A stretch of 64,000 nucleotides of DNA from Fimbriimonadia bacterium (lineage in GTDB: Bacteria; Armatimonadota; Fimbriimonadia; Fimbriimonadales; JABRVX01): contig JBGPGO010000009.1 of the NCBI GenBank assembly GCA_041483895.1, positions 64,001 through 128,000 on the forward strand, in the 5' to 3' direction. A program made the translations under genes and the position numbers. Position 1 is the stretch's first letter. The number at the start of each line of letters is the position of its first letter. Below the pieces are notes generated by a model. It saw nothing but the letters and a program-made list of their open reading frames with translations. It was not told the origin of the DNA and ran no database searches. Below are positions 1 through 64,000 of this stretch, in pieces.

Positions 1-48
1 AATTTCGACAAGATAACGAAGAGGAGAGGTATCTGAAACAATGATCAC
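1..48 (-). CDS. DUF3368-type PIN-domain protein, N-terminus only (runs off window edge)
   Basis: Reverse strand reads GTG-IIVSDTSPLRYLVEI, a typical PIN/DUF3368 start; GTGA overlap with the stop of the upstream UPF0175 gene. Confidence 0.7.
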   Translation of the reverse strand, partial: MIIVSDTSPLRYLVEI

Positions 49-323
49 CGATCGATCAATTCCTCATAACTCTTGCGATCTTGTTCGAGCATCTCCGGCG
101 TGTATTCCTCGATTAGGCCGGAACGCGCAAAGAATTCGTCGCGATCGAGTTCGCCGTCAATACCCAATAGCTCGGCAGCCTTTCGCCGAGAAATCAGGCC
201 TTCCCGCACGGCTTCGATGACCAATGCTTCAGAGGCCCACTGAGGCAAATTGGCTTCTCCCCGCTGCTTTGCAATCAGTTTGCGGAATTCTTCTGGAACC
301 TCGACAGGAATAACGGTATTCAT
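45..323 (-). CDS. UPF0175 family protein, putative antitoxin
   Basis: 92 aa from ATG 323; EGLISRRKAAELLG helix-turn-helix-like motif; coupled to the PIN gene. Confidence 0.75.
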   Translation of the reverse strand: MNTVIPVEVPEEFRKLIAKQRGEANLPQWASEALVIEAVREGLISRRKAAELLGIDGELDRDEFFARSGLIEEYTPEMLEQDRKSYEELIDR

Positions 324-348
324 GGCTTCTTCAATCGACCACAGTGTA

Positions 349-1521
<1,173 letters not shown>

Positions 1522-1571
1522 AGTCTACCAGCCCAATCCGTCCTCAGTTCTGAAGCCAGGCAACAATTGCG

Positions 1572-1600
1572 GGAACTTGTTTCAATGCCTGCCGGTCATA
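1572..1600 (+). promoter_or_regulatory. Candidate ECF-sigma promoter
   Basis: GGAACTT-N16-GTCATA, 33 nt upstream of ATG 1634. Confidence 0.4.
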
Positions 1601-1633
1601 TTCAATACATAAAATTTCATTTTTGGGGGCATC

Positions 1634-3586
1634 ATGCGAACGAATGGATTATCACGCACCCTGATCCAGTCGGCAATCGTCGCCGTCGCCATGACGGCGT
1701 TCCAGGCGTCTGGCCAGAGAGCCGATTACCAATCCGAAACTGCCACGTTACGCGTTCCGTTCCTATTGGATACAACCGAAGCCATGCTCGCGAGGGACCG
1801 TCTCATGCCGCCTCCGAATGGCATCCAGGTGATTCGGAACATTTTCCAAATCACGGAGGACGAGCGCGAGGGTAAGGACGGAGGAAAGAATCCGTTCCAG
1901 GAAATCATCCCCGGCAAATATTTTCCGGGACCGAGCGAGAACGGCGGAACTCCGGGGGATCCAAATATGGCGGCCGGCCCGAACCACGTCATCGCATGCA
2001 TCAATGGTTCGATTCGATTCTATACCAAGGCCGGAGGCCTGACCTTTAGCGTGAATCCAGCGTCATTCTTCTCCGGACTCGGCGTCAGCCTCTGCTGCGA
2101 TTGCCGATGCTTCTATGATCCGGGCTCGAAGCGATTCTTTATCATGTACTTGGGGTTCGACGGCACCAACCACAGCTACTACGAGGTCGCCGTTTCGGAC
2201 GATGACAATCCTAACGGGACCTGGGCGAAATGGGTGCTGAACTCCAGCATGAACGGAACAACGCTAAGTAACTTTTGGACCGACTATCCTGGGTTTGGAT
2301 ACACTTCCGACACGCTGATATGGACCGGAAACATGTTCCCGATTTCCGGAAGCGGCAACTATGGCAAGATTCGCATTGCGGGAAAGCAGCAGTTCCTGGA
2401 CGGCTCACCCACAATAACATATACCGACTTTTGGAACTTTACAAACCCCGCCGGTGGCACAGCGTTCAGCCTCCAACCGGGAAGAACCACGGGCGCCGCG
2501 AATGTGCCCGTTGTGGTGAACGTGAGCGGCACCAATCGGGTGAATGTATTTGCCATCCAGAACCCATTGACAGCGCCCGCCCTTGTCAAGAAGTCCGTCA
2601 CTGTCTCATCGTTCGGCGGTCCAAGCGGCGGTAAGCAGCTGGGCACGACAACCAAGATCGACATGTTGGACAGTCGTGTATATGATGTCAATGTGCGCGA
2701 CAACATGATTCTCGTTACGCATAATATTTCAGGCGGCGCAGGCAGTCGCGTTCGATGGTATGAGTTGGATGGCAGCAACCTGCCGACAAGCGTTACCCTT
2801 GTGCAGCAAGGCAATATCGAGGACCCATCGTACTTCACCGGCTATGGATCGCTAAATAAGAACATGTACGGCACGATCGGTACCGGCCTCACTCGTACCA
2901 GCGCGACGGAGCACGTCGGCGTGTATTACACGGGACGCGAAGCCGGCGACGCACCGGGCACCATGAAGCCGATGACGCTCAAGCGCATCGGTGTCGCATA
3001 CAACGGCGAGAACAGCGGCGCAACCTCCCGCTGGGGCGACTACTGTGGCGGGGCTCTCGACCCGGATGATTTCACCTTCTGGGCGATCGGGATGGTGCCG
3101 GTATCCTCCGGCGCTTGGGGAACGGAAATCTACGCCTATACAATCGGAACCCCGGCGAACTTGGCCGGCAACATCCATTTGGATAGCTTTGTGGGCAGTA
3201 TCATCGGACAGGCTGCAACGCTAGAGTTTCGAAGCCCCGGAACCACCAACGTTTTGCATAGCTATCCGATTTCATTGAACGCCGGCGGTCTTTACATCAT
3301 CCCGGCGGTCGCCGTGGGAACGTTCGATCTCGCCATAAAGTTTTCGCATTGGCTCCGAACGATTCTGCCCTCGGTCACCTTCGCCCTTGGCGACAATTCG
3401 GTTGATTTCGATACCGCTAACGGTGACGCCGACGGCGACAACGTGATCGATTTGTTCGACGTCAACGCTGTTTTTGTGGTATTCGATTCGACGGACCCAT
3501 CCGGAGATCTGAATGGAGACAAAGCTGTCAATCTGGACGACCTGAATATCGCCCTAACAAGATTCGGCATGGCTGGACCGCCCTAG
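1634..3586 (+). CDS. Secreted protein with C-terminal beta-sandwich plus dockerin-like module
   Basis: Signal peptide; PGDPNMAAGPNHVI...RWGDY beta-rich domain; tail KFSHWLR...NGDADGDNVIDLFD...DLNGDKAVNLDDLN. Confidence 0.8.
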   Translation: MRTNGLSRTLIQSAIVAVAMTAFQASGQRADYQSETATLRVPFLLDTTEAMLARDRLMPPPNGIQVIRNIFQITEDEREGKDGGKNPFQEIIPGKYFPGPSENGGTPGDPNMAAGPNHVIACINGSIRFYTKAGGLTFSVNPASFFSGLGVSLCCDCRCFYDPGSKRFFIMYLGFDGTNHSYYEVAVSDDDNPNGTWAKWVLNSSMNGTTLSNFWTDYPGFGYTSDTLIWTGNMFPISGSGNYGKIRIAGKQQFLDGSPTITYTDFWNFTNPAGGTAFSLQPGRTTGAANVPVVVNVSGTNRVNVFAIQNPLTAPALVKKSVTVSSFGGPSGGKQLGTTTKIDMLDSRVYDVNVRDNMILVTHNISGGAGSRVRWYELDGSNLPTSVTLVQQGNIEDPSYFTGYGSLNKNMYGTIGTGLTRTSATEHVGVYYTGREAGDAPGTMKPMTLKRIGVAYNGENSGATSRWGDYCGGALDPDDFTFWAIGMVPVSSGAWGTEIYAYTIGTPANLAGNIHLDSFVGSIIGQAATLEFRSPGTTNVLHSYPISLNAGGLYIIPAVAVGTFDLAIKFSHWLRTILPSVTFALGDNSVDFDTANGDADGDNVIDLFDVNAVFVVFDSTDPSGDLNGDKAVNLDDLNIALTRFGMAGPP

Positions 3587-3817
3587 AGTTCAATGGCGTT
3601 TGTTAAGTCCGCATTGCGCTCATGAGAGACAATTGGGAACTATCATGAATCGAACCTCAGTCAAGCAGTCCCAGCGCAAGGGTCGGCCGGATTGACAAGC
3701 AGGTAGTTTGCTATGGAAACGGGACCGGGCCAATGGCCCAGTCCCATTCCATTTCGAGCAACATTTCCGGCCAACAGCCCGCCGCCATCGTGGAATGGAA
3801 ACTCCGGAGGTGGGCAG

Positions 3818-4990
3818 ATGCGACTGTGGATGGTGGCGGCAAGCCTGTTATTTTCAATATGCGGTATCGCGCAGGAAAAGCTCGATGACCGCGCCTACGA
3901 TTCGATCACCGCGATCGTTACGAATACAAAACTCACGGGTGATGAGGCGCAGAAGATAGTCGACGCCTTAGTAAAAGCAGCGGTAAGCGATAAAAAGATA
4001 GAGCAAGCCCTGATATTTCGCTCGAGCGCCGCCCGGCTGATCCAGCGGGCAGGCCCTAGCGGCAGCCTCCTGCTCAGCCAAATGGAGGACAAGTTTTCCG
4101 ACAGCGCTTGGAATTCATTCAAAACCCTCAATAACACCTACCGGCCGGACGGTGTGCTGCCCGCGGCCCGCTATTCCAGCATATCCGCCGGGACCGTACG
4201 GAAATGGCTCGAAACCAACGAGACGAACTACGTCTATAACTCCGGGGCCAACGCCGTCGTCAGGAAGTATTCGGAACTCCGGGAACAAGGCCGCAAGCCA
4301 AGTGAAGCCCTCACGCGGATTCTCGACGCGGAGGATCCACTCCTGGATAGCGGCCTGAAATGCCTTCTGGATCAGATGCAGTCCGTTGGCGGATGGGCGC
4401 TTACAGGATACGATAAGAATGACGCAATCAAAGATACCTATGGGTTTCTCGAGGGCTACTATGCCACCTTCCATCCCGACGCGCCCGATATCGCAGGCGT
4501 TCCGAAGGTCTGTAATCCGAAGGGTATGATATCCGTCCGACTTGTGGAAGCGATTCGCGCTGACAATTCGCACATGATGGTCCCGATCCGGCCGATCATC
4601 GACCGTGCGCGAGAAACGGTCAAGCAGCCAGACCATAAGGCTCCCTTGGGAGGCTATAACCTCAACGGCAATTGGGTCGAGAAGGGCACCACCAATCGTT
4701 ATCAAATCGTCCACGAGGGCGACCAGGTCAGCATCATTCGCGTGGAGGCGAAAGGAAAGAGTCCCGCCGGCGACGTCGTGTTCATCGCGGACCTCGGCGC
4801 CAAACTGCCATCGGGCGACTTCAAGAGCAAAGGGAAGTGTTATCCGCGCGGCGGGGAACGGAATCACTACGATACCAGCCCGGCATGGGACTGGTACCTA
4901 GGTGGGTTTACCATCGAGAACAAGGACTACGTCGTCGCGGAGTGGATCGGCGGCTATTCCGGCAGCGTTTGCCTCGTACGGGTGAAATAG
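3818..4990 (+). CDS. Hypothetical secreted protein
   Basis: GGAG RBS before ATG 3818; signal peptide MRLWMVAASLLFSICGIA; no recognised family. Confidence 0.65.
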   Translation: MRLWMVAASLLFSICGIAQEKLDDRAYDSITAIVTNTKLTGDEAQKIVDALVKAAVSDKKIEQALIFRSSAARLIQRAGPSGSLLLSQMEDKFSDSAWNSFKTLNNTYRPDGVLPAARYSSISAGTVRKWLETNETNYVYNSGANAVVRKYSELREQGRKPSEALTRILDAEDPLLDSGLKCLLDQMQSVGGWALTGYDKNDAIKDTYGFLEGYYATFHPDAPDIAGVPKVCNPKGMISVRLVEAIRADNSHMMVPIRPIIDRARETVKQPDHKAPLGGYNLNGNWVEKGTTNRYQIVHEGDQVSIIRVEAKGKSPAGDVVFIADLGAKLPSGDFKSKGKCYPRGGERNHYDTSPAWDWYLGGFTIENKDYVVAEWIGGYSGSVCLVRVK

Positions 4991-5061
4991 TCGCCCGACG
5001 TGTTCGTTTGTAGTTAGAATAAAGGGCATAGTCGGGTCGTATTTGCGTTCATAATCGGTCT

Positions 5062-6285
5062 ATGCCCAAGTTTGACCCGATCGAGTCGTTTGCCGACATG
5101 CAGCATGAATTTGGCGAGCATGGTGGTGTCAACATGTCCATCGAGGCTAGCACCACGTTCACATTTTCAGACCCGAAAATCATACCAGAGATTTTCCACG
5201 GCCACCTCGGACCCGACCAGGGCGGGTGCTACCTGTATGGCCGCCACTTCAATCCTACCGTGTACGTCCTGGGCCGTGAGCTCGCGGCGCTCGAGGGGAC
5301 GGAAAGCGCCTATTGCGCTTCGAGCGGAATGGGCGCTATCGCGGCGACCATCTTGCAGCTCTGCGACCATGGCGACCACGTGATATGCAGCCACACAGTC
5401 TATGGCGGCACGTTCGCCCTCCTGCGCGAGTTCCTCCCCGCGAAGGCCGGCTTACGGGTCAGCTTCGTCGATATCAGCAACCATGCCGAAGTGGAGGCTG
5501 AGTTCACCGGCCAAACCAAGGTGCTCTACTGTGAAACCCTTTCCAACCCCACTCTTGTGGTCCCCGACCTTCCCGAGTTGGCGGAGATCGCCCACCGTCA
5601 TGGCGCGAAGCTGGTCGTCGATAACACTTTCTGCCCGCTCATCGTTTCCCCGGCGCAACACGGCGCGGACGTGGTCCTCCATAGTCTCACCAAATTCATC
5701 AGCGGTTCTTCCGACATCATTGCCGGGGCCATCTGTTCGAGCAAGGAGTTCATTGCGGATCTGATGAGCGTGCATATGGGCGCCCTCATGCTTCTCGGAC
5801 CGACCATGGATCCGCATGTGGCATTTCAGCTCAGCCTCCGCCTGCCGCATCTCGGCATGCGGATTACAGAGCACAGCCGCCGAGCGCTGATTTTCAGCGA
5901 ACGACTTACCCAGATGGAAGTCCACGTCGTCTATCCTGGACTTCCAAGCCATCCGCAACATGCTCTGCTAAAGCGGCTCTCGAACGACCAATTCGGCTTT
6001 GGAGGCATCTTCGGCATAGACATGGGGACGTCCGACCGCGCCGACGAATTGATGCGAATCCTGCAAAACAAATACCGCTTCGGATATCTAGCCGTAAGTC
6101 TCGGCTACTTCGACACGCTGATGTCCTGCTCGGCCACGTCAACGTCCAGCGAAATGTCCGACGAAGAGCTTAGGGAGGCGGGGATTTCGCCGGGACTAGT
6201 GCGCATCTCGATTGGATACACCGGCAGCGTGGAGCAGCGCTGGTCCCAACTGCATGCCGCGTTGCGCGAACTTGGGGTCGGTTAG
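5062..6285 (+). CDS. Cys/Met metabolism PLP enzyme, methionine gamma-lyase-like
   Basis: FGEHGGVNMSIEASTTF, YLYGRHFNPT, SSGMGAI, VVDNTF, HSLTKFI (PLP Lys). Confidence 0.88.
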   Translation: MPKFDPIESFADMQHEFGEHGGVNMSIEASTTFTFSDPKIIPEIFHGHLGPDQGGCYLYGRHFNPTVYVLGRELAALEGTESAYCASSGMGAIAATILQLCDHGDHVICSHTVYGGTFALLREFLPAKAGLRVSFVDISNHAEVEAEFTGQTKVLYCETLSNPTLVVPDLPELAEIAHRHGAKLVVDNTFCPLIVSPAQHGADVVLHSLTKFISGSSDIIAGAICSSKEFIADLMSVHMGALMLLGPTMDPHVAFQLSLRLPHLGMRITEHSRRALIFSERLTQMEVHVVYPGLPSHPQHALLKRLSNDQFGFGGIFGIDMGTSDRADELMRILQNKYRFGYLAVSLGYFDTLMSCSATSTSSEMSDEELREAGISPGLVRISIGYTGSVEQRWSQLHAALRELGVG

Positions 6286-6306
6286 CGGGTAAGATACCGC
6301 GTCCAT

Positions 6307-6384
6307 CGGGGCGTAGCGCAGTTTGGTTAGCGCGCCTGCTTTGGGAGCAGGAGGCCGCCAGTTCGAATCTGGCCGCCCCGACCA
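6307..6384 (+). tRNA. tRNA-Pro(TGG)
   Basis: Cloverleaf; anticodon arm CCTGC-TT TGG GA-GCAGG; GTTCGAATC T-loop; encoded CCA. Confidence 0.97.
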
Positions 6385-6397
6385 TCCCTGGATTCGA

Positions 6398-6485
6398 TGG
6401 CGGAGAGGGTGGGATTCGAACCCACGGAGCCTCGCGACTCACCGCATTTCGAGTGCGGCGCACTAGACCACTATGCGACCTCTCC
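6398..6485 (-). tRNA. tRNA-Ser(CGA)
   Basis: Reverse strand GGAGAGG...CCGCA-CT CGA AA-TGCGG, long variable arm, GGTTCGAATCC, CCA end. Confidence 0.95.
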
Positions 6486-6488
6486 CAT

Positions 6489-6564
6489 TGGCGCCCCCGG
6501 AGGGAATCGAACCCCCGACGCCTTCCTTAGGACGGAAGCGCTCTATCCACTGAGCTACGGAGGC
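6489..6564 (-). tRNA. tRNA-Arg(CCT)
   Basis: Reverse strand GCCTCCGTAGCTCAGTGGATAGAGC, CTTCC-GT CCT AA-GGAAG, GGTTCGATTCC, CCA end. Confidence 0.95.
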
Positions 6565-6672
6565 ACTGGTGCGCACGAATCTAGCATGGGGCATCCCGAG
6601 AAGTCAACATAGCAATCGGAATGGCCCGCCTGCGAAGGATGTCGACAGAACGGGCCACCGAAAAGATCGCGT

Positions 6673-7935
6673 TCAATAACGGAACGTTACTTGAATGAAG
6701 CCGTAGTCCGAATCATGATCGTTGCCGCTGTTCAGCGCTTTGATGAGATCGCCCGGCATAAATCGGGCATAGCCGAATCGCAGCTGCCAGCTTGGATTGA
6801 ACCGGTACCAAAACTGGAGGTCGAGCTCCTTGCCGACATCCCGTCCGGAACTCCCGGTCGGATCTTGGAAAATGCCGTTCGATCCTGAATTGGCTCCGCC
6901 GTCGTTGCCGTACCATGCGTCCTTTTCGTTATCGAGTTGGAATATCTGGTAGGACACGGCGCCCACCAGTTTCTGGGTCGGATGCGCGGACAGCTCGAAG
7001 CTGACGTATCGCAAGTTGCTCAAGCCCTGAAAATCGGCGATACCATAGTAGTTATGGTTCGATGGATAGAGTTGGTCGAACGTCTTGACCTTGCTGTCGT
7101 TCGGATCCCCGCCGGACGCGAACGTCCCCTCAACCTCAAACCGGGGCGACCAGCGGCCCGTGAAGTTGTAACCCAGGTCTACACTTGCCATTGAGGCCTG
7201 AATGTCACGGCCCTGGTTCTTCCCAAACTGTGCGGCCAACTGCGCCTCCAGTTCGAAGCGGTTGGTAAATTCATGCTCGAACCGCCCGCCCAGGGTGCTC
7301 TCATCAATGTCGCCCGCCCCGCCGGATGTGTGCTTCTGGAACCAAAAGACATCGAGCATTCCGCTCTTGCGCTTCCATGACGAATAAAGGCCGAACAGGT
7401 CCGGGTGCGTCGTGTCGGCGCCGTTGACGCCCAGCGTTCCGCCGAACCCCGTTACGCTCCAGTTGCCTCTCTTATAGTCCAACCTGCCGGAGTCCCACGA
7501 ACGCGCAGTGTAGTCCCAGTCGTTCTCTCCGACCAATCGCTGATCCCCCAGCGAAATCGTCTGACGGCCGCCGGTGAAGGTGAAACCCTGATCCTTCTCG
7601 GATTGCCAGCGGAAATACGCTTGGAACAGGTCGAAGTCGTGCGTGTTATCGTTTCGCGGCTCCGACCAAAACTGGTCAAACGCCTCTTGCGGTTGAACAA
7701 AGAGCGTAATCCCCTGGCTCGGGTTGGTCATCCCGAATCCGACGCGAATCCGGCCGAACAGGTCCGAGCGGTTGTCGTCGTTTCCGGAGAAGAAATCGCG
7801 GTCGTTGGTGCCCAGGCCGCGAACGCGGGCTTCAACCGAAATCTTGGTCTCCCAGTCGGTATCTGCCGCCCAAGCGCCAAGTGAAGCGGCGACAAGCAAA
7901 GTCGCCAACGAGTACCGAACGCCATTCCTTAGCAT
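6673..7935 (-). CDS. Alginate export family outer-membrane beta-barrel
   Basis: Signal peptide; GRQTISLGDQRLVG, RSWD, ASGG...TFDQLYPSNHNYYG, GKELDL; C-terminal aromatic residue. Confidence 0.8.
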   Translation of the reverse strand: MLRNGVRYSLATLLVAASLGAWAADTDWETKISVEARVRGLGTNDRDFFSGNDDNRSDLFGRIRVGFGMTNPSQGITLFVQPQEAFDQFWSEPRNDNTHDFDLFQAYFRWQSEKDQGFTFTGGRQTISLGDQRLVGENDWDYTARSWDSGRLDYKRGNWSVTGFGGTLGVNGADTTHPDLFGLYSSWKRKSGMLDVFWFQKHTSGGAGDIDESTLGGRFEHEFTNRFELEAQLAAQFGKNQGRDIQASMASVDLGYNFTGRWSPRFEVEGTFASGGDPNDSKVKTFDQLYPSNHNYYGIADFQGLSNLRYVSFELSAHPTQKLVGAVSYQIFQLDNEKDAWYGNDGGANSGSNGIFQDPTGSSGRDVGKELDLQFWYRFNPSWQLRFGYARFMPGDLIKALNSGNDHDSDYGFIQVTFRY

Positions 7936-7967
7936 ATCGTTCCTCCTTGATATGGCCTCGTAATACC

Positions 7968-10859
7968 CTATGGTACCGCAGAAACAGTCTCGCGCTTACG
8001 GCCTCGCGGTTTCGGCGAGACCTGGCGACCCTTCAACATTCGGGCAAGGTACCGGCCTGTATACGAATCTGCGGCCCTCGCCACCTCTTCGGGCGTCCCC
8101 GCCGCAATCAGCCGGCCCCCCTTCGTGCCCCCTTCCGGCCCCAGGTCCAATATCCAGTCCGCGGTCTTGATCACGTCCAAATTGTGTTCGATGACCAAAA
8201 CCGTGTTCCCTTGGTCTACCAGGCGGTGCAGCACGCCCAGCAGCTTGCTCACGTCCTCGAAGTGCAACCCCGTCGTCGGCTCGTCCAGGATGTATATCGT
8301 TCGGCCTGTGCTTCGCTTGGAAAGATGGTCGGCCAGCTTGATCCGCTGCGCCTCTCCGCCGGACAGGGTGGTCGCCGGCTGGCCGAGGCGAATGTATCCC
8401 AAGCCGACGTCTTTCAACGTTTCCATCTTTCGCTTGAGCGGCGGGACCGGCCCGAAGAATTCCAACGCCTCTTCGACCGTCATGTCCAGCACCTCCGCGA
8501 TCGATTTCGACTTGTACTTCACCTCCAACGTCTCGCGGTTGTACCGTTTGCCCTTGCACACTTCGCATGGCACGTACACGTCGGGCAGGAAGTGCATCTC
8601 GATCTTGATAATCCCGTCGCCTTGGCAGGCCTCGCATCGGCCACCCTTGACATTGAAGCTGAACCGGCCGGGCTTGTATCCGCGCACTCGCGAGTCGGTC
8701 GTGCGGGAATATAGGTCGCGGATCATATTGAACGCTCCGGTGTAGGTCGCCGGGTTGCTGCGCGGCGTCCGTCCAATGGGCGATTGGTCGATATCGACGA
8801 CCTTGTCGATGTGGTCCAGCCCCTCGATTTCCTTGTGCGCTCCCCAGACCGCGCGCGTTCCGTATACGTGGTACATCAGGCGCGGGAACAAGGTCTCCTG
8901 CACCAACGTCGACTTCCCGCTTCCCGAAACGCCGGTCACGCAAATAAAGACGCCCAGCGGGAAATCCGCGTCCACATGCTGCAGGTTGTTGGCTGTGGCG
9001 TCTCTCACACGTATCCATTTATCGTTCGGTTCCTTCCGCGTCTCCGGAATTGGTACCGACCGGTCGCCGCGCAGATAAGCGCCGGTGATGCTCGCTTTGC
9101 AGTTGATCACATCATTCACGGAGCCCTGGGCCACGACATAGCCTCCATGCTCGCCGGCCCCTGGGCCCAAATCGATCACGTGGTCGGCGGTCCGAATCGT
9201 CTCCTCGTCGTGCTCAACAACGATAACCGTGTTGCCGAGATCCCGCAGGCGCTCCAAAGTTTGGATCAGCTTACGGTTGTCCCGCTGATGCAGTCCGATG
9301 GAAGGCTCATCGAGAATATACAGAACGCCCATCAGCCCGCTGCCGATCTGGGTGGCAAGCCGGATGCGCTGCGCCTCCCCGCCGGCGAGCGTTCGAGCCG
9401 TCCGGTCGAGCTGGAGATACCCGACGCCCACTGTCGCTAGAAAACTGAGCCGCTCCGAAATCTCCTTCACCAACCGTTCCGCAATGGTCAACTCCCGCTT
9501 GTTCAATAACCTGGGCAGCCGGCCGAAAAATTCCTCGGCATCGTCGACGGTCATCCGCGTGATCTGCGAAACATTCTTACCGACAATTTTGACGGCAAGC
9601 GATTCGGGCTTGAGCCGATCCCCGTGGCACGTCGGGCAGGGAAGCTCGGTCATGTACTGCTCCAAATCCTGCTTCACCCAATCGGATTCGGTGCTTTCGT
9701 ACTTCTTTTTCAGGATATTCGTGATGCCGGGAAACTCGGTCTCGAAGAACCGATTGCGGCCATACTGCTTGCCCAACCGGACCGTCACGCTGCCATCCAC
9801 GCCGTCCATCAGCGCATCCCATTGTTCCGGCAACAGGTCCCGCAATGGGGTCTTCGTGTCGAACCCCATCCGTTCCGCCACCGCCGCGAACAGCTCGGGA
9901 TACCAGGACTTTTGCTCACCGCTCTTGTGGACGAATGGGGCGAACGGCCCATCATCGAGCGCCTTCGACATCTCCGGCGCAACCAAAATCGGATCGAATT
10001 CTGCCTTGAACCCCAGGCCGGTGCAATCCGAGCACGCGCCATACGGGCTGTTGAAAGAGAAGCTCCTCGGCTCGATCTCGCCGACGCTGATATCGCAATC
10101 CGGGCAGGCAAACGACTCGGAATAGGTCCGCTCCTCGTCTCCTGGTCCCAACACAACCAGCATTCCCTTGCTCAACTTCAGTCCGGTCTCAATCGAATCC
10201 GCCAGCCGCCGCTCGATCCCCTCTTTTACGACGAGCCGGTCGATCACAGCCTCCATCGTGTGCTGCTTGTACCGGTCCATTGAGATCTCATCCGTGACCT
10301 CGTACATCTGCCCATCCACCCGGACGCGAACGAACCCCTGGCGATGGATGTCGGCCAGCACCTGCTTGTACTCCCCCTTCCGGCCCCGCACTACAGGAGC
10401 CAAGAGCTGAATCTTGCTCCCCTGCGGCAGGTCCATTATCGCGTCGGTGATCTGCTCGACGGACTGGCGAGCGATCGGCTTGCCGCAATTCGGGCAATGG
10501 GGGGTTCCGACGCGGGCAAATAGCACCCTTAGATAGTCGTAAATCTCGGTGACGGTGCCGACCGTGGAGCGTGGGTTCTTGCTGGTCCCTTTCTGGTCTA
10601 TCGAGACGGCTGGCGAAAGACCGTCGATATGGTCCACGTCGGGCTTGTCCATTTGCCCCAAAAACTGCCGGGCATAGGCCGAAAGGCTCTCCACATACCG
10701 GCGTTGACCCTCGGCATAGATGGTGTCGAATGCCAGGCTGGACTTGCCTGAGCCGGACAGGCCGGTGATGACGACCAGCCGGTCCCGAGGTATTTCAACG
10801 GTAACGTTCTTGAGATTGTGCGCCCTAGCGCCAACCACCACAATCTTGTCCTGCGACAT
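7968..10859 (-). CDS. uvrA: Excinuclease ABC subunit A
   Basis: GARAHNLKN, TGLSGSGKSSLAFDTIYAEGQRRY, two ABC ATPase domains with zinc fingers. Confidence 0.99.
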   Translation of the reverse strand: MSQDKIVVVGARAHNLKNVTVEIPRDRLVVITGLSGSGKSSLAFDTIYAEGQRRYVESLSAYARQFLGQMDKPDVDHIDGLSPAVSIDQKGTSKNPRSTVGTVTEIYDYLRVLFARVGTPHCPNCGKPIARQSVEQITDAIMDLPQGSKIQLLAPVVRGRKGEYKQVLADIHRQGFVRVRVDGQMYEVTDEISMDRYKQHTMEAVIDRLVVKEGIERRLADSIETGLKLSKGMLVVLGPGDEERTYSESFACPDCDISVGEIEPRSFSFNSPYGACSDCTGLGFKAEFDPILVAPEMSKALDDGPFAPFVHKSGEQKSWYPELFAAVAERMGFDTKTPLRDLLPEQWDALMDGVDGSVTVRLGKQYGRNRFFETEFPGITNILKKKYESTESDWVKQDLEQYMTELPCPTCHGDRLKPESLAVKIVGKNVSQITRMTVDDAEEFFGRLPRLLNKRELTIAERLVKEISERLSFLATVGVGYLQLDRTARTLAGGEAQRIRLATQIGSGLMGVLYILDEPSIGLHQRDNRKLIQTLERLRDLGNTVIVVEHDEETIRTADHVIDLGPGAGEHGGYVVAQGSVNDVINCKASITGAYLRGDRSVPIPETRKEPNDKWIRVRDATANNLQHVDADFPLGVFICVTGVSGSGKSTLVQETLFPRLMYHVYGTRAVWGAHKEIEGLDHIDKVVDIDQSPIGRTPRSNPATYTGAFNMIRDLYSRTTDSRVRGYKPGRFSFNVKGGRCEACQGDGIIKIEMHFLPDVYVPCEVCKGKRYNRETLEVKYKSKSIAEVLDMTVEEALEFFGPVPPLKRKMETLKDVGLGYIRLGQPATTLSGGEAQRIKLADHLSKRSTGRTIYILDEPTTGLHFEDVSKLLGVLHRLVDQGNTVLVIEHNLDVIKTADWILDLGPEGGTKGGRLIAAGTPEEVARAADSYTGRYLARMLKGRQVSPKPRGRKRETVSAVP

Positions 10860-10886
10860 TCGCCCTCCCTGCTTGGCAGAATCCCC

Positions 10887-10917
10887 ATTGTACCAAATAA
10901 CGTAGACGCTTGTTCAT
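10887..10917 (-). promoter_or_regulatory. uvrA promoter (extended -10) with overlapping palindromic operator
   Basis: Reverse strand ATGAAC-AAGC-GTCTAC-N6-TGGTACAAT. Confidence 0.6.
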
Positions 10918-11116
10918 TTTATTTGGCAAGCCCGCATCGGAATCGCACTTTCTCTCACGATCTGTTGACTCTTTACTTGATTTAATGCTGACAGGGTATT
11001 ATTTGCACGCTTGTCCAGAACGTTGACCGTCGATTTCCGTCGTCATCAAGGTTTAGTCCTGATCGATCGATAGACCGGCCCGAGTTCAGGATAAAGACAT
11101 ATTGAGAGAGTAATCA

Positions 11117-11407
11117 ATGAACATCTATGTAGGGAATCTGTCGTTCAATGCGACCGAAGGCGATTTGCGAGAGGCGTTTTCGCAGTACGGCGAAGTCACC
11201 TCCTGCTCTATCATCACGGACAAATTCAGCCAGCAGTCCAAAGGTTTTGGCTTTGTCGAGATGTCAAACAAGGAAGAGGCTCTGAAAGCGATCCAGGGTC
11301 TGAATGGCCAGGAGTTCGGCGGCCGAGCGCTCACCGTCAACGAAGCGCGACCGAAGGAAGATCGGGGCGGCGGCGGTGGCGGAGGCGGGCGAGACCGCCG
11401 CTGGTAA
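11117..11407 (+). CDS. RRM RNA-binding protein
   Basis: NIYVGNL (RNP2), KGFGFVEM (RNP1), Gly-rich tail. Confidence 0.95.
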   Translation: MNIYVGNLSFNATEGDLREAFSQYGEVTSCSIITDKFSQQSKGFGFVEMSNKEEALKAIQGLNGQEFGGRALTVNEARPKEDRGGGGGGGGRDRRW

Positions 11408-11490
11408 TCGCTCCTTTTTGACATACGACAGGCGGGCGCCTCGCAAGTGCCCGCCAACTGACCAAGCCTAAGAAGGAGCCAACCTAAATA

Positions 11491-12396
11491 TTGGAAGTTC
11501 ACACAACCAGCGGAGAGGGCCAAGAGAAAAGGTTTTCCCACGCATATTTCTTTGCGGTCACTGTCACGCAGATTATCGTCTGGTTCTCGCTTCTCTATTG
11601 GCCGCTGAAGCAGATTTGGCCCGACATCTGGGAACGCCAACTCGGCGCCGGATTTGGCAAGATCATTCTCGTCATCCTTGCCACCCATCTGGTTCTCTGC
11701 TTTTTCGAATTCTTCTTTCACCGGTACGTTTTGCACTCCGTTACCCTTAGCTTCTTGGCGGTATTTGCGAAAAAGCACCGGCATCATCACGGTCTCACAC
11801 ATGTCGTCGAGGTGCATTCGCCTGATACGGGAGAAGTCACGGTTCGAAACAAGTATCCGATCGTCGAGCCCGAGCAGCACGAATCGGCGGCATTTCCCAT
11901 CTATGCGCTCGTCAGTTTTTGGGCAGTCTTTTCCCCGGCAATCCTGCTCTCGCAATGGCTGATGCCACACGTGCCAATCGTGGTCGGCGGCTACCTGGGC
12001 GTCGCGTGGTCCTATTTTCTGTATGAGACCTGGCACGCGATCGAGCACCTCTCCTATGAGGAGGTGTGGGGTCCCCTCACAAAGGGGCGGCTTGGAAAGT
12101 TTTTCCGGCCGATCTACGGCTTCCATCTGATGCATCACTACAATCCCAAGTCGAATGAAGCGATTTCCGGCTTCTTTGGACTGCCGCTCGCCGACTGGCT
12201 GCTCGGGACTTTCCGAATTCCCAAGGTGTTGCCCCTCCATGGCGAAGCTCCGGATCCAAGCCTTTCCAAACCAGTCAAGCCCATGTTCCTCGTTCGTTGG
12301 ATGGATACGCTTTCCGATAGTTGCGAGAGGAAATATCAAAAGAAGCGTGGAAAAAAGGCCCTGCGCCAGCACCAACTCGCCTCCGCCGGCAAGTAA
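11491..12396 (+). CDS. Fatty acid hydroxylase / sterol desaturase-like membrane protein
   Basis: TM helices and His boxes FHRYVLH, HRHHH, YETWH, FHLMHH; AAGGAG RBS before TTG start. Confidence 0.75.
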   Translation: MEVHTTSGEGQEKRFSHAYFFAVTVTQIIVWFSLLYWPLKQIWPDIWERQLGAGFGKIILVILATHLVLCFFEFFFHRYVLHSVTLSFLAVFAKKHRHHHGLTHVVEVHSPDTGEVTVRNKYPIVEPEQHESAAFPIYALVSFWAVFSPAILLSQWLMPHVPIVVGGYLGVAWSYFLYETWHAIEHLSYEEVWGPLTKGRLGKFFRPIYGFHLMHHYNPKSNEAISGFFGLPLADWLLGTFRIPKVLPLHGEAPDPSLSKPVKPMFLVRWMDTLSDSCERKYQKKRGKKALRQHQLASAGK

Positions 12397-12424
12397 CGGC
12401 CGGCCATGCTAAAATCTCACACCT

Positions 12425-12994
12425 GTGAGACGGACCGATCCTGCCAAACTGCTTTATCGATGCCAAAACGGTGACCAGGCCGCATGGTCCGATCTCGTCG
12501 ACCAGTTCCAGAATCTCGTGTACTCCATCCCATCGCGAATGCGTTTGAGGCCTGACGACTGCGCGGACGTCTTCCAAACCACCTTCCTACAGCTATCCCG
12601 CCATGTGGATCGGATACAATCCGGCGAGGCGCTGGCAAAGTGGCTGGCGGTAACCGCGACGAGAGAGGCCCTGCGAATCAGACGTCTGTCCGGTCGGGCC
12701 ACCCTCGAAACCGACCTCGGACCGCGCGGATTGTCAGAAGTGGTCGCAGACGAAGAGAGGTCCGCCGAGAAAGCCGCCTTCGCCGCGGTTCAAGCCGACA
12801 CGGTGCGAAAAGCCGTGCTGGGACTGCCGGAGCGATGCCGTGAGTTGATAATGTTGTTGTTCTTTGAAGACGAGGTGTCGTATTTGGAGATTTCGGACCG
12901 CCTCGAGATTCCGCTGGGGGCGATCGGACCAACCCGGTCTCGCTGCCTGGACAAGCTACGAAGAATGCTGGATCGAGAAACCTTCGAGGATTGA
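12425..12994 (+). CDS. ECF-type RNA polymerase sigma factor
   Basis: GDQAAWSDLV, DCADVFQTTF (region 2), LPERCRELI...SYLEISDRLEIPLGAIGPTRSRCLDKLR (region 4). Confidence 0.92.
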   Translation: MRRTDPAKLLYRCQNGDQAAWSDLVDQFQNLVYSIPSRMRLRPDDCADVFQTTFLQLSRHVDRIQSGEALAKWLAVTATREALRIRRLSGRATLETDLGPRGLSEVVADEERSAEKAAFAAVQADTVRKAVLGLPERCRELIMLLFFEDEVSYLEISDRLEIPLGAIGPTRSRCLDKLRRMLDRETFED

Positions 12995-13033
12995 AGGTAT
13001 CTTTCGGGAGTACATTCCCTCTATTAGGCTGAG

Positions 13034-13585
13034 ATGAAGAAGAACTGTAAGGAAATCTATGATGAGCTGGTAGCGCTCGCCCTCGGAGAAAAGGGTGGCC
13101 AGGCCCGCGATCACCTCGCGGAATGCCAAAGCTGCCGGAAGCTGCTCGCCGAGCTCACCGATGTGGTCGAGGCATTGAAGGCGCGCTTTGCTGACGCTCC
13201 TGCCGCGCTGATCGAGCATGTCAAAGCGATCCGCATCGGCGAGCGCAAGACGACTCTGGCCCGGCTGGTCAGCACAAGCCTTAGTCTCGCTGGCGCGCGC
13301 GCAGAAGAGGCCGATTCCTTTCAAGCCGTATACGAGTACGCGGACGGCCAGGCAAGGCTGATGTATGTCCGGCAAAATCGCGGCTGGGAGGTCCTCGGCC
13401 AGGCGGCCAACCTGGTTTCTTGGCAGACGGGCGGCAAAGAACAGACCGCCCGCGCCGACGGAAGATTTAGCTTCAAGGCATCCAACCTCGACAAGACCGG
13501 CGTCCGGTTGCGACTGGCAGACAAGGATGTCGAAATCCCGCCCGTCGGTAAGGAGCTTTCCGGTGACTTCGGCGGAGCTTGCTAG
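13034..13585 (+). CDS. Putative soluble zinc-binding anti-sigma factor
   Basis: N-terminal HLAECQSC (HxxxCxxC ZAS motif) directly downstream of the ECF sigma; no TM helix seen. Confidence 0.7.
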   Translation: MKKNCKEIYDELVALALGEKGGQARDHLAECQSCRKLLAELTDVVEALKARFADAPAALIEHVKAIRIGERKTTLARLVSTSLSLAGARAEEADSFQAVYEYADGQARLMYVRQNRGWEVLGQAANLVSWQTGGKEQTARADGRFSFKASNLDKTGVRLRLADKDVEIPPVGKELSGDFGGAC

Positions 13586-16220
13586 CCGGCTCGAAACGGC
13601 CACCTCGTCGGAAGCTCGCTCGCTGATCAAGAATGCCCCGGCCGGCAGCGGCGAGGCGTTTTTTTGGCGCGTTGTTGAGCTATCGGCTTCCGACCCCAGC
13701 GCGGCGGAACGGCTTTCCCGGCATTGGAAGGCGGTGCTTGCTAATGGCGATTCGCTTGCCTACGCCTATCGGGCCAAGGCGGTCGGAGAGCGGCTGCGCG
13801 GCAAATGGCTCGAAAGCGCGGAATCCTTTCAGAAGGCGGGCAGAGCGGCCAAGAACCCTATTGAGAGACTGACCTTCCAACGAGGCGCGGTCGATTCACT
13901 GGGCAGGGCGGGGAGGGTCGCTGAGGCCGTCGCGCTCGGCAAGCGGCTCATTCGCGGTCTCGACAATCGCAAAGAGACCGTCGAGGCTGCCAGAGTCCGG
14001 CTGAACGTCGGCAACGCGCTGCTCTGGGCCGACGAATATGAAACGGCCCGAACGTGGCTGAAACAGGCTTGGCAAAGCCTCCACAAAGCGGGCGAAGCGC
14101 GGGAAGCCTCAGCCGCGCTGCTCGGTCTTTCCACATCGGAATTCTATGGCGGCGATCCGTCCGCCTCCAGAGAGTACGCCCTGCAGGCACGCGACTGGTT
14201 CCAAAATGCCGGCGAGCCGTACTTTGCGCACCTCTGCGAACTCAACCTCGCTCAAGAGGCCATTCTCCGGGGACGGGGCGATGAAGCGCTCGACATGCTG
14301 CTTGCCATGCAATCCCTTCACAGTCAGACTGTGAAGGGATTGCATGGCGTGGATGCCGCGCGGCTGGAAGAGTTCATTGGCGACGCTTACTTTTCTCTCA
14401 ACTTGTGGCAAGAGGCCGAACAGAGCTACCGGTCTGCACTTAAGACGCCGGGGCTGCGAACGCTGCCCATGAACGTGGCAAACTGCCATCTTGGGATCGG
14501 GTTGGCTCTCGCGGCCAGGGAAGACGCCTTGGCGGTTCGGTCCCTCCGCCGAGCCGCATCGGACTACGAGAAGCTGAAGAATTGGGCATGGAACGGCGCA
14601 GCCCGAACGGAGCTCGCGCGTTCGCTGGCGATGCAGGGCAAGGCGAGCCTCGCCCGCTCCGAGGTCAAATCTGCGATTCGGACCTTGACGCGCGCCGGCT
14701 CCCCGTATCACCTCGCCTCCGCTCGATTGGTCGCCGCGGGTCTGGGCGATGAGAACTCCCTGGCGTTGGCAGAAAAGGACATAAGAAAGTACCGATTTGA
14801 CGCGCTCGCTTGGCAGGTGCATTCCCTCCGCGCTCGCGCCGCGCCGGAAGGCAAGCGGTTCCCACACTATCGCCGGATGTTCGCCTCCATCATCCAGGGC
14901 CGCTTGCGGACGACGTCGACTCTGTCTCGCGCGGCCTATCTGCGCGATAAAGCTGACGCCCTCGGCGCGTATCTTGCCGAACTTCTCACCAAACCGACGG
15001 ATGCCCGCATAGCGGAGGCCCTCGATGTCGTCGTTCAATCGCGTTCCGCCGCGCTGATCGACGAAATCCTCTCTTCGGCTGCGCCTATGTCTCCAGAGAC
15101 CGTTCGACAGATCGAGCGCCTGCGCGAAGAACTAAACCGTACCGGCGGTTCGACGACGCCGGGGAGCCGAGCCCGGTTTGCGCCGGCCAATCCCGCCCGG
15201 CTGGCGGCTCTCCAGCGGCGATGGACCGAGGCGATGCGCTGCTTTCAACCGGCTCTTCGCAGGCCGGTCCAACCGTCCGAAATTGCATGCACCGTGTTGG
15301 CGGAGACCAACGACGGCTACTACGCCATCCATCAAGGCCGTAGGGTTCGCCTCCCAATATCGGTCGTCGAGCTAAGAGAAGAACTAAAGTGGCTCGAATT
15401 CGACCTGCTGGGCCCGATGGCGATACGTGATTCCTGCCCAAAGTGCGTTCTTAGCAGCCTGGCCAGCCTGCGCAAGGTTCTTTTGGAGCCCTGGTTGGAA
15501 CCCGGGAGAAGCGTCGTTCCGCTTTCGCCCGACGGCCTGTTATGGCGAGTTCCCTGGCAGGCGCTTCTCAATCTCAATGGAACGGATGCCGAACCGCTGG
15601 TCCTCCCAAGTCCCCTATTCGGCCTCGATGCCTGTTGCGCGCGCCTGCCCAAGAGCCCGAAGGCGGCGCTATGGCTGTACGAAGCGCCGGACCTGCCCAA
15701 CATCAAGACCGAGGCGGAGGCCTTCCTGAAGCGCTTCCCGAAAGCCAAGATCGTCCGGACCCGCGCCGAAGCGATGGAGCCGGGCCGATACGATCTGGTT
15801 CATGTCGCCAGCCACGCCCGCAATCTTCCGGCCAACCCCATGTTCTCGGCGATACAGTTGGAGGACGGCTGGCTGCACGCCGGTGAAATCGCCCATTGCG
15901 GCGTACGGGCGGGACTGGTGACCCTTTCCGCATGCGAAACCGGGCGAATCAGTCTTTGGTCCAAAACCGAACCGGATGGGCTAACTCGCGCGTTCCTAGC
16001 TTTGGGAGCGCAAGCCGTCGTCGCCAGCGCATGGAATCTGGACGATATCATGGCAAGCGAGATGATGGCGGTCTATTATGCTGGGCTTACGGGCGGCGAA
16101 ACGGTCTCTCGATCCCTATCGGCAGCCCGGCAATTTGCGAAAAAAAGGCGGCCGCACCCGTATTATTGGGCTCCGCTTTTGCTATTTGGGGGTTATCATA
16201 GAGTGGGAGGGGCGGAATGA
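13563..16220 (+). CDS. TPR plus CHAT (caspase-like) domain protein
   Basis: GTG start after AAGGAG; Ala-rich TPR helices; SPDGLLWRVPW, LVHVASHA (His), VTLSACETG (Cys), HPYYWAPL. Confidence 0.9.
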   Translation: MTSAELASRLETATSSEARSLIKNAPAGSGEAFFWRVVELSASDPSAAERLSRHWKAVLANGDSLAYAYRAKAVGERLRGKWLESAESFQKAGRAAKNPIERLTFQRGAVDSLGRAGRVAEAVALGKRLIRGLDNRKETVEAARVRLNVGNALLWADEYETARTWLKQAWQSLHKAGEAREASAALLGLSTSEFYGGDPSASREYALQARDWFQNAGEPYFAHLCELNLAQEAILRGRGDEALDMLLAMQSLHSQTVKGLHGVDAARLEEFIGDAYFSLNLWQEAEQSYRSALKTPGLRTLPMNVANCHLGIGLALAAREDALAVRSLRRAASDYEKLKNWAWNGAARTELARSLAMQGKASLARSEVKSAIRTLTRAGSPYHLASARLVAAGLGDENSLALAEKDIRKYRFDALAWQVHSLRARAAPEGKRFPHYRRMFASIIQGRLRTTSTLSRAAYLRDKADALGAYLAELLTKPTDARIAEALDVVVQSRSAALIDEILSSAAPMSPETVRQIERLREELNRTGGSTTPGSRARFAPANPARLAALQRRWTEAMRCFQPALRRPVQPSEIACTVLAETNDGYYAIHQGRRVRLPISVVELREELKWLEFDLLGPMAIRDSCPKCVLSSLASLRKVLLEPWLEPGRSVVPLSPDGLLWRVPWQALLNLNGTDAEPLVLPSPLFGLDACCARLPKSPKAALWLYEAPDLPNIKTEAEAFLKRFPKAKIVRTRAEAMEPGRYDLVHVASHARNLPANPMFSAIQLEDGWLHAGEIAHCGVRAGLVTLSACETGRISLWSKTEPDGLTRAFLALGAQAVVASAWNLDDIMASEMMAVYYAGLTGGETVSRSLSAARQFAKKRRPHPYYWAPLLLFGGYHRVGGAE

Positions 16221-17824
16221 GATTAGTCCTGTTCGCACTGTACTTTGCGCTCGCCGTCGCGGCGTCGGCGAAAATGCAATATATAGCTCGCATGAACCCC
16301 GGCGTCGATCCGAGTGTCGTGGAACCGTTCGGGTTCATGGTGGCAGATACGATAGCCGATTCGCCGTACGTTCTTCTGAAGACGCCGCCGGACTGGACCT
16401 ACGCACAGGCGGACGTTGCCCGGGACCTGCTCGCCGCCAGTGGCTTTGTCGCGTGGGTCGAGGACGATTACGCCTGCGCGATTCCCGAGCATGGCGGGGC
16501 GGGAAAAGGCAGCACCATCGGCTCCGTCTCCGGCCCCGATACATTCAAGATAATGAATGCCGCCGCACTCACCATGGTAAATTGGCCGGGCGCGGACTTC
16601 GGTCAGCGGTCCGGAACGACGATCGCCATTATCGATACCGGTTTATCTCCCAACGTCCCCTCGCTGTGGACCGGCGTGGTCGCCACGCTAAATACAGTGG
16701 AGCCCGGACAGCCTGCCTACGACATTCCTCACGATACCGACAGCTCCAAGAATGGTGTGGTCGATGAAGGGCTGAGCCATGGGACGATGATTGCCGGCAT
16801 CATCGCCTCTATGGCCCCGCGCTCGCCCCTGATCATCGTGCGAGCGCTGGACAGCGACGGCGTGGGCGATGCCTGGAACATTATTAAAGGGATGATTTTC
16901 GCACTCGATCACGGCGCGAAGGTGTTTAACCTCAGCTGGGGGAGCGCGGACGATGTTCCCGCGATCTATGACGTGATGGTTTGGGCGCAGTCCACGAATG
17001 CCGTCTATGTCGCTTCCTCCGGCAACCTCGGACAGCAGTTGGCTTGGAACCCGGCGCAGGGGCCGCATTGCATCAGCGTGACCGGAATCGATTCCGCCAG
17101 CGTGAAAACTTCATGGGCAAACTGGGACGGCAGCATCGATGCCTGCGCCCCGTCGATGGATCTGTTTAGCTGCTGGTGGGATGGGACCGTCGGTGTTTGG
17201 TCGGGCACTTCGTTTGCCGCACCGTTGGTGACGTCGGCCGTCGCCCTCGCTTTTCAATACAACCCGACATGCCCCGCCGCGATGATGATCGAAACCGTCA
17301 CGACAACCGGGACAAATGTGGACGGCCTGCCCGGCAATGAGGCGTTCGCCGGCCAGATCGGCACTCGGCTGAATATCCAAGCCTTGCTATTGGCCACCGC
17401 ACTGCATTCCACAATCTCCGGCATTGTTACTTTCGAATTCTTGGCCGGCCCGATTCCTTCTTCGATCCCAATGGAGGTGAACTGGGATGGGATCGATCTG
17501 GGAGAGATGCAGGTTCCATTGGACGCCACCGGTGCATTCTCGCTCGATCTGCCGGCGGGGTCCATCACGGTGGAGAGCAAAACCACGCATTGGTTGGAGC
17601 GCTATCAAGGTTTCGATACGAGCGACGGCTCGATCGACGAGGTTGTGTTTGACCTGTACAACGGCGATGCCAACAATGACAATGTCGTGGACCTAAAGGA
17701 CCTGAACATGTTGTTCATCGAGTTCGGCGAGCCGACTCCGATGGCGGATCTGGATGAAGACGGGATCGTCTCGCTGGGCGACATCAACATCGTGTTCATG
17801 AACTTCGGCCTTGAAGGCGCTTAG
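16217..17824 (+). CDS. Secreted S8 subtilase with C-terminal dockerin-like module
   Basis: Signal peptide; IAIIDTG, HGTMIAG, SGTSFAAP catalytic triad; ATGA overlap with CHAT gene; tail THWLE...NGDANNDNVVDLKD. Confidence 0.9.
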   Translation: MRLVLFALYFALAVAASAKMQYIARMNPGVDPSVVEPFGFMVADTIADSPYVLLKTPPDWTYAQADVARDLLAASGFVAWVEDDYACAIPEHGGAGKGSTIGSVSGPDTFKIMNAAALTMVNWPGADFGQRSGTTIAIIDTGLSPNVPSLWTGVVATLNTVEPGQPAYDIPHDTDSSKNGVVDEGLSHGTMIAGIIASMAPRSPLIIVRALDSDGVGDAWNIIKGMIFALDHGAKVFNLSWGSADDVPAIYDVMVWAQSTNAVYVASSGNLGQQLAWNPAQGPHCISVTGIDSASVKTSWANWDGSIDACAPSMDLFSCWWDGTVGVWSGTSFAAPLVTSAVALAFQYNPTCPAAMMIETVTTTGTNVDGLPGNEAFAGQIGTRLNIQALLLATALHSTISGIVTFEFLAGPIPSSIPMEVNWDGIDLGEMQVPLDATGAFSLDLPAGSITVESKTTHWLERYQGFDTSDGSIDEVVFDLYNGDANNDNVVDLKDLNMLFIEFGEPTPMADLDEDGIVSLGDINIVFMNFGLEGA

Positions 17825-19485
17825 GGATCGCCGACCGCGCCGTAGTTGAGGAAGACGATGCTGATATCTTTGACGTCCACCATTCCTGATTCGTCGAGGT
17901 CGGTGAAATCGGTGGGTGTGGTGGATCCGTAATCTACGAAGATAGCGGAGAGATCCACAAGATCGATTCGGTTGTTCCCGGTCGCGTCGCCATTGATTAG
18001 GGAGAGAACGGCCGATTCCGCGGGCGCCGAGCGCCGCAACCAGTGGGTCTGTTTGAGAGAGATGTCAACCGGTCCACGCGGGACTCGGATGGTAAAGACT
18101 CCCTGATCATCGAGCGCAACATCCTCGCCGCCGAAGGGCCGGACCGAGCCGCCGTGACGAACATCCAAAAACACCTGGCTCGGCATAGCGCCCGCCAGTC
18201 CGTCGAAACCGATGCTCCCAGATACTTCGGTAGGTCTCGTATCGATGCGGAAGATGTCCCGCAGGCCGCCGGTGTCGCCCTCTACCAGATTCGTCGCATC
18301 GCTCTCCAGCGCGAACATCCGGCCATCCTCGCTGACGGCGGGCGCGAAGGAACTCTTGTCTCCCGCAACCCCTGCTGACGAAGCGCTGATGCATTCTGTC
18401 GCGCTGGTTCTGCGGTCGTGGACGAAGGCGTCGGTTTTGCCATTGGTGTCCCCGGCGGCGAGGTTCGCAGCGTCGCTCTCGAACGAGACGTACCTGCCGT
18501 CGAAAGACAGGGCCGGCCACCGCGAATTGTCATTCCCTTGGGCGCCATCCCACGATCGGGACACCAATTCGGTCGTTCCGTTCGCCAAATCCCGAACGAA
18601 GACATCCATTTTGTTGTTGGCGTCTCCCGCCACGATGTCCGAGCCGCCGCTATGGAATGCCACCAACAGCCCGTCTCCGCTTACAACTCCGCTGGCCGCG
18701 CCGCCGACGCTGGGTGTTCCACTTTGAGAAACGCTTGCGCAGACGGTGGTTCGCATTAGCCGATCTCGGACAAAGGCGTCGCTCGTATTGTTCTTGTCGT
18801 TCGGGACCAGGTTGTCGGCGTCGCTGACGTAGGCCACGAAGCGGCCATAGGCGGAAATGGTGGGCCGATACGATCCCTTGTTGCCGCCTTTGCTGATCAT
18901 TTCGAGCGTTCTTTCCTGCCGATCGTAGAGGAAGATGTCGCTGGCGGCGTTCGTATCGCCGAGGACGAGGTTGCTGGCGTCGCTTTGGAACGCCACGTAG
19001 CGGCCGTTGGTGCTGATGGCGGGCTGCCAGGAGTTACCGTTGGCTTCTGCCCCATCCGCGGCCACGCTGATTCTCTCCGTGAGCCCGGTATCGACGTCAT
19101 GGACGAAGATATCGTTGAAGCCGTTTGTGTCGCCCGCTACTAAATTCGAGGCGTCGCTTTGGAACGCGACATGGAGCCCGTCGCCGCTGAGCGCCACCCG
19201 CCACGACTGGCCGTTGCCTTGGGTTCCGTCGCTCGCGACGCTCACCCGGATTGTCTGCCCGGTCGCAGCTTCCCACACGAACACATCATAGGCGTTGTTG
19301 GTGTCTGACTCGACCAGTTTCGAGGCCAGGCTATCGAAAGCGACGCGGCTTCCGTCGGCGGAGAGACTGCACCGGACGCAGAGCTTATCGGCCGCTGCGG
19401 TTGTCCGCAGCACGTCGAATTGGGCGGTAGCGAGGCTGGGAACGAATAGTAGACAAAGTACGTCTAATACAGAGGGTCGCTTCAC
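17821..19485 (-). CDS. Secreted TolB-like (PD40) beta-propeller with dockerin-like tail
   Basis: Repeats of S.DGR.VAF.S.ASNLV.GDTN...DIFV.D; tail KQTHWLR...NGDATGNNRIDLVD. Confidence 0.85.
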   Translation of the reverse strand: MKRPSVLDVLCLLFVPSLATAQFDVLRTTAAADKLCVRCSLSADGSRVAFDSLASKLVESDTNNAYDVFVWEAATGQTIRVSVASDGTQGNGQSWRVALSGDGLHVAFQSDASNLVAGDTNGFNDIFVHDVDTGLTERISVAADGAEANGNSWQPAISTNGRYVAFQSDASNLVLGDTNAASDIFLYDRQERTLEMISKGGNKGSYRPTISAYGRFVAYVSDADNLVPNDKNNTSDAFVRDRLMRTTVCASVSQSGTPSVGGAASGVVSGDGLLVAFHSGGSDIVAGDANNKMDVFVRDLANGTTELVSRSWDGAQGNDNSRWPALSFDGRYVSFESDAANLAAGDTNGKTDAFVHDRRTSATECISASSAGVAGDKSSFAPAVSEDGRMFALESDATNLVEGDTGGLRDIFRIDTRPTEVSGSIGFDGLAGAMPSQVFLDVRHGGSVRPFGGEDVALDDQGVFTIRVPRGPVDISLKQTHWLRRSAPAESAVLSLINGDATGNNRIDLVDLSAIFVDYGSTTPTDFTDLDESGMVDVKDISIVFLNYGAVGDP

Positions 19486-19543
19486 AGGATAAGTATCGGC
19501 GGCAAACAGGCAAGAAAAAGTCCCGGAAAATGGCTGATTTGGC

Positions 19544-19573
19544 TTGACTCCGACTATGGGGCTTTGCTACAAT
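19544..19573 (+). promoter_or_regulatory. rRNA promoter
   Basis: TTGACT-N18-TACAAT with extended TG, about 110 nt upstream of the 16S. Confidence 0.75.
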
Positions 19574-19683
19574 AGCCCTCGCCCCTGAAATAGGGGGCGA
19601 ATGAGTTCGTTGGAAACTAGGTAGGTAAGCGAGCGCAGGTCCAAGTCAAAACAATGAGGGACGTAAGTGAATAACAAACGTTT

Positions 19684-21208
<1,525 letters not shown>

Positions 21209-21294
21209 TAAAGGAGTTACTCACGATACTCCTTGTATCAGGGACCGCGTTCACCCTACCTAGTTTTCAGCGAATTCCCGACAGACGCCGGACC

Positions 21295-21858
21295 GTGATG
21301 GGTTCGGCGTTTTCGCATTTGGAGGGCAGTTTGGACCGAATATTGCCACAAATTCAATCTTGGTTTGCCGCAAAAGAGAATCAAATCCAGTTGTTTGCTG
21401 ATTTGGATACGCGCGTTGAGGGATGGTTCAAAGGCGAACTCTTAACGCTGTTTTCCGAACTGGAGCAACAGGGAAAAATCCAAGGATTTCGCCGGGAGGC
21501 CAATCTAAGCAGCGACCAGAGGAAGAGAATTCAAGTTGATGTTGTAGTCCAAATCGACGGCGAACCGCATCATTGCGAACTGAAGGCTGCGTGCATCAGC
21601 CGGGCTGCAGGTACTCCTCGAAATCTCCATTTCTATTTTAGAGAGGATCATGTTGGATTTCAGAAGGATCTGGCAAAGCTTGGATTGCTCAACGTTCCAA
21701 ATCGATGGCTGATCGGATTCATATATCCGGCGCCAACAATGGCCGAATGGCAACGCGAAATTCTATCGTTATCGAAAAACCATGGACAATGGCAGTGCCT
21801 GACGTCTCCTGACTGCAATGTGCCACTCTTCATTGCCCTTTGGCGTGCTGATAGTTGA
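21295..21858 (+). CDS. Hypothetical protein, possible PD-(D/E)xK nuclease fold
   Basis: E..WFKGEL...QVDVVV...CELKA pattern; AT-richer than flanks. Confidence 0.55.
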   Translation: MMGSAFSHLEGSLDRILPQIQSWFAAKENQIQLFADLDTRVEGWFKGELLTLFSELEQQGKIQGFRREANLSSDQRKRIQVDVVVQIDGEPHHCELKAACISRAAGTPRNLHFYFREDHVGFQKDLAKLGLLNVPNRWLIGFIYPAPTMAEWQREILSLSKNHGQWQCLTSPDCNVPLFIALWRADS

Positions 21859-21914
21859 AAGTTAGCGACGCAAGGAAGCCGGCGAAGTCGCCTTGAAAGA
21901 ATGCGAGAAATAAA

Positions 21915-22187
21915 ATGTACACGTTGATTCATGACGATGATGAAAGGTATTTCAATTGGCTCGCAACGAATCCGCGAGGCTTTGTTGTCAATTCGTATCT
22001 ACGACCAATCCCGAGTTATCTGGTGCTTCACAGATCAACCTGCCGCCATATCCAACGGCGAAAAGGCAAACGGTCGACGAAGGATTACATAAAGATTTGC
22101 TCCACGCAGGTTGATGAGCTTAGAAACTGGGCTCGGGACGACGTAAATGGAAAGCTGGTGGCGTGTGGATCATGCCACCCCAATTAG
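21915..22187 (+). CDS. Hypothetical Cys/His-rich small protein
   Basis: YFNWLATNPRGFVVN, LHRSTCRHI, YIKICS, CGSC; possible metal binding. Confidence 0.65.
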   Translation: MYTLIHDDDERYFNWLATNPRGFVVNSYLRPIPSYLVLHRSTCRHIQRRKGKRSTKDYIKICSTQVDELRNWARDDVNGKLVACGSCHPN

Positions 22188-22223
22188 GGCGTTCAACTCG
22201 GCAGCAACCTCTGTGGCTGGATA

Positions 22224-22754
22224 CTAGACGCTCCACCGGAATCCGCATGAATTGCATTCCCGGTGATACAAGGCTTGTCCTCGACGAGCCATCATGGGTG
22301 ACATCAAGGCCAGGGGCCAAGCGAACATACATCCCAAGCAACAAGCCCCATGCTCCATGGATCGATCGACTTGGCCCGGAATCCTGATTTGTCGAATATT
22401 TCGCGATTGACACTGTGGGCAGAATCCTTTGCCCGTGTTGACATTGAAGACTTCTTGCGGAGAGTACTTTTGCTTCAGCTTTGCCAGTTGAGAATTCTGG
22501 AGCATTTTCACGAATTCTGCACCGGTATCCGATTCCATGGATTCCGAGTACCTTGAAAACGCCTTTTGACATTCGTGTTGACGCCGGACAATTTCGTCGT
22601 GCTGTCTTTGCGCTTCCTCTACGGCGACGTATCGACGGCAGTCATCGCAATATAGTTGAGCGTCCGAAACCGCCCGCGGAATCTGTTGACGACATCGCGG
22701 GCAGTAAACCGGCTTAAGTTCATCTTCCGGAGTGAAGTTCATGCCTGTAGTCAT
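22224..22754 (-). CDS. Hypothetical zinc-ribbon membrane protein
   Basis: Four CxxC pairs flanking a coiled region and a hydrophobic segment; start uncertain. Confidence 0.6.
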   Translation of the reverse strand: MTTGMNFTPEDELKPVYCPRCRQQIPRAVSDAQLYCDDCRRYVAVEEAQRQHDEIVRRQHECQKAFSRYSESMESDTGAEFVKMLQNSQLAKLKQKYSPQEVFNVNTGKGFCPQCQSRNIRQIRIPGQVDRSMEHGACCLGCMFAWPLALMSPMMARRGQALYHRECNSCGFRWSV

Positions 22755-22788
22755 GCTACCCAATCTCGGTGTTTGGTAGAATGTCCTT

Positions 22789-23040
22789 ATGAGCAAGATG
22801 TTCAAGCTGCTGCTGGTTCTAACTCCTCAGCCGGAGGGGGGATATACGGTCACCTGCCCGGTGCTTCCCGAACTGGTCACGGAGTGCGACACGCCGGAGC
22901 AAGCGATCCCCAACGCCCAGGATGCCCTAGAAGGATTGATCGAGGTCTACCAGCAACTCGGGAAGCCCTTGCCCCCTGTTCTTTCGGACGTAGCGGAAAA
23001 CACCCCGCTGTGGATTGAAACGCTTCTCAAGGTGTCATGA
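22789..23040 (+). CDS. hicB: HicB family antitoxin
   Basis: PEGGYTVTCPVLPELVTECDTPEQAIPNAQDAL. Confidence 0.85.
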   Translation: MSKMFKLLLVLTPQPEGGYTVTCPVLPELVTECDTPEQAIPNAQDALEGLIEVYQQLGKPLPPVLSDVAENTPLWIETLLKVS

Positions 23041-23249
23041 CCTACTCGGATGTCGTAAAGAAGCTCAAGAAGCTTGGATGCGAGGAAGTCGTGCGGAAGA
23101 ACCCAGGTTCCCATCGCTATTGGCGCAATCCGGCGAACGACCAGATAACGAGTGTGCCGGATTGGGGATCCAAAGATTTGCGTCTTGGCACCGTCCGGGC
23201 TGCAATCCGATCCCTCGGGATCGCGTGGGATGATTTCCGGCAGGCGTGA
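23037..23249 (+). CDS. hicA: HicA family toxin
   Basis: KKLKKLGC...GSHRYW...VP...DLRLGTVRAAIRSLG; ATGA overlap with hicB. Confidence 0.85.
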   Translation: MTYSDVVKKLKKLGCEEVVRKNPGSHRYWRNPANDQITSVPDWGSKDLRLGTVRAAIRSLGIAWDDFRQA

Positions 23250-23300
23250 GGGGTTGCCGATCCTACGCGGGCCTTGTGGTCGGCACATGTGAGTCATTCC

Positions 23301-23437
23301 GTAGCCGCGACCTCGAGTGCCGAAACCTGTCGTTCGTTTCATGGTCAATGGTCGCGTTCCATCGTATCGACTGCCTTCCATGCGACCACTGGCGGTATTG
23401 GCTTCTGGACGATGTCGGCAAACGGGGTCGCGGCTAC
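23301..23437. repeat. GTAG-type REP-like inverted pair
   Basis: GTAGCCGCGACC at 23301 and its reverse complement at 23426-23437. Confidence 0.55.
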
Positions 23438-23586
23438 CGGGGGTTGGCAGGGGACGGGGTTTCGGAGAGAGTGGGTTCGGACGGATCGGACGGATCGGGC
23501 ATTTTCGGGGAGGTGGCGGCGTGAAGAGTGAGCCCGAACGCGGCCGTTTGGTGGTCGGTGTGAATCGAAGGAAATTTCCATGCGGT

Positions 23587-23615
23587 GGCAGATTCCTCAC
23601 TCCGTTCGGAATGAC
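23587..23615. repeat. REP-like hairpin, second copy at 25454-25482
   Basis: GGCAGATTCCTC-N5-GTTCGGAATGAC at both positions. Confidence 0.6.
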
Positions 23616-23623
23616 ATGAGGCT

Positions 23624-23894
23624 GTGTTCGGGTCTTGGATATTGGCGGGCCGGGGGTATCGGAAGGAGTGAACCCGAACACATCCTTTTCGTCGTGGTCG
23701 GGTCTTGGGTGTTGGCGGTCCAGGGGTATCGGAAGGAGTGAACCCGAACACATCCTCTACGTCGTGTTCGGGTCTTGGATATTGGCGGGCCGGGGGTATC
23801 GGAAGGAGTGAACCCGAACACATCCTTTTCGTCGTGTTCGGGTCTTGGATATTGGCGGTCCGGGGGTATCGGAATGAGTGAACCCGAACACATC
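23624..23894. repeat. Tandem array of four 70-bp palindromic units
   Basis: Units start at 23624, 23694, 23764, 23834; each bounded by GTGTTCGGGT...ACCCGAACAC; last unit truncated. Confidence 0.95.
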
Positions 23895-23957
23895 GTTCTT
23901 GGGGTGGAGCTGAGCTGATCCTTGGCCTTGTTGCGGGTGGGGCGAACGGCCTAATAG

Positions 23958-23988
23958 GTTGACATTCGTCTACTGCTTATGGTACAAT
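23958..23988 (+). promoter_or_regulatory. mrr promoter with overlapping palindromic operator
   Basis: TTGACA-N18-TACAAT with extended TG; GTTGAC-ATTC-GTCTAC overlaps the -35. Confidence 0.65.
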
Positions 23989-24060
23989 ACGTTTTTTCTA
24001 ATGGTCCTTGACGGCGTTCTGATTTGAGCCTGGAATTCTTCAACTTGGAGGGAAGATGCG

Positions 24061-24948
24061 ATGCCTCGTGACGGGGGATACAATTGTGATGACAGCGATA
24101 GGGTGAGCGGCCTGGAACATGATTCGGCGGCTGCGGAGTGCGCGTGCCGCAGTGTCCTCCCGCCGACGAATCACGCGAATAGGGTTGCCGAATCCATTCC
24201 GGGGATCAAGGCCATCTTGCTTCCCACGCTCCAAGCGGTCGCCCGAGGCATGGATGCTAGGGTGCAGTCGATGGTTGGGTATTGCGCGCAGAGGCTGGGT
24301 CTCGTTCCGGCGCAACTGAGAGTACGCGCCGCGAATGGGCGACCGACCTTCGCCGCTCGCGTTTACTGGGCGCTGACGCAATTGAAGTCCGCCCGGCTGG
24401 TCGTCAATTCCGGCCGCGGGATATGGAATGTTACGGAATCCGGACGCTGGCTGCTGGCGAGCGAACCGGCAGAGGTGAATGTCTGCGCTATGAAGCGGAG
24501 TCCGGAGCCAACCGCTATCGATGTCGAGGCGGCGCAGTTGCTCCGCCAGTTGGAAGGCACGACACCGGTCGAATTCGAATCAATCCTGATGAAGCTGTTG
24601 GCCCGGATGGGATATGGGCGCCACCATCCCGGCTCCGCAACGCTTACGAGCAGAACTCACGACAGGGGGGTTGACATTCGAATCAGGCAGGATTGGCTTG
24701 GGTTCAACGAAATCTGCGTTCAGGCGAAACGATGGAAAGCGCAGAACGTAGGGCGCGTGGATATCCAGTCCTTTGTGGGAGCGCTGACTGGCGAACGAGT
24801 GACCAAGGGCATCGTTATTACGACCTCTGGATTCACGAAGGGCGCCCGGGAGTATGCGCGCCTTCTGCGGGATATTCACCTGATTCTCATCGATGGTTTG
24901 ATGCTGGCGAGGCTGATGCTCAATGTCGGTCATGAGACTTATCTGTAG
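24061..24948 (+). CDS. mrr: Mrr-type (type IV) restriction endonuclease
   Basis: Mrr N-terminal winged helix (RVYWALTQLKSA); FESIL...GYG, DRGVD, VQAKRW, GIVITTSGFT, LIDG. Confidence 0.88.
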   Translation: MPRDGGYNCDDSDRVSGLEHDSAAAECACRSVLPPTNHANRVAESIPGIKAILLPTLQAVARGMDARVQSMVGYCAQRLGLVPAQLRVRAANGRPTFAARVYWALTQLKSARLVVNSGRGIWNVTESGRWLLASEPAEVNVCAMKRSPEPTAIDVEAAQLLRQLEGTTPVEFESILMKLLARMGYGRHHPGSATLTSRTHDRGVDIRIRQDWLGFNEICVQAKRWKAQNVGRVDIQSFVGALTGERVTKGIVITTSGFTKGAREYARLLRDIHLILIDGLMLARLMLNVGHETYL

Positions 24949-24972
24949 GTTCGCGTCAGGTAATCTGGGAAA

Positions 24973-25440
24973 ATGATCAGCACCGCGAAAACGGTTCAGG
25001 AATATCTCGACGGGTTGCCGCCGGATCGGCGCAAAGAGATTGATATCGTCCGGAAAGTGATAAAGAAGAATCTTCCCAAGGGCTATGAGGAGGGTGTACA
25101 GTACGGAATGATCGGCTACTACGTCCCGCACTCTCTGTATCCGGCCGGTTATCACTGCGATCCCAAGCAGCCGATTGGTTACATCGCGCTGGGTTCGCAG
25201 AAGAACTATATGGTCATCCATCTGATGTGTGTTTACGGCGAGTCGCCTTTGTCGAAGTGGTTTCAGGAAGCCTACAAAGCGAGCGGCAAGAAGCTGGACA
25301 TGGGCAAGGCGTGCGTGCGATTCAAGTGCGCCGAGGACCTTGCGCTGGATGTGATTGGCAAGGTGATTTCCAAGGTTCCGCCGGAGACAATGATCGCCAA
25401 GAATGAAGAGGCGCGGCAAAGAAAAAGCCGGAAGCAATGA
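24973..25440 (+). CDS. DUF1801 family protein
   Basis: TVQEYLDGLP, YGMIGYYVPHSLYPAGYHC, LDMGKACVRF. Confidence 0.85.
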   Translation: MISTAKTVQEYLDGLPPDRRKEIDIVRKVIKKNLPKGYEEGVQYGMIGYYVPHSLYPAGYHCDPKQPIGYIALGSQKNYMVIHLMCVYGESPLSKWFQEAYKASGKKLDMGKACVRFKCAEDLALDVIGKVISKVPPETMIAKNEEARQRKSRKQ

Positions 25441-25535
25441 GTTAGGGTTCGAGGGCAGATTCCTCTCTTCGTTCGGAATGACGCTACTGGAGGCTCCCGG
25501 CAGGAGCGGCCCGCGAAATCGAGTAAACTGGCCCC

Positions 25536-25811
25536 ATGACTGTGACGCAAAGAGAGACAATTCGCAGGGTAACGGAGCGCCACCGGGTTCGCCGCGTGCG
25601 GTTGTTTGGTTCCCACGCAAAGCAATCGCAGACGCTGGTCAGCGATCTGGACCTATTGGTCGATCTTGGACCTGAGAGAACATTGTTGGACATCGTGGCG
25701 CTCAAGCAGGACCTTGATGAGGCTTTGCAGATGCAGGTTGATGTGGTGACGGAGCAGGCTCTTTCCCCATACATCCGGGATCAGGTCCTGCGCGAAGCAA
25801 TCGACTTATGA
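25536..25811 (+). CDS. Minimal nucleotidyltransferase (MNT) antitoxin
   Basis: GS-X10-DLD motif (FGSHAKQSQTLVSDLD). Confidence 0.88.
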   Translation: MTVTQRETIRRVTERHRVRRVRLFGSHAKQSQTLVSDLDLLVDLGPERTLLDIVALKQDLDEALQMQVDVVTEQALSPYIRDQVLREAIDL

Positions 25812-26143
25812 GCTCCGACGCCGCATATTTGCAACATATTCTTGATGCAATCACCGCAATCGAAACCTATTCCAGCACTGGCCGTAATCAATTCGAGGCT
25901 TCAAAGATGGAACAAGATGCGATTATTCGGAACTTTGAGATCATCGGCGAAGCTACGAAGAAGCTCAATCGCACGCTGACTGCGCTTCAACCTTCCATCC
26001 CTTGGAAACAGATTGCAGGCATGCGCGATCTGTTGATTCACAATTATATGGGCGTCGATCTCGAAGCGGTCTGGAACGGCATCGTGCGCGACCTTCCGCC
26101 ATTGAAAGTAGCGGTTCGAAAAATGCTGGCGTCGCTTGACTAA
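25808..26143 (+). CDS. HEPN / DUF86 (HepT-like) toxin
   Basis: RNFEIIGEA, PWKQIAGMRDLLIHNY (RX4HXY); overlaps the MNT stop. Confidence 0.9.
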   Translation: MSSDAAYLQHILDAITAIETYSSTGRNQFEASKMEQDAIIRNFEIIGEATKKLNRTLTALQPSIPWKQIAGMRDLLIHNYMGVDLEAVWNGIVRDLPPLKVAVRKMLASLD

Positions 26144-26247
26144 CAATTGCCGTCTCGCGTGCCCAGAGTGGTTGCCGATCATACGCGGGCATTTGTGGTT
26201 GACAATTCCATGGATATCGGCAAGACGGCCCGCGTCTACTGGGGTAC

Positions 26248-27009
26248 TTAATTTGGATTCCAGCCCTGGAAGGAGCCGGAGACGGAGATGCCGTGGTCGT
26301 CGAACAGCAACACATCCAGGCCGATCGGGAAAAGCGATTTCTGGAACTCGTAGTTGGCGATCTGCGCGACCTGGGAGATGAGCGATTCCGCTGAGTTGGG
26401 AATCAGATAGACAAAGTCCCGGCATGGCAGCACCGTATACACCGGAAATCCCATCTCCTCCTTTATCCGTTTCAGCATCGCGCCGGCAAACACAAACGAC
26501 GCCTTGAGAATCGGATCCGCACCGATGGTATACAGTTTGTGCCCCTCCACCATCTCATGCCCGATCTCCGCCTGCGCCGATTTTGCGTTCAAGTTGCCCG
26601 CCGCCTCTCGGAACAAATCTTTCGTCGTCACGCCCCACTTTTCGCACAACTGGGGCGTCACCCAACTGACATACCCATGTTTCGGAAAAACATAGGACGG
26701 CACCAGCTTAATCATCCCGCAGATGTCCTCATGCTCGATGCCGGTTATTTTCATCCCTTTTCCCTCGACCGTCCATACAATGCCCGGCCGCGCTTCCTCC
26801 CATGTCGAAGGCATCACTGGCGCATCTGCCATCACGCCGGCCAGGAACTGATCGAGAAAGGCGGGATCGTCCGACATAGACTTGGAGCGCACATACATCG
26901 TGAAGGTTATATCTTTGTAGGTCGCCACCAGCCTGCCCGGCGCGATGCCGACGAGTGAGCAGTCGTTACGCTCAAACGCGTTGAAAATAGCCTGTTCCGT
27001 TGCATTCAT
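26248..27009 (-). CDS. Hypothetical protein, DUF1444-like
   Basis: EKWGVTTKDLFREAAGNL, VLPCRDFVYLI; start uncertain (27009 or 27024). Confidence 0.55.
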   Translation of the reverse strand: MNATEQAIFNAFERNDCSLVGIAPGRLVATYKDITFTMYVRSKSMSDDPAFLDQFLAGVMADAPVMPSTWEEARPGIVWTVEGKGMKITGIEHEDICGMIKLVPSYVFPKHGYVSWVTPQLCEKWGVTTKDLFREAAGNLNAKSAQAEIGHEMVEGHKLYTIGADPILKASFVFAGAMLKRIKEEMGFPVYTVLPCRDFVYLIPNSAESLISQVAQIANYEFQKSLFPIGLDVLLFDDHGISVSGSFQGWNPN

Positions 27010-27243
27010 TCTAACCGCGATCATATCACAACGTTGTGAAAACGGGCCTACATTTCCGGCTGAATCCCCATTTGAATACAGGCCGGCGCTCCCAGAATGC
27101 GGTTGGGTCGGACAAATTCCCACGTTAGGATCAGATAAAAATACTTGCCATCTTGGCAAATCAGCGATATGATGTAGCTCGTTTGATTGTTGACTATTGC
27201 TCCTGGATGAAATCGCTAGTTAGCTAGATTGAAAGGAAGAATC

Positions 27244-27771
27244 ATGAGACATCGATCTTTGCACCTAGCCCTTTCGCTTGCCTTCGGCGCGTTTGCCGGG
27301 GCGGTCCACGCTACGCTCTTCACTGCGAGCATGGACGGACTACAGGAAAACCCTCCGACTGGTTCGCCGGCGGTGGGATACCTTACCGGGTCCCTCACTG
27401 GTGGTCCCGGAAGCTGGGTCTTCACCTACTCCTATAGCTACTCCGGATTGACCATCGGCGCGACGGCGGGGCACATCCATAACGCTCCCGTCGGCGTGAA
27501 TGGCGGGGTGAAGCATCCCTTGGACATTCAGCCGACCGGAACTTCCGGCGGGCCGTTTCCGGGAGACTGGCGCTTCGACGACGGCACCGGTCCGTTGTCG
27601 GACTTTCTCGCATCCGAGATGTTGATCGAGAGGACCTACGTTAACATCCATACGTCAAATTTCCCCGGCGGGGAGATTCGCGGACAACTGAGAGTCGTGC
27701 CCGAACCGAGCACGGTCGTTGCCCTATTGACCGGTGTTGGCGCGCTCTTTGCGAGGCGAAGAAAGTCCTGA
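27244..27771 (+). CDS. CHRD-domain PEP-CTERM protein
   Basis: Signal peptide; GLQENPP, GHIH, YVNIHTSNFPGGEIRGQL; VPEP-TM-RRRK sorting signal. Confidence 0.9.
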   Translation: MRHRSLHLALSLAFGAFAGAVHATLFTASMDGLQENPPTGSPAVGYLTGSLTGGPGSWVFTYSYSYSGLTIGATAGHIHNAPVGVNGGVKHPLDIQPTGTSGGPFPGDWRFDDGTGPLSDFLASEMLIERTYVNIHTSNFPGGEIRGQLRVVPEPSTVVALLTGVGALFARRRKS

Positions 27772-27898
27772 TATAGCATCTGGTGAGAGGCTTCCAGGGC
27801 GGGGGAAGCCTCTACATTTGTGTACTAGTGTATTTTTTGGACCTGATCCTGGCTCTATGCGGTTACGGCATTTGGCAGTAAACTAAAGGGGGCAGACA

Positions 27899-28672
27899 AT
27901 GAAATCGGTCTTTATATATCTCCTCCCATTGATGGCGGCGGGGGGAGCTTTCGCTGCGACGGTCGATGTCCACATAGTGTCCAACAACTACTCACCACAG
28001 CATGTCACAATCAATCAGGGAGACAGTGTCCGCTGGATCAACGACGACATTGCGATCCATACGGCGACCAGCGGCACCGGTTACGTGCCAGACGGTGTAT
28101 TCGATACCGGTAACCTGGCACACAACGAGACATCCACCATACCATTCAACACGCCGGGCACCTATTTCTACTTCTGTATCCTGCACGAGGCGTTGATGGT
28201 GTTTGGGAACGACTACAGCGTTATCGTCAATGCGCCGAACTCGTCACTGAGCGGCAACATCGAACTCGATGGTTACTCGGCCGATCCGACTGGGCTGACC
28301 GCGACCCTGGAGTTTCGAACTCCAAGCACGACCAACGTGATCCACAGCTACCCGATCACTTTGAACGGTTCGTCCAACTACTCGGTCGCATCAGTGGTGG
28401 CGGGGACCTGGGATGTGGCAGTCAAATTCTCCCATTGGCTCCGCAACAAGGTCACATCCAAGGTGATCGTGGCCGGCGCGAATACGGTCGATATTTCGCA
28501 GCTCAACGGCGATGGAGACATGGATAACGCCGTGACGCTCGGTGATCTAAACTCTATCTTCATCAATTTCGCCGCACCCGATCCGGATAATGATCTGGAC
28601 GGGAGCGGCCAAGTAGACCTACCGGATTTGAACATTGTGTTCATCAATTTTGGCCAGGCCGGCGTGAGTTAG
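27899..28672 (+). CDS. Cupredoxin (type 1 copper) with dockerin-like tail, copy 1
   Basis: GDSVRW, HTAT, YFCILHEALM (His/Cys/His/Met ligands); tail KFSHWLR...NGDGDMDN. Confidence 0.88.
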   Translation: MKSVFIYLLPLMAAGGAFAATVDVHIVSNNYSPQHVTINQGDSVRWINDDIAIHTATSGTGYVPDGVFDTGNLAHNETSTIPFNTPGTYFYFCILHEALMVFGNDYSVIVNAPNSSLSGNIELDGYSADPTGLTATLEFRTPSTTNVIHSYPITLNGSSNYSVASVVAGTWDVAVKFSHWLRNKVTSKVIVAGANTVDISQLNGDGDMDNAVTLGDLNSIFINFAAPDPDNDLDGSGQVDLPDLNIVFINFGQAGVS

Positions 28673-28689
28673 TCCTACTCCTTTATGCA

Positions 28690-28806
28690 ATGCGGGAGGG
28701 CCGGCGGATCATCCGTGGGCAAATGAACGTCGTGCCCGAACCAGGCGCGGTCGTTGCCCTATTGACCGGTGTTGGCGCGCTGATCGTGAGGCGGAGAAAG
28801 GCCTGA
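28690..28806 (+). pseudogene. Orphan 3' fragment of the CHRD PEP-CTERM gene
   Basis: MREGRRIIRGQMNVVPEPGAVVALLTGVGALIVRRRKA*, nucleotide-similar to about 27670-27771. Confidence 0.75.
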
Positions 28807-28933
28807 TTCCGCACGTGGTAGGAAGCTTCCAGGGCGGGGGAAGCCTCTTCATTTGTATACTGGTGTATTTTTTGGCACCGATCCTGCCTCTGTCTGGTTA
28901 CGGCATTTGGCAGTAAACAAAAGGGGGCGGACA

Positions 28934-29707
28934 ATGAAATCGGTCTTTATATATCTCCTCTCATTGATGTCGGCGGGGGGAGCTTTCGGCGCGACGGTCG
29001 ATGTTCACATTTCTGGCTTCAACTTCTCGCCGCAACATGTTACGATCAATCAGGGAGACAGCGTCCGGTGGATCAACGACGACATCATTATCCACACGGC
29101 GACCAGCGGCACCGGATTTTTGCCGGATGGCGTGTTCAATTCCGGAAACCTTAGCCACAGTGGAACATTCACGAAGATGTTCAACACAGCAGGCACATTC
29201 TTCTATTATTGCGGCATTCACACAACGATGATGGCGCACGGCAATGATTACAGTGTCATCGTCCAGGCGCCCAACTCTTCCCTTAGCGGCAACATCGATC
29301 TGGACAGCTATGTTGCGAGCCCAAATGGGTTGACGGCCACGCTGGAATTTCGGACGCCGAGCACTACAACCGTGGTGCACAGCTACTCGATCACGCTCAA
29401 TGCTTCTTCCAACTACTCGGTTGCAAGCGTCGCGGCCGGTACGTGGGATGTGGCGGTCAAGTTCTCTCATTGGCTCCGCAACAAGGTCTCATCAAAGGTG
29501 ATAGCTGCCGGCGCGAACACAGTCGATATTTTTCTGCTCAACGGCGATGGAGACATGGATAACTCCGTCACAATTAGCGATCTCAATTCCTTATTCATTA
29601 ACTTTACTACGGCCGATCCCGATAACGATCTGGACGGAAGCGGGCAAGTGGACCTACCGGATTTGAATGTGGTCTTCATCAATTTCGGGCAGTCTGGCGT
29701 GGCGTAG
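28934..29707 (+). CDS. Cupredoxin with dockerin-like tail, copy 2
   Basis: 257 aa like copy 1; HTAT, YYCGIHTTMM. Confidence 0.88.
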   Translation: MKSVFIYLLSLMSAGGAFGATVDVHISGFNFSPQHVTINQGDSVRWINDDIIIHTATSGTGFLPDGVFNSGNLSHSGTFTKMFNTAGTFFYYCGIHTTMMAHGNDYSVIVQAPNSSLSGNIDLDSYVASPNGLTATLEFRTPSTTTVVHSYSITLNASSNYSVASVAAGTWDVAVKFSHWLRNKVSSKVIAAGANTVDIFLLNGDGDMDNSVTISDLNSLFINFTTADPDNDLDGSGQVDLPDLNVVFINFGQSGVA

Positions 29708-29717
29708 GTTGCTGTTC

Positions 29718-29857
29718 TGTGCCGTGGTCTTAGGGCGTCGGTGATTTCACAGTTGCCGGCGTGCGAGGACCACGGCACAACGGGGTGGTTACTACGTGCC
29801 GTGGTCTTAGCTGGTCGATGATTTCACAGTTGCCGGCATGCGAGGACCACGGCACAA
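29718..29857. repeat. Two direct copies of a REP-like hairpin
   Basis: GTGCCGTGGTCTT...GAGGACCACGGCAC, period 77 bp, between convergent genes. Confidence 0.85.
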
Positions 29858-29867
29858 CCGGTTGATC

Positions 29868-31064
29868 CTATGTCGGCGAGACAAGCTTCTTGATCAGTTG
29901 GTGGCCTTCCGGAACATATGGCACCTTTTCTTCCAACGCCCGTTCGTCGAAGGGGATGATGTTCGGCTCCCGCGCCAAGGAATCGAAAAGCAGATAGGGG
30001 ACCGGGCCGGGGGCGTGGGTGCCGAGCTCGACCGGCGTCGCGTGATCGGGGACGATCAGCATCCGGAACCGCTCGCCGCGAAGCCCGTCCAGCAACGTCC
30101 CCACCACTTTTTCATCGATCTGCTCGATGGCGTAAATTTTCTCCGGAAAATCCTTATGATGCCCCGCCTCGTCCGGCGCTTCGATATGGATGTACACAAA
30201 ATCGTGGGTCTCCAATAACTCCAATGCCGCCCGCGCTTTCGCCGCATAGTCGGTATTGACGTAGCCCGTCGCCCCCGGCACGTTTGCCACGGTCATCCCC
30301 TGCAACGCCCCAAGACCTTTGATCAGATCCACCGCCGCGACCACCGCCCCGCTGACGCCCCAGGTCAGATCGAAATTGGGCAGCAGCGGCGCGCGGCTCT
30401 GCCCCCACGGCCAGATCATGTTCCCCGGCATCATCCCTTCTTCCAACCGTTGGCGATTGATCGGATGGTCCATCAAAAGATTGATCGAATCGTCGATCAG
30501 CCGCCGCAGAACCTGGTCCCCATCGCCCTGCGGCAATATCGGCCGGAACGGTTCCCCCACATGATCGTGCGGCGGTTCTGTGTGGAGGTCGAGCGGCCCA
30601 TCCTCCCAAACCAAGACATGCCGATAGCCAATCCCCGGATGGAACCGCAACGATCGAGTCCCCAGCTTCTCCGCGATCAGCTGCATCAGAGGCTGGGAAT
30701 GCGCGTCGGGGATGTTGCCGGCGCTGTGGTCCAAAATCCGCTCGCCGTCAGTGGAGATGAGCGAGCAGCGGAAGGCCAGATCCGTCGGTCCCAAATGGAT
30801 TCCCAGCGCGGCGGCTTCCAGGGGGCCCCGGCCGGTCGGATGCTCTCGCGGATCGATGCCCATAAGCGACATGTTGGCGACATCGCTGCCCGGATACATC
30901 CCTTCCGGGACGGTCAATACGATCCCAACCTCGCCGGTTGCGGCCAATCGATCCCAGTTTGGAGTTCGGGCGGCCTGCCACGGCGTCTTGCCGTCCAACT
31001 CCAAAATAGGGCGGTCCGACATCCCATCCGGCACAACAACTATGGTTTTGACGTGTTCTTCCAT
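29868..31064 (-). CDS. apgM: Cofactor-independent phosphoglycerate mutase (ApgM type)
   Basis: PDGMSD, GSDVAN, GRGPLEA, HIEAPDEAGH, PDHATP. Confidence 0.9.
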   Translation of the reverse strand: MEEHVKTIVVVPDGMSDRPILELDGKTPWQAARTPNWDRLAATGEVGIVLTVPEGMYPGSDVANMSLMGIDPREHPTGRGPLEAAALGIHLGPTDLAFRCSLISTDGERILDHSAGNIPDAHSQPLMQLIAEKLGTRSLRFHPGIGYRHVLVWEDGPLDLHTEPPHDHVGEPFRPILPQGDGDQVLRRLIDDSINLLMDHPINRQRLEEGMMPGNMIWPWGQSRAPLLPNFDLTWGVSGAVVAAVDLIKGLGALQGMTVANVPGATGYVNTDYAAKARAALELLETHDFVYIHIEAPDEAGHHKDFPEKIYAIEQIDEKVVGTLLDGLRGERFRMLIVPDHATPVELGTHAPGPVPYLLFDSLAREPNIIPFDERALEEKVPYVPEGHQLIKKLVSPT

Positions 31065-31119
31065 GAACCCCTGGTATCTCCCGAATAATCCCAGCACAAT
31101 CCACAGGCGTTAGGACCTG

Positions 31120-31306
31120 TTGACAACGGGCCGCACTCTTGGTACAATCTATGACTAAGTATGACCCAGATGCGCCTGATACATTCATATCGGTGGCGGA
31201 CCGGCTCTTGGTTCGCCACACGCAGATTGTCCCAACGCGGGGCCGTTTTCCCCGCGACTGTGTCAGTCTGCCCGTGTGTGAGATGCGCACCGGGCAGTTT
31301 TCTTTT
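31120..31306 (+). promoter_or_regulatory. Sigma70 promoter plus structured leader ending in a terminator-like hairpin
   Basis: TTGACA-N17-TACAAT; hairpins 31193-31219, 31236-31256; CTGCCC...GGGCAG-TTTTCTTTT at 31268-31306. Confidence 0.6.
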
Positions 31307-31321
31307 GCGGAGGATCGGCGA

Positions 31322-31855
31322 ATGACCGGAACAGACGTTCTCTTGCTCAACAACAATTACGAGCCGCTGAACGTGTGCTCCTTTGTGCGCGCCTACACAT
31401 TGTTGTTGCTCGGCAAGGCGGAGATCGCGCATCGGGATGGGGTCACGATCCACACCGTCTCCGGTCCTTTGATCGCGCCTTCCGTCCTGCGCATGCGCTA
31501 CCACGTCAAGCGTCCCATGCCGCAGCTCAAGCTGTGCCGTCAGACCGTTCTCGCCCGGGACCACCACACTTGCCAGTATTGCGGCCGCCAGGGCAGGGAC
31601 CTAACCATCGATCATGTTGTGCCGCGCCGGCATGGCGGTCCGCATTCCTGGGACAACCTTGTCGCCTGTTGCCGCAAGTGCAACCTGAAGAAGGCGGACA
31701 AGCTGGCGCACCATGCCAACATGAAGCTGATCCGGTCGCCTCGGCGTCCATCCTACGTGCCATATATCAGCCTGGCCAAATACATGAAGGCTCGTGGCAA
31801 TGAGACTTGGCGCATCTACCTTCCGGTTTTCGAAGACTTCGCGCTCCCCGCGTAA
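31322..31855 (+). CDS. HNH endonuclease
   Basis: [52 protein letters not shown]. Confidence 0.92.
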
Positions 31856-31972
31856 CGCTGCCTTCCAGGCGGCATTGGGTCAAGGTGCTGGCAGGATGCC
31901 AGCGCTCCCGAAGACAATGCCGGCAAGATGCCGGCGTTACGTTTGGTTTTGCCGCCTGGAAGGCGGAGTTGC
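31852..31972. repeat. REP-like cluster (GTAACGCTGCCTTCCAGGCGGCA family)
   Basis: Inverted outer copies enclosing TGCYGGCARGATGCCRGCG hairpins. Confidence 0.75.
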
Positions 31973-31991
31973 GTGGGGTAAAATCGGTCTG

Positions 31992-32540
31992 ATGGCTTCC
32001 AAAACGAAACATGGCCAGCAGGCCGATCCTCCGGTTGCCGATCCCTCCCCCATCGCCGAGCTGGAATTGCGGTTAGAAGAGGCAATTCGGGAACGGGACG
32101 CGGCAAAGGATCAGGCCTTGCGGACCCTGGCGGATTTCCAGAATTTCAAAAAGCGCCAATCGCAGGACAGGATTCAGGCGCGAGCGGACGGGATTGAGGA
32201 ATTTCTGCTCCACCTGATGCCGGTCCTCGATAACTTCGAGCGCGCCATCGCCGCGGTGGAACAGGCCAGCGATGTGAAGGCGGTCGTGGGTGGTATCAGC
32301 CTCATCCAGCGCCAATTCGAAGCCGCCATGGACCAGGTAGGAATCAAACCGATCGAGGCGGTCGGCAAGCAGTTCGATCCGAACACGCACGAGGCGCTGC
32401 TGGTTACGGAAACGGAGGACTATCCGCCGGAACAGGTGTTGGAAGAGCTTTCCCGCGGATACACCCTGAACGGCAAGGTGATTCGCCCCAGCCGTGTCCG
32501 AGTCGCGAAGGCGCCAACCACTCCTGAGAGCGATGAATAA
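31992..32540 (+). CDS. grpE: Nucleotide exchange factor GrpE
   Basis: [48 protein letters not shown]. Confidence 0.95.
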
Positions 32541-33906
32541 GAAACTGTTCGGCACCGACGGCGTGCGCGGCGTCGCCAACCAACAATTGACCCCAGAACT
32601 TGCCCTGTCAATCGGGCGGGCGGCCGGCGCGTATGTGCGGGAGCAGGGCGGCGGTGAAGTTCTCATCGGTTGGGATCCGCGGCTCAGCTCGACAATGCTC
32701 AAATCCGGGCTCGCAGCCGGCTTCTGTTCGAGTGGTATCGATGTGGTTGAGGCCGGGACGATCCCGACAGGGACGCTGGCGCTGTTTGTGCGCTGCGGTG
32801 GATATGCGTTGGGGGCAATGGTGTCGGCTTCCCACAATCCCGCGAGCGATAACGGGATCAAATTGATCGGCCCGAATGGCCGAAAACTGGCCGATTCTGT
32901 AGAAGTTTTAGTTGAAAAGTTGATCGATGCTCCCCCATCTCGTGCCGCTGCCGACGCCGTCGGTACCATTACTACGGCCGAGGGGCTCAAGGCCCAACAT
33001 CTCGCCTTCTTGCGGGAGAAATTCCCGATCGATCTGTCCAAGTTTCGCTTGGTCGTCGATTGCGCGCACGGCGCCGCCGCCGGCTGGGCCGGAGAGGTGT
33101 TTCGCCAAGCGGGCGCGGAGGTTGTGGAGATCGGCGTCACCCCGAACGGTCTTAATATCAATGCGGAAGGTGGCGCGACGAAGCCTTCGCAAATCCAAGA
33201 ACAGGTCCGGATTCACAGTGCGCATGTTGGGATCGCGTTCGATGGAGATGCCGACCGCGCCGTGTTTGCCGACGAGCACGGGAACCTGCTCAATGGCGAC
33301 GCGATGATGGCGATGTGGGCGACCCACCGCGCTGCCCAAAAGCAATTGCAGCCGCCAGTTGTGGTCGGTACCGTGATGAGCAACATGGGAATGGAACGGT
33401 TCCTCGCCACTCAAGACATTCGGTTGGAACGCACCCCGGTCGGCGACCGATACGTAGTCGAGAAGATGGACGAAACCGGCGCACTGATCGGCGGCGAGCA
33501 GTCCGGGCACATCGTGTTTTCCGAATTGGCGCCGACGGGCGACGGCATCGTTACGGCGATGGAAATGCTATCGGTGTTGGCGGAAACCGGGAAGCCATTG
33601 TCGGAGGCGGCGCGCCTCTTTGAGCCCTGGCCGCAGGTTTTGCTCAACGTGCGCCTTGGCGACAAGGACGCTTGGCGAACAGCAGCGGTGGAGACGGCGA
33701 TCGAAGATGCGACGGAGATTCTCGGCGAGCTTGGCCGAATCAACGTCCGGCCATCGGGGACCCAGCCCATTCTCCGGATTATGTGCGAGCACCGGGACCG
33801 AACCGTACGGGATGCCGCTGCGGAAAAGGTGTTTGCAGCCTTGCGGGCCGCCGCCAAGGCCGAAATATATTCTCGAGTGGAGTTGACAGATGCTCTTGGC
33901 GATTGA
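32533..33906 (+). CDS. glmM: Phosphoglucosamine mutase
   Basis: [38 protein letters not shown]. Confidence 0.95.
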
Positions 33907-34639
33907 CATCGGCAACACTCATATCTTCTACGGCGTTCATGATGGCGCGGAATGGCGTTTGACGTGGCGCCAGCACACGAATCCGTTGGTTACAGAGGAC
34001 GAGATCGCCGTCTTTGCGCAGCCGATGCTGGAACGCATCGGGGCGAAGGTAGGCCGGGTCGGAATCAGCAGCGTCGTGCCCGCTCTGGATGACGCCTTCC
34101 ATCAATACTGCGTCAAATGGCTGGAGCGGGAACCGGCGATGGTGACGCACAAGGCGACCGGGCGATTGAAATTGGCTGTGCGGCATCCGGAGACCGTTGG
34201 CGCGGACCGAATCGCAAACGGCGTGGCTGCTCTCACCAACTATTTCGTTCCGGCCATCGTGGTTGATTTGGGCACGGCTACGACGTTTGATGCAATCTCA
34301 GCCGGCAACGAGTACTTGGGAGGCGCGATCATGCCGGGCGTTGAGATATCGATGGCCGCGCTTTTTCAACGCGCCGCCAAACTGCCCAAAATCTCCCTTT
34401 CGGCTCCTCCCAAGGTAATCGGCGCAGACACGGAAACGAGCCTCGCCTCCGGCATCGTCCTCGGCACGGCCGCGGCGATCGACGGAATGGTGGGACTCAT
34501 ATCTCAAGAACTGGGAGCCGCACCATTTGTAATCGCCACCGGCGGGCTGGCGCCGAGCATCGCGTCGAACTGCAAGACGGTGCAGCAGGTGGATCCGATG
34601 TTGACCTTAGAGGGCATTCGCATTTTGACTAGTGCTTGA
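33890..34639 (+). CDS. coaX: Type III pantothenate kinase
   Basis: [33 protein letters not shown]. Confidence 0.95.
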   Translation: MLLAIDIGNTHIFYGVHDGAEWRLTWRQHTNPLVTEDEIAVFAQPMLERIGAKVGRVGISSVVPALDDAFHQYCVKWLEREPAMVTHKATGRLKLAVRHPETVGADRIANGVAALTNYFVPAIVVDLGTATTFDAISAGNEYLGGAIMPGVEISMAALFQRAAKLPKISLSAPPKVIGADTETSLASGIVLGTAAAIDGMVGLISQELGAAPFVIATGGLAPSIASNCKTVQQVDPMLTLEGIRILTSA

Positions 34640-36026
34640 TCTTGGGCCAATATTTGTCGTACATGAAGTTCGGACTATTTTCGGGGTTGTGACAACCGAT
34701 GCAGGCCTTCTCGCCGTTCGCCTTCATTGATGGATATTGCATTGGAGTGGCCCCGCCGTCTTTCTTGGCTTTGTAATAGGCGACATGCTCGCTGCCCGGT
34801 CCATGACAGTTTTCACAGCCGACATCCCGCAGATGCGGCGTCGCGACCGGCGTGGAGAAGCCGCTCTTGTAGGCAAAACCAACCGAGTGACAACCGACGC
34901 ATTCTGGGTTGTAGTCCATCTTCACCTTTGTCAAGGTCGCGTAGGCGTGGGAATGCGGCGATGCCTTCCAAATGTCCTGTTCCTTCTGATGGCAAGAGGC
35001 GCATTCGTTTGACCCGACATAGGTCGCGGACGCCGGCTCCTTGATCTTGGGATGCGTTTTCAAGTAGTCGCCTTCTCGCAATCGAAGCGAGTAATAGTCC
35101 CTGATGGAAGCGGTCTTTTCATCATCCGCGAAGGTGGGCCCAAGCTCGACGTGGTTGGCAGTGATTCCATCCTGCGCGATCTTAAGCTCGCCGACCTCTT
35201 TGCCCCTCTCGCCGGCCGCGACCAACATCACTGTCCCGATCTTGATCGGTTCCTGCCACTTGTCCGATGCGTGGGCGTAGACGATCGCTTTGAGCCAGGG
35301 CGCGGCCTTTGCCGCTTCGATGGCGCCCTCCTTGCCGCCGTGGAAAAGCAGAACGGCGGCCTTGCCCTTTGCCGCCGACTTCATCTCTTGCAGCAGATCT
35401 TCGACGGGCAATACCTGGAACCCAGGGCACGAACTCTTGATCGCATCCTCAAACAGCGGCGAAATCGCGCCGATTATCAGCAGCTTGCCGCCACCCACAT
35501 CCGTTCGCTCTACCGATGCCGGGAATGGCCGTTCACCGTTCTCATCCCGCACGTTCCCGGAAATAAATGGGGTCCCGTAATTGATGGTCATCAGTTTTAG
35601 GGTGTCGACGCCGAGAGCATAATCCTGCTCACCAAGGTTGACCGCCCCGTATTTGAGCGACTTGAAATATTCGGCGATGATTTCCGTCTTCAGCAGAGAT
35701 TGCGGTTCGAGATCGCTCACCAAATCCCCATTGGAAACCGGCACGGCGCGGGGGTCGGACAGGTACTTTCGGATGAATGTCGCCTGTCGCGCAAGACCGC
35801 CGACCTGGGGGGCCGTGCAACCGCACGGCTCCAGGTATCCGCGTAGTTCTCCGGTGAACAGCAGGCGCCAATCACTCGCCGGCCCATCCGATCTAGCGCC
35901 GACGAGAATCAGCGCCAGCAAGACGGCGGTGATGATCCCCGTTATCGCCCGGGCGATCAGTGTTCGGTGCCCGAGCCGCCGGGTACCGGCTGGGCCCCTG
36001 GCACGTCGTTCGTTACATTGAGCCAT
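34629..36026 (-). CDS. Tetraheme cytochrome c (c554-like) fused to a 5'-nucleotidase/UshA-like domain
   Basis: Four CxxCH (CASCH, CVGCH, CENCH, CIGCH); GELRGYLEPCGC...GGLAR; start uncertain, may lie near 35960. Confidence 0.8.
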   Translation of the reverse strand: MAQCNERRARGPAGTRRLGHRTLIARAITGIITAVLLALILVGARSDGPASDWRLLFTGELRGYLEPCGCTAPQVGGLARQATFIRKYLSDPRAVPVSNGDLVSDLEPQSLLKTEIIAEYFKSLKYGAVNLGEQDYALGVDTLKLMTINYGTPFISGNVRDENGERPFPASVERTDVGGGKLLIIGAISPLFEDAIKSSCPGFQVLPVEDLLQEMKSAAKGKAAVLLFHGGKEGAIEAAKAAPWLKAIVYAHASDKWQEPIKIGTVMLVAAGERGKEVGELKIAQDGITANHVELGPTFADDEKTASIRDYYSLRLREGDYLKTHPKIKEPASATYVGSNECASCHQKEQDIWKASPHSHAYATLTKVKMDYNPECVGCHSVGFAYKSGFSTPVATPHLRDVGCENCHGPGSEHVAYYKAKKDGGATPMQYPSMKANGEKACIGCHNPENSPNFMYDKYWPKIKH

Positions 36027-37741
36027 ATCGCCGCCTGGATCTTCGGCTGCTTTGGACTATCCGTATTGATGAGCACTCGGATCTGCTTGGTCATCGGTTG
36101 GAGGTCGGGCTTCGCGGTAAACCAGATGCGATACTCGTGACCTTCTCTAACCGTTTCGACAGTGGCTTCAACTTCATCGGAACTCAGCTCCACACCGAGA
36201 ATCTTGAACTCTGCCAGATTCTGTTCGAGTTCGACCGCCTTCTTCTCTTGCTCTTTCCCAAAGACGGCATAGTGAGTAACACCCGGATTGACCGAGATTC
36301 CCTTTGTCATCCGGAGCACATAATACAGTTTCGCTTCGTTGTCGAGATTCGTGACCATGTCCACCCGCATATTGTAGGGGCCGCCATATCCAAGTCGTTC
36401 ATTGAGCAGAATCTTGACCACGTAGCCGTCTCGCTCCGATTCTCCCAATGTGGGATATTCCGGAGGCGTAAACTTCCTCTTTCCTCGCTCAAACGTGGCG
36501 GTGCATCCACTCAGCGTGCAGGTTGCTGCCAGAAGTTCGAACGGCTTGCCGGTTGGCGAATAGACAAAGAAATCGTTTTCCCCTTCCTTGTCCGCGGGCA
36601 ATTCTATCGAGGACACGTTGGATGGGAAGGTAGCGACGTTTCGCATCACGGTCAAATTGATAATGTATCTCTTCTCAGATTCTACAAGGTCGTTGGAATA
36701 GATCGTCATGCCGCGGGAGATCATCCCCGAGAACTGCGTTCCGTCGATCGACCCCGTAATTTTCCCTGTCGCGCCCGGCGCCACCTCGGGATCCCATTCC
36801 TTATGAGTGCATTTGCAGTCGGCATTAATATTCGAAATGCGCAGCGTCGCATTCCCAGTGTTCTTGAACTTTATGACAAAGTCCACACCCGCCTTTGCGT
36901 CAACCCGCCCCAGCTCCAAATAGTCCTGATCAAACTTGATCTCCGGGAGTTCCAGGTCGATCTTCTTCTTCGCGACGGCGAATTCTTGAATGGTGGATGC
37001 CGCATTGACGACACTCTTCGCGGCGGCGATCTCGGTAGGAGTCGCCGCGATCGTCGAATATCCCCCATGGAGATCTATCGACATAATCCCGAGCGCGCCG
37101 CCGGAAGGCCGCAGTCCAAAGAACCCGCCGACGCCGCGGCCCGCGAGGTGGCTGATTGAACGTGCCGAATGTGGCGTCCCTGAAGGTCCCTCATCCATCG
37201 ATATCTTGACCCGCAATTTGCGGTTGTTCGTGGGACCGCCCAGAAAGCCGAAATCTTCGCATCCCATCGGCCCAGACTCATTCCGGAAAGACATCGAGTT
37301 CGACGGAATATAGCCTGGATTCATGATGAACAGCAAGTTGGCGGATGTCGCTCCATCCAACTTCGGAGGAGTGGTCTTTGTGAACGTAACCGCTCCCTTG
37401 AGCGCGGTCTCCCACACTTTGACGCCTTCCTCAATCGCCTTCTCTGCCGCCACTCGCCGATCCGGGGGTATCGCCGATACGTCGGCGCTCCATACCACAT
37501 TATTAAGGGAAAGTCGCGTGATGAACCCTTGAGCTCCGGCAAAATCACCTTTCGCCAGGCACTTCTCCGCTCGCACCAGATCCGCTTGAAGCACCGCTGA
37601 CGCTGGGGTCGCGAACGGAATCGGCAATTGGTCGGTGCTGGTCGGCGACAGCGTCGCGGGTGCTCGCAGACTGACGTCAGAGCCGGCGACCCCTGAATGC
37701 AACATGGATAACTTAAGGATAATCATTAATGTAGTCAGCAT
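35957..37741 (-). CDS. DUF1573-domain secreted protein
   Basis: FKNTGNATLRISNINADCKCT...VAPGATGKI Ig-like motif; GAGG RBS before ATG 37741. Confidence 0.7.
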   Translation of the reverse strand: MLTTLMIILKLSMLHSGVAGSDVSLRAPATLSPTSTDQLPIPFATPASAVLQADLVRAEKCLAKGDFAGAQGFITRLSLNNVVWSADVSAIPPDRRVAAEKAIEEGVKVWETALKGAVTFTKTTPPKLDGATSANLLFIMNPGYIPSNSMSFRNESGPMGCEDFGFLGGPTNNRKLRVKISMDEGPSGTPHSARSISHLAGRGVGGFFGLRPSGGALGIMSIDLHGGYSTIAATPTEIAAAKSVVNAASTIQEFAVAKKKIDLELPEIKFDQDYLELGRVDAKAGVDFVIKFKNTGNATLRISNINADCKCTHKEWDPEVAPGATGKITGSIDGTQFSGMISRGMTIYSNDLVESEKRYIINLTVMRNVATFPSNVSSIELPADKEGENDFFVYSPTGKPFELLAATCTLSGCTATFERGKRKFTPPEYPTLGESERDGYVVKILLNERLGYGGPYNMRVDMVTNLDNEAKLYYVLRMTKGISVNPGVTHYAVFGKEQEKKAVELEQNLAEFKILGVELSSDEVEATVETVREGHEYRIWFTAKPDLQPMTKQIRVLINTDSPKQPKIQAAIWLNVTNDVPGAQPVPGGSGTEH

Positions 37742-37919
37742 AGTCTTGTAGCCACCTCGATTTGGGTCCCTAATGCGGGGCGCAGGACCGCTCTCCCCAC
37801 AGGATGCTCTATAATGATACGCCAAAACGCCAGTGGCTGTCCCCATTTGACTGGCGCTACGTTAATATCACTTGTTGCGCGTCGGTATTTCGCCGGTACG
37901 ATTGCGAGGTCTGTCACAG

Positions 37920-38258
37920 ATGTCCAGCCAAATCGAGGTATTCCAGAACCCCAAGCCATCCCGAGACTACGTGATTCGGCACACATGCGCTGAGTTCACT
38001 TCGATGTGTCCGAAGACAGGGAATCCGGATTTCGGGGCCATCACTCTGGAATATACGCCCGATCAACTTTGCCTCGAACTGAAATCCCTCAAATTCTATT
38101 ACTTTAGCTTTCGAGAGAAGGGCATATTTTACGAAGCCGTCGTGAACCAGATCTTGGACGATTTGATCGGGGCGTGCAGTCCGAAGAAGATGACGATAAC
38201 CGGAGAATTCAATACCCGCGGCGGCATCGCTTCAACCATCGTGGCAACCTACCCGTAA
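37920..38258 (+). CDS. queF: preQ0 (7-cyano-7-deazaguanine) reductase
   Basis: EFTSMCPKTGNPDF, LELKSLKFY, FNTRGGI. Confidence 0.95.
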   Translation: MSSQIEVFQNPKPSRDYVIRHTCAEFTSMCPKTGNPDFGAITLEYTPDQLCLELKSLKFYYFSFREKGIFYEAVVNQILDDLIGACSPKKMTITGEFNTRGGIASTIVATYP

Positions 38259-38309
38259 CGCTGCCTTCCAGGCGGCACCGGATTTGTGCCGCCTGGAAGG
38301 CAGCGTTAC
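38255..38309. repeat. Perfect 24-bp-arm REP-like palindrome
   Basis: GTAACGCTGCCTTCCAGGCGGCAC-N7-GTGCCGCCTGGAAGGCAGCGTTAC. Confidence 0.9.
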
Positions 38310-38815
38310 TTGTCTATGCGGAATTTGGTGATGAGCGCCCGGGCGACGTCTGCGTCCTTCCAGCCCAGCACATCTACCGCCTTCCATTCCAAGTGCTTGT
38401 AGACCTCGAAAAAGTGTATCAATTCCGCGAGTAGATGGTCGCCTACATCGGCGAGCGATCGGGTCTCCGCGAACCGAGGATCGTTGCTCGCGACTGAAAG
38501 AATCTTCTCATCGGGACCCTTGTCGTCCTCCATCATCAGCACACCAACGGGCCGTACCCGGACGAGGCATCCAGGAAAGGTGGGCTGGGAGACCAGGACC
38601 AGAATGTCCAGCGGGTCGCCGTCCAGATAGTTGGTCTGCGGGATAAAGCCATAATCGCACGGATAGTGTAATGGAGAGTACAGAACGCGATCCAGGACGA
38701 CCATATCCAGCGCCTTGCTGTACTCGTACTTGTTGGAGCTTCCCTTCGAAATCTCGATAACACAATTGATCTCATCCGGAGCCTTGTTGCCGATAGGAAT
38801 CTCGCTCAGCCTCAT
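38306..38815 (-). CDS. ppa: Family I inorganic pyrophosphatase
   Basis: IEISKGSSNKYE, YPCDYGFIPQT, DGDPLD, FFEVYKHLE. Confidence 0.96.
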   Translation of the reverse strand: MRLSEIPIGNKAPDEINCVIEISKGSSNKYEYSKALDMVVLDRVLYSPLHYPCDYGFIPQTNYLDGDPLDILVLVSQPTFPGCLVRVRPVGVLMMEDDKGPDEKILSVASNDPRFAETRSLADVGDHLLAELIHFFEVYKHLEWKAVDVLGWKDADVARALITKFRIDK

Positions 38816-39446
38816 GGCCACCTTATACCTTATCTGATGGTCCGAGCCGGTTTGGCATGAGTCTTGCACCCTTCCCAATCGCCGGATCTGGAATGATTGC
38901 CGGTCTGGCTCGGCGTCGAATTGCCCGGTTAAATGGATAGCTGGCGGACATTCCAGGGTTTTGCCCGGTCGCCACACCGGGTTTGAACCGGGATTACCAT
39001 ATTAATTATAACAGTAAAGTAAGTTTGCTGTTTACGATGTTTGCTAGCTGCATTCATCGCTTGTTTGGGATGTTATGGCGTAAGTTATGCTACTTCTTCC
39101 TGGCAAACTGGCCTTTTAGTGTTATAATTATTGCCGGAGGGGTAGTCAAGTTCAATCGAAAGTGCGACTTGATACTGGAATGAGTGGGCGTAAGCCCGAG
39201 TTACTTAGGGGTCGAGAGAACGTTAACTGCCGATGATGTTCACCACTCGATCTTAGAAGGAGCCGATGCTTCCGGCCACCGGCGATCTTGGGGAGGTTGT
39301 CTGCGAAAGCAACCGACTGGAGGACGCGCGAACGGGGGTGCGGCCAGTCCATATTGATTGTGTATCCACTTGAGGCAAGAGGTCCCCTGCAGGGGCTGAC
39401 TCCTCAGTTATCTTATCTTGCCTAAATTGAAGGAGTAGAAAACTAA

Positions 39447-40403
39447 ATGTCTATCCTCAACAAGACTCTGACCAGCGCTTTGGCGCTGTGTGTAGTGGCC
39501 GGCTCTTTCGGCCAGCTCGTTAAGTCGGGCAATACCAACAACACGAACAGCTCCAAAGTCGGTAACTCCGGCGTCGGCGCTGCCGCTGATGATGGTAGCC
39601 TGTACTTGCTTGTAGTCCCGAACCTGATCTGGGGCCGAGACGACGTGATCACGGACCCGTTCGATGGTCAGAAAAAGCATTGCTTCCGACCGGAAGTCAT
39701 CAACATCGATCATCTTACGATCCGCGACGTCCTTACGGCCACCGGTACAACCGGTATCGACGGCAACCTGCTCGTCCAGGCCGTGCGCGTCTCCAAGGAG
39801 ACTCCGTACTGGAAGTGCACCGCGTTCGTTACCGGTCCGGGTTCCGGTCGAAACACCAACTTCGACACCGGCTGGAAGTACGCTGACAGCTCGATGCTCG
39901 ATGACTTTCTCTGCAACATCGCCTTCGGTATCCCCTTCGATTCGAAGTGCCTAGGCGATCGCTGCCTTCTCTTCTCGCCGCCCGCGACCAAGTACACCCT
40001 GTACGTGGCCTATGTGCGCCGAGATCCCAAGACCGGCCGTGTCGGCGCTCCTGTAGTCGTCCGATACTGCATCCAGGTCAGAATCCCGACCCGCGAGGAC
40101 ATCGCTTGCAACATCGAGTACTTCATGACCGTCGCCGCCGGCGTGACCCAGAAGTGCAAGATCACGGAAGAGTGCGCTGAGGCTTTGCTCGTCGCTTTGA
40201 GCGAGCCGGACAACCTGACCGCGTTGCTCGAGTTCGAGTTTGTGGTTGCGTTCTGCGCCATCGACTTCAGCGTTCTTCGCGATGCCAAGGATGCTGACGG
40301 CAACTGGGATGCTCGCTTCATCAGCGACTACCTGATCGACAGCGACGAAGAGCCGATCGGCTGCCTTCTCATCGAAATGGCGAATGCCGCTCTTTGGTTC
40401 TAA
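39447..40403 (+). CDS. Cys-rich secreted hypothetical protein
   Basis: AAGGAG RBS; signal peptide; 11 Cys in the mature part; own terminator. Confidence 0.8.
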   Translation: MSILNKTLTSALALCVVAGSFGQLVKSGNTNNTNSSKVGNSGVGAAADDGSLYLLVVPNLIWGRDDVITDPFDGQKKHCFRPEVINIDHLTIRDVLTATGTTGIDGNLLVQAVRVSKETPYWKCTAFVTGPGSGRNTNFDTGWKYADSSMLDDFLCNIAFGIPFDSKCLGDRCLLFSPPATKYTLYVAYVRRDPKTGRVGAPVVVRYCIQVRIPTREDIACNIEYFMTVAAGVTQKCKITEECAEALLVALSEPDNLTALLEFEFVVAFCAIDFSVLRDAKDADGNWDARFISDYLIDSDEEPIGCLLIEMANAALWF

Positions 40404-40433
40404 ACTAGACTATCGACTGATTGCGATAAATTG

Positions 40434-40467
40434 CGGGGGAGTGGAAACACTCCCCCGATTTTCATTT
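40434..40467 (+). terminator. Intrinsic terminator
   Basis: CGGGGGAGTG-GAAA-CACTCCCCCG followed by ATTTTCATTT. Confidence 0.75.
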
Positions 40468-40486
40468 GCAATGAACGCCCATCCGC

Positions 40487-40572
40487 ACTTGCGACTCGGT
40501 CGGGAGACCGGTCGCATCAAGCGCATCATGACTTGCAACTTGCGACTTGGTCGGGAGACCGGTCGCATCAAG
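40487..40572. repeat. Two 35-bp hairpin direct repeats
   Basis: ACTTGCGACTYGGTCGGGAGACCGGTCGCATCAAG at 40487 and 40538. Confidence 0.85.
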
Positions 40573-40650
40573 GGAAGAACCCCCACCCAGCCCTCCCCCT
40601 TGTTCCAGGCTGACGCCTGAAAAAATGGGAGGGCTTTCCGGAATCCTGTC

Positions 40651-42486
40651 TTACAGCGCCTCGCGAATCTTGTCCACGAGCTCCTGTATCGCGGGGACCT
40701 GCTTGATGAATTTGCTCAACCCATCCGCCACCTGCAGCGCTTCCTCTTGACGCCCGGTCAGCTTCGCCGCCATCCCCAGATTGCCCATCACGGTGAGGAA
40801 TTGAGGATATTGCCGCACCGTGCGCCGCAACAGTTGATAGGCGTCTTCCGCCCGATCCTGGCGAAATAGCGCACCGGCCAGCTCCCCATACGCCGGCTCG
40901 CAGCCCGGATACATCTGAATGAGCTGCACCGCGGCCTGCTCCGCGCGGGGATGGTTGCCGAGCGCATTATGTGCGTGGGACAGCGCGAGCCATAGCTTCC
41001 AGTAGTCACTGAGCCATGCGGCAAGCTGTTCGAGGCCTTCCACCGCTCGCTCCGGTTCATTGGGCACGAGCGCCATCAGGGCGTTGAACCGCTCCAGCTT
41101 CTGTGGGGTCTCGATTTCCATTTGCCACGCCACGGTTTGAGCGCGAAGGTCGGGGGGAGGTTCGGACGCCAATATCAGCTTGATTGCCTCTTTCAGCTCT
41201 TCCGTTTTGCCGTTTTGAAACAGACAGACGGCGTATTCCGCCATCAGCGAGTGATCGTATGGCATGAACGGAATGGCATGCTCGAACTGTTCCAGCGCCT
41301 CGACATGCATTTCTCGCCGAGTCAGGTAGGTGGCGTAATGCCGATGAACGAGGGCCGTGTCCGTTACAGACTCGAGCGCCGTCTGAAATGTCTGGTCGGC
41401 ATCGTCAAACCTTCCAAGCTGTTCGTAGGTTGACGCCAGATTTGTCCAATTTGACGATTGGGATGGATCCTGATCGCGCAGTCCGGTCCACAAATCAATG
41501 ACGTCTTGGGATCGGCCCTCTTGCAACAGGAGGGTGGCAAGGTATGGCCCGGCGGTTTTCTCCTCGTCCTCGCCCTCCCTTGTGAGCGCCTCACGAAGGG
41601 AATGCTCCGCATCGGAAAGCTTGCCTTGGGAAATCTGCATCAAACCGAGCCTCACCCACACGGACGCCTCGGCCGGATTGAGGCTCAGAGATCGTTCGTA
41701 CGCCGCCTCGCCGTCTTCCGCTCGATTCGTTCGCTGACAGAGATCGCCCAACATGTACCAGCCTCGCCAGTCGTCGTCGCACAGGGCTATTGCCGCTCGC
41801 AATGACCGCTCGATCATTTCCAAAGAACCGATCTCGGCACCCAGGCAGAGCCGGCTTAGGCCGATGATCGCTTCGTACGGGGCGACGAAATCCGGGTCCC
41901 GCCGGAGAGAATCGACCAACGCATCGAACGGCCGATCAAAATCGAAATCCGGGGGCAGCTTGTCGGCCGCGCGCTGCAGGTAGGTCAGGCTGTCCCATCC
42001 GATCAGCAGGGAGAGGAACGCCTCGTGATCGTCCGTGCCAAAATCGCCGGTGCCGCGGATAAACTCGTCGGTGGCGACTAGCCCCAATCGATCCACTGTG
42101 TCTCGCATGAAGGAGGTCAGAACCGGTATCACTTCCGCGCGCTCGCCGGCGAACTCCCCGCGTCCGATCTCTCCCTCCCCTGCGCTCGTGATCCGGGCCA
42201 GGATGCGAAACTCCGCGCCGACCTCGACCAGGCCATCGACGGCCCATTTTGCTTCCGTCTCTTGCAAGACCTGAGTTACCAACGCTTCATCCGCCATCTG
42301 ATCGGACAGATTGACCAGGGCGATCTGCTCCCGGCCCTCGTTCTCGAATCGCGCCATATAGGAAATCCCCATGGCCTCGATGTCTTCCAAAGTCTTCATG
42401 GCTTCCGCCAAGATGAAGGAGACCTGCCGGCCATACGCGGCGTCGGTGCCTTGCTTGGTATTGAACGGAAGCACTGCGATTCTCAT
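40651..42486 (-). CDS. TPR protein with N-terminal TolB-N-like domain
   Basis: MRIAVLPF start; multiple TPR motifs. Confidence 0.8.
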   Translation of the reverse strand: MRIAVLPFNTKQGTDAAYGRQVSFILAEAMKTLEDIEAMGISYMARFENEGREQIALVNLSDQMADEALVTQVLQETEAKWAVDGLVEVGAEFRILARITSAGEGEIGRGEFAGERAEVIPVLTSFMRDTVDRLGLVATDEFIRGTGDFGTDDHEAFLSLLIGWDSLTYLQRAADKLPPDFDFDRPFDALVDSLRRDPDFVAPYEAIIGLSRLCLGAEIGSLEMIERSLRAAIALCDDDWRGWYMLGDLCQRTNRAEDGEAAYERSLSLNPAEASVWVRLGLMQISQGKLSDAEHSLREALTREGEDEEKTAGPYLATLLLQEGRSQDVIDLWTGLRDQDPSQSSNWTNLASTYEQLGRFDDADQTFQTALESVTDTALVHRHYATYLTRREMHVEALEQFEHAIPFMPYDHSLMAEYAVCLFQNGKTEELKEAIKLILASEPPPDLRAQTVAWQMEIETPQKLERFNALMALVPNEPERAVEGLEQLAAWLSDYWKLWLALSHAHNALGNHPRAEQAAVQLIQMYPGCEPAYGELAGALFRQDRAEDAYQLLRRTVRQYPQFLTVMGNLGMAAKLTGRQEEALQVADGLSKFIKQVPAIQELVDKIREAL

Positions 42487-43172
42487 TTGCGCGACCTCGC
42501 CGCTTCCTCAACGAAGGCGCGGAGCAAAGCCTGGGTATGCGGTGATTCGGGCGTTCGTTCCGGGTGCCACTGAACGCCGAGGAGCCACCGGCCGTTCGCC
42601 GATTCAATCGCCTCGATGGTGCCATCCATCGCATGGCCGGCGACGCGGAGACCCTCTCCCAACGTTTCGATCGCCTGATGATGGGAACTGTCGGCCTCGA
42701 ATTGGGCTCCCCCGCAAGCCTGGGCCACCATCGATTCCGGATTGAGGTTCAGCGCGTGCGGCAGCGGGCCTTTGGGTTCCACTCGGTGATCCGTTAGGTG
42801 CTGAACGAGCTTTCCGCCCGAAAGAACGTTGATGAATTGGCATCCGTAACAGATGCCCAAGATCGGTTTTCCCGTCGGCAAAAAATGCGGCCAGAAACTT
42901 TTTTCGAAATGAAACCGGATCGGAGAGATAATCTCGACCTCCGGCACAGGCTGTTCCCCGTACTCCGCGGGATCGATGTCGTCGCCGCCCGCGATCAGCC
43001 AACCATCCAACCGATCGGCGTATTCGGAAAAATTCCCGACGAAAGGTAAAATGACGGGCAGACCACCGGCCTCAGAAACGACTCGGCAATATCGGGCGAT
43101 CACTTCGTCCTTGGGGTCGAGAGAATACGAGGAACGATCGGCTGTGATGCCGATGAGCGGCGAACGGTGCAT
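42483..43172 (-). CDS. Gamma-glutamyl-GABA hydrolase family (peptidase C26)
   Basis: GGDDIDP, ILGICYGCQ, SSHHQA, GVQWHPE. Confidence 0.92.
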   Translation of the reverse strand: MHRSPLIGITADRSSYSLDPKDEVIARYCRVVSEAGGLPVILPFVGNFSEYADRLDGWLIAGGDDIDPAEYGEQPVPEVEIISPIRFHFEKSFWPHFLPTGKPILGICYGCQFINVLSGGKLVQHLTDHRVEPKGPLPHALNLNPESMVAQACGGAQFEADSSHHQAIETLGEGLRVAGHAMDGTIEAIESANGRWLLGVQWHPERTPESPHTQALLRAFVEEAARSRK

Positions 43173-43221
43173 GGCCTAAAGTATAGACGCTGGCCAGTTG
43201 GGAAAGGAAGGTATCGGAGCA

Positions 43222-44007
43222 TTGAGGACTGCAATTCAACCCCTGACATGGGGCAATACCTCGTTCGAGGAAATCTGTAAGGAGATCGCTGCAGCGGGAT
43301 ACCAGGGCGTGGAGCCTTGGGTGGAAAACTATCTGGACGATCTCAGCCCTCTGCGTGACATCCTCGCGGCAAACAACCTTGCCTGCACGACCACTTACCG
43401 CGGTCTCAACCTCATGGACCCGTCCACCCGAGAGGATGAGATGGCGAAAGAGATGCGGTTTGCCAAGGCGCTGCGGGAGCTGGACGCGGAGGTTATTATT
43501 GTCTCGTCGCCTTCCCGACGGGTGGAGCGAAACGTGTCGCATGATCCCGCGATCATCCGTGAGTTTGCCAACCATGTCAACGAATTGTGCCGGCGCATCA
43601 AGGACGAAACCGGCGTGAAGGCGGTCTTCCACAACCACATCGGGACGCTCGTGGAGCGGCCGGAAGAGATCGACCACTTCATGGAATACACCTCGCCAGA
43701 CCTGTTGTACGGTGGTTTCGACACCGCGCAGCTATCAGCGGGCGGGGCCGATCCGGTCGAGTATTTTGTCCGCTATGCGCCCCGGATCAAGTATGTGCAC
43801 CTGAAGGATCGCCAGGTGGGGCGGCCGACGTACGGGAACTTCTGCGAGTTGGGATTAGGCTTCATCGACATCAAGACCTGTGTCCAGGTGTTGAAGGATG
43901 CCGGGTACGACGGCTGGCTGACTGCCGAGGTGGACCAGTCGCTCACAACCCCATACGACAGCGCCGTCACCTGCCGGGAGTATCTTCGAACCCACTGCGG
44001 CGTGTAG
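43222..44007 (+). CDS. Sugar phosphate isomerase/epimerase (IolE-like TIM barrel)
   Basis: GYQGVE, FHNHIGT, FDTAQ, YVHLKD, GWLTAEVD; TTG start after GGAG, alternative start 43198. Confidence 0.85.
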   Translation: MRTAIQPLTWGNTSFEEICKEIAAAGYQGVEPWVENYLDDLSPLRDILAANNLACTTTYRGLNLMDPSTREDEMAKEMRFAKALRELDAEVIIVSSPSRRVERNVSHDPAIIREFANHVNELCRRIKDETGVKAVFHNHIGTLVERPEEIDHFMEYTSPDLLYGGFDTAQLSAGGADPVEYFVRYAPRIKYVHLKDRQVGRPTYGNFCELGLGFIDIKTCVQVLKDAGYDGWLTAEVDQSLTTPYDSAVTCREYLRTHCGV

Positions 44008-44020
44008 CTGGTTTCCGCAA

Positions 44021-44123
44021 TAGGACTTATACGACCTATAGGACCTATATTTTGCCGGCAGGATGCCGGGGTTACGTGAGGCTGAACTCCAGACGTGTTG
44101 CCGGCAGGATGCCGGCAACACGT
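44021..44123. repeat. 9-bp tandem repeat and TGCCGGCAGGATGCCGG hairpins
   Basis: TAGGACTTA-TACGACCTA-TAGGACCTA; near-perfect hairpin 44093-44123. Confidence 0.7.
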
Positions 44124-44280
44124 GGGCCGAAAGGCCCATTTGCGTGGCGGGCATTCCAAGGATGCGTTATAATGCCCCTTCGCTGGCAGAACCTGCCGGC
44201 CAAATTTCTCCCAAGGAGGCGTCAGCATGATTAGGACAATACCAACAACCAGCGCGGGAAGCGTCGCCTCCGCCGCCGCT

Positions 44281-44530
44281 CGGTAGCCGCAAGCTTCAGC
44301 TTGCGCTTCTGACATACAGCGACCACGGTCGCGACATCTCCGAAACATTCGAACATCATTTCGACCCATCTTTGCGCCTTAAGCTCGTCCGGTAGCCGCA
44401 AGCTTCAGCTTGCGCAGTACGTTGACGATTCGATCGTCAATTAAATAGAAATTACCGAACGGGAACGCAAGCTAAAGCTTGCGGCCACGGTGGCCATGAT
44501 TGGGACGCAAGCTAAAGCTTGCGGCTACCG
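44281..44530. repeat. 250-bp REPIN/MITE-like element with four GTAG-type REP copies
   Basis: CGGTAGCCGCAAGCTTCAGCTTGCG at 44281 and 44390; inverted copies at 44466 and 44506-44530. Confidence 0.85.
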
Positions 44531-44711
44531 TGGACCGTGCGAGAGGCGCGCGTACGATACGAAGGAGATTTCAAAGTGCTTCTTACTCGTGATGATCTGG
44601 CGGAGCTGCTCGCCAATCGCAGCGCTCCGCGGCTCCTGCTCGCCGATCCGGAATGGGTTCGCGAGTGGGAACTGAAATGGGAAGATGCCGAGGCGGCCGG
44701 AGAAGACGAAA

Positions 44712-45665
44712 ATGGCGACTGACATCGCAACCGTCTTCCGGAAGTTCACCGGACGCTACGACGTCCATCTCGATGGGCGGACGCTGTCCTGCACCGTCGT
44801 CGGCATCTTACGGAAAAATCTGGTCCGCTCCAACGACGGTCGGCGCGTCGCCTCCGTCAAAGAGCTCGCCACCAATGAACCTGTCGCGGTTGGGGACCAA
44901 GTGAGAGTTCAGGATCTGGATAACGGATCCGGTCTGATCACTGAGGTCCTCCCGCGCCGGTCCAAGCTGTCGCGACGCGCGCCGGGTTCGCGGCACGTCG
45001 AGCAGGTGATGGTCGCCAACGCGGACCAGGTTGTCGCCGTGTTCGCCGCCGCCAAGCCCGAGCCCAAATGGGGCCTGCTCGACCGGTACCTGATCGAGGC
45101 GGAAGCGGTGGAATTGGAGGCGACAATCTGCATCACAAAGTCAGATCTCGCCGAAGATACGAAGCCGCCGGCCATCTTGGACCTGGAGCGTGTCGGCTAT
45201 CCAACGATTTTCACCAGCACCATCACGATGGCGGGGATTGCAGCGATGAAGGAAGCCCTCCAAGGAAAGGTCTCGGTGTTTGTCGGCAAGTCGGGGGTGG
45301 GAAAAACCTCCCTCCTCAACGCGCTCCAGCCAGGTCTTGGAGCGAAGGTTGGAGAGGTCAGCCCGTCCGTCGGCAAGGGCCGGCACACGACGACCCACCT
45401 CGAAATGTTTCCGCTTGACTTTGGAGGCTTTGTCATCGATACACCCGGAATACGTGAGTTTGGATTGTGGGATATCGCAGGTTCCGAGATGGCGGCGCTG
45501 TTTCGCGAATTTCAGCCGCATCTGGACTCATGCCGATTCGGAGCGAGCTGCAGCCATGCGCATGAGCCGGGCTGCGCGGTCCGCGAGGCGGTCGCCGGTG
45601 GAACGATTAGCGAGCGAAGGTACCGGAGCTATCTTCAGCTCTCCGGCAACAATGCATGCCAATAG
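44712..45665 (+). CDS. rsgA: Ribosome small subunit-dependent GTPase
   Basis: VAVGDQV, ITKSDL, GKSGVGKTSL, GRHTTT, IDTPG, CRF..CSH.HEPGC. Confidence 0.95.
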   Translation: MATDIATVFRKFTGRYDVHLDGRTLSCTVVGILRKNLVRSNDGRRVASVKELATNEPVAVGDQVRVQDLDNGSGLITEVLPRRSKLSRRAPGSRHVEQVMVANADQVVAVFAAAKPEPKWGLLDRYLIEAEAVELEATICITKSDLAEDTKPPAILDLERVGYPTIFTSTITMAGIAAMKEALQGKVSVFVGKSGVGKTSLLNALQPGLGAKVGEVSPSVGKGRHTTTHLEMFPLDFGGFVIDTPGIREFGLWDIAGSEMAALFREFQPHLDSCRFGASCSHAHEPGCAVREAVAGGTISERRYRSYLQLSGNNACQ

Positions 45666-45670
45666 CAAGA

Positions 45671-45702
45671 TTCCGCCCGGCTGAAATACCAACCGGGCGG
45701 AA
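45671..45702. terminator. Hairpin downstream of rsgA
   Basis: TTCCGCCCGG-N12-CCGGGCGGAA; no clear U-tract on the plus strand. Confidence 0.45.
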
Positions 45703-45807
45703 CAAACAGGTATATCAACCGACCAAATCGCAGACAGTTATGCGATTTATCCTTTATAATTGATAAGTTGCGGATATTCGCGTTTGCTTTAACACGGAGG
45801 GGCTAGG

Positions 45808-47898
45808 ATGAAACGAGTGGGTTTCCTTATTGTCGCGGCTTTGGCGGGGTTGCCGGTCGTCGGCCAAATTCAAACAAAATCGGATCGGTTGATCGCGGAA
45901 CGTCTTTCTGTGTCGGAGTGGAACCTTCAGGCCTTCGACCTTCCCGACCGGGTCCAGCCAACTGTCTATGTTCCCATAAAGCTCGGCGGCTTGGACTATC
46001 AGCTCAAGCTATGGCCGCATGATAATCGCGCCAAGGATTTCAAAGTGTTGGTTCAAGGCGCCGACGGCCAACTCCGCGAGGTCGTGCCGCCTGTGCCGCG
46101 AACGTATCAAGGGACGGTCCTCACCGCGGACGGAGAACCGGTCGATGGAACAGTGGTTGCCTGCTCGATCGTCAATCGGCAACTTCGCGGCATGGTCTGG
46201 ATTAATTTCCGCGAGGACCTTCCCGGACCGCAGATACGATATACGATCACTCCTCTCTCTGATATCGATCGATCTGCCGCGAAACCTCTGCACGTTGTCA
46301 CCGACAACTTCGCTCTCAAGTTGCTGCCTTACACATGTGAGGAAGTCCAGATTGAGCACGACGACGGTGGGGACGGCGTATCGATGCAAGCCACAGGAAA
46401 CAAGATCTGTGACATTGCGTTCGATGCCGATTATGAGTTTTATCAGCTCAGTGGCAGCAGTGTGCCGAATGTGGTGTATGACATCGAAAACACGCTGCAA
46501 TCCGTGGAAATGATCTACCAGCGCGATTGCCAGATATCCTATGAAGTGCCGGCAATTATCGTTCGGACGACAGTGAACGATCCATATTCAACTACCGTTG
46601 GCGCGACGGTTCTGTCCCAGATGAGAACGGAGTGGAACAACAATCAGGCATTGATCCGCCGTGACTTGGCGCAATTGATCACTGGGCGCGACCTCGATGG
46701 CACTTTGATCGGCATCTCTTATATTGGCGTAGTGTGCACACTCACTGACGCCTACGGTGTGAATGAGCTAGAGTATTCTCCCTATTTCGAATTGCGAGTC
46801 GCCTTGCTGGCGCATGAGATCGGACATGGTTGGAATGCGGTCCATTGTGTAGAAAACACCGATTGCCACATTATGTGCGCCGTAATCGATTCATGCGACG
46901 GCGTCTTAGGCCCCAATCTTCGTTTCGGCGTCGGCGAAAAGGGATTGATCAATCCGTTCAGAGATTCCCGGACCTGCCTCACGACGGAACCGGATACGCT
47001 GTCCCCGCCGTTTACCGAGGCCTGGCCCGCGGCCGCGATCGATCAGACCCGGTGGACCTACTTCAAGAATCCCTTCGTGGTCTCGAATGCCGTCAACGAA
47101 CCAAGTCCTCTTCTGTCATTGCGATTGCGGGCCGCATCGTCGTTGGCCTATGCGAATGACGAAATTCGAAGCAATTACATCAATATGCTCGGCCAGTCAG
47201 GGTCCGTAATCTCGTTTTGGACGGAGCATGTCGGCGTGGAATCCGGCAAGAAGCTGTACGTCGAGTTTTGGAACCAATCGCAGCTTCGCTGGGATCCGGT
47301 TACGACGCTGACTTCGAACGGTACGGATCAATCGGATTTTGTCAAGACTACGGTCAATATGCCGACGGCGGGCTACTCCAGCAGATTCCGGATTCGCTTC
47401 GTCGCCGGTTCGACTGACACGACCGACAATTGGTACGTTGACGACATTTCGATAAGCGGCGTGCCGTTAGCGACGGTTTCCGGGAACGTAGTGTTGGAGA
47501 ATCTAGCGATCAGCCCGGCGGGCCTTGTGGCGACCTTGCAATTCCGAACGCCGGGAACAACAAACGTCTTCTATAGCAGCAATATCACATTAAATGCCAA
47601 CGGAGACTATTCGTTGGGTACCGTCCCGCCGGGCACATACGATATTGCCCTGAAATTCCCGACTTTCCTTCGCAAAGTCGTGACCAATAAAACGGTCAGC
47701 GGCACGACAACCAACGTCAACTTCGACCTGGTTTGTGGTGATTCGGATGGAAACAATGTCATAGACTTGAAGGATATGAATCCGGTATTTCAGAACTTCC
47801 TGCTGCCGGGTCAGGGCGACGTTAATCTGTCCGGACTCGTCGACCTGCTTGATCTCAACCTGATGTTTGCCAACTTTGGAATGTCAGGAACCAACTAA
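45808..47898 (+). CDS. Secreted M12B (reprolysin-like) zinc metalloprotease with dockerin-like tail, copy 1
   Basis: Signal peptide; AFDADYEFY, HEIGHGWNAVH, CHIMC Met-turn; tail CGDSDGNNVIDLKD. Confidence 0.88.
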   Translation: MKRVGFLIVAALAGLPVVGQIQTKSDRLIAERLSVSEWNLQAFDLPDRVQPTVYVPIKLGGLDYQLKLWPHDNRAKDFKVLVQGADGQLREVVPPVPRTYQGTVLTADGEPVDGTVVACSIVNRQLRGMVWINFREDLPGPQIRYTITPLSDIDRSAAKPLHVVTDNFALKLLPYTCEEVQIEHDDGGDGVSMQATGNKICDIAFDADYEFYQLSGSSVPNVVYDIENTLQSVEMIYQRDCQISYEVPAIIVRTTVNDPYSTTVGATVLSQMRTEWNNNQALIRRDLAQLITGRDLDGTLIGISYIGVVCTLTDAYGVNELEYSPYFELRVALLAHEIGHGWNAVHCVENTDCHIMCAVIDSCDGVLGPNLRFGVGEKGLINPFRDSRTCLTTEPDTLSPPFTEAWPAAAIDQTRWTYFKNPFVVSNAVNEPSPLLSLRLRAASSLAYANDEIRSNYINMLGQSGSVISFWTEHVGVESGKKLYVEFWNQSQLRWDPVTTLTSNGTDQSDFVKTTVNMPTAGYSSRFRIRFVAGSTDTTDNWYVDDISISGVPLATVSGNVVLENLAISPAGLVATLQFRTPGTTNVFYSSNITLNANGDYSLGTVPPGTYDIALKFPTFLRKVVTNKTVSGTTTNVNFDLVCGDSDGNNVIDLKDMNPVFQNFLLPGQGDVNLSGLVDLLDLNLMFANFGMSGTN

Positions 47899-47999
47899 CA
47901 CAACAGGTCGATTATCCACGCTGGAGTTATCGGGCGGGGAACAATATCGAAGGTCAGGATGTCAGATCGGTGGGGTTCATACAACCCCGGAGGTCCAAC

Positions 48000-50069
48000 T
48001 TGAGATATTTCGCCGCCCTCTGTGCCTTGGCAATCGGCTTGGCATCACTGGGCCAGATAGAAACGAAGGCCGACCGCCTGATCCATGACAAGATGATGGT
48101 TTCAGAGTGGACCGTGCAAGCTCTAACGTTGCCAAGAACCGTCCAGCCCACGGTGTTGGTGCCGATCAACTTGGGAGGGCAGGCATTCACCCTGAAGCTC
48201 TGGCCGCACGCATCTCGATCCAAGGATTTCAAGCTCCTCATCCAAGATCGAACCGGATTGCACGAGGAGCCCGCCGCCGCCCCAAGCACATGCAGAGGCA
48301 CGGTACTGGGCGTCGATGGCAGCGCGGTTTCCGGATCGATCGACAACAACCAATTCACCGGCCTCGTCGTCTTCAATTTCACAGGCAAGGAGCCGGGACC
48401 GGAAGTGCGCTATTCCGTGGTACCGCTCAGTCAAATCGACCCGACCGCGGCGAAGCCGCTTCACGTTGTCGCAGACAGTTCCAACCTCCTGCCAACTCCG
48501 TTTCATTGTGGAGTGACGGAAGGTTCCCGCGATAACGACGGTGACGAGGTAATCATCCAAGCGACCGGAGAGAAGATCTGCGATATCGCGTTCGATAGCG
48601 ACTACGAGTTCTATCAGAAGAATGGCAGCAGTGTTCCGAACACGATGAAGGATATCGAGAACGTGATGAATACGGTCGAGTTTGTTTATGAGCGGGATGT
48701 GGATATAACGTATGAGGTAACCACGATCGTTGTCCGTACAATTGCGGCGGATCCGTATACCAGCACCGACCCAAACACGATCTTGACCGAGTTTCAGAAC
48801 GCCTGGAACTCGGGAATGGGGCTGATCCGCAGAGACACGGCGCACATGATGACCGGCAAGGCTATCGATGGAAATGTGATTGGGATCTCCTTTGTTGGAG
48901 TCATATGCAACACATCGTATGGGTATGGACTTGACGAATCGCGATTCTCGAGCAATTTTGATCTACGGGTGGCACTTTCCGCGCACGAGATCGGACACAA
49001 CTGGAATGCCAGCCATTGCAGCGGCTCGGATTGCCACATTATGTGTCCCACAATCAATCAGTGCGGCGGTGTCACCGGGAGCAATCTGAAATTTGGGGCC
49101 GCGGAACAGAGCGAGATTGAGACGTTTCGCGCAACTCTATCCTGCCTCACTACAGAACCCGACTTCCTAAGCCCCCCGTTCTCAGATGCTTTCCCCACCA
49201 GCCTCATCGATTCCAACAAATGGGTGTACGTTTACGGGGCGACCGCGCCAACGACCGCTTCCAATGAGCCCAGTCCATCGAATTCCTTGGACTTGGACGC
49301 AACGGTCTCAGCCGATTATGCCGACGACGAGATCCGAACGCACTTCATCAACCTGTCCGGCCTGTCCGGGCATATTGTCTCCTTCTGGATCGAGCACATC
49401 GGCGTCGAATCCGGAGAATCGCTGAGCGTTGAGTATTGGAACAAAGGACAACTTCGATGGGACGTGCTGACAACGGTCGCGTCGGATGGCGTCGACCAAA
49501 CGAACTTCACATACACTGTGGTGGGGTTACCGGCGGCGGCCTATACCACCGATTTCCGCCTCCGGTTCGTCGCTGTCGTCAATGAGCCGAATGACGACTG
49601 GTACATCGATAATGTATATGTCGGGGCGCCGCTCACCGCGACGGTGCAAGGGAATGTCGATCTTCAGAGCATCGCAATTAGCCCATACGGCCAATCGGCA
49701 ACGATCGAATTCCGATCCCCGAAAACGACGAACCTGGCCTTCAGCGGTCCGGTCTCCTTGGATGGCAACGGAAATTATGGGATCGCGGGCGTGCCGATCG
49801 GCGTGTACGACGTCGCAGTGAAGTTCCCGACATGGCTTCGGCAGGTTTTGCCGAGCCGCACAATCGCCTCACCAAGCACTTCGGGTGTGAACTTCAGTCT
49901 GGTCTGCGGCGATGCGGTCGAAGACAATTCGGTTGACCTGTTAGACCTGAACAGGGTGCTAACAAACTTTGGAGGGTTTGGGGAAGGGGATGTCGATCTG
50001 TCCGGTCTAGTTGATCTCCTCGACCTCAACACCATCATGGCGAACTTCTTAATGGCGGGACAACCGTAG
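48000..50069 (+). CDS. Secreted M12B zinc metalloprotease with dockerin-like tail, copy 2
   Basis: TTG start after GGAGG; HCG possible cysteine switch; HEIGHNWNASH, CHIMC; paralog of the upstream gene. Confidence 0.88.
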   Translation: MRYFAALCALAIGLASLGQIETKADRLIHDKMMVSEWTVQALTLPRTVQPTVLVPINLGGQAFTLKLWPHASRSKDFKLLIQDRTGLHEEPAAAPSTCRGTVLGVDGSAVSGSIDNNQFTGLVVFNFTGKEPGPEVRYSVVPLSQIDPTAAKPLHVVADSSNLLPTPFHCGVTEGSRDNDGDEVIIQATGEKICDIAFDSDYEFYQKNGSSVPNTMKDIENVMNTVEFVYERDVDITYEVTTIVVRTIAADPYTSTDPNTILTEFQNAWNSGMGLIRRDTAHMMTGKAIDGNVIGISFVGVICNTSYGYGLDESRFSSNFDLRVALSAHEIGHNWNASHCSGSDCHIMCPTINQCGGVTGSNLKFGAAEQSEIETFRATLSCLTTEPDFLSPPFSDAFPTSLIDSNKWVYVYGATAPTTASNEPSPSNSLDLDATVSADYADDEIRTHFINLSGLSGHIVSFWIEHIGVESGESLSVEYWNKGQLRWDVLTTVASDGVDQTNFTYTVVGLPAAAYTTDFRLRFVAVVNEPNDDWYIDNVYVGAPLTATVQGNVDLQSIAISPYGQSATIEFRSPKTTNLAFSGPVSLDGNGNYGIAGVPIGVYDVAVKFPTWLRQVLPSRTIASPSTSGVNFSLVCGDAVEDNSVDLLDLNRVLTNFGGFGEGDVDLSGLVDLLDLNTIMANFLMAGQP

Positions 50070-50120
50070 CGCCGGAACAAAGATAGTGCGGCGTGGCGAC
50101 AGCCGCGCCGCATTTCCTTT

Positions 50121-50891
50121 TCAACCGATTCGGAAGTCGGGGCTTCGCTTCTCCAAGAAGGCGGCTACCCCTTCGCGCCCTTCTTCGCTCGCTCGCAAAT
50201 CGGCAATCAGGGCAGCGGCTTCGTCTTTCCCTGAGACTAAATCGCGCAACAGGTCCTTGCATGCCGCGATGGCTGCGGGGCCGTTTTGCAGGATGAGTTT
50301 GACGACGCCGTCCACATCCACATCCAGGCTTTCAGCGGGGGCGATCCGATGGACCAACCCCAAGGTCTTGGCCGTCTGCACATCGAACCGCTCCCCTGTG
50401 ATGAACAGGCACCGCGCCGCGCCAAGGCCGATCTTCTGCACGACATATTGCGAAATGACTGCCGGAGCCAACCCCAGCTTCACTTCGCTAAATCCAAGCG
50501 TGGCGGCCTCTGACGCGATCACGACATCGCACACGGCAGCCAGCCCGACTCCGCCTCCCATCGCCGCGCCGTGCACGCGCGCAATCGTTGCTTTCGGGCA
50601 TCGGTCTATGGCTTCGAACATTTCTTGCAACCGCCGGGCATCGGCCAGGTTCTCTTCGCGCGAAAACCCAGCCATCCGGCGCATCCACTCCAAATCCCCG
50701 CCGGCGCAAAAGGATTTCCCTTCGCCCGAGAGAACGACCACGCGCACCGCATCGTCCTGCCAAAGCTGCCGAAACGCCAAGGTGATCTCGGCTATCAATT
50801 CGTCGTTGAAGGCATTGTGAACCTCGGGCCGATTGAGCCGAACGTCCGCCCTGGGCCCGGCGATTGTGAGGAGGAGGTGCTTGAAACCCAT
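50121..50891 (-). CDS. Enoyl-CoA hydratase family, methylglutaconyl-CoA hydratase-like
   Basis: LNRPEVHNAF, FCAGGDL, HGAAMGGGVGL, FSEVKLGLAP. Confidence 0.9.
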   Translation of the reverse strand: MGFKHLLLTIAGPRADVRLNRPEVHNAFNDELIAEITLAFRQLWQDDAVRVVVLSGEGKSFCAGGDLEWMRRMAGFSREENLADARRLQEMFEAIDRCPKATIARVHGAAMGGGVGLAAVCDVVIASEAATLGFSEVKLGLAPAVISQYVVQKIGLGAARCLFITGERFDVQTAKTLGLVHRIAPAESLDVDVDGVVKLILQNGPAAIAACKDLLRDLVSGKDEAAALIADLRASEEGREGVAAFLEKRSPDFRIG

Positions 50892-50959
50892 AGCACGTTG
50901 TACCCTCCCAAGAACTCATCGGGCAGTTATTGATACTAAAGGGGTGGAGGTGGTACCCC

Positions 50960-51868
50960 ATGATGTCAAGATTGCTGCTTATACTCCTCGTTGGATGCGT
51001 TGTTGGCGGCTGTAGCACGTCGGACCGGACGATCAACTTGGCCGACGGCAAGATAGCGACCGAAACCTCGGAGCGCCTGGCCAAAGGGACCGTTATGGCC
51101 GGTACGGCCACATCGGACGGACGGCTTGCCGCAATTCTGATTGGCAGGGAAAAGGACGGCGGCCTGATCGTACGAGAGATGGACACCGATCGGGTCGTTT
51201 ACAAGCGAACCGTTACCGAAGGGGATCTTTGGATGCCGGTGCTGTTCAATGCGGCGGGGACTGTGTTGTACTGCGAAACGAGCCGCGATAGCGAGTCCGG
51301 ATTTGGCTCCATTGATCTGGCGACCGGTCAAGAGACATTCGTGCCCGCCGCGACAACCCTGAAAACCGACATAATCTCGCCGCGCGGACAAAACCAGGAC
51401 TGCACGCTCGCGATTTGCGGCATCGGGGTCATCACCCAGGACGGCAAGCTCCTGCCTGTTCCCGATAGGAAGTTGAGCCGGTCGGACGCGTACTTTGATG
51501 AATGGGGAAACATCTGGATTCGAATCGGCAGATCGTACACAGAGTATTGCCGCGATGGCTCAGTCCGCTCCGGGCTGCGGAGGCCGAGGTACCTTGTGCA
51601 AGACCCGAGCAAGGCGCGCGGATCGATGACCCTGGAGCGGCAGGAAATACAGTTCCGGTACAAGGATTCCGGCGCGCTTGTCACCGCTATCTGGCTTGTC
51701 CACGCGAAGGCTGTACAGCGGCCGAACGGTGGCGCCTGGCGGGCGGCGTTGGTGGATGCCGCGCCGGATGTGTGGGACTTCGGCTTCTTCCCCAGCCGCG
51801 ATGCGATATGGGTTGTGACGCAGATTGATCTGCGGATTGTCCCATTTACAAAGACGTCGGCGCCCTAG
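50960..51868 (+). CDS. Putative lipoprotein
   Basis: MMSRLLLILLVGCVVGG-C lipobox-like; beta-rich. Confidence 0.65.
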   Translation: MMSRLLLILLVGCVVGGCSTSDRTINLADGKIATETSERLAKGTVMAGTATSDGRLAAILIGREKDGGLIVREMDTDRVVYKRTVTEGDLWMPVLFNAAGTVLYCETSRDSESGFGSIDLATGQETFVPAATTLKTDIISPRGQNQDCTLAICGIGVITQDGKLLPVPDRKLSRSDAYFDEWGNIWIRIGRSYTEYCRDGSVRSGLRRPRYLVQDPSKARGSMTLERQEIQFRYKDSGALVTAIWLVHAKAVQRPNGGAWRAALVDAAPDVWDFGFFPSRDAIWVVTQIDLRIVPFTKTSAP

Positions 51869-51874
51869 CCTGGG

Positions 51875-53221
51875 TTATTTGCTCCTGGTCCGCCGGGCCA
51901 CGAGCAGCCCGAGGCCAAATCCTGCCAGAACGATCCCTCCCGGCTCCGGCACTGGCGAGGAGAGGACGTAGGCGAAAGTGTGGTCGGGATGGACGATCTG
52001 CCACAGGACTTGGCCGTTCGGCCCGATGGCCATTCCCGTGCTGGAATCATAGGCTTGGCCCTGCAAATAATCCTGTGTCAAATTGAATCCATTGACGAAC
52101 GTGTCCACCCTATGATTCGTGAGCGGCCCGCTGCCGGACCAGAGGGCGTTCCCCAACTCGTCGATCCCATAACAATAGAGCCGATCGGTGATCGGCGTCT
52201 GCGGGCCGAGCAGAGCGCTGGAGATGTCCGTCTGGTTCTTCGCGATGACGTGACTGCTGTCTACCACGTCAGAGGCCAGCCAAACGACGTTGCCGGATTC
52301 GGACAGGAAGGTCAAGCCCTGTGGCGCCTGATACTGGTCCGCATGGCCGTCGATGTGGGAAAGATCCCTGCCGTCCACCTGAAGGAAGCCAACGCCGCGC
52401 GTCAAGGCGAGCCATGCGATGTGGCCGGAGTTGGTGATCTTGACGGCGACCGCCGCGGGCCTGTCGGTGTACTGACTCCGCGCGTAGACCTGGTCGTTCA
52501 AGAATACGGCGCCCTCCCGGCCGGTGTTGTCACCACCGCCATCCCACAACAGATCGTTATGATCGTTGAGGCTGAATTCGCCGGTATAGCGATTCCCTCC
52601 CAAGATGGCCGAAGAGTAGTTGACACCGTCGTGGAACAGATCGTAAACGCCGCCGGTCAGGCCGGAGAACGCTTGGAACGCCATGTCTCCAGACCTGGTG
52701 ACGGCGGCGCGCTGGGAAGAGAAGTCGTACAGTTTCATGCCGACGTAAATCTCCTTGTCGCCAAGGAATAATCGCGCATACTGGCCGGGAGAGCTGGCAA
52801 CCCAAAAAGGTCTTCCTTGACCGTCGATGCCCAAGACGCCAGCATCGTCCGGCGGCAGGCCCGGTGGCAGGACGTCCGCATAATAGTCGTGTCCATCCAC
52901 CATCGCGTGCAGAGAGGTCGAGTCCAACCCAATCCAGGCCACTTGGCCGTGATCATTGATCGCTCGAGTAAAGCCCTGACTCGGACCGGGAAATGCCGCT
53001 TGAGTCAAATTGGTCTTGTATCGAAATGCCTGCGGCAGCACATTCGATGCGCCAGGCACGTGCGTGTAAGCGGTGTATATTGGAATTCCGTCCCTGTTCA
53101 CCGCGAAGTACGCGGTGCCTCTCGTCACACCATCAATGAGAACATTATGCTTCCATTCGCTTTGTCCAGACGCGGCGAAGACCATTAGGACGACGCAGAT
53201 CAGGATCGTTATCGATTTCAT
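51875..53221 (-). CDS. PEP-CTERM surface protein with beta repeats
   Basis: Signal peptide; INDHGQVAW-type repeats; VPEPGG-TM-RR. Confidence 0.85.
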   Translation of the reverse strand: MKSITILICVVLMVFAASGQSEWKHNVLIDGVTRGTAYFAVNRDGIPIYTAYTHVPGASNVLPQAFRYKTNLTQAAFPGPSQGFTRAINDHGQVAWIGLDSTSLHAMVDGHDYYADVLPPGLPPDDAGVLGIDGQGRPFWVASSPGQYARLFLGDKEIYVGMKLYDFSSQRAAVTRSGDMAFQAFSGLTGGVYDLFHDGVNYSSAILGGNRYTGEFSLNDHNDLLWDGGGDNTGREGAVFLNDQVYARSQYTDRPAAVAVKITNSGHIAWLALTRGVGFLQVDGRDLSHIDGHADQYQAPQGLTFLSESGNVVWLASDVVDSSHVIAKNQTDISSALLGPQTPITDRLYCYGIDELGNALWSGSGPLTNHRVDTFVNGFNLTQDYLQGQAYDSSTGMAIGPNGQVLWQIVHPDHTFAYVLSSPVPEPGGIVLAGFGLGLLVARRTRSK

Positions 53222-53286
53222 TTCATTTGACTCCTGAAGGGCTCCCCCGCGCTGTCGCGCGGGGGAGCATTGCACAGCAGGTAGGC

Positions 53287-54775
53287 TCAATTCCAATGTG
53301 GGCCCCAATAGGCCGCTACTTTGCCGTTGCCAAGCGTTAGCACAACGGCGCCGTCAAGGTCTATGGCGAGGTCCTGAGTCGGTATGGAACTTGCGGGATG
53401 GATGGGAAAGGGATAGTACAGCGGCTGCAAACCTCCACCAAAATCTGAGGGATTTTGGCAGTAGATGTAGCCGGTGTCGGTGGCCCAATAGATGATGTTG
53501 TGGCTGTCCGCATTTGTGAACAGTGGCGTTGAGGACAGGTTGTCGGAAGTGGAACTCATCTTTTTCCCGAATGAACCGCTGCCGGAGGTGCCTTGATCGT
53601 CCACCTTCACGGGGGTCGGTTTGCCGGTCCCAGTTCCCGCGGTTTGAGCCAAGAAGAAGACGTTCATGTCTCCGCTCGGAATTTCGACGCAAGGGTTGGC
53701 ATCGATTCTCCCGATGGCGCGTTGGGTGCCGTTGTCGTTTGCAGTCGTCAACCGACTGCTCCATGCGGCGGTTCCCAAGTCGTCACCCGCGCCAATAATT
53801 GAGTAAATGTATCCCTGGTTGCTCGAATCATACGTGGCAATGTAGACGCGATCGTTCGAGCCGTTGTCATTGCCAATGATGGGCCAAGTGTGGCATGTTT
53901 CGCCGCCGGAATCGGGAGTAAACGTCCACCGGAGCGTGGCGTGATCGCCCTGATCGAGGAGGCACTTGGCATGCCCGTCGCTGTTGGCGAGGACGATGTT
54001 CATGGTGGCCGGCGCTTCTCCCTCAAGCGGCGGGAGCAAGATCGACGACATCGGCCGCACAATTGGGTAGCCGGTGTCGTAACTCCACTCCTCGGATGCG
54101 TCCGAACCGGACGAATATCCTGAAGGATTGAACGCGTAGACCCTGCCGTTTGTGGACGGCACGTAGACGCGATATCCTTCGCTGTTCGGTTGGGTGACAC
54201 CCGCTATGAGATACAGTGGGGCGCTCAAAGAGTCCCCGTTCGAACCCAGTTGCGCCGATCGCCATAGCTTCGATCCGTCGGATGCTTCGAGGCAGTAGAG
54301 ACGCCGATCCGTATCGACGATGAATACCGCTTTCGTACCGTTGGACAGTCCCAGTACAGGAGAGCCGATCGGCGTTCCTGCCAACGTGTAAGACCCTTGG
54401 TAGTCCTTGGCGACAGAGAAGGTTGGCGGGTTTCCGTTGGTAAAGGTGACTTGGAGCCGGTAGAGCTTCTTGTCGTTCCCAAAGTAGTAGACCTTGTATT
54501 CGAACGTATTCGGATCGCTGGGTTCACCCAGCGCCACCCCATTGATCGGAGTTCCATCGCCTCCGCCCGGCGTGTAGGACCATTTCGCCGCTCCCGCCGT
54601 ATAAGGCGGCCGCAATGTCTGTCCCGCTATCGTCGGATGGCCGCTTCTTTGGACATCAAGCCCACCCATCGGCCACTGCCCGTACGTCCCGCCCGTTTGA
54701 GCGTGAGCAGTAAGTGTAAATACTAAGCCCCTCCCCCATTAGCAACATGGAGAGGCGTCGTGTCGGTCGATTCAT
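53287..54775 (-). pseudogene. PQQ-like beta-propeller gene frameshifted in its signal peptide
   Basis: MNRPTRRLSMLLMG in one frame; GLVFTLTAHA-QTGGTYGQWPMGGLDVQRSG in another; shift at the G-tract 54728-54737. Confidence 0.65.
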
Positions 54776-55057
54776 TGTCTCCATCCCTCCCGCCGAAGGC
54801 CGGTCCAAAGGCGCCCTGGTTTGCAACCATTCGCGGGTCTGTAAATCAAGGGGTCGGATCGACCCCAGCAATATATGCTGTAAACATATCACACTTTTGC
54901 TCGGTTGTCAAGCAGAATTCGGTGGTTCACCGACCCAATCCCAGATCCGCCGGGGGGTTGACAATCCGGTCGCCACGGAAATCGTGGGCATTTGCCGCGA
55001 TTCCTGTGCTGGCGATTGTGGGGCGTGACTCGGGGCGTTCGGGAACACGGTCCGTGT

Positions 55058-56302
55058 CTACGGAGAAAGGTGCTGCATGACGTCCTCTTCGCTCGCCTGG
55101 ATGAGGGCCATGGCGACCGCGCGGTTCGTGTCGCCGTTGGAGCGGAACGTGCCGGTCAATTCTTTCATCTGCGAGGGGGTGTAGAGCGTCGCCTGCACGG
55201 ACGCAAACGTTTCCCCATCAGCCGTTGTGCTCAATCGCGAGTCATGCACCATCAGGCTGGTGCCTTTCGGCAATGCGTGACTGATCGCATCCGCGACCGT
55301 CTGCGCCACCAACCGCTCCAGCATCCCGTCCGTCGCGGGACCATTCAACGAGGCGGTCACCAGCGTGCTCCCGACGGTGAGCTCCACCGACACGGTCGCG
55401 GCATTCCCTTCCGCCGAAACGTTGACGGACCGCAGCCCGACTCCGCCTGTCGTCTCCACCGGTTGGTCCTGGACCACGGCGCCGCGCTTGCCCTCTTTCA
55501 TGGCCTGCGCCTGCTTGCTCGCCAGATTGATCAGGTTGTCGAGAGTCGCCGCAAAATGCACGTCGTCTCGCTCTTTCGTTCGCTTGCCGCCCTTGACCCC
55601 CCAGGAAACTTCGATGCGGCCGTCGTCCGCCGGGGGATCCAAAGATTCGATCTCGCGGGCGGCCTCTTCGGCAAACGCCTCGCTGGCCTCATTGCCACGG
55701 ATGGTGCCGATTGCAAATTCGTCGCCGCCGTAACGGCACAGCACATCTGAATCCGAATCGATCACCTGCCGCAAAGTGTCGGCTACCGCCTCCAGCACCC
55801 GGTCGCCGACTCGGTGGCCAAATTTCTTGTTGAACAGACCGAACTGGTCGAGATCGAAGAACAGGATGGAGATCTCTTGGCCGCCCCGGAGCCTGTCCAG
55901 CGCCCATTCGCGCAAGGAGTCGGACCAGGAAAGGCCGGTCAGTGGGTCCTTCGATCGACCCAGCTCCGGCATGAGATTGTGGGGAGATACCCATCCGACC
56001 AGGCGCCCTTCGTCAACCACAGCGATGCGATCCGCCTTCGTTTCCATGATAAGCGCGGCCGCATCGGCGATACTGTCCGTCGGAGCCAAATAGGCGCCGC
56101 CCTTCTTCATCACTTTGAGCAGGGGTGTGTCGGGTTCGAGATCGATGAGATCGGACCAATGGACGATCCCCAGGTAGGCCCCGCCTTCTACCACGGCCAG
56201 CGTACCCGTCAAAAAGCCTTTCATTGTGACGAGAGCCATCCGAACCGTGTGGTCCGGACACAGCCACACAGGCGGTTCCATAACATCGGAGACCAGTTTC
56301 AC
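55058..56302 (-). CDS. CBS-pair plus GGDEF diguanylate cyclase
   Basis: Two CBS domains; DPLTGL, DLDQFGLFN, GHRVGD, RYGGDEF; extra C-terminal domain. Confidence 0.88.
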   Translation of the reverse strand: MKLVSDVMEPPVWLCPDHTVRMALVTMKGFLTGTLAVVEGGAYLGIVHWSDLIDLEPDTPLLKVMKKGGAYLAPTDSIADAAALIMETKADRIAVVDEGRLVGWVSPHNLMPELGRSKDPLTGLSWSDSLREWALDRLRGGQEISILFFDLDQFGLFNKKFGHRVGDRVLEAVADTLRQVIDSDSDVLCRYGGDEFAIGTIRGNEASEAFAEEAAREIESLDPPADDGRIEVSWGVKGGKRTKERDDVHFAATLDNLINLASKQAQAMKEGKRGAVVQDQPVETTGGVGLRSVNVSAEGNAATVSVELTVGSTLVTASLNGPATDGMLERLVAQTVADAISHALPKGTSLMVHDSRLSTTADGETFASVQATLYTPSQMKELTGTFRSNGDTNRAVAMALIQASEEDVMQHLSP

Positions 56303-56415
56303 GTCATAACACCGCGGAGAATCAGAATCGGTGGGCGTTTTTGGAAACACCCACCAATCCAAGGAAAATCTCGGGCGCTCCGAGCCAAGGTCGCTGGCAC
56401 GCGCCCTATACTTTA

Positions 56416-57507
56416 TTATGACCTGGTTAGTTCATTCCCGCCACTAATAGCAGCAAATCCGGTAACAGGGACAACAGCCTGCCCGGTTAGCTCTCTATCC
56501 AGTTCTACCGAAATGTGCGTTAGAAAGGCGTCTATGGTCGAATCTTCCTGTGCCCTGGCTTCCACGCGCCGGACCGAGTAGTGAACTGTGGATCGGCCGA
56601 TGCGAATCCAATCGGCAGCCATGGCCTCAGTGATGCCGGACCGCCTGCAAAGTAAGTATGCACACAATTCCCTGCCGTCCCGGCTGTCCAGGCAGTGGTA
56701 GCGCCCAACGACGGTCCGGACAGCCTCCAGCAGGTCCGTATGGCCCGCCTTCGCCTCCAACGGGCTGAGCGCGCCGACAACTTGGGCGGTTGTCAGCTTG
56801 GCGTCGCCAAACTGGTCCCGCAGGAGCAGAAGCCGATTGAGAGCCCCGCGCATTCCGCGCAGCGCGCCGGAGACCCGCTCCGCGACAATCTGAACGGTCC
56901 CTTCCGGCAGCTCCAGCCGCTCGTGCCGGGCCATCTGGTCCAGCAACAGCATGCGGTCTTGTCGGCTTGGACTATGTAGATGAGCTATCGGCCAGTCCTG
57001 CGTTCCCAGCATGGCGGCGGTACGCAGGCTCGGCGTCTTCGTGGAGCCAAGAACAATTTTTCCACCCGCCGCCTGCACCTGCCGCATAGCGCCCGCCAAC
57101 AGGTCGATCGCTCCGTGAGAGGAGGCAAGGATTTGAAGATCGTCTATCAGAAGCGCGTCAAGCCGTTCAATTTTGCGGCGATTGAGCATCCACTCTTCCG
57201 CGCGGAAGAGTCGCACCTTGCCTGACAATGCCAATTCGCTTCGCAGGACCTGCAAAAGATAGGTTTTCCCGGTACCGGATCCGCCGACAATAAGAAGCCT
57301 GTTTCGGCCGGCCTGAATCACCTCTCGAACGGCGCTGCAAGCCTGCTCATTGCAGGGTGCGATGACGAGGTCGGAGTATCGCGGAGCGACGACTTTTGAA
57401 AGCAAAAGTTCGGCGCCGTGGATCGCGTTGATAATGTTGTCATCCCGGGTCGTTCCGAGACCGGAAGAGACGCGCGCGGACGAATGCGCGCTGCTATAGC
57501 TCACCAT
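56416..57507 (-). CDS. DnaA/Hda-like AAA+ protein
   Basis: GGSGTGKT, LLIDDLQIL, LRGMRGALNRL; C-terminal domain-IV-like HTH; lacks DnaA domain I. Confidence 0.75.
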   Translation of the reverse strand: MVSYSSAHSSARVSSGLGTTRDDNIINAIHGAELLLSKVVAPRYSDLVIAPCNEQACSAVREVIQAGRNRLLIVGGSGTGKTYLLQVLRSELALSGKVRLFRAEEWMLNRRKIERLDALLIDDLQILASSHGAIDLLAGAMRQVQAAGGKIVLGSTKTPSLRTAAMLGTQDWPIAHLHSPSRQDRMLLLDQMARHERLELPEGTVQIVAERVSGALRGMRGALNRLLLLRDQFGDAKLTTAQVVGALSPLEAKAGHTDLLEAVRTVVGRYHCLDSRDGRELCAYLLCRRSGITEAMAADWIRIGRSTVHYSVRRVEARAQEDSTIDAFLTHISVELDRELTGQAVVPVTGFAAISGGNELTRS

Positions 57508-58061
57508 AGTTCCCCTAATAATTGAATTAATACCTTCCGACTTATCACAATCCCGAAGGAGTTAGACAAATAAAAGCATGAACCGAGAATTAATGCCCAA
57601 TGGCGAATAACAGTATTTTATCCGGTTCCTGTCGGCTTGTCAAGCCCACCACGGGTCAACGGAGGGCATCTGAACCAAGATGCTGCCAAATTATCTGACG
57701 AATCATGCAATTTTCACGTAATTTCAGCCTTTTTGAACCAGAACCACATATTGTATGCAAATCTTGATTGTTAAGTCGGCAAGCCGACCGCGACGCCGTT
57801 TGTGCATAATTACGTTAAAAGTCACTAGGCAAGATTAGTCTGGCCAGGTTCCTCAGCCGTGGTCCATTGTTGCAGGATTCTCGCCTTTCTTGTCTGTTTC
57901 GCGATCCAAGTTTGCGCACTTCTTTTGAAAGATCCGATAAAGTCCCCCTCCTGCGCGCGGTTGACTTATCGCCCTTGAACTGTGTAGCATGGAGGAACTG
58001 ATTGATCTCCACTTTTTTCTTTCTGCAGGAGTGCGCTTCACGCGGCAGAACATACGATTGA

Positions 58062-59153
58062 ATGGCGCAAAGGGGTTTATACGACGTGCAAGCGAACATC
58101 AAAGTATTCGGAATCGGTGGCGGCGGCTGCAATGCGGTGGACCGAATGGCCGCCCATGGAATCTCCGGTGTGCGATTGGTCGCCATCAACACCGACGCCC
58201 AAGCCCTTCAGCGATCCCAAGCGGATGAGAAGATTCAAGTCGGCTATGACCTGACACGCGGTCTTGGCACCGGCGGAGACCCGGAGATCGGCAAAGAGGC
58301 GGCGCTCGGGATGGAGAAGGAGATCCGAGGGCAGGCCGAGGGCCTGGACATGGCCTTCATCACGTGCGGCATGGGTGGCGGGACCGGTACCGGCGCGTCG
58401 GCTGTGGTCGCCAAGCTGTGCCGCGACGCGGGCGCGCTGACCGTCGCCGTGGTGACCAAGCCATTCACCTTCGAAGGCCCCAAGCGCATGCGTACGGCGG
58501 ACAACGGGGTCGGGGAGCTCCAAGAGGCCGTGGACACCGTGATCGTCGTGCCGAACGATCGGCTGTTGGATATTGTCGAGCGCGGGACGACCTTGGCGGA
58601 GGCGTTCGCCACAGCGGACGATGTTCTTCGGCAGGCCGTGCAGAGCATTACCGACATCGTTTTGGTACCCGGCGTCATCAATGTGGATTTTGCGGATGTG
58701 CGGGCGGTTATGGAGACCGCCGGGCCGGCCCTCATGGGCATCGGGCACGCGAGAGGCCCGAACAAGGCCATCGAAGCCGCTTCCCGGGCGGTGGCGAGCC
58801 CGCTGTTGGAAAGAAGCATTGATGGAGCTTCGCGGCTGTTGGTGAACATGACCGGCGGCCCCGACCTGACGATCGGGGAGGCGAACGATGCCATGAGTTA
58901 CATTCAGGAGTTTGTCGAGGCGGACGACGGCAACATCATCATGGGCCATGTGGTCGATCCCCGGATGACCGGGGAGGCGCGCATCATCGTCCTGGCCTCC
59001 GGCCTGCCCGATGCGCCGAAGCGGTTCGATCCGAGACCGGAGACGCAGGCAGCGCCGCCACCGCGGGAGCCTGTCAGGTCAGAGACCGTCAATCGGCCGG
59101 TGGAAGAAGACACGCTCGACATTCCGTCTTTTCTGCGGAAGCATCGGTATTGA
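58062..59153 (+). CDS. ftsZ: Cell division protein FtsZ
   Basis: GIGGGGCNAV, GMGGGTGTG, INVDFADV, C-terminal LDIPSFLRK. Confidence 0.98.
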   Translation: MAQRGLYDVQANIKVFGIGGGGCNAVDRMAAHGISGVRLVAINTDAQALQRSQADEKIQVGYDLTRGLGTGGDPEIGKEAALGMEKEIRGQAEGLDMAFITCGMGGGTGTGASAVVAKLCRDAGALTVAVVTKPFTFEGPKRMRTADNGVGELQEAVDTVIVVPNDRLLDIVERGTTLAEAFATADDVLRQAVQSITDIVLVPGVINVDFADVRAVMETAGPALMGIGHARGPNKAIEAASRAVASPLLERSIDGASRLLVNMTGGPDLTIGEANDAMSYIQEFVEADDGNIIMGHVVDPRMTGEARIIVLASGLPDAPKRFDPRPETQAAPPPREPVRSETVNRPVEEDTLDIPSFLRKHRY

Positions 59154-59156
59154 TCG

Positions 59157-59564
59157 CTAAAGGAGCGTGACAAATCCTTCTTGGCCGAAGTGCTTGTCGT
59201 GGGTGAGAACTTGGTCGATCCCGAGTTCTTTCATAGCTATCATGCTGATACAATCAGTAAGGCTGTATGAACTGTTGAGGCGGTCTTCGTAGAATTTCAA
59301 GCCGCGCAAAAAGGTCTGTCTTGATTGAGGCACAACCAGCGTATTCTTATCGGCCAGAGCGTCGCGGATCATCTTGATCGCCGCTCTGCGCATGTGAGAA
59401 CCCTGACCGGCAAAGAATGTCAAGAACTCCGCAAACACCTCGTCCGTCGTCGCGACAATAAATGGGATTAGCTTGATACTTGCCGCAGCGGCAGCCTCGT
59501 GTAGATTGTCGCTCCTGTCAAGCAGCGCTATCCAATAGGCCGTGTCGGCAAAGACAACATTCAT
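59157..59564 (-). CDS. vapC: PIN-domain VapC-like toxin
   Basis: VFADTAYW, TTDEVFAE, SLTDCIS, LTHDKHF. Confidence 0.88.
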   Translation of the reverse strand: MNVVFADTAYWIALLDRSDNLHEAAAAASIKLIPFIVATTDEVFAEFLTFFAGQGSHMRRAAIKMIRDALADKNTLVVPQSRQTFLRGLKFYEDRLNSSYSLTDCISMIAMKELGIDQVLTHDKHFGQEGFVTLL

Positions 59565-59785
59565 TCGTCGCGCTTCGGTAAACCGTAAATGTAGTGATCG
59601 TGTTGTTCCGCACCATCGGTGGGCAATTGTGCAACGACATCATCCGGCAACTCGCGCGCAATCTCGAGAATCTTCTCCCAAATTGGCTTCGCATTGGGAT
59701 CATATTCGATCCGATAGACTGTGCCGTCCGCGGCTGTCAACTCGACCACGTTCCCTTGCTTCGTCTTCTCCGGTTCCATGCTCAT
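59561..59785 (-). CDS. Putative cognate antitoxin
   Basis: 74 aa; LPTDGAEQHDHYIYG; ATGA overlap with the PIN gene. Confidence 0.75.
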   Translation of the reverse strand: MSMEPEKTKQGNVVELTAADGTVYRIEYDPNAKPIWEKILEIARELPDDVVAQLPTDGAEQHDHYIYGLPKRDE

Positions 59786-59845
59786 AGTGTACTATACGTT
59801 GCCGCCGCACAATCCAATGCGCTGGAGCGTGCCATACTGGGTTCG

Positions 59846-60751
59846 ATGGCGGCAGAAGTCCCCTGGCATCGGTTCGTTCTCTGGCTCAACCTGACCCCTA
59901 AGCTCGGCAGTCAGGGCATCGAGGGGCTGCTTCGAAAAATCGCACAGGAGGGCCTTTCGCCGGAAGAGTTCCTCGCGATTCCGGTCGAGGAAAAATCGCG
60001 GCGATATAAGTTGCTTCCCGAGGCCGCCGCGGCCCTCAGTCGCGGAGCCGCCGTCATTCAATCGGAATATGGCCCCGTCGAGGACCGATTGCGCGGTCAT
60101 GGCGTGGAATGGGTGACGCACGCCGACGCCAGCTATCCGCAGCGGATCGTTCAAAGGCTGGTCACAACCCCATCCATTCTGTACTTCTATGGCAATCGCT
60201 CGCTGTTGGACAGGGAGACGTTCGCCGCCTTCTCGTCGCGCGGCACGAGTAGGCAAGGGTTCGATCGGATGGAGCGCGTCGTTGAGAAGTGGGTGCTGAA
60301 GCCCTCGGTGCTGGTAGGCGGCCACAGCACGCCGTCGTATCAACGCGCCGCGGTGGTCCCGTTGCGGTGGGGAACTCCCCGCATCATGGTGCTCGACTGC
60401 GGAATGTTTACGGCTCTCAGTGACGATCTGAGCACCGAGCCGTTCAAGACCGCTCGACTTTGGCGTTACAACTTCGACCCGAAGACCGACCTCGTCATCT
60501 CGTTTTGCCGGCCCAAAGATCTGCCGCTTGGAATCCATAACAAGCCACGCGATTGGCTCATCTCCGCGATTGCCGACGACCTGCTGTTTATCGAGGTCCG
60601 AACCGGCGGGGTGATGGAGTCGATCGGCCTTGCCGCCCTGTCGCAGGGACGGGATGTATGGGTGATGGAATGGCCACAGTATACGGATCGATTGCAGGGC
60701 AATGTGCGATTGTTGACTTCGGGAGCGATCCCGCTCAACGAAAAGGAATGA
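59846..60751 (+). CDS. DprA/SMF-like protein, divergent
   Basis: LTPKLG N-domain; DASYPQRI...PSILYFYGNRSLL; PRDWLISAIAD; ALSQGRDVWV; GNVRLL. Confidence 0.7.
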   Translation: MAAEVPWHRFVLWLNLTPKLGSQGIEGLLRKIAQEGLSPEEFLAIPVEEKSRRYKLLPEAAAALSRGAAVIQSEYGPVEDRLRGHGVEWVTHADASYPQRIVQRLVTTPSILYFYGNRSLLDRETFAAFSSRGTSRQGFDRMERVVEKWVLKPSVLVGGHSTPSYQRAAVVPLRWGTPRIMVLDCGMFTALSDDLSTEPFKTARLWRYNFDPKTDLVISFCRPKDLPLGIHNKPRDWLISAIADDLLFIEVRTGGVMESIGLAALSQGRDVWVMEWPQYTDRLQGNVRLLTSGAIPLNEKE

Positions 60752-60814
60752 GAAACGGGTTCCCCTTCCGTGCCGATAAGGGGAACCCGAATTCGGTTGT
60801 CAGCGAACGGACTA

Positions 60815-61384
60815 CTACTTCGCTTGGGCCTTGCCGTGAATGGGCGCAGGAGCGGTTACGTTTTTTTGGGCGTTCGGAACGTATTTCGCGGGGTCTTTGG
60901 TGAATGGCGCTTGGCAGCCTGGGCAACAGTAGTAGTAGCGTGTGCCTTCATAATCGGTATAGCTGTTAGCGCTGACATAGTTGGCGATCTTCGAACCCAT
61001 TACGGGGCAAACAAGAGACTGCTTTGCCGGCATCGCGGCAAACTTGATCGGCGAAGCATCAAAGCTGGTCTTGTCGGCCTCCGTTTCAAAATAGTATCGA
61101 ATGCCTTTGTAGTCAGCGCTGGCCTTCGCCTTGGAGGCTAGTACGCGCTGACCGGACACCGGATCGAAGAGCGAGTAGCCGATTGTCTTTCCAGACTTCG
61201 CGGCTTCCGCGATGTACTTGGCCGGTTCCTTCTCAAACTTTGCGTCGCATCCGTCGCAACAATATTGAAATCGGATGCCGTTGTAGTCCGTATACGGGCC
61301 ATTCGCTTTTGACGCCCCGCCCATCACCGGGCAGGACAGCGCGTTCGATGCGGCCCAAAGAGTAGCGAGTGTAAGTGTTATCAA
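60815..61384 (-). CDS. Secreted YHS-domain protein (three repeats)
   Basis: CPVMG...YNGIRFQYCCDGC, DPVSG...YKGIRYYF, CPVMG...YYYCCPGC. Confidence 0.85.
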   Translation of the reverse strand: MITLTLATLWAASNALSCPVMGGASKANGPYTDYNGIRFQYCCDGCDAKFEKEPAKYIAEAAKSGKTIGYSLFDPVSGQRVLASKAKASADYKGIRYYFETEADKTSFDASPIKFAAMPAKQSLVCPVMGSKIANYVSANSYTDYEGTRYYYCCPGCQAPFTKDPAKYVPNAQKNVTAPAPIHGKAQAK

Positions 61385-61522
61385 ATCTTGGTTCCTCCTG
61401 ATATGTCCCTGCGCAGGGATATCTAAATTGATGTATTGCGTTGCGCCTTCCCTACAGGATACGACTCCAGCGCCGCGATGCGTTCCAGGGGGAAGATCTT
61501 ACCTGGGCCGCACGCCGGATTC

Positions 61523-61564
61523 AAAAAAAGAACCGGGCGGGCAGATGTAACTGCCGCCCGGTCC
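61523..61564 (-). terminator. Intrinsic terminator after the secretin gene
   Basis: Reverse strand GGACCGGGCGGCAG-loop-CTGCCCGCCCGGTTC-TTTTTTT. Confidence 0.8.
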
Positions 61565-61579
61565 TTGTTGTCATCTTAC

Positions 61580-64000
61580 CTATTCGGCAATCCGAACCGT
61601 AATGAAGATCACGACCTCCGAAGACACCTTGCTCTTCGAGCGATGCCTGAAGAACTGGCCGAGGACCGGCAGATCGGCAAGGATTGGAGTGTGCGTGATC
61701 GTTTCGATGTCCTCTTCCCGTATCAATCCGCCGATCACTAGCGTGGCGCCGTCGCGGAGGCGGACGGTGGTGTCCATGTAGCGCGTGGAGATCTGCGGCA
61801 GCTTTCCTCCGCCAGGTACGTCGTTGAATGCGGAGATCAGGCTGACCTCCGGATGGATCGCCAGGGTGATCCAACCGTCGGAGGAGACGCGGGGCACAGC
61901 GGCAAGTTGGATACCGGCATTTACGGTACCGATTTGGAAGGTGGTGCCCTGCGGCGTCTGGGACTGGCTCTCGATGTACTTCACCAGGTCGCCGATGAAG
62001 ATCTCGGTCTTTTCGCCATCGATGACCGACACCTTGGGACTGGCCAGCAGCCGAGAGCGCTTGTTGGTCACCAGCGCGTCCAGGAACCCGTTAATCGAGC
62101 CAAGGAACGAGCGTGGATTGAGCGACAGGTTGAACGCCTGCACGATCGGATCGCCGATGGGACCAAAGGTCTTGTTCCAGGAATTGCCGTTGGTTTGGTC
62201 GTTTCCGTTCGTGTTCGTCGAATTGCCGTTCTTGTCCGTGTTCGTCGTGTTGTTGTTCGTGCCGTTCGTTTGCGACTGGGTTGTCGTGACCTTTTCTACG
62301 GTCTGCAGGTTGAGGACGCCGTTGTTGAACACGTCCCACTGAATGCCGAGTTTATCGAGGTCGTCCCGGAGGACATCCATCACTTTCGCTTCGATCACGA
62401 CCTGCGGCGGGGCCTTGTCCAACCTCGTCATCATCTCGATGGCCTCATCCACGCGATCTTCGGTGCCCCGGACGATCAAGGTTCGCGGCCCGTGCGTGTT
62501 GCGCTTCTCGCCGGTCTTCTGAGCATTTGCAATATTGCCGAGCTGCTCGCTCTCATTGCCGCCCTGATTCCCGCCCTGATTGCCGGTCGGGCCGTTGGAT
62601 TGATTGCCGGCATTGCTGTTGCCGGCGCTCGGGGCCTTACCTGTGGTGCCGCCTGTGCCGGCGCCCGCCTGCGCGGCAACATCCAGCTTGGTGCCCGGGA
62701 GGTTCACTGCCGGCATGATTCCCGCCGCACCCAATCGGACCTGAACGCCGTTCACAAGCGATCCCGGTCCGGTGAAATAGGCCGCCAGGTCGCGGGAGTC
62801 GACATACTTCACTGTGTAGGTTTTCATCACAATCTGCTGTGCGGCGGTCGTAGGCTCCATTTCGGCGAGCATCCGGATCGCATCGTTCACCGCGTTCTTC
62901 GGACCCGCAAGGGAGATCTGTCCGGAGCCCATCGGCGTGGCCCGGACGCCCATCGCGTTGCCGCCGTTGTTGGTTAGCATGGCTTGAAGCTCCGTCGCAG
63001 TGAAGCTTCTCGAAACATAGAGCTGCGTCACGATCGGATCCGGAACATCAACCCGATCGAGAATCGCCATCGCTTGATTCACCAAGCCGCGAGGTCCCGT
63101 CACGATGATCTGACGCGTGCCTTGACCGGCGACCTCTTTGCTGGACGAGGTCTTGGAACCGACGCCATTCACGTCTTCCTTGGTCTCGTTTACGATCGAG
63201 GAGGAAAGCGAAGGCATGATGTCTTTGCCGCCAACCATCACGCTTATGCCGGGCACCAGGCTCTTCGACTTCGTCTTATCGTCGTCCACAAAGAGGCGCG
63301 CCAGGTCCGCGGCGTCCCGATACTTCGCGAAATAGATTTCGGTAACGACCCGCTGCTCTTCGCCCGGCTGCGGCGTGTCCGAACCCGTCCACCGGGTCAG
63401 GTATTCCGGCTTGCCCACGATGTAGGTGTTGCCTTCTTTCACATACTTGTAGCCGGAAAGCGTGGTGACCAAGTCGAGGGCATTCGTCAGCGATTCGCCT
63501 TTGAGGGAGATAGTGAGGTTGCCCGTCACGTCGGGCGCAGTCACGATATTGGAGCCGGTCTGGGCCGCGAGGGCTTTGAGTATCTGCACGATGCTTGTGT
63601 TCGTGAAATCCAATGAAACGCCAGGACCCTGCTCGCCGAAATTGGCGCGTTCCGTCCGATCGCCCTCTTCCGTCCGTTCCGCGACGAACTCGCCCTTCAC
63701 TTTTGGCTTGGGTTTGGCGGCGATGATGTTGGTCTTCTTTGTCTTTTTCTTGGGAAGCGCGCCGACGCCGTCCTGCATCTTGCCCATGCCATCGACCAGG
63801 TTTTCCTTGCCAGTGGCAACGATGACGGTCGGTTCAGCCGGTTTGCTCAGCCGCGCCGAGGCGGAGTCTCCCACTGGTGTTTGGATAGCCCCACTTGTCA
63901 GAGTCGGCTGTGCTGCCGTCTTCACTTTCGCGGCATGCCGATCCGGTGAGGTCGCTGGAACTTCGACGCCAATACCGATTACCCAGTCGCCGTTGGGCTC
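61580..64000 (-). CDS. Secretin (GspD/PilQ family), 5' end beyond the window
   Basis: VSLDF N0-like domain, N-repeats, QVVIEAKV, LLASPKV, VIGGLI, PILADLPVLGQFF; frame stays open to 64000. Confidence 0.92.
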   Translation of the reverse strand, partial: EPNGDWVIGIGVEVPATSPDRHAAKVKTAAQPTLTSGAIQTPVGDSASARLSKPAEPTVIVATGKENLVDGMGKMQDGVGALPKKKTKKTNIIAAKPKPKVKGEFVAERTEEGDRTERANFGEQGPGVSLDFTNTSIVQILKALAAQTGSNIVTAPDVTGNLTISLKGESLTNALDLVTTLSGYKYVKEGNTYIVGKPEYLTRWTGSDTPQPGEEQRVVTEIYFAKYRDAADLARLFVDDDKTKSKSLVPGISVMVGGKDIMPSLSSSIVNETKEDVNGVGSKTSSSKEVAGQGTRQIIVTGPRGLVNQAMAILDRVDVPDPIVTQLYVSRSFTATELQAMLTNNGGNAMGVRATPMGSGQISLAGPKNAVNDAIRMLAEMEPTTAAQQIVMKTYTVKYVDSRDLAAYFTGPGSLVNGVQVRLGAAGIMPAVNLPGTKLDVAAQAGAGTGGTTGKAPSAGNSNAGNQSNGPTGNQGGNQGGNESEQLGNIANAQKTGEKRNTHGPRTLIVRGTEDRVDEAIEMMTRLDKAPPQVVIEAKVMDVLRDDLDKLGIQWDVFNNGVLNLQTVEKVTTTQSQTNGTNNNTTNTDKNGNSTNTNGNDQTNGNSWNKTFGPIGDPIVQAFNLSLNPRSFLGSINGFLDALVTNKRSRLLASPKVSVIDGEKTEIFIGDLVKYIESQSQTPQGTTFQIGTVNAGIQLAAVPRVSSDGWITLAIHPEVSLISAFNDVPGGGKLPQISTRYMDTTVRLRDGATLVIGGLIREEDIETITHTPILADLPVLGQFFRHRSKSKVSSEVVIFITVRIAE

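Follow-up and report, generated by a model that had tools for sequence, protein, structure and literature searches.

An X-module-dockerin tag on exported proteins of a Fimbriimonadales-like bacterium and its candidate cohesin-like, PEP-CTERM-bearing receptors

The window, that is, the whole 64-kb stretch of DNA analysed, belongs to a Fimbriimonadales-like genome (G000), and its translations contained all seven of the secreted proteins that an earlier note on this sequence had described as sharing a C-terminal module. The tagged ORFs and the other genes of the window referred to in this work are the following:

1634..3586, + strand: exported 650-aa protein of a family without a name, with 6 paralogues in the genome; tag at about 3149-3583 (tag-profile E 7.5e-46)
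16217..17824, + strand: exported S8 subtilase (Peptidase_S8); tag at about 17402-17821 (tag-profile E 5.2e-42)
17821..19485, - strand: exported TolB-like beta-propeller (PD40) of a 17-member cluster; tag at about 17824-18237 (E 2.1e-37)
27229..27771, + strand: CHRD-domain PEP-CTERM protein (TIGR02595 E 5.4e-7) directly upstream of the cupredoxin pair; not a candidate receptor
27899..28672, + strand: exported cupredoxin (Copper-bind); tag at about 28235-28669, the copy used for the structure model
28934..29707, + strand: second cupredoxin (Copper-bind), a tandem duplicate 79% identical to the first; tag at about 29270-29704
45808..47898, + strand: exported M12B metallopeptidase (reprolysin) with a reelin-B-like domain; tag at about 47464-47895 (E 1.5e-45)
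47970..50069, + strand: second M12B metallopeptidase (reprolysin); tag at about 49632-50066 (E 3.8e-43)
51875..53308, - strand: PEP-CTERM protein belonging to a cluster of 17 members; two relatives end in the tag instead
61580-63925: secretin of type II/type IV secretion

The module was about 143 aa long, and the aligned seven tails displayed 14 invariant columns, with identities to the first tail of 30-49%. A crude signal-peptide rule was passed by 7/7 ORFs; the fifth can start at ATG 28934 and the seventh either at GTG 47970 or near 48000. Domain matches, together with the catalytic or metal-binding motifs present in the translations (subtilase D/H/S, HExxHxxxxxH in both M12B proteins, and His-Cys-His-Met in the cupredoxins), agreed with the cargo named in the earlier note: one S8 protease, two M12B proteases, two cupredoxins, a TolB-like protein, one protein without a family and no glycoside hydrolase. 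The cargo of ORF 1634..3586 matched no family in the domain-family search, and no relatives of the window cupredoxin were found in a pattern scan with it. The PEP-CTERM gene at 27229..27771 places a second sorting tail in the cupredoxin neighbourhood. Regarding the seven tagged genes as a single locus was rejected, the window being merely the densest of the 44 full 64-kb windows over which tagged genes are spread (7 tagged ORFs vs. a mean of 2.1). In agreement with the earlier note, no cohesin was detected within the window, where, as far as tested, there was neither a Pfam cohesin nor a match to the partner families described below.

The likeness to the X-module and type II dockerin of the scaffoldin CipA, to which the earlier note had pointed, was borne out by sequence (E 7.6e-11) as well as by predicted fold. 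Six XDoc chains in the PDB were matched by the tag sequence with both parts covered (E 1.5e-12 to 2.7e-9), and in a wide VIA search the tag model superposed on the CipA XDoc with a Z of 14.5 (14.2 for the second match), an rmsd of 2.3 Å and 135/143 residues aligned, the next structure after the XDoc entries reaching a Z of 7.4. In the predicted structure an Ig-like X-module directly precedes the dockerin, the whole unit superposing on the CipA XDoc, and the helices, at residues 100-108 and 127-136, each follow one 12-residue Ca loop. Among 107 full copies, whose mean identity was 31%, the Asp at loop positions 1 and 12 was kept in 104 and 107 copies for loop 1 and in 107 and 105 for loop 2; the strict full-loop pattern was present in 69/107 and 79/107 copies, respectively. 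An identical Leu/Asn/Phe pattern was conserved on both dockerin helices of these copies, which is what a shared binding face would lead one to expect. Sequence homology and the structural model together identify the tail as an X-module followed by a type II dockerin (XDoc). Its assignment as a GC-type dockerin (NF041540) was rejected, since 4/7 window proteins reached only 12-14.7 bits, the curated threshold being 29 bits, and the rest gave no match.

A profile built from the seven tails and applied to the genome and its relatives matched 123 ORFs in G000 and none in the reversed ORF set (E<=10), so the tail matches are not due to chance. The tag system is therefore much larger than the seven proteins of the earlier note. 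Restriction to the C-termini of exported proteins held almost throughout: the tag lay within 2 residues of the stop in 120/123 ORFs, there was one copy per protein, and by the crude rule a signal-peptide-like start occurred in 109/121 tagged ORFs vs. 810/2386 background ORFs. Lipoproteins and Tat substrates were discarded as the nature of the tagged proteins (2/121 and 0/121 by motif, respectively). Within the order Fimbriimonadales, the tag was expanded in 37/151 genomes (tag-rich genomes, with 21 or more tag matches each). Glycoside hydrolases were rare among the cargo examined, which comprised 28/123 tagged proteins picked to span the main passenger clusters (0/7 matches in the window and 1/21 in the further sample, a GH36-like Melibiase). 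Passengers of the tag were found also with PEP-CTERM tails in 11/116 cases, including one pair 68% identical with different tails; tail swapping alone thus cannot single out a cohesin-like domain.

The search of the genome for a cohesin had a divided outcome. Pfam Cohesin PF00963 had no match in G000 (E<=1), none over the cut-off in 41 genomes and none at E<=1 against 13 candidate domains of the families A2, A4 and A9, for which PDB sequence searches returned nothing relevant either. Outside the window, G000 encodes 22 proteins that carry a ~185-residue domain, A2 (for instance at C11:1390-1944), and end in a PEP motif, 21 of them with the full tail (PEP motif, hydrophobic helix and basic tail), their genes lying mostly in tandem arrays. 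With the A2 model (pLDDT 95.5), all Foldseek matches listed, down to rank 38, belonged to cohesins alone or in complex (best E 7.8e-5), at TM-scores of only 0.42/0.52. VIA-align placed CnaA-type adhesin/pilin domains first (Z 9.0-8.2) and the best cohesins at Z 7.9 (rmsd 3.7, 133 aligned), a range that the tool terms a common arrangement. In the ESM Atlas, A2 fell in a cohesin-containing cluster at 0.91 (13% of members, recognition below threshold) and the second family, A4, in one at 0.94 (58% of members; 22/30 hits). For A2 a cohesin fold is predicted with moderate strength. Both domains were single-copy per protein in G000, where no multi-cohesin scaffoldin was seen, and six further ORFs of this genome fuse a cohesin-like domain to the XDoc tag. 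The A2 homologue A5 (hhalign 77%, E 2e-5) and A2 together were present in 10/151 genomes, all 10 tag-rich. The A4 proteins of G000-G002 terminate in the tag, that of G033 in PEP-CTERM; both in G033 and in G099, a gene encoding A4 with PEP-CTERM comes after a variant-tag gene. An exosortase gene (PF09721, E 1.7e-45) was located in G000 at C3:200236-201000, and PEP-CTERM proteins occurred in 41/41 genomes tested.

A third candidate receptor by sequence, A9, is a PEP-CTERM domain family of the sister family f2. It was found in 22/48 tag-bearing vs. 0/65 tag-free f2 genomes (14/40 tag-bearing genomes once the 8 seed genomes were removed), counts that refer to related genomes and not to independent samples; a wider A9 profile added 2/5 further tag-rich and 0/5 tag-free genomes. 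In 9/12 A9-positive genomes with 1-6 tags the A9-PEP-CTERM gene lay next to a tagged gene on the same strand, two of these cases (G128 and G146) having been found through adjacency itself. G013, G145 and G146 each have one tag and an A9 gene beside it (A9 of G146 at C59:6549-7052). A9 provides the best context evidence; one-to-one adjacency was absent for A2, the family with the modelled fold. Receptor arrays and receptor-tag fusions recurred in separate families (G000; G073, G082, G120 and G016). A PEP-CTERM gene directly downstream of the tagged gene was lacking in 16/20 tag-poor genomes inspected, five of which do have a partner, upstream or one ORF away in G031, G051, G108 and G087, and elsewhere in G098.

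The A9-A2 profile match was weak and not significant (E 0.01-0.11), and the comparisons A2-A4, A2-A6, A5-A6, A9-A8 and A9-A10 yielded nothing significant, so homology among the three candidate families is unsupported. Scores with the enlarged sets were 14.7-23.2; column-shuffled A9-vs-A2 controls (n=30) reached at most 13.3 and an unrelated PEP-CTERM family 10-12. A weak partial match of A6 in the tag-free genome G010 disappeared with profiles and was rejected.

No partner family was detected in 15/37 tag-rich genomes (12/19 in family f4 and 3/15 in f2), A4 having been searched in some of these 15, nor in 24/48 tag-bearing f2 genomes; four tag-rich genomes in which no other partner had been detected gave no A4 match either. 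The three f2 genomes among the 15 all belong to genus g34, which includes G070 and G139, and one has 4 contigs. With 17-40% identity the partner families diverge rapidly, every widening of the profiles brought in more members and several matches lay at contig ends, so these misses may be detection failures.

Taken from sequence, predicted structure and genomic context, a cohesin-dockerin display system that is PEP-CTERM/exosortase-anchored and whose cargo is made up of proteases, propellers and redox proteins instead of cellulases is the reading we consider probable. Some 120 tagged proteins would be exported by their signal peptides, and the tag would fold, as strongly predicted, as an XDoc with two Ca loops. 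The 22 putative receptors, each composed of a signal peptide, one cohesin-like domain (a fold predicted with moderate strength) and PEP-CTERM, would be processed and anchored in the envelope by the exosortase, whose gene was found and whose activity is suggested by analogy with the PEP-CTERM/exosortase system. Fold, co-occurrence and gene adjacency suggest that the tag binds the receptor, probably with the help of calcium, and the observed fusions of cohesin-like domain and tag may act as adaptors or chain extenders. Proteases, beta-propellers, adhesin-like proteins and redox proteins would then form a coat with one enzyme per anchor, and not a multi-cohesin cellulosome. The cohesin-like receptor postulated in the earlier note now has concrete candidates, predicted from sequence and models and with genomic-context support. 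A wider version has, in our judgement, an even chance of being right: a two-layer display in Fimbriimonadales, in which exosortase-anchored, fast-evolving cohesins serve as sockets for the enzymes, adhesins and redox proteins that carry XDoc (up to ~3% of genes) and cohesin-XDoc adaptors build chains, the whole having started as a gene pair of one cargo and one socket that grew into genome-wide sorting in several families, separately in each.

The strongest competitor, which we regard as possible and yet rather unlikely, is that the tag sorts or anchors its carriers independently of cohesins, being recognised by a secretion machine or binding with calcium to an envelope polymer or S-layer, the cohesin-like domains being mere passengers or adhesins that swap tails. 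The 15 tag-rich genomes without a detected partner fit this reading, as do the A4 orthologues that switch tail, the 68% identical passengers with different tails, the tie of the A2 fold with CnaA-type adhesins and the secretin encoded in the window (61580-63925). It leaves unexplained, however, why none of the 65 tag-free f2 genomes has A9 when PEP-CTERM proteins occurred in every genome tested, and why A9 lies beside a tagged gene in 9/12 tag-poor genomes; in addition, the missing partners may have escaped detection for the reasons given above.

In many f2 genomes one to three tagged genes stand as orphans among unrelated neighbours, which, along with the 16/20 tag-poor genomes without a PEP-CTERM gene directly downstream and the orphan dockerins of unknown function reported in other organisms in the accessible text of a review (PMC5244752), would suit a calcium-binding stabilising or self-associating domain spread by domain shuffling with no dedicated partner. 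The strict terminal position in single copy, the conservation of non-ligand residues on both helices despite a mean identity of 31%, the co-occurrence with partners and the five seemingly orphan genomes that do have one make this quite improbable. Less probable still, and largely excluded, is a true polysaccharide-degrading cellulosome with a scaffoldin elsewhere in the genome: the nearest solved homologues are cellulosomal XDoc modules and one sampled cargo had a Melibiase match, whereas glycoside hydrolases were otherwise missing from the window and sampled cargo, every A2 domain of G000 was single-copy and no Pfam cohesin exceeded the cut-off in 41 genomes. The term cellulosome-like used in the earlier note should be restricted: a scaffoldin with several cohesins was not seen, and few of the cargo proteins examined matched glycoside hydrolases.

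If the display reading is right, a general surface-display system would exist in a lineage from which none is known, showing how a little-studied phylum builds its cell surface and linking PEP-CTERM/exosortase and cohesin-dockerin, sorting systems so far treated apart. Non-cellulosomal dockerins are widespread and mostly without a known partner, their function being described as unknown in the accessible text of the same review; the present case offers named candidate partners missed by standard cohesin models, and gene pairs that suggest which dockerin may go with which candidate. Divergent cohesins may then lie hidden among PEP-CTERM proteins in other orphan dockerin expansions as well, and new cohesin-dockerin pairs might become available for designed enzyme assemblies.

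Among known systems, the XDoc of Clostridium thermocellum CipA and of related scaffoldins (PDB 2b59, 3kcp, 5g5d, 4wi0, 4u3s and 5k39) resembles the tag in sequence, predicted fold, C-terminal position and its two Ca loops. The CipA module sits on a scaffoldin, whereas the tag is carried by ~120 diverse cargo proteins in an Armatimonadota lineage with no Pfam-detectable cohesin. The candidate receptors end in PEP-CTERM, unlike the clostridial anchors, which use SLH domains. Among the papers listed by a search of freely accessible full text, none described the module in Fimbriimonadales or a PEP-CTERM-anchored cohesin. The only Armatimonadota paper listed there that mentions dockerins states that the CAZymes of Fervidibacter sacchari lack such domains (PMC11535203).

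The 'Planctosome' of freshwater Planctomycetes (Nemodlikiaceae), a hypothesised cohesin-dockerin complex, shares with the system proposed here M12B reprolysin-like peptidases, an anchoring protein, a cohesin plus dockerin adaptor and a non-cellulolytic character, both systems being proposals. It differs in that a lamin-tail protein of 2,210 aa is proposed as its anchor, that the accessible part of its description mentions neither X-module nor PEP-CTERM anchor (PMC6461901), and that it involves few proteins, whereas the tag marks 3% of the proteome. The cellulosome-like complex of Ca. Stygibacter (Cloacimonadota), likewise from a non-clostridial phylum, includes exported peptidases, of the S8 and other families, that end in dockerins; as described in the accessible text, its scaffoldin of 3,755 aa bears multiple cohesins as well as CBMs and its cargo includes GH18/GH57, none of which was seen here (PMC8542988). 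The GC-type dockerin NF041540 is also a dockerin-like domain that terminates many exported proteins of unrelated kinds, but it is a 67-position model without X-module, and the tails described here do not end in Gly-Cys. Finally, PEP-CTERM/exosortase (TIGR02595, PF09721) is present in the same genome, has passengers in common with the tag (11/116) and constitutes the proposed anchor. Unlike the PEP-CTERM tail, the tag folds into a module of 143 residues that has no transmembrane helix, and would therefore work one layer beyond that tail through non-covalent docking.

All seven window ORFs for which the earlier note had claimed a common C-terminal module were found in place, with a tail of about 143 residues (the tag), and Pfam returned the cargo it had named: an S8 subtilase, a pair each of M12B peptidases and cupredoxins, a TolB-like propeller and a domain of no family. 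At E <= 0.01 Pfam matched no dockerin in any of them, and matches to the NCBIfam GC-type dockerin lay far under cut-off, so that the module is easily overlooked. A profile iterated from these tails matched 123 of the 44,413 six-frame ORFs of the genome (G000; 3.95 Mb, 95% complete) and none in its reversed ORF set, the window (G000:C9:64001-128000) being the densest of 44. For FtsZ of G000 the top matches were Armatimonadetes/Fimbriimonadales records with 53-55% identity, which points to that lineage. The claimed confinement to C-termini held, the module ending <=2 residues from the stop in 120/123 ORFs; the 114 with E < 1e-15 were all among these. A crude hydrophobicity rule gave 109 of 121 tagged ORFs a signal-peptide start, vs. 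810 of 2,386 in the background. Passengers of sufficient length for comparison numbered 116 and formed 47 clusters; a further Pfam sample (n = 21), picked to span the main ones, contained propellers (Kelch, RCC1, PQQ, BNR, FG-GAP), S8, Ig/CARDB/beta-helix adhesin-like proteins, phosphoesterase, glucose/sorbosone dehydrogenase, one Melibiase (GH36-like) match and four proteins without a family. Eleven of the 116 passengers were also found with PEP-CTERM tails, which shows the two tails to be exchangeable in function, but also that such swapping is not peculiar to cohesin-like domains.

Other features of the window were as follows.

13365-16220 (+): TPR-CHAT protein; its stop and the start of the gene for the tagged S8 protease overlap
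21295-24948: stretch of lower GC (52-56%) that holds an Mrr-family endonuclease and an unknown ORF
28594-28803 (+): 70-codon remnant lying between the two cupredoxin genes; it ends in a PEP-CTERM tail and resembles the last part of the CHRD gene at 27229
34629-37846 (-): multi-CXXCH cytochrome c554-like protein paired with a DUF1573/Ig protein
39447-40403 (+): exported protein of 318 aa, matched by neither Pfam nor NCBIfam
56416-57507 (-): divergent DnaA-like ATPase (Bac_DnaA E 6.8e-10), its gene divergent from ftsZ and lying upstream of a CBS-GGDEF gene
61580-63925 (-): type II/type IV pilus secretin, GspD/PilQ-like, under equivalog cut-offs

To judge from the sequence, duplication of the CHRD and cupredoxin pair was followed by decay of the second CHRD gene. 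The secretin is a candidate for the route by which tagged proteins are exported.

The likeness to the X-module/type II dockerin (XDoc) of the Clostridium thermocellum scaffoldin CipA, raised in the earlier note, was borne out when the tail profile was compared with PDB sequences (CipA 2b59_B, E 7.6e-11). Six XDoc chains matched at E 1.5e-12 to 2.7e-9, and X-module/dockerin chains were the only strong matches of the tail profiles. An AlphaFold2 model of the tag from 47 copies (pLDDT 98) had the proposed dockerin-like fold, superposing on CipA XDoc with Z 14.5 and rmsd 2.3 over 135/143 residues; the next unrelated row had Z 7.4. Among 107 full-length copies (mean identity 31%) the loop aspartates were nearly invariant and a Leu, Asn, Phe pattern was kept alike on both helices. 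The structure of dockerins is the ground for reading such helix residues as a binding face, and we read this pattern, with the aspartates, as a putative, internally symmetric one. The tag is of the XDoc kind on every feature tested.

Pfam Cohesin had no match in G000 and none over cut-off in 41 genomes. Clustering of about 90 PEP-CTERM candidates of G000 yielded A2, a family consisting of a signal peptide, one domain of about 185 residues and PEP-CTERM. G000 contained 22 such ORFs with the PEP motif, most of them gathered in four tandem arrays. In five others the tag stood behind the domain, another had neither tail and one was a fragment; the genome also encoded an exosortase. The arrays included a dockerin-only fragment (G000:C11:3574-3783) and a partial A2 copy (C29:10914-11327) and often reached contig ends, which suggests recombination and under-assembly. 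In a library of 1.84 billion proteins A2 had 41 matches, the complete ones ending in PEP-CTERM or the tag except for one with another module and two with neither. With Foldseek, cohesins ranked first for the A2 model (pLDDT 95.5; E 7.8e-5, TM 0.42/0.52; 17 matches at E <= 0.001), whereas an independent aligner placed CnaA-type adhesin/pilin domains (Z 9.0-8.2) over cohesins (7.9); the predicted fold class is thus that of cohesins, yet not uniquely so.

A second candidate receptor family, A4 (G000 C10:42287), scored 0.94 to an ESM Atlas cluster with 58% Pfam cohesin. It ended in the tag in G000-G002 and in PEP-CTERM in G033 and G099, where its gene followed a variant-tag gene. The operon G000:C10:35275-43252 encoded two proteins of about 1,100 aa ending in a variant XDoc and then an extra EF-hand-like segment, followed by the A4-XDoc protein, whose G033 counterpart ended in PEP-CTERM; this suggests that a further dockerin-cohesin specificity class exists apart from the first. 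The exported 318-aa protein of the window was nearly a stand-alone copy of a second, unrelated C-terminal module of about 260 aa, cysteine-containing, which ended 10 ORFs of G000. In P0017, from relatives, a cohesin-like A2 domain and Ig repeats ended in this module (53% identity). The module may be a third tail for sorting or anchoring, in which case P0017 would be an anchoring scaffoldin.

Across the order the tag occurred in 73 of 151 genomes and in none of the other 78 (G036 was counted solely as a tag-free genome in denominators). PEP-CTERM tails, in contrast, were present in all 41 genomes examined for them. Tag-rich genomes, with at least 21 matches (match counts per genome being lower bounds), totalled 37 (3/3 of f1, the family of G000, 19/19 of f4 and 15/113 of f2), and 36 were tag-poor (1-8 matches). 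A5 of f4 and its f2 look-alike A6 (later A9) were drawn from 30 PEP-CTERM loci each of G020 (of 33) and G040 (of 40). A5 was homologous to A2, and the two taken together occurred in 10/151 genomes, all tag-rich. A9 occurred in 22/113 f2 genomes, 22/48 tag-bearing vs. 0/65 tag-free, or 14/40 vs. 0/65 minus the eight profile-seed genomes; Fisher values overstate this contrast, since related genomes are no independent samples. A wider profile added 2/5 remaining tag-rich f2 genomes and 0/5 tag-free controls. In 9 of the 12 A9-positive genomes with 1-6 tags, the A9-PEP-CTERM gene and a tagged gene were immediate neighbours on one strand.

G013, G031, G051, G089, G108, G112, G128, G145, G146: A9 adjoining a tagged gene, same strand
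G087: one ORF between
G098: not adjacent
G133: cut by contig end

Two of these nine cases, G128 and G146, came from inspecting the neighbours of tags; the remaining seven were identified independently of position. As a genome of roughly 3,000 genes has only a few that are tagged, we estimate chance adjacency at well under 1% per genome. Adjacency was kept in three tag-rich genomes of one genus, and candidate receptor arrays (G073, G082, G120) or receptor-tag fusions (G016, G082) were present in others, laid out as in G000. In profile comparison the likeness of A9 to A2 was not significant and, of the two, only A2 was modelled, so that fold and adjacency evidence concern different families.

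For the architecture, counts, co-occurrence and adjacency observed, we favor with moderate confidence a reading in which putatively exported cargo would dock through the tag, with calcium, onto single proteins of predicted cohesin fold, themselves anchored via PEP-CTERM/exosortase, and receptor-tag fusions would serve as adaptors. The tag could instead be a sorting or anchoring signal independent of cohesins; partners went undetected in 15/37 tag-rich genomes, some fairly complete, and in half of the tag-bearing f2 genomes, and the A9 neighbours stand on the other side. We hold this to be rather unlikely. That the tag is a calcium-binding domain with no partner is improbable, and a true cellulosome is very improbable. 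Natural gene pairs make the favored docking of tag and receptor directly testable.

Our search of the non-subscription literature found neither this tag expansion nor PEP-CTERM-anchored cohesins described. Non-cellulolytic dockerin systems with peptidases are proposed for freshwater Planctomycetes (PMC6461901) and Cloacimonadota (PMC8542988), and dockerins are described as abundant, with role unknown, in ANME archaea (PMC5244752). The proposed tag system would resemble the cell-attachment step of the cellulosome, yet is very probably no cellulosome.
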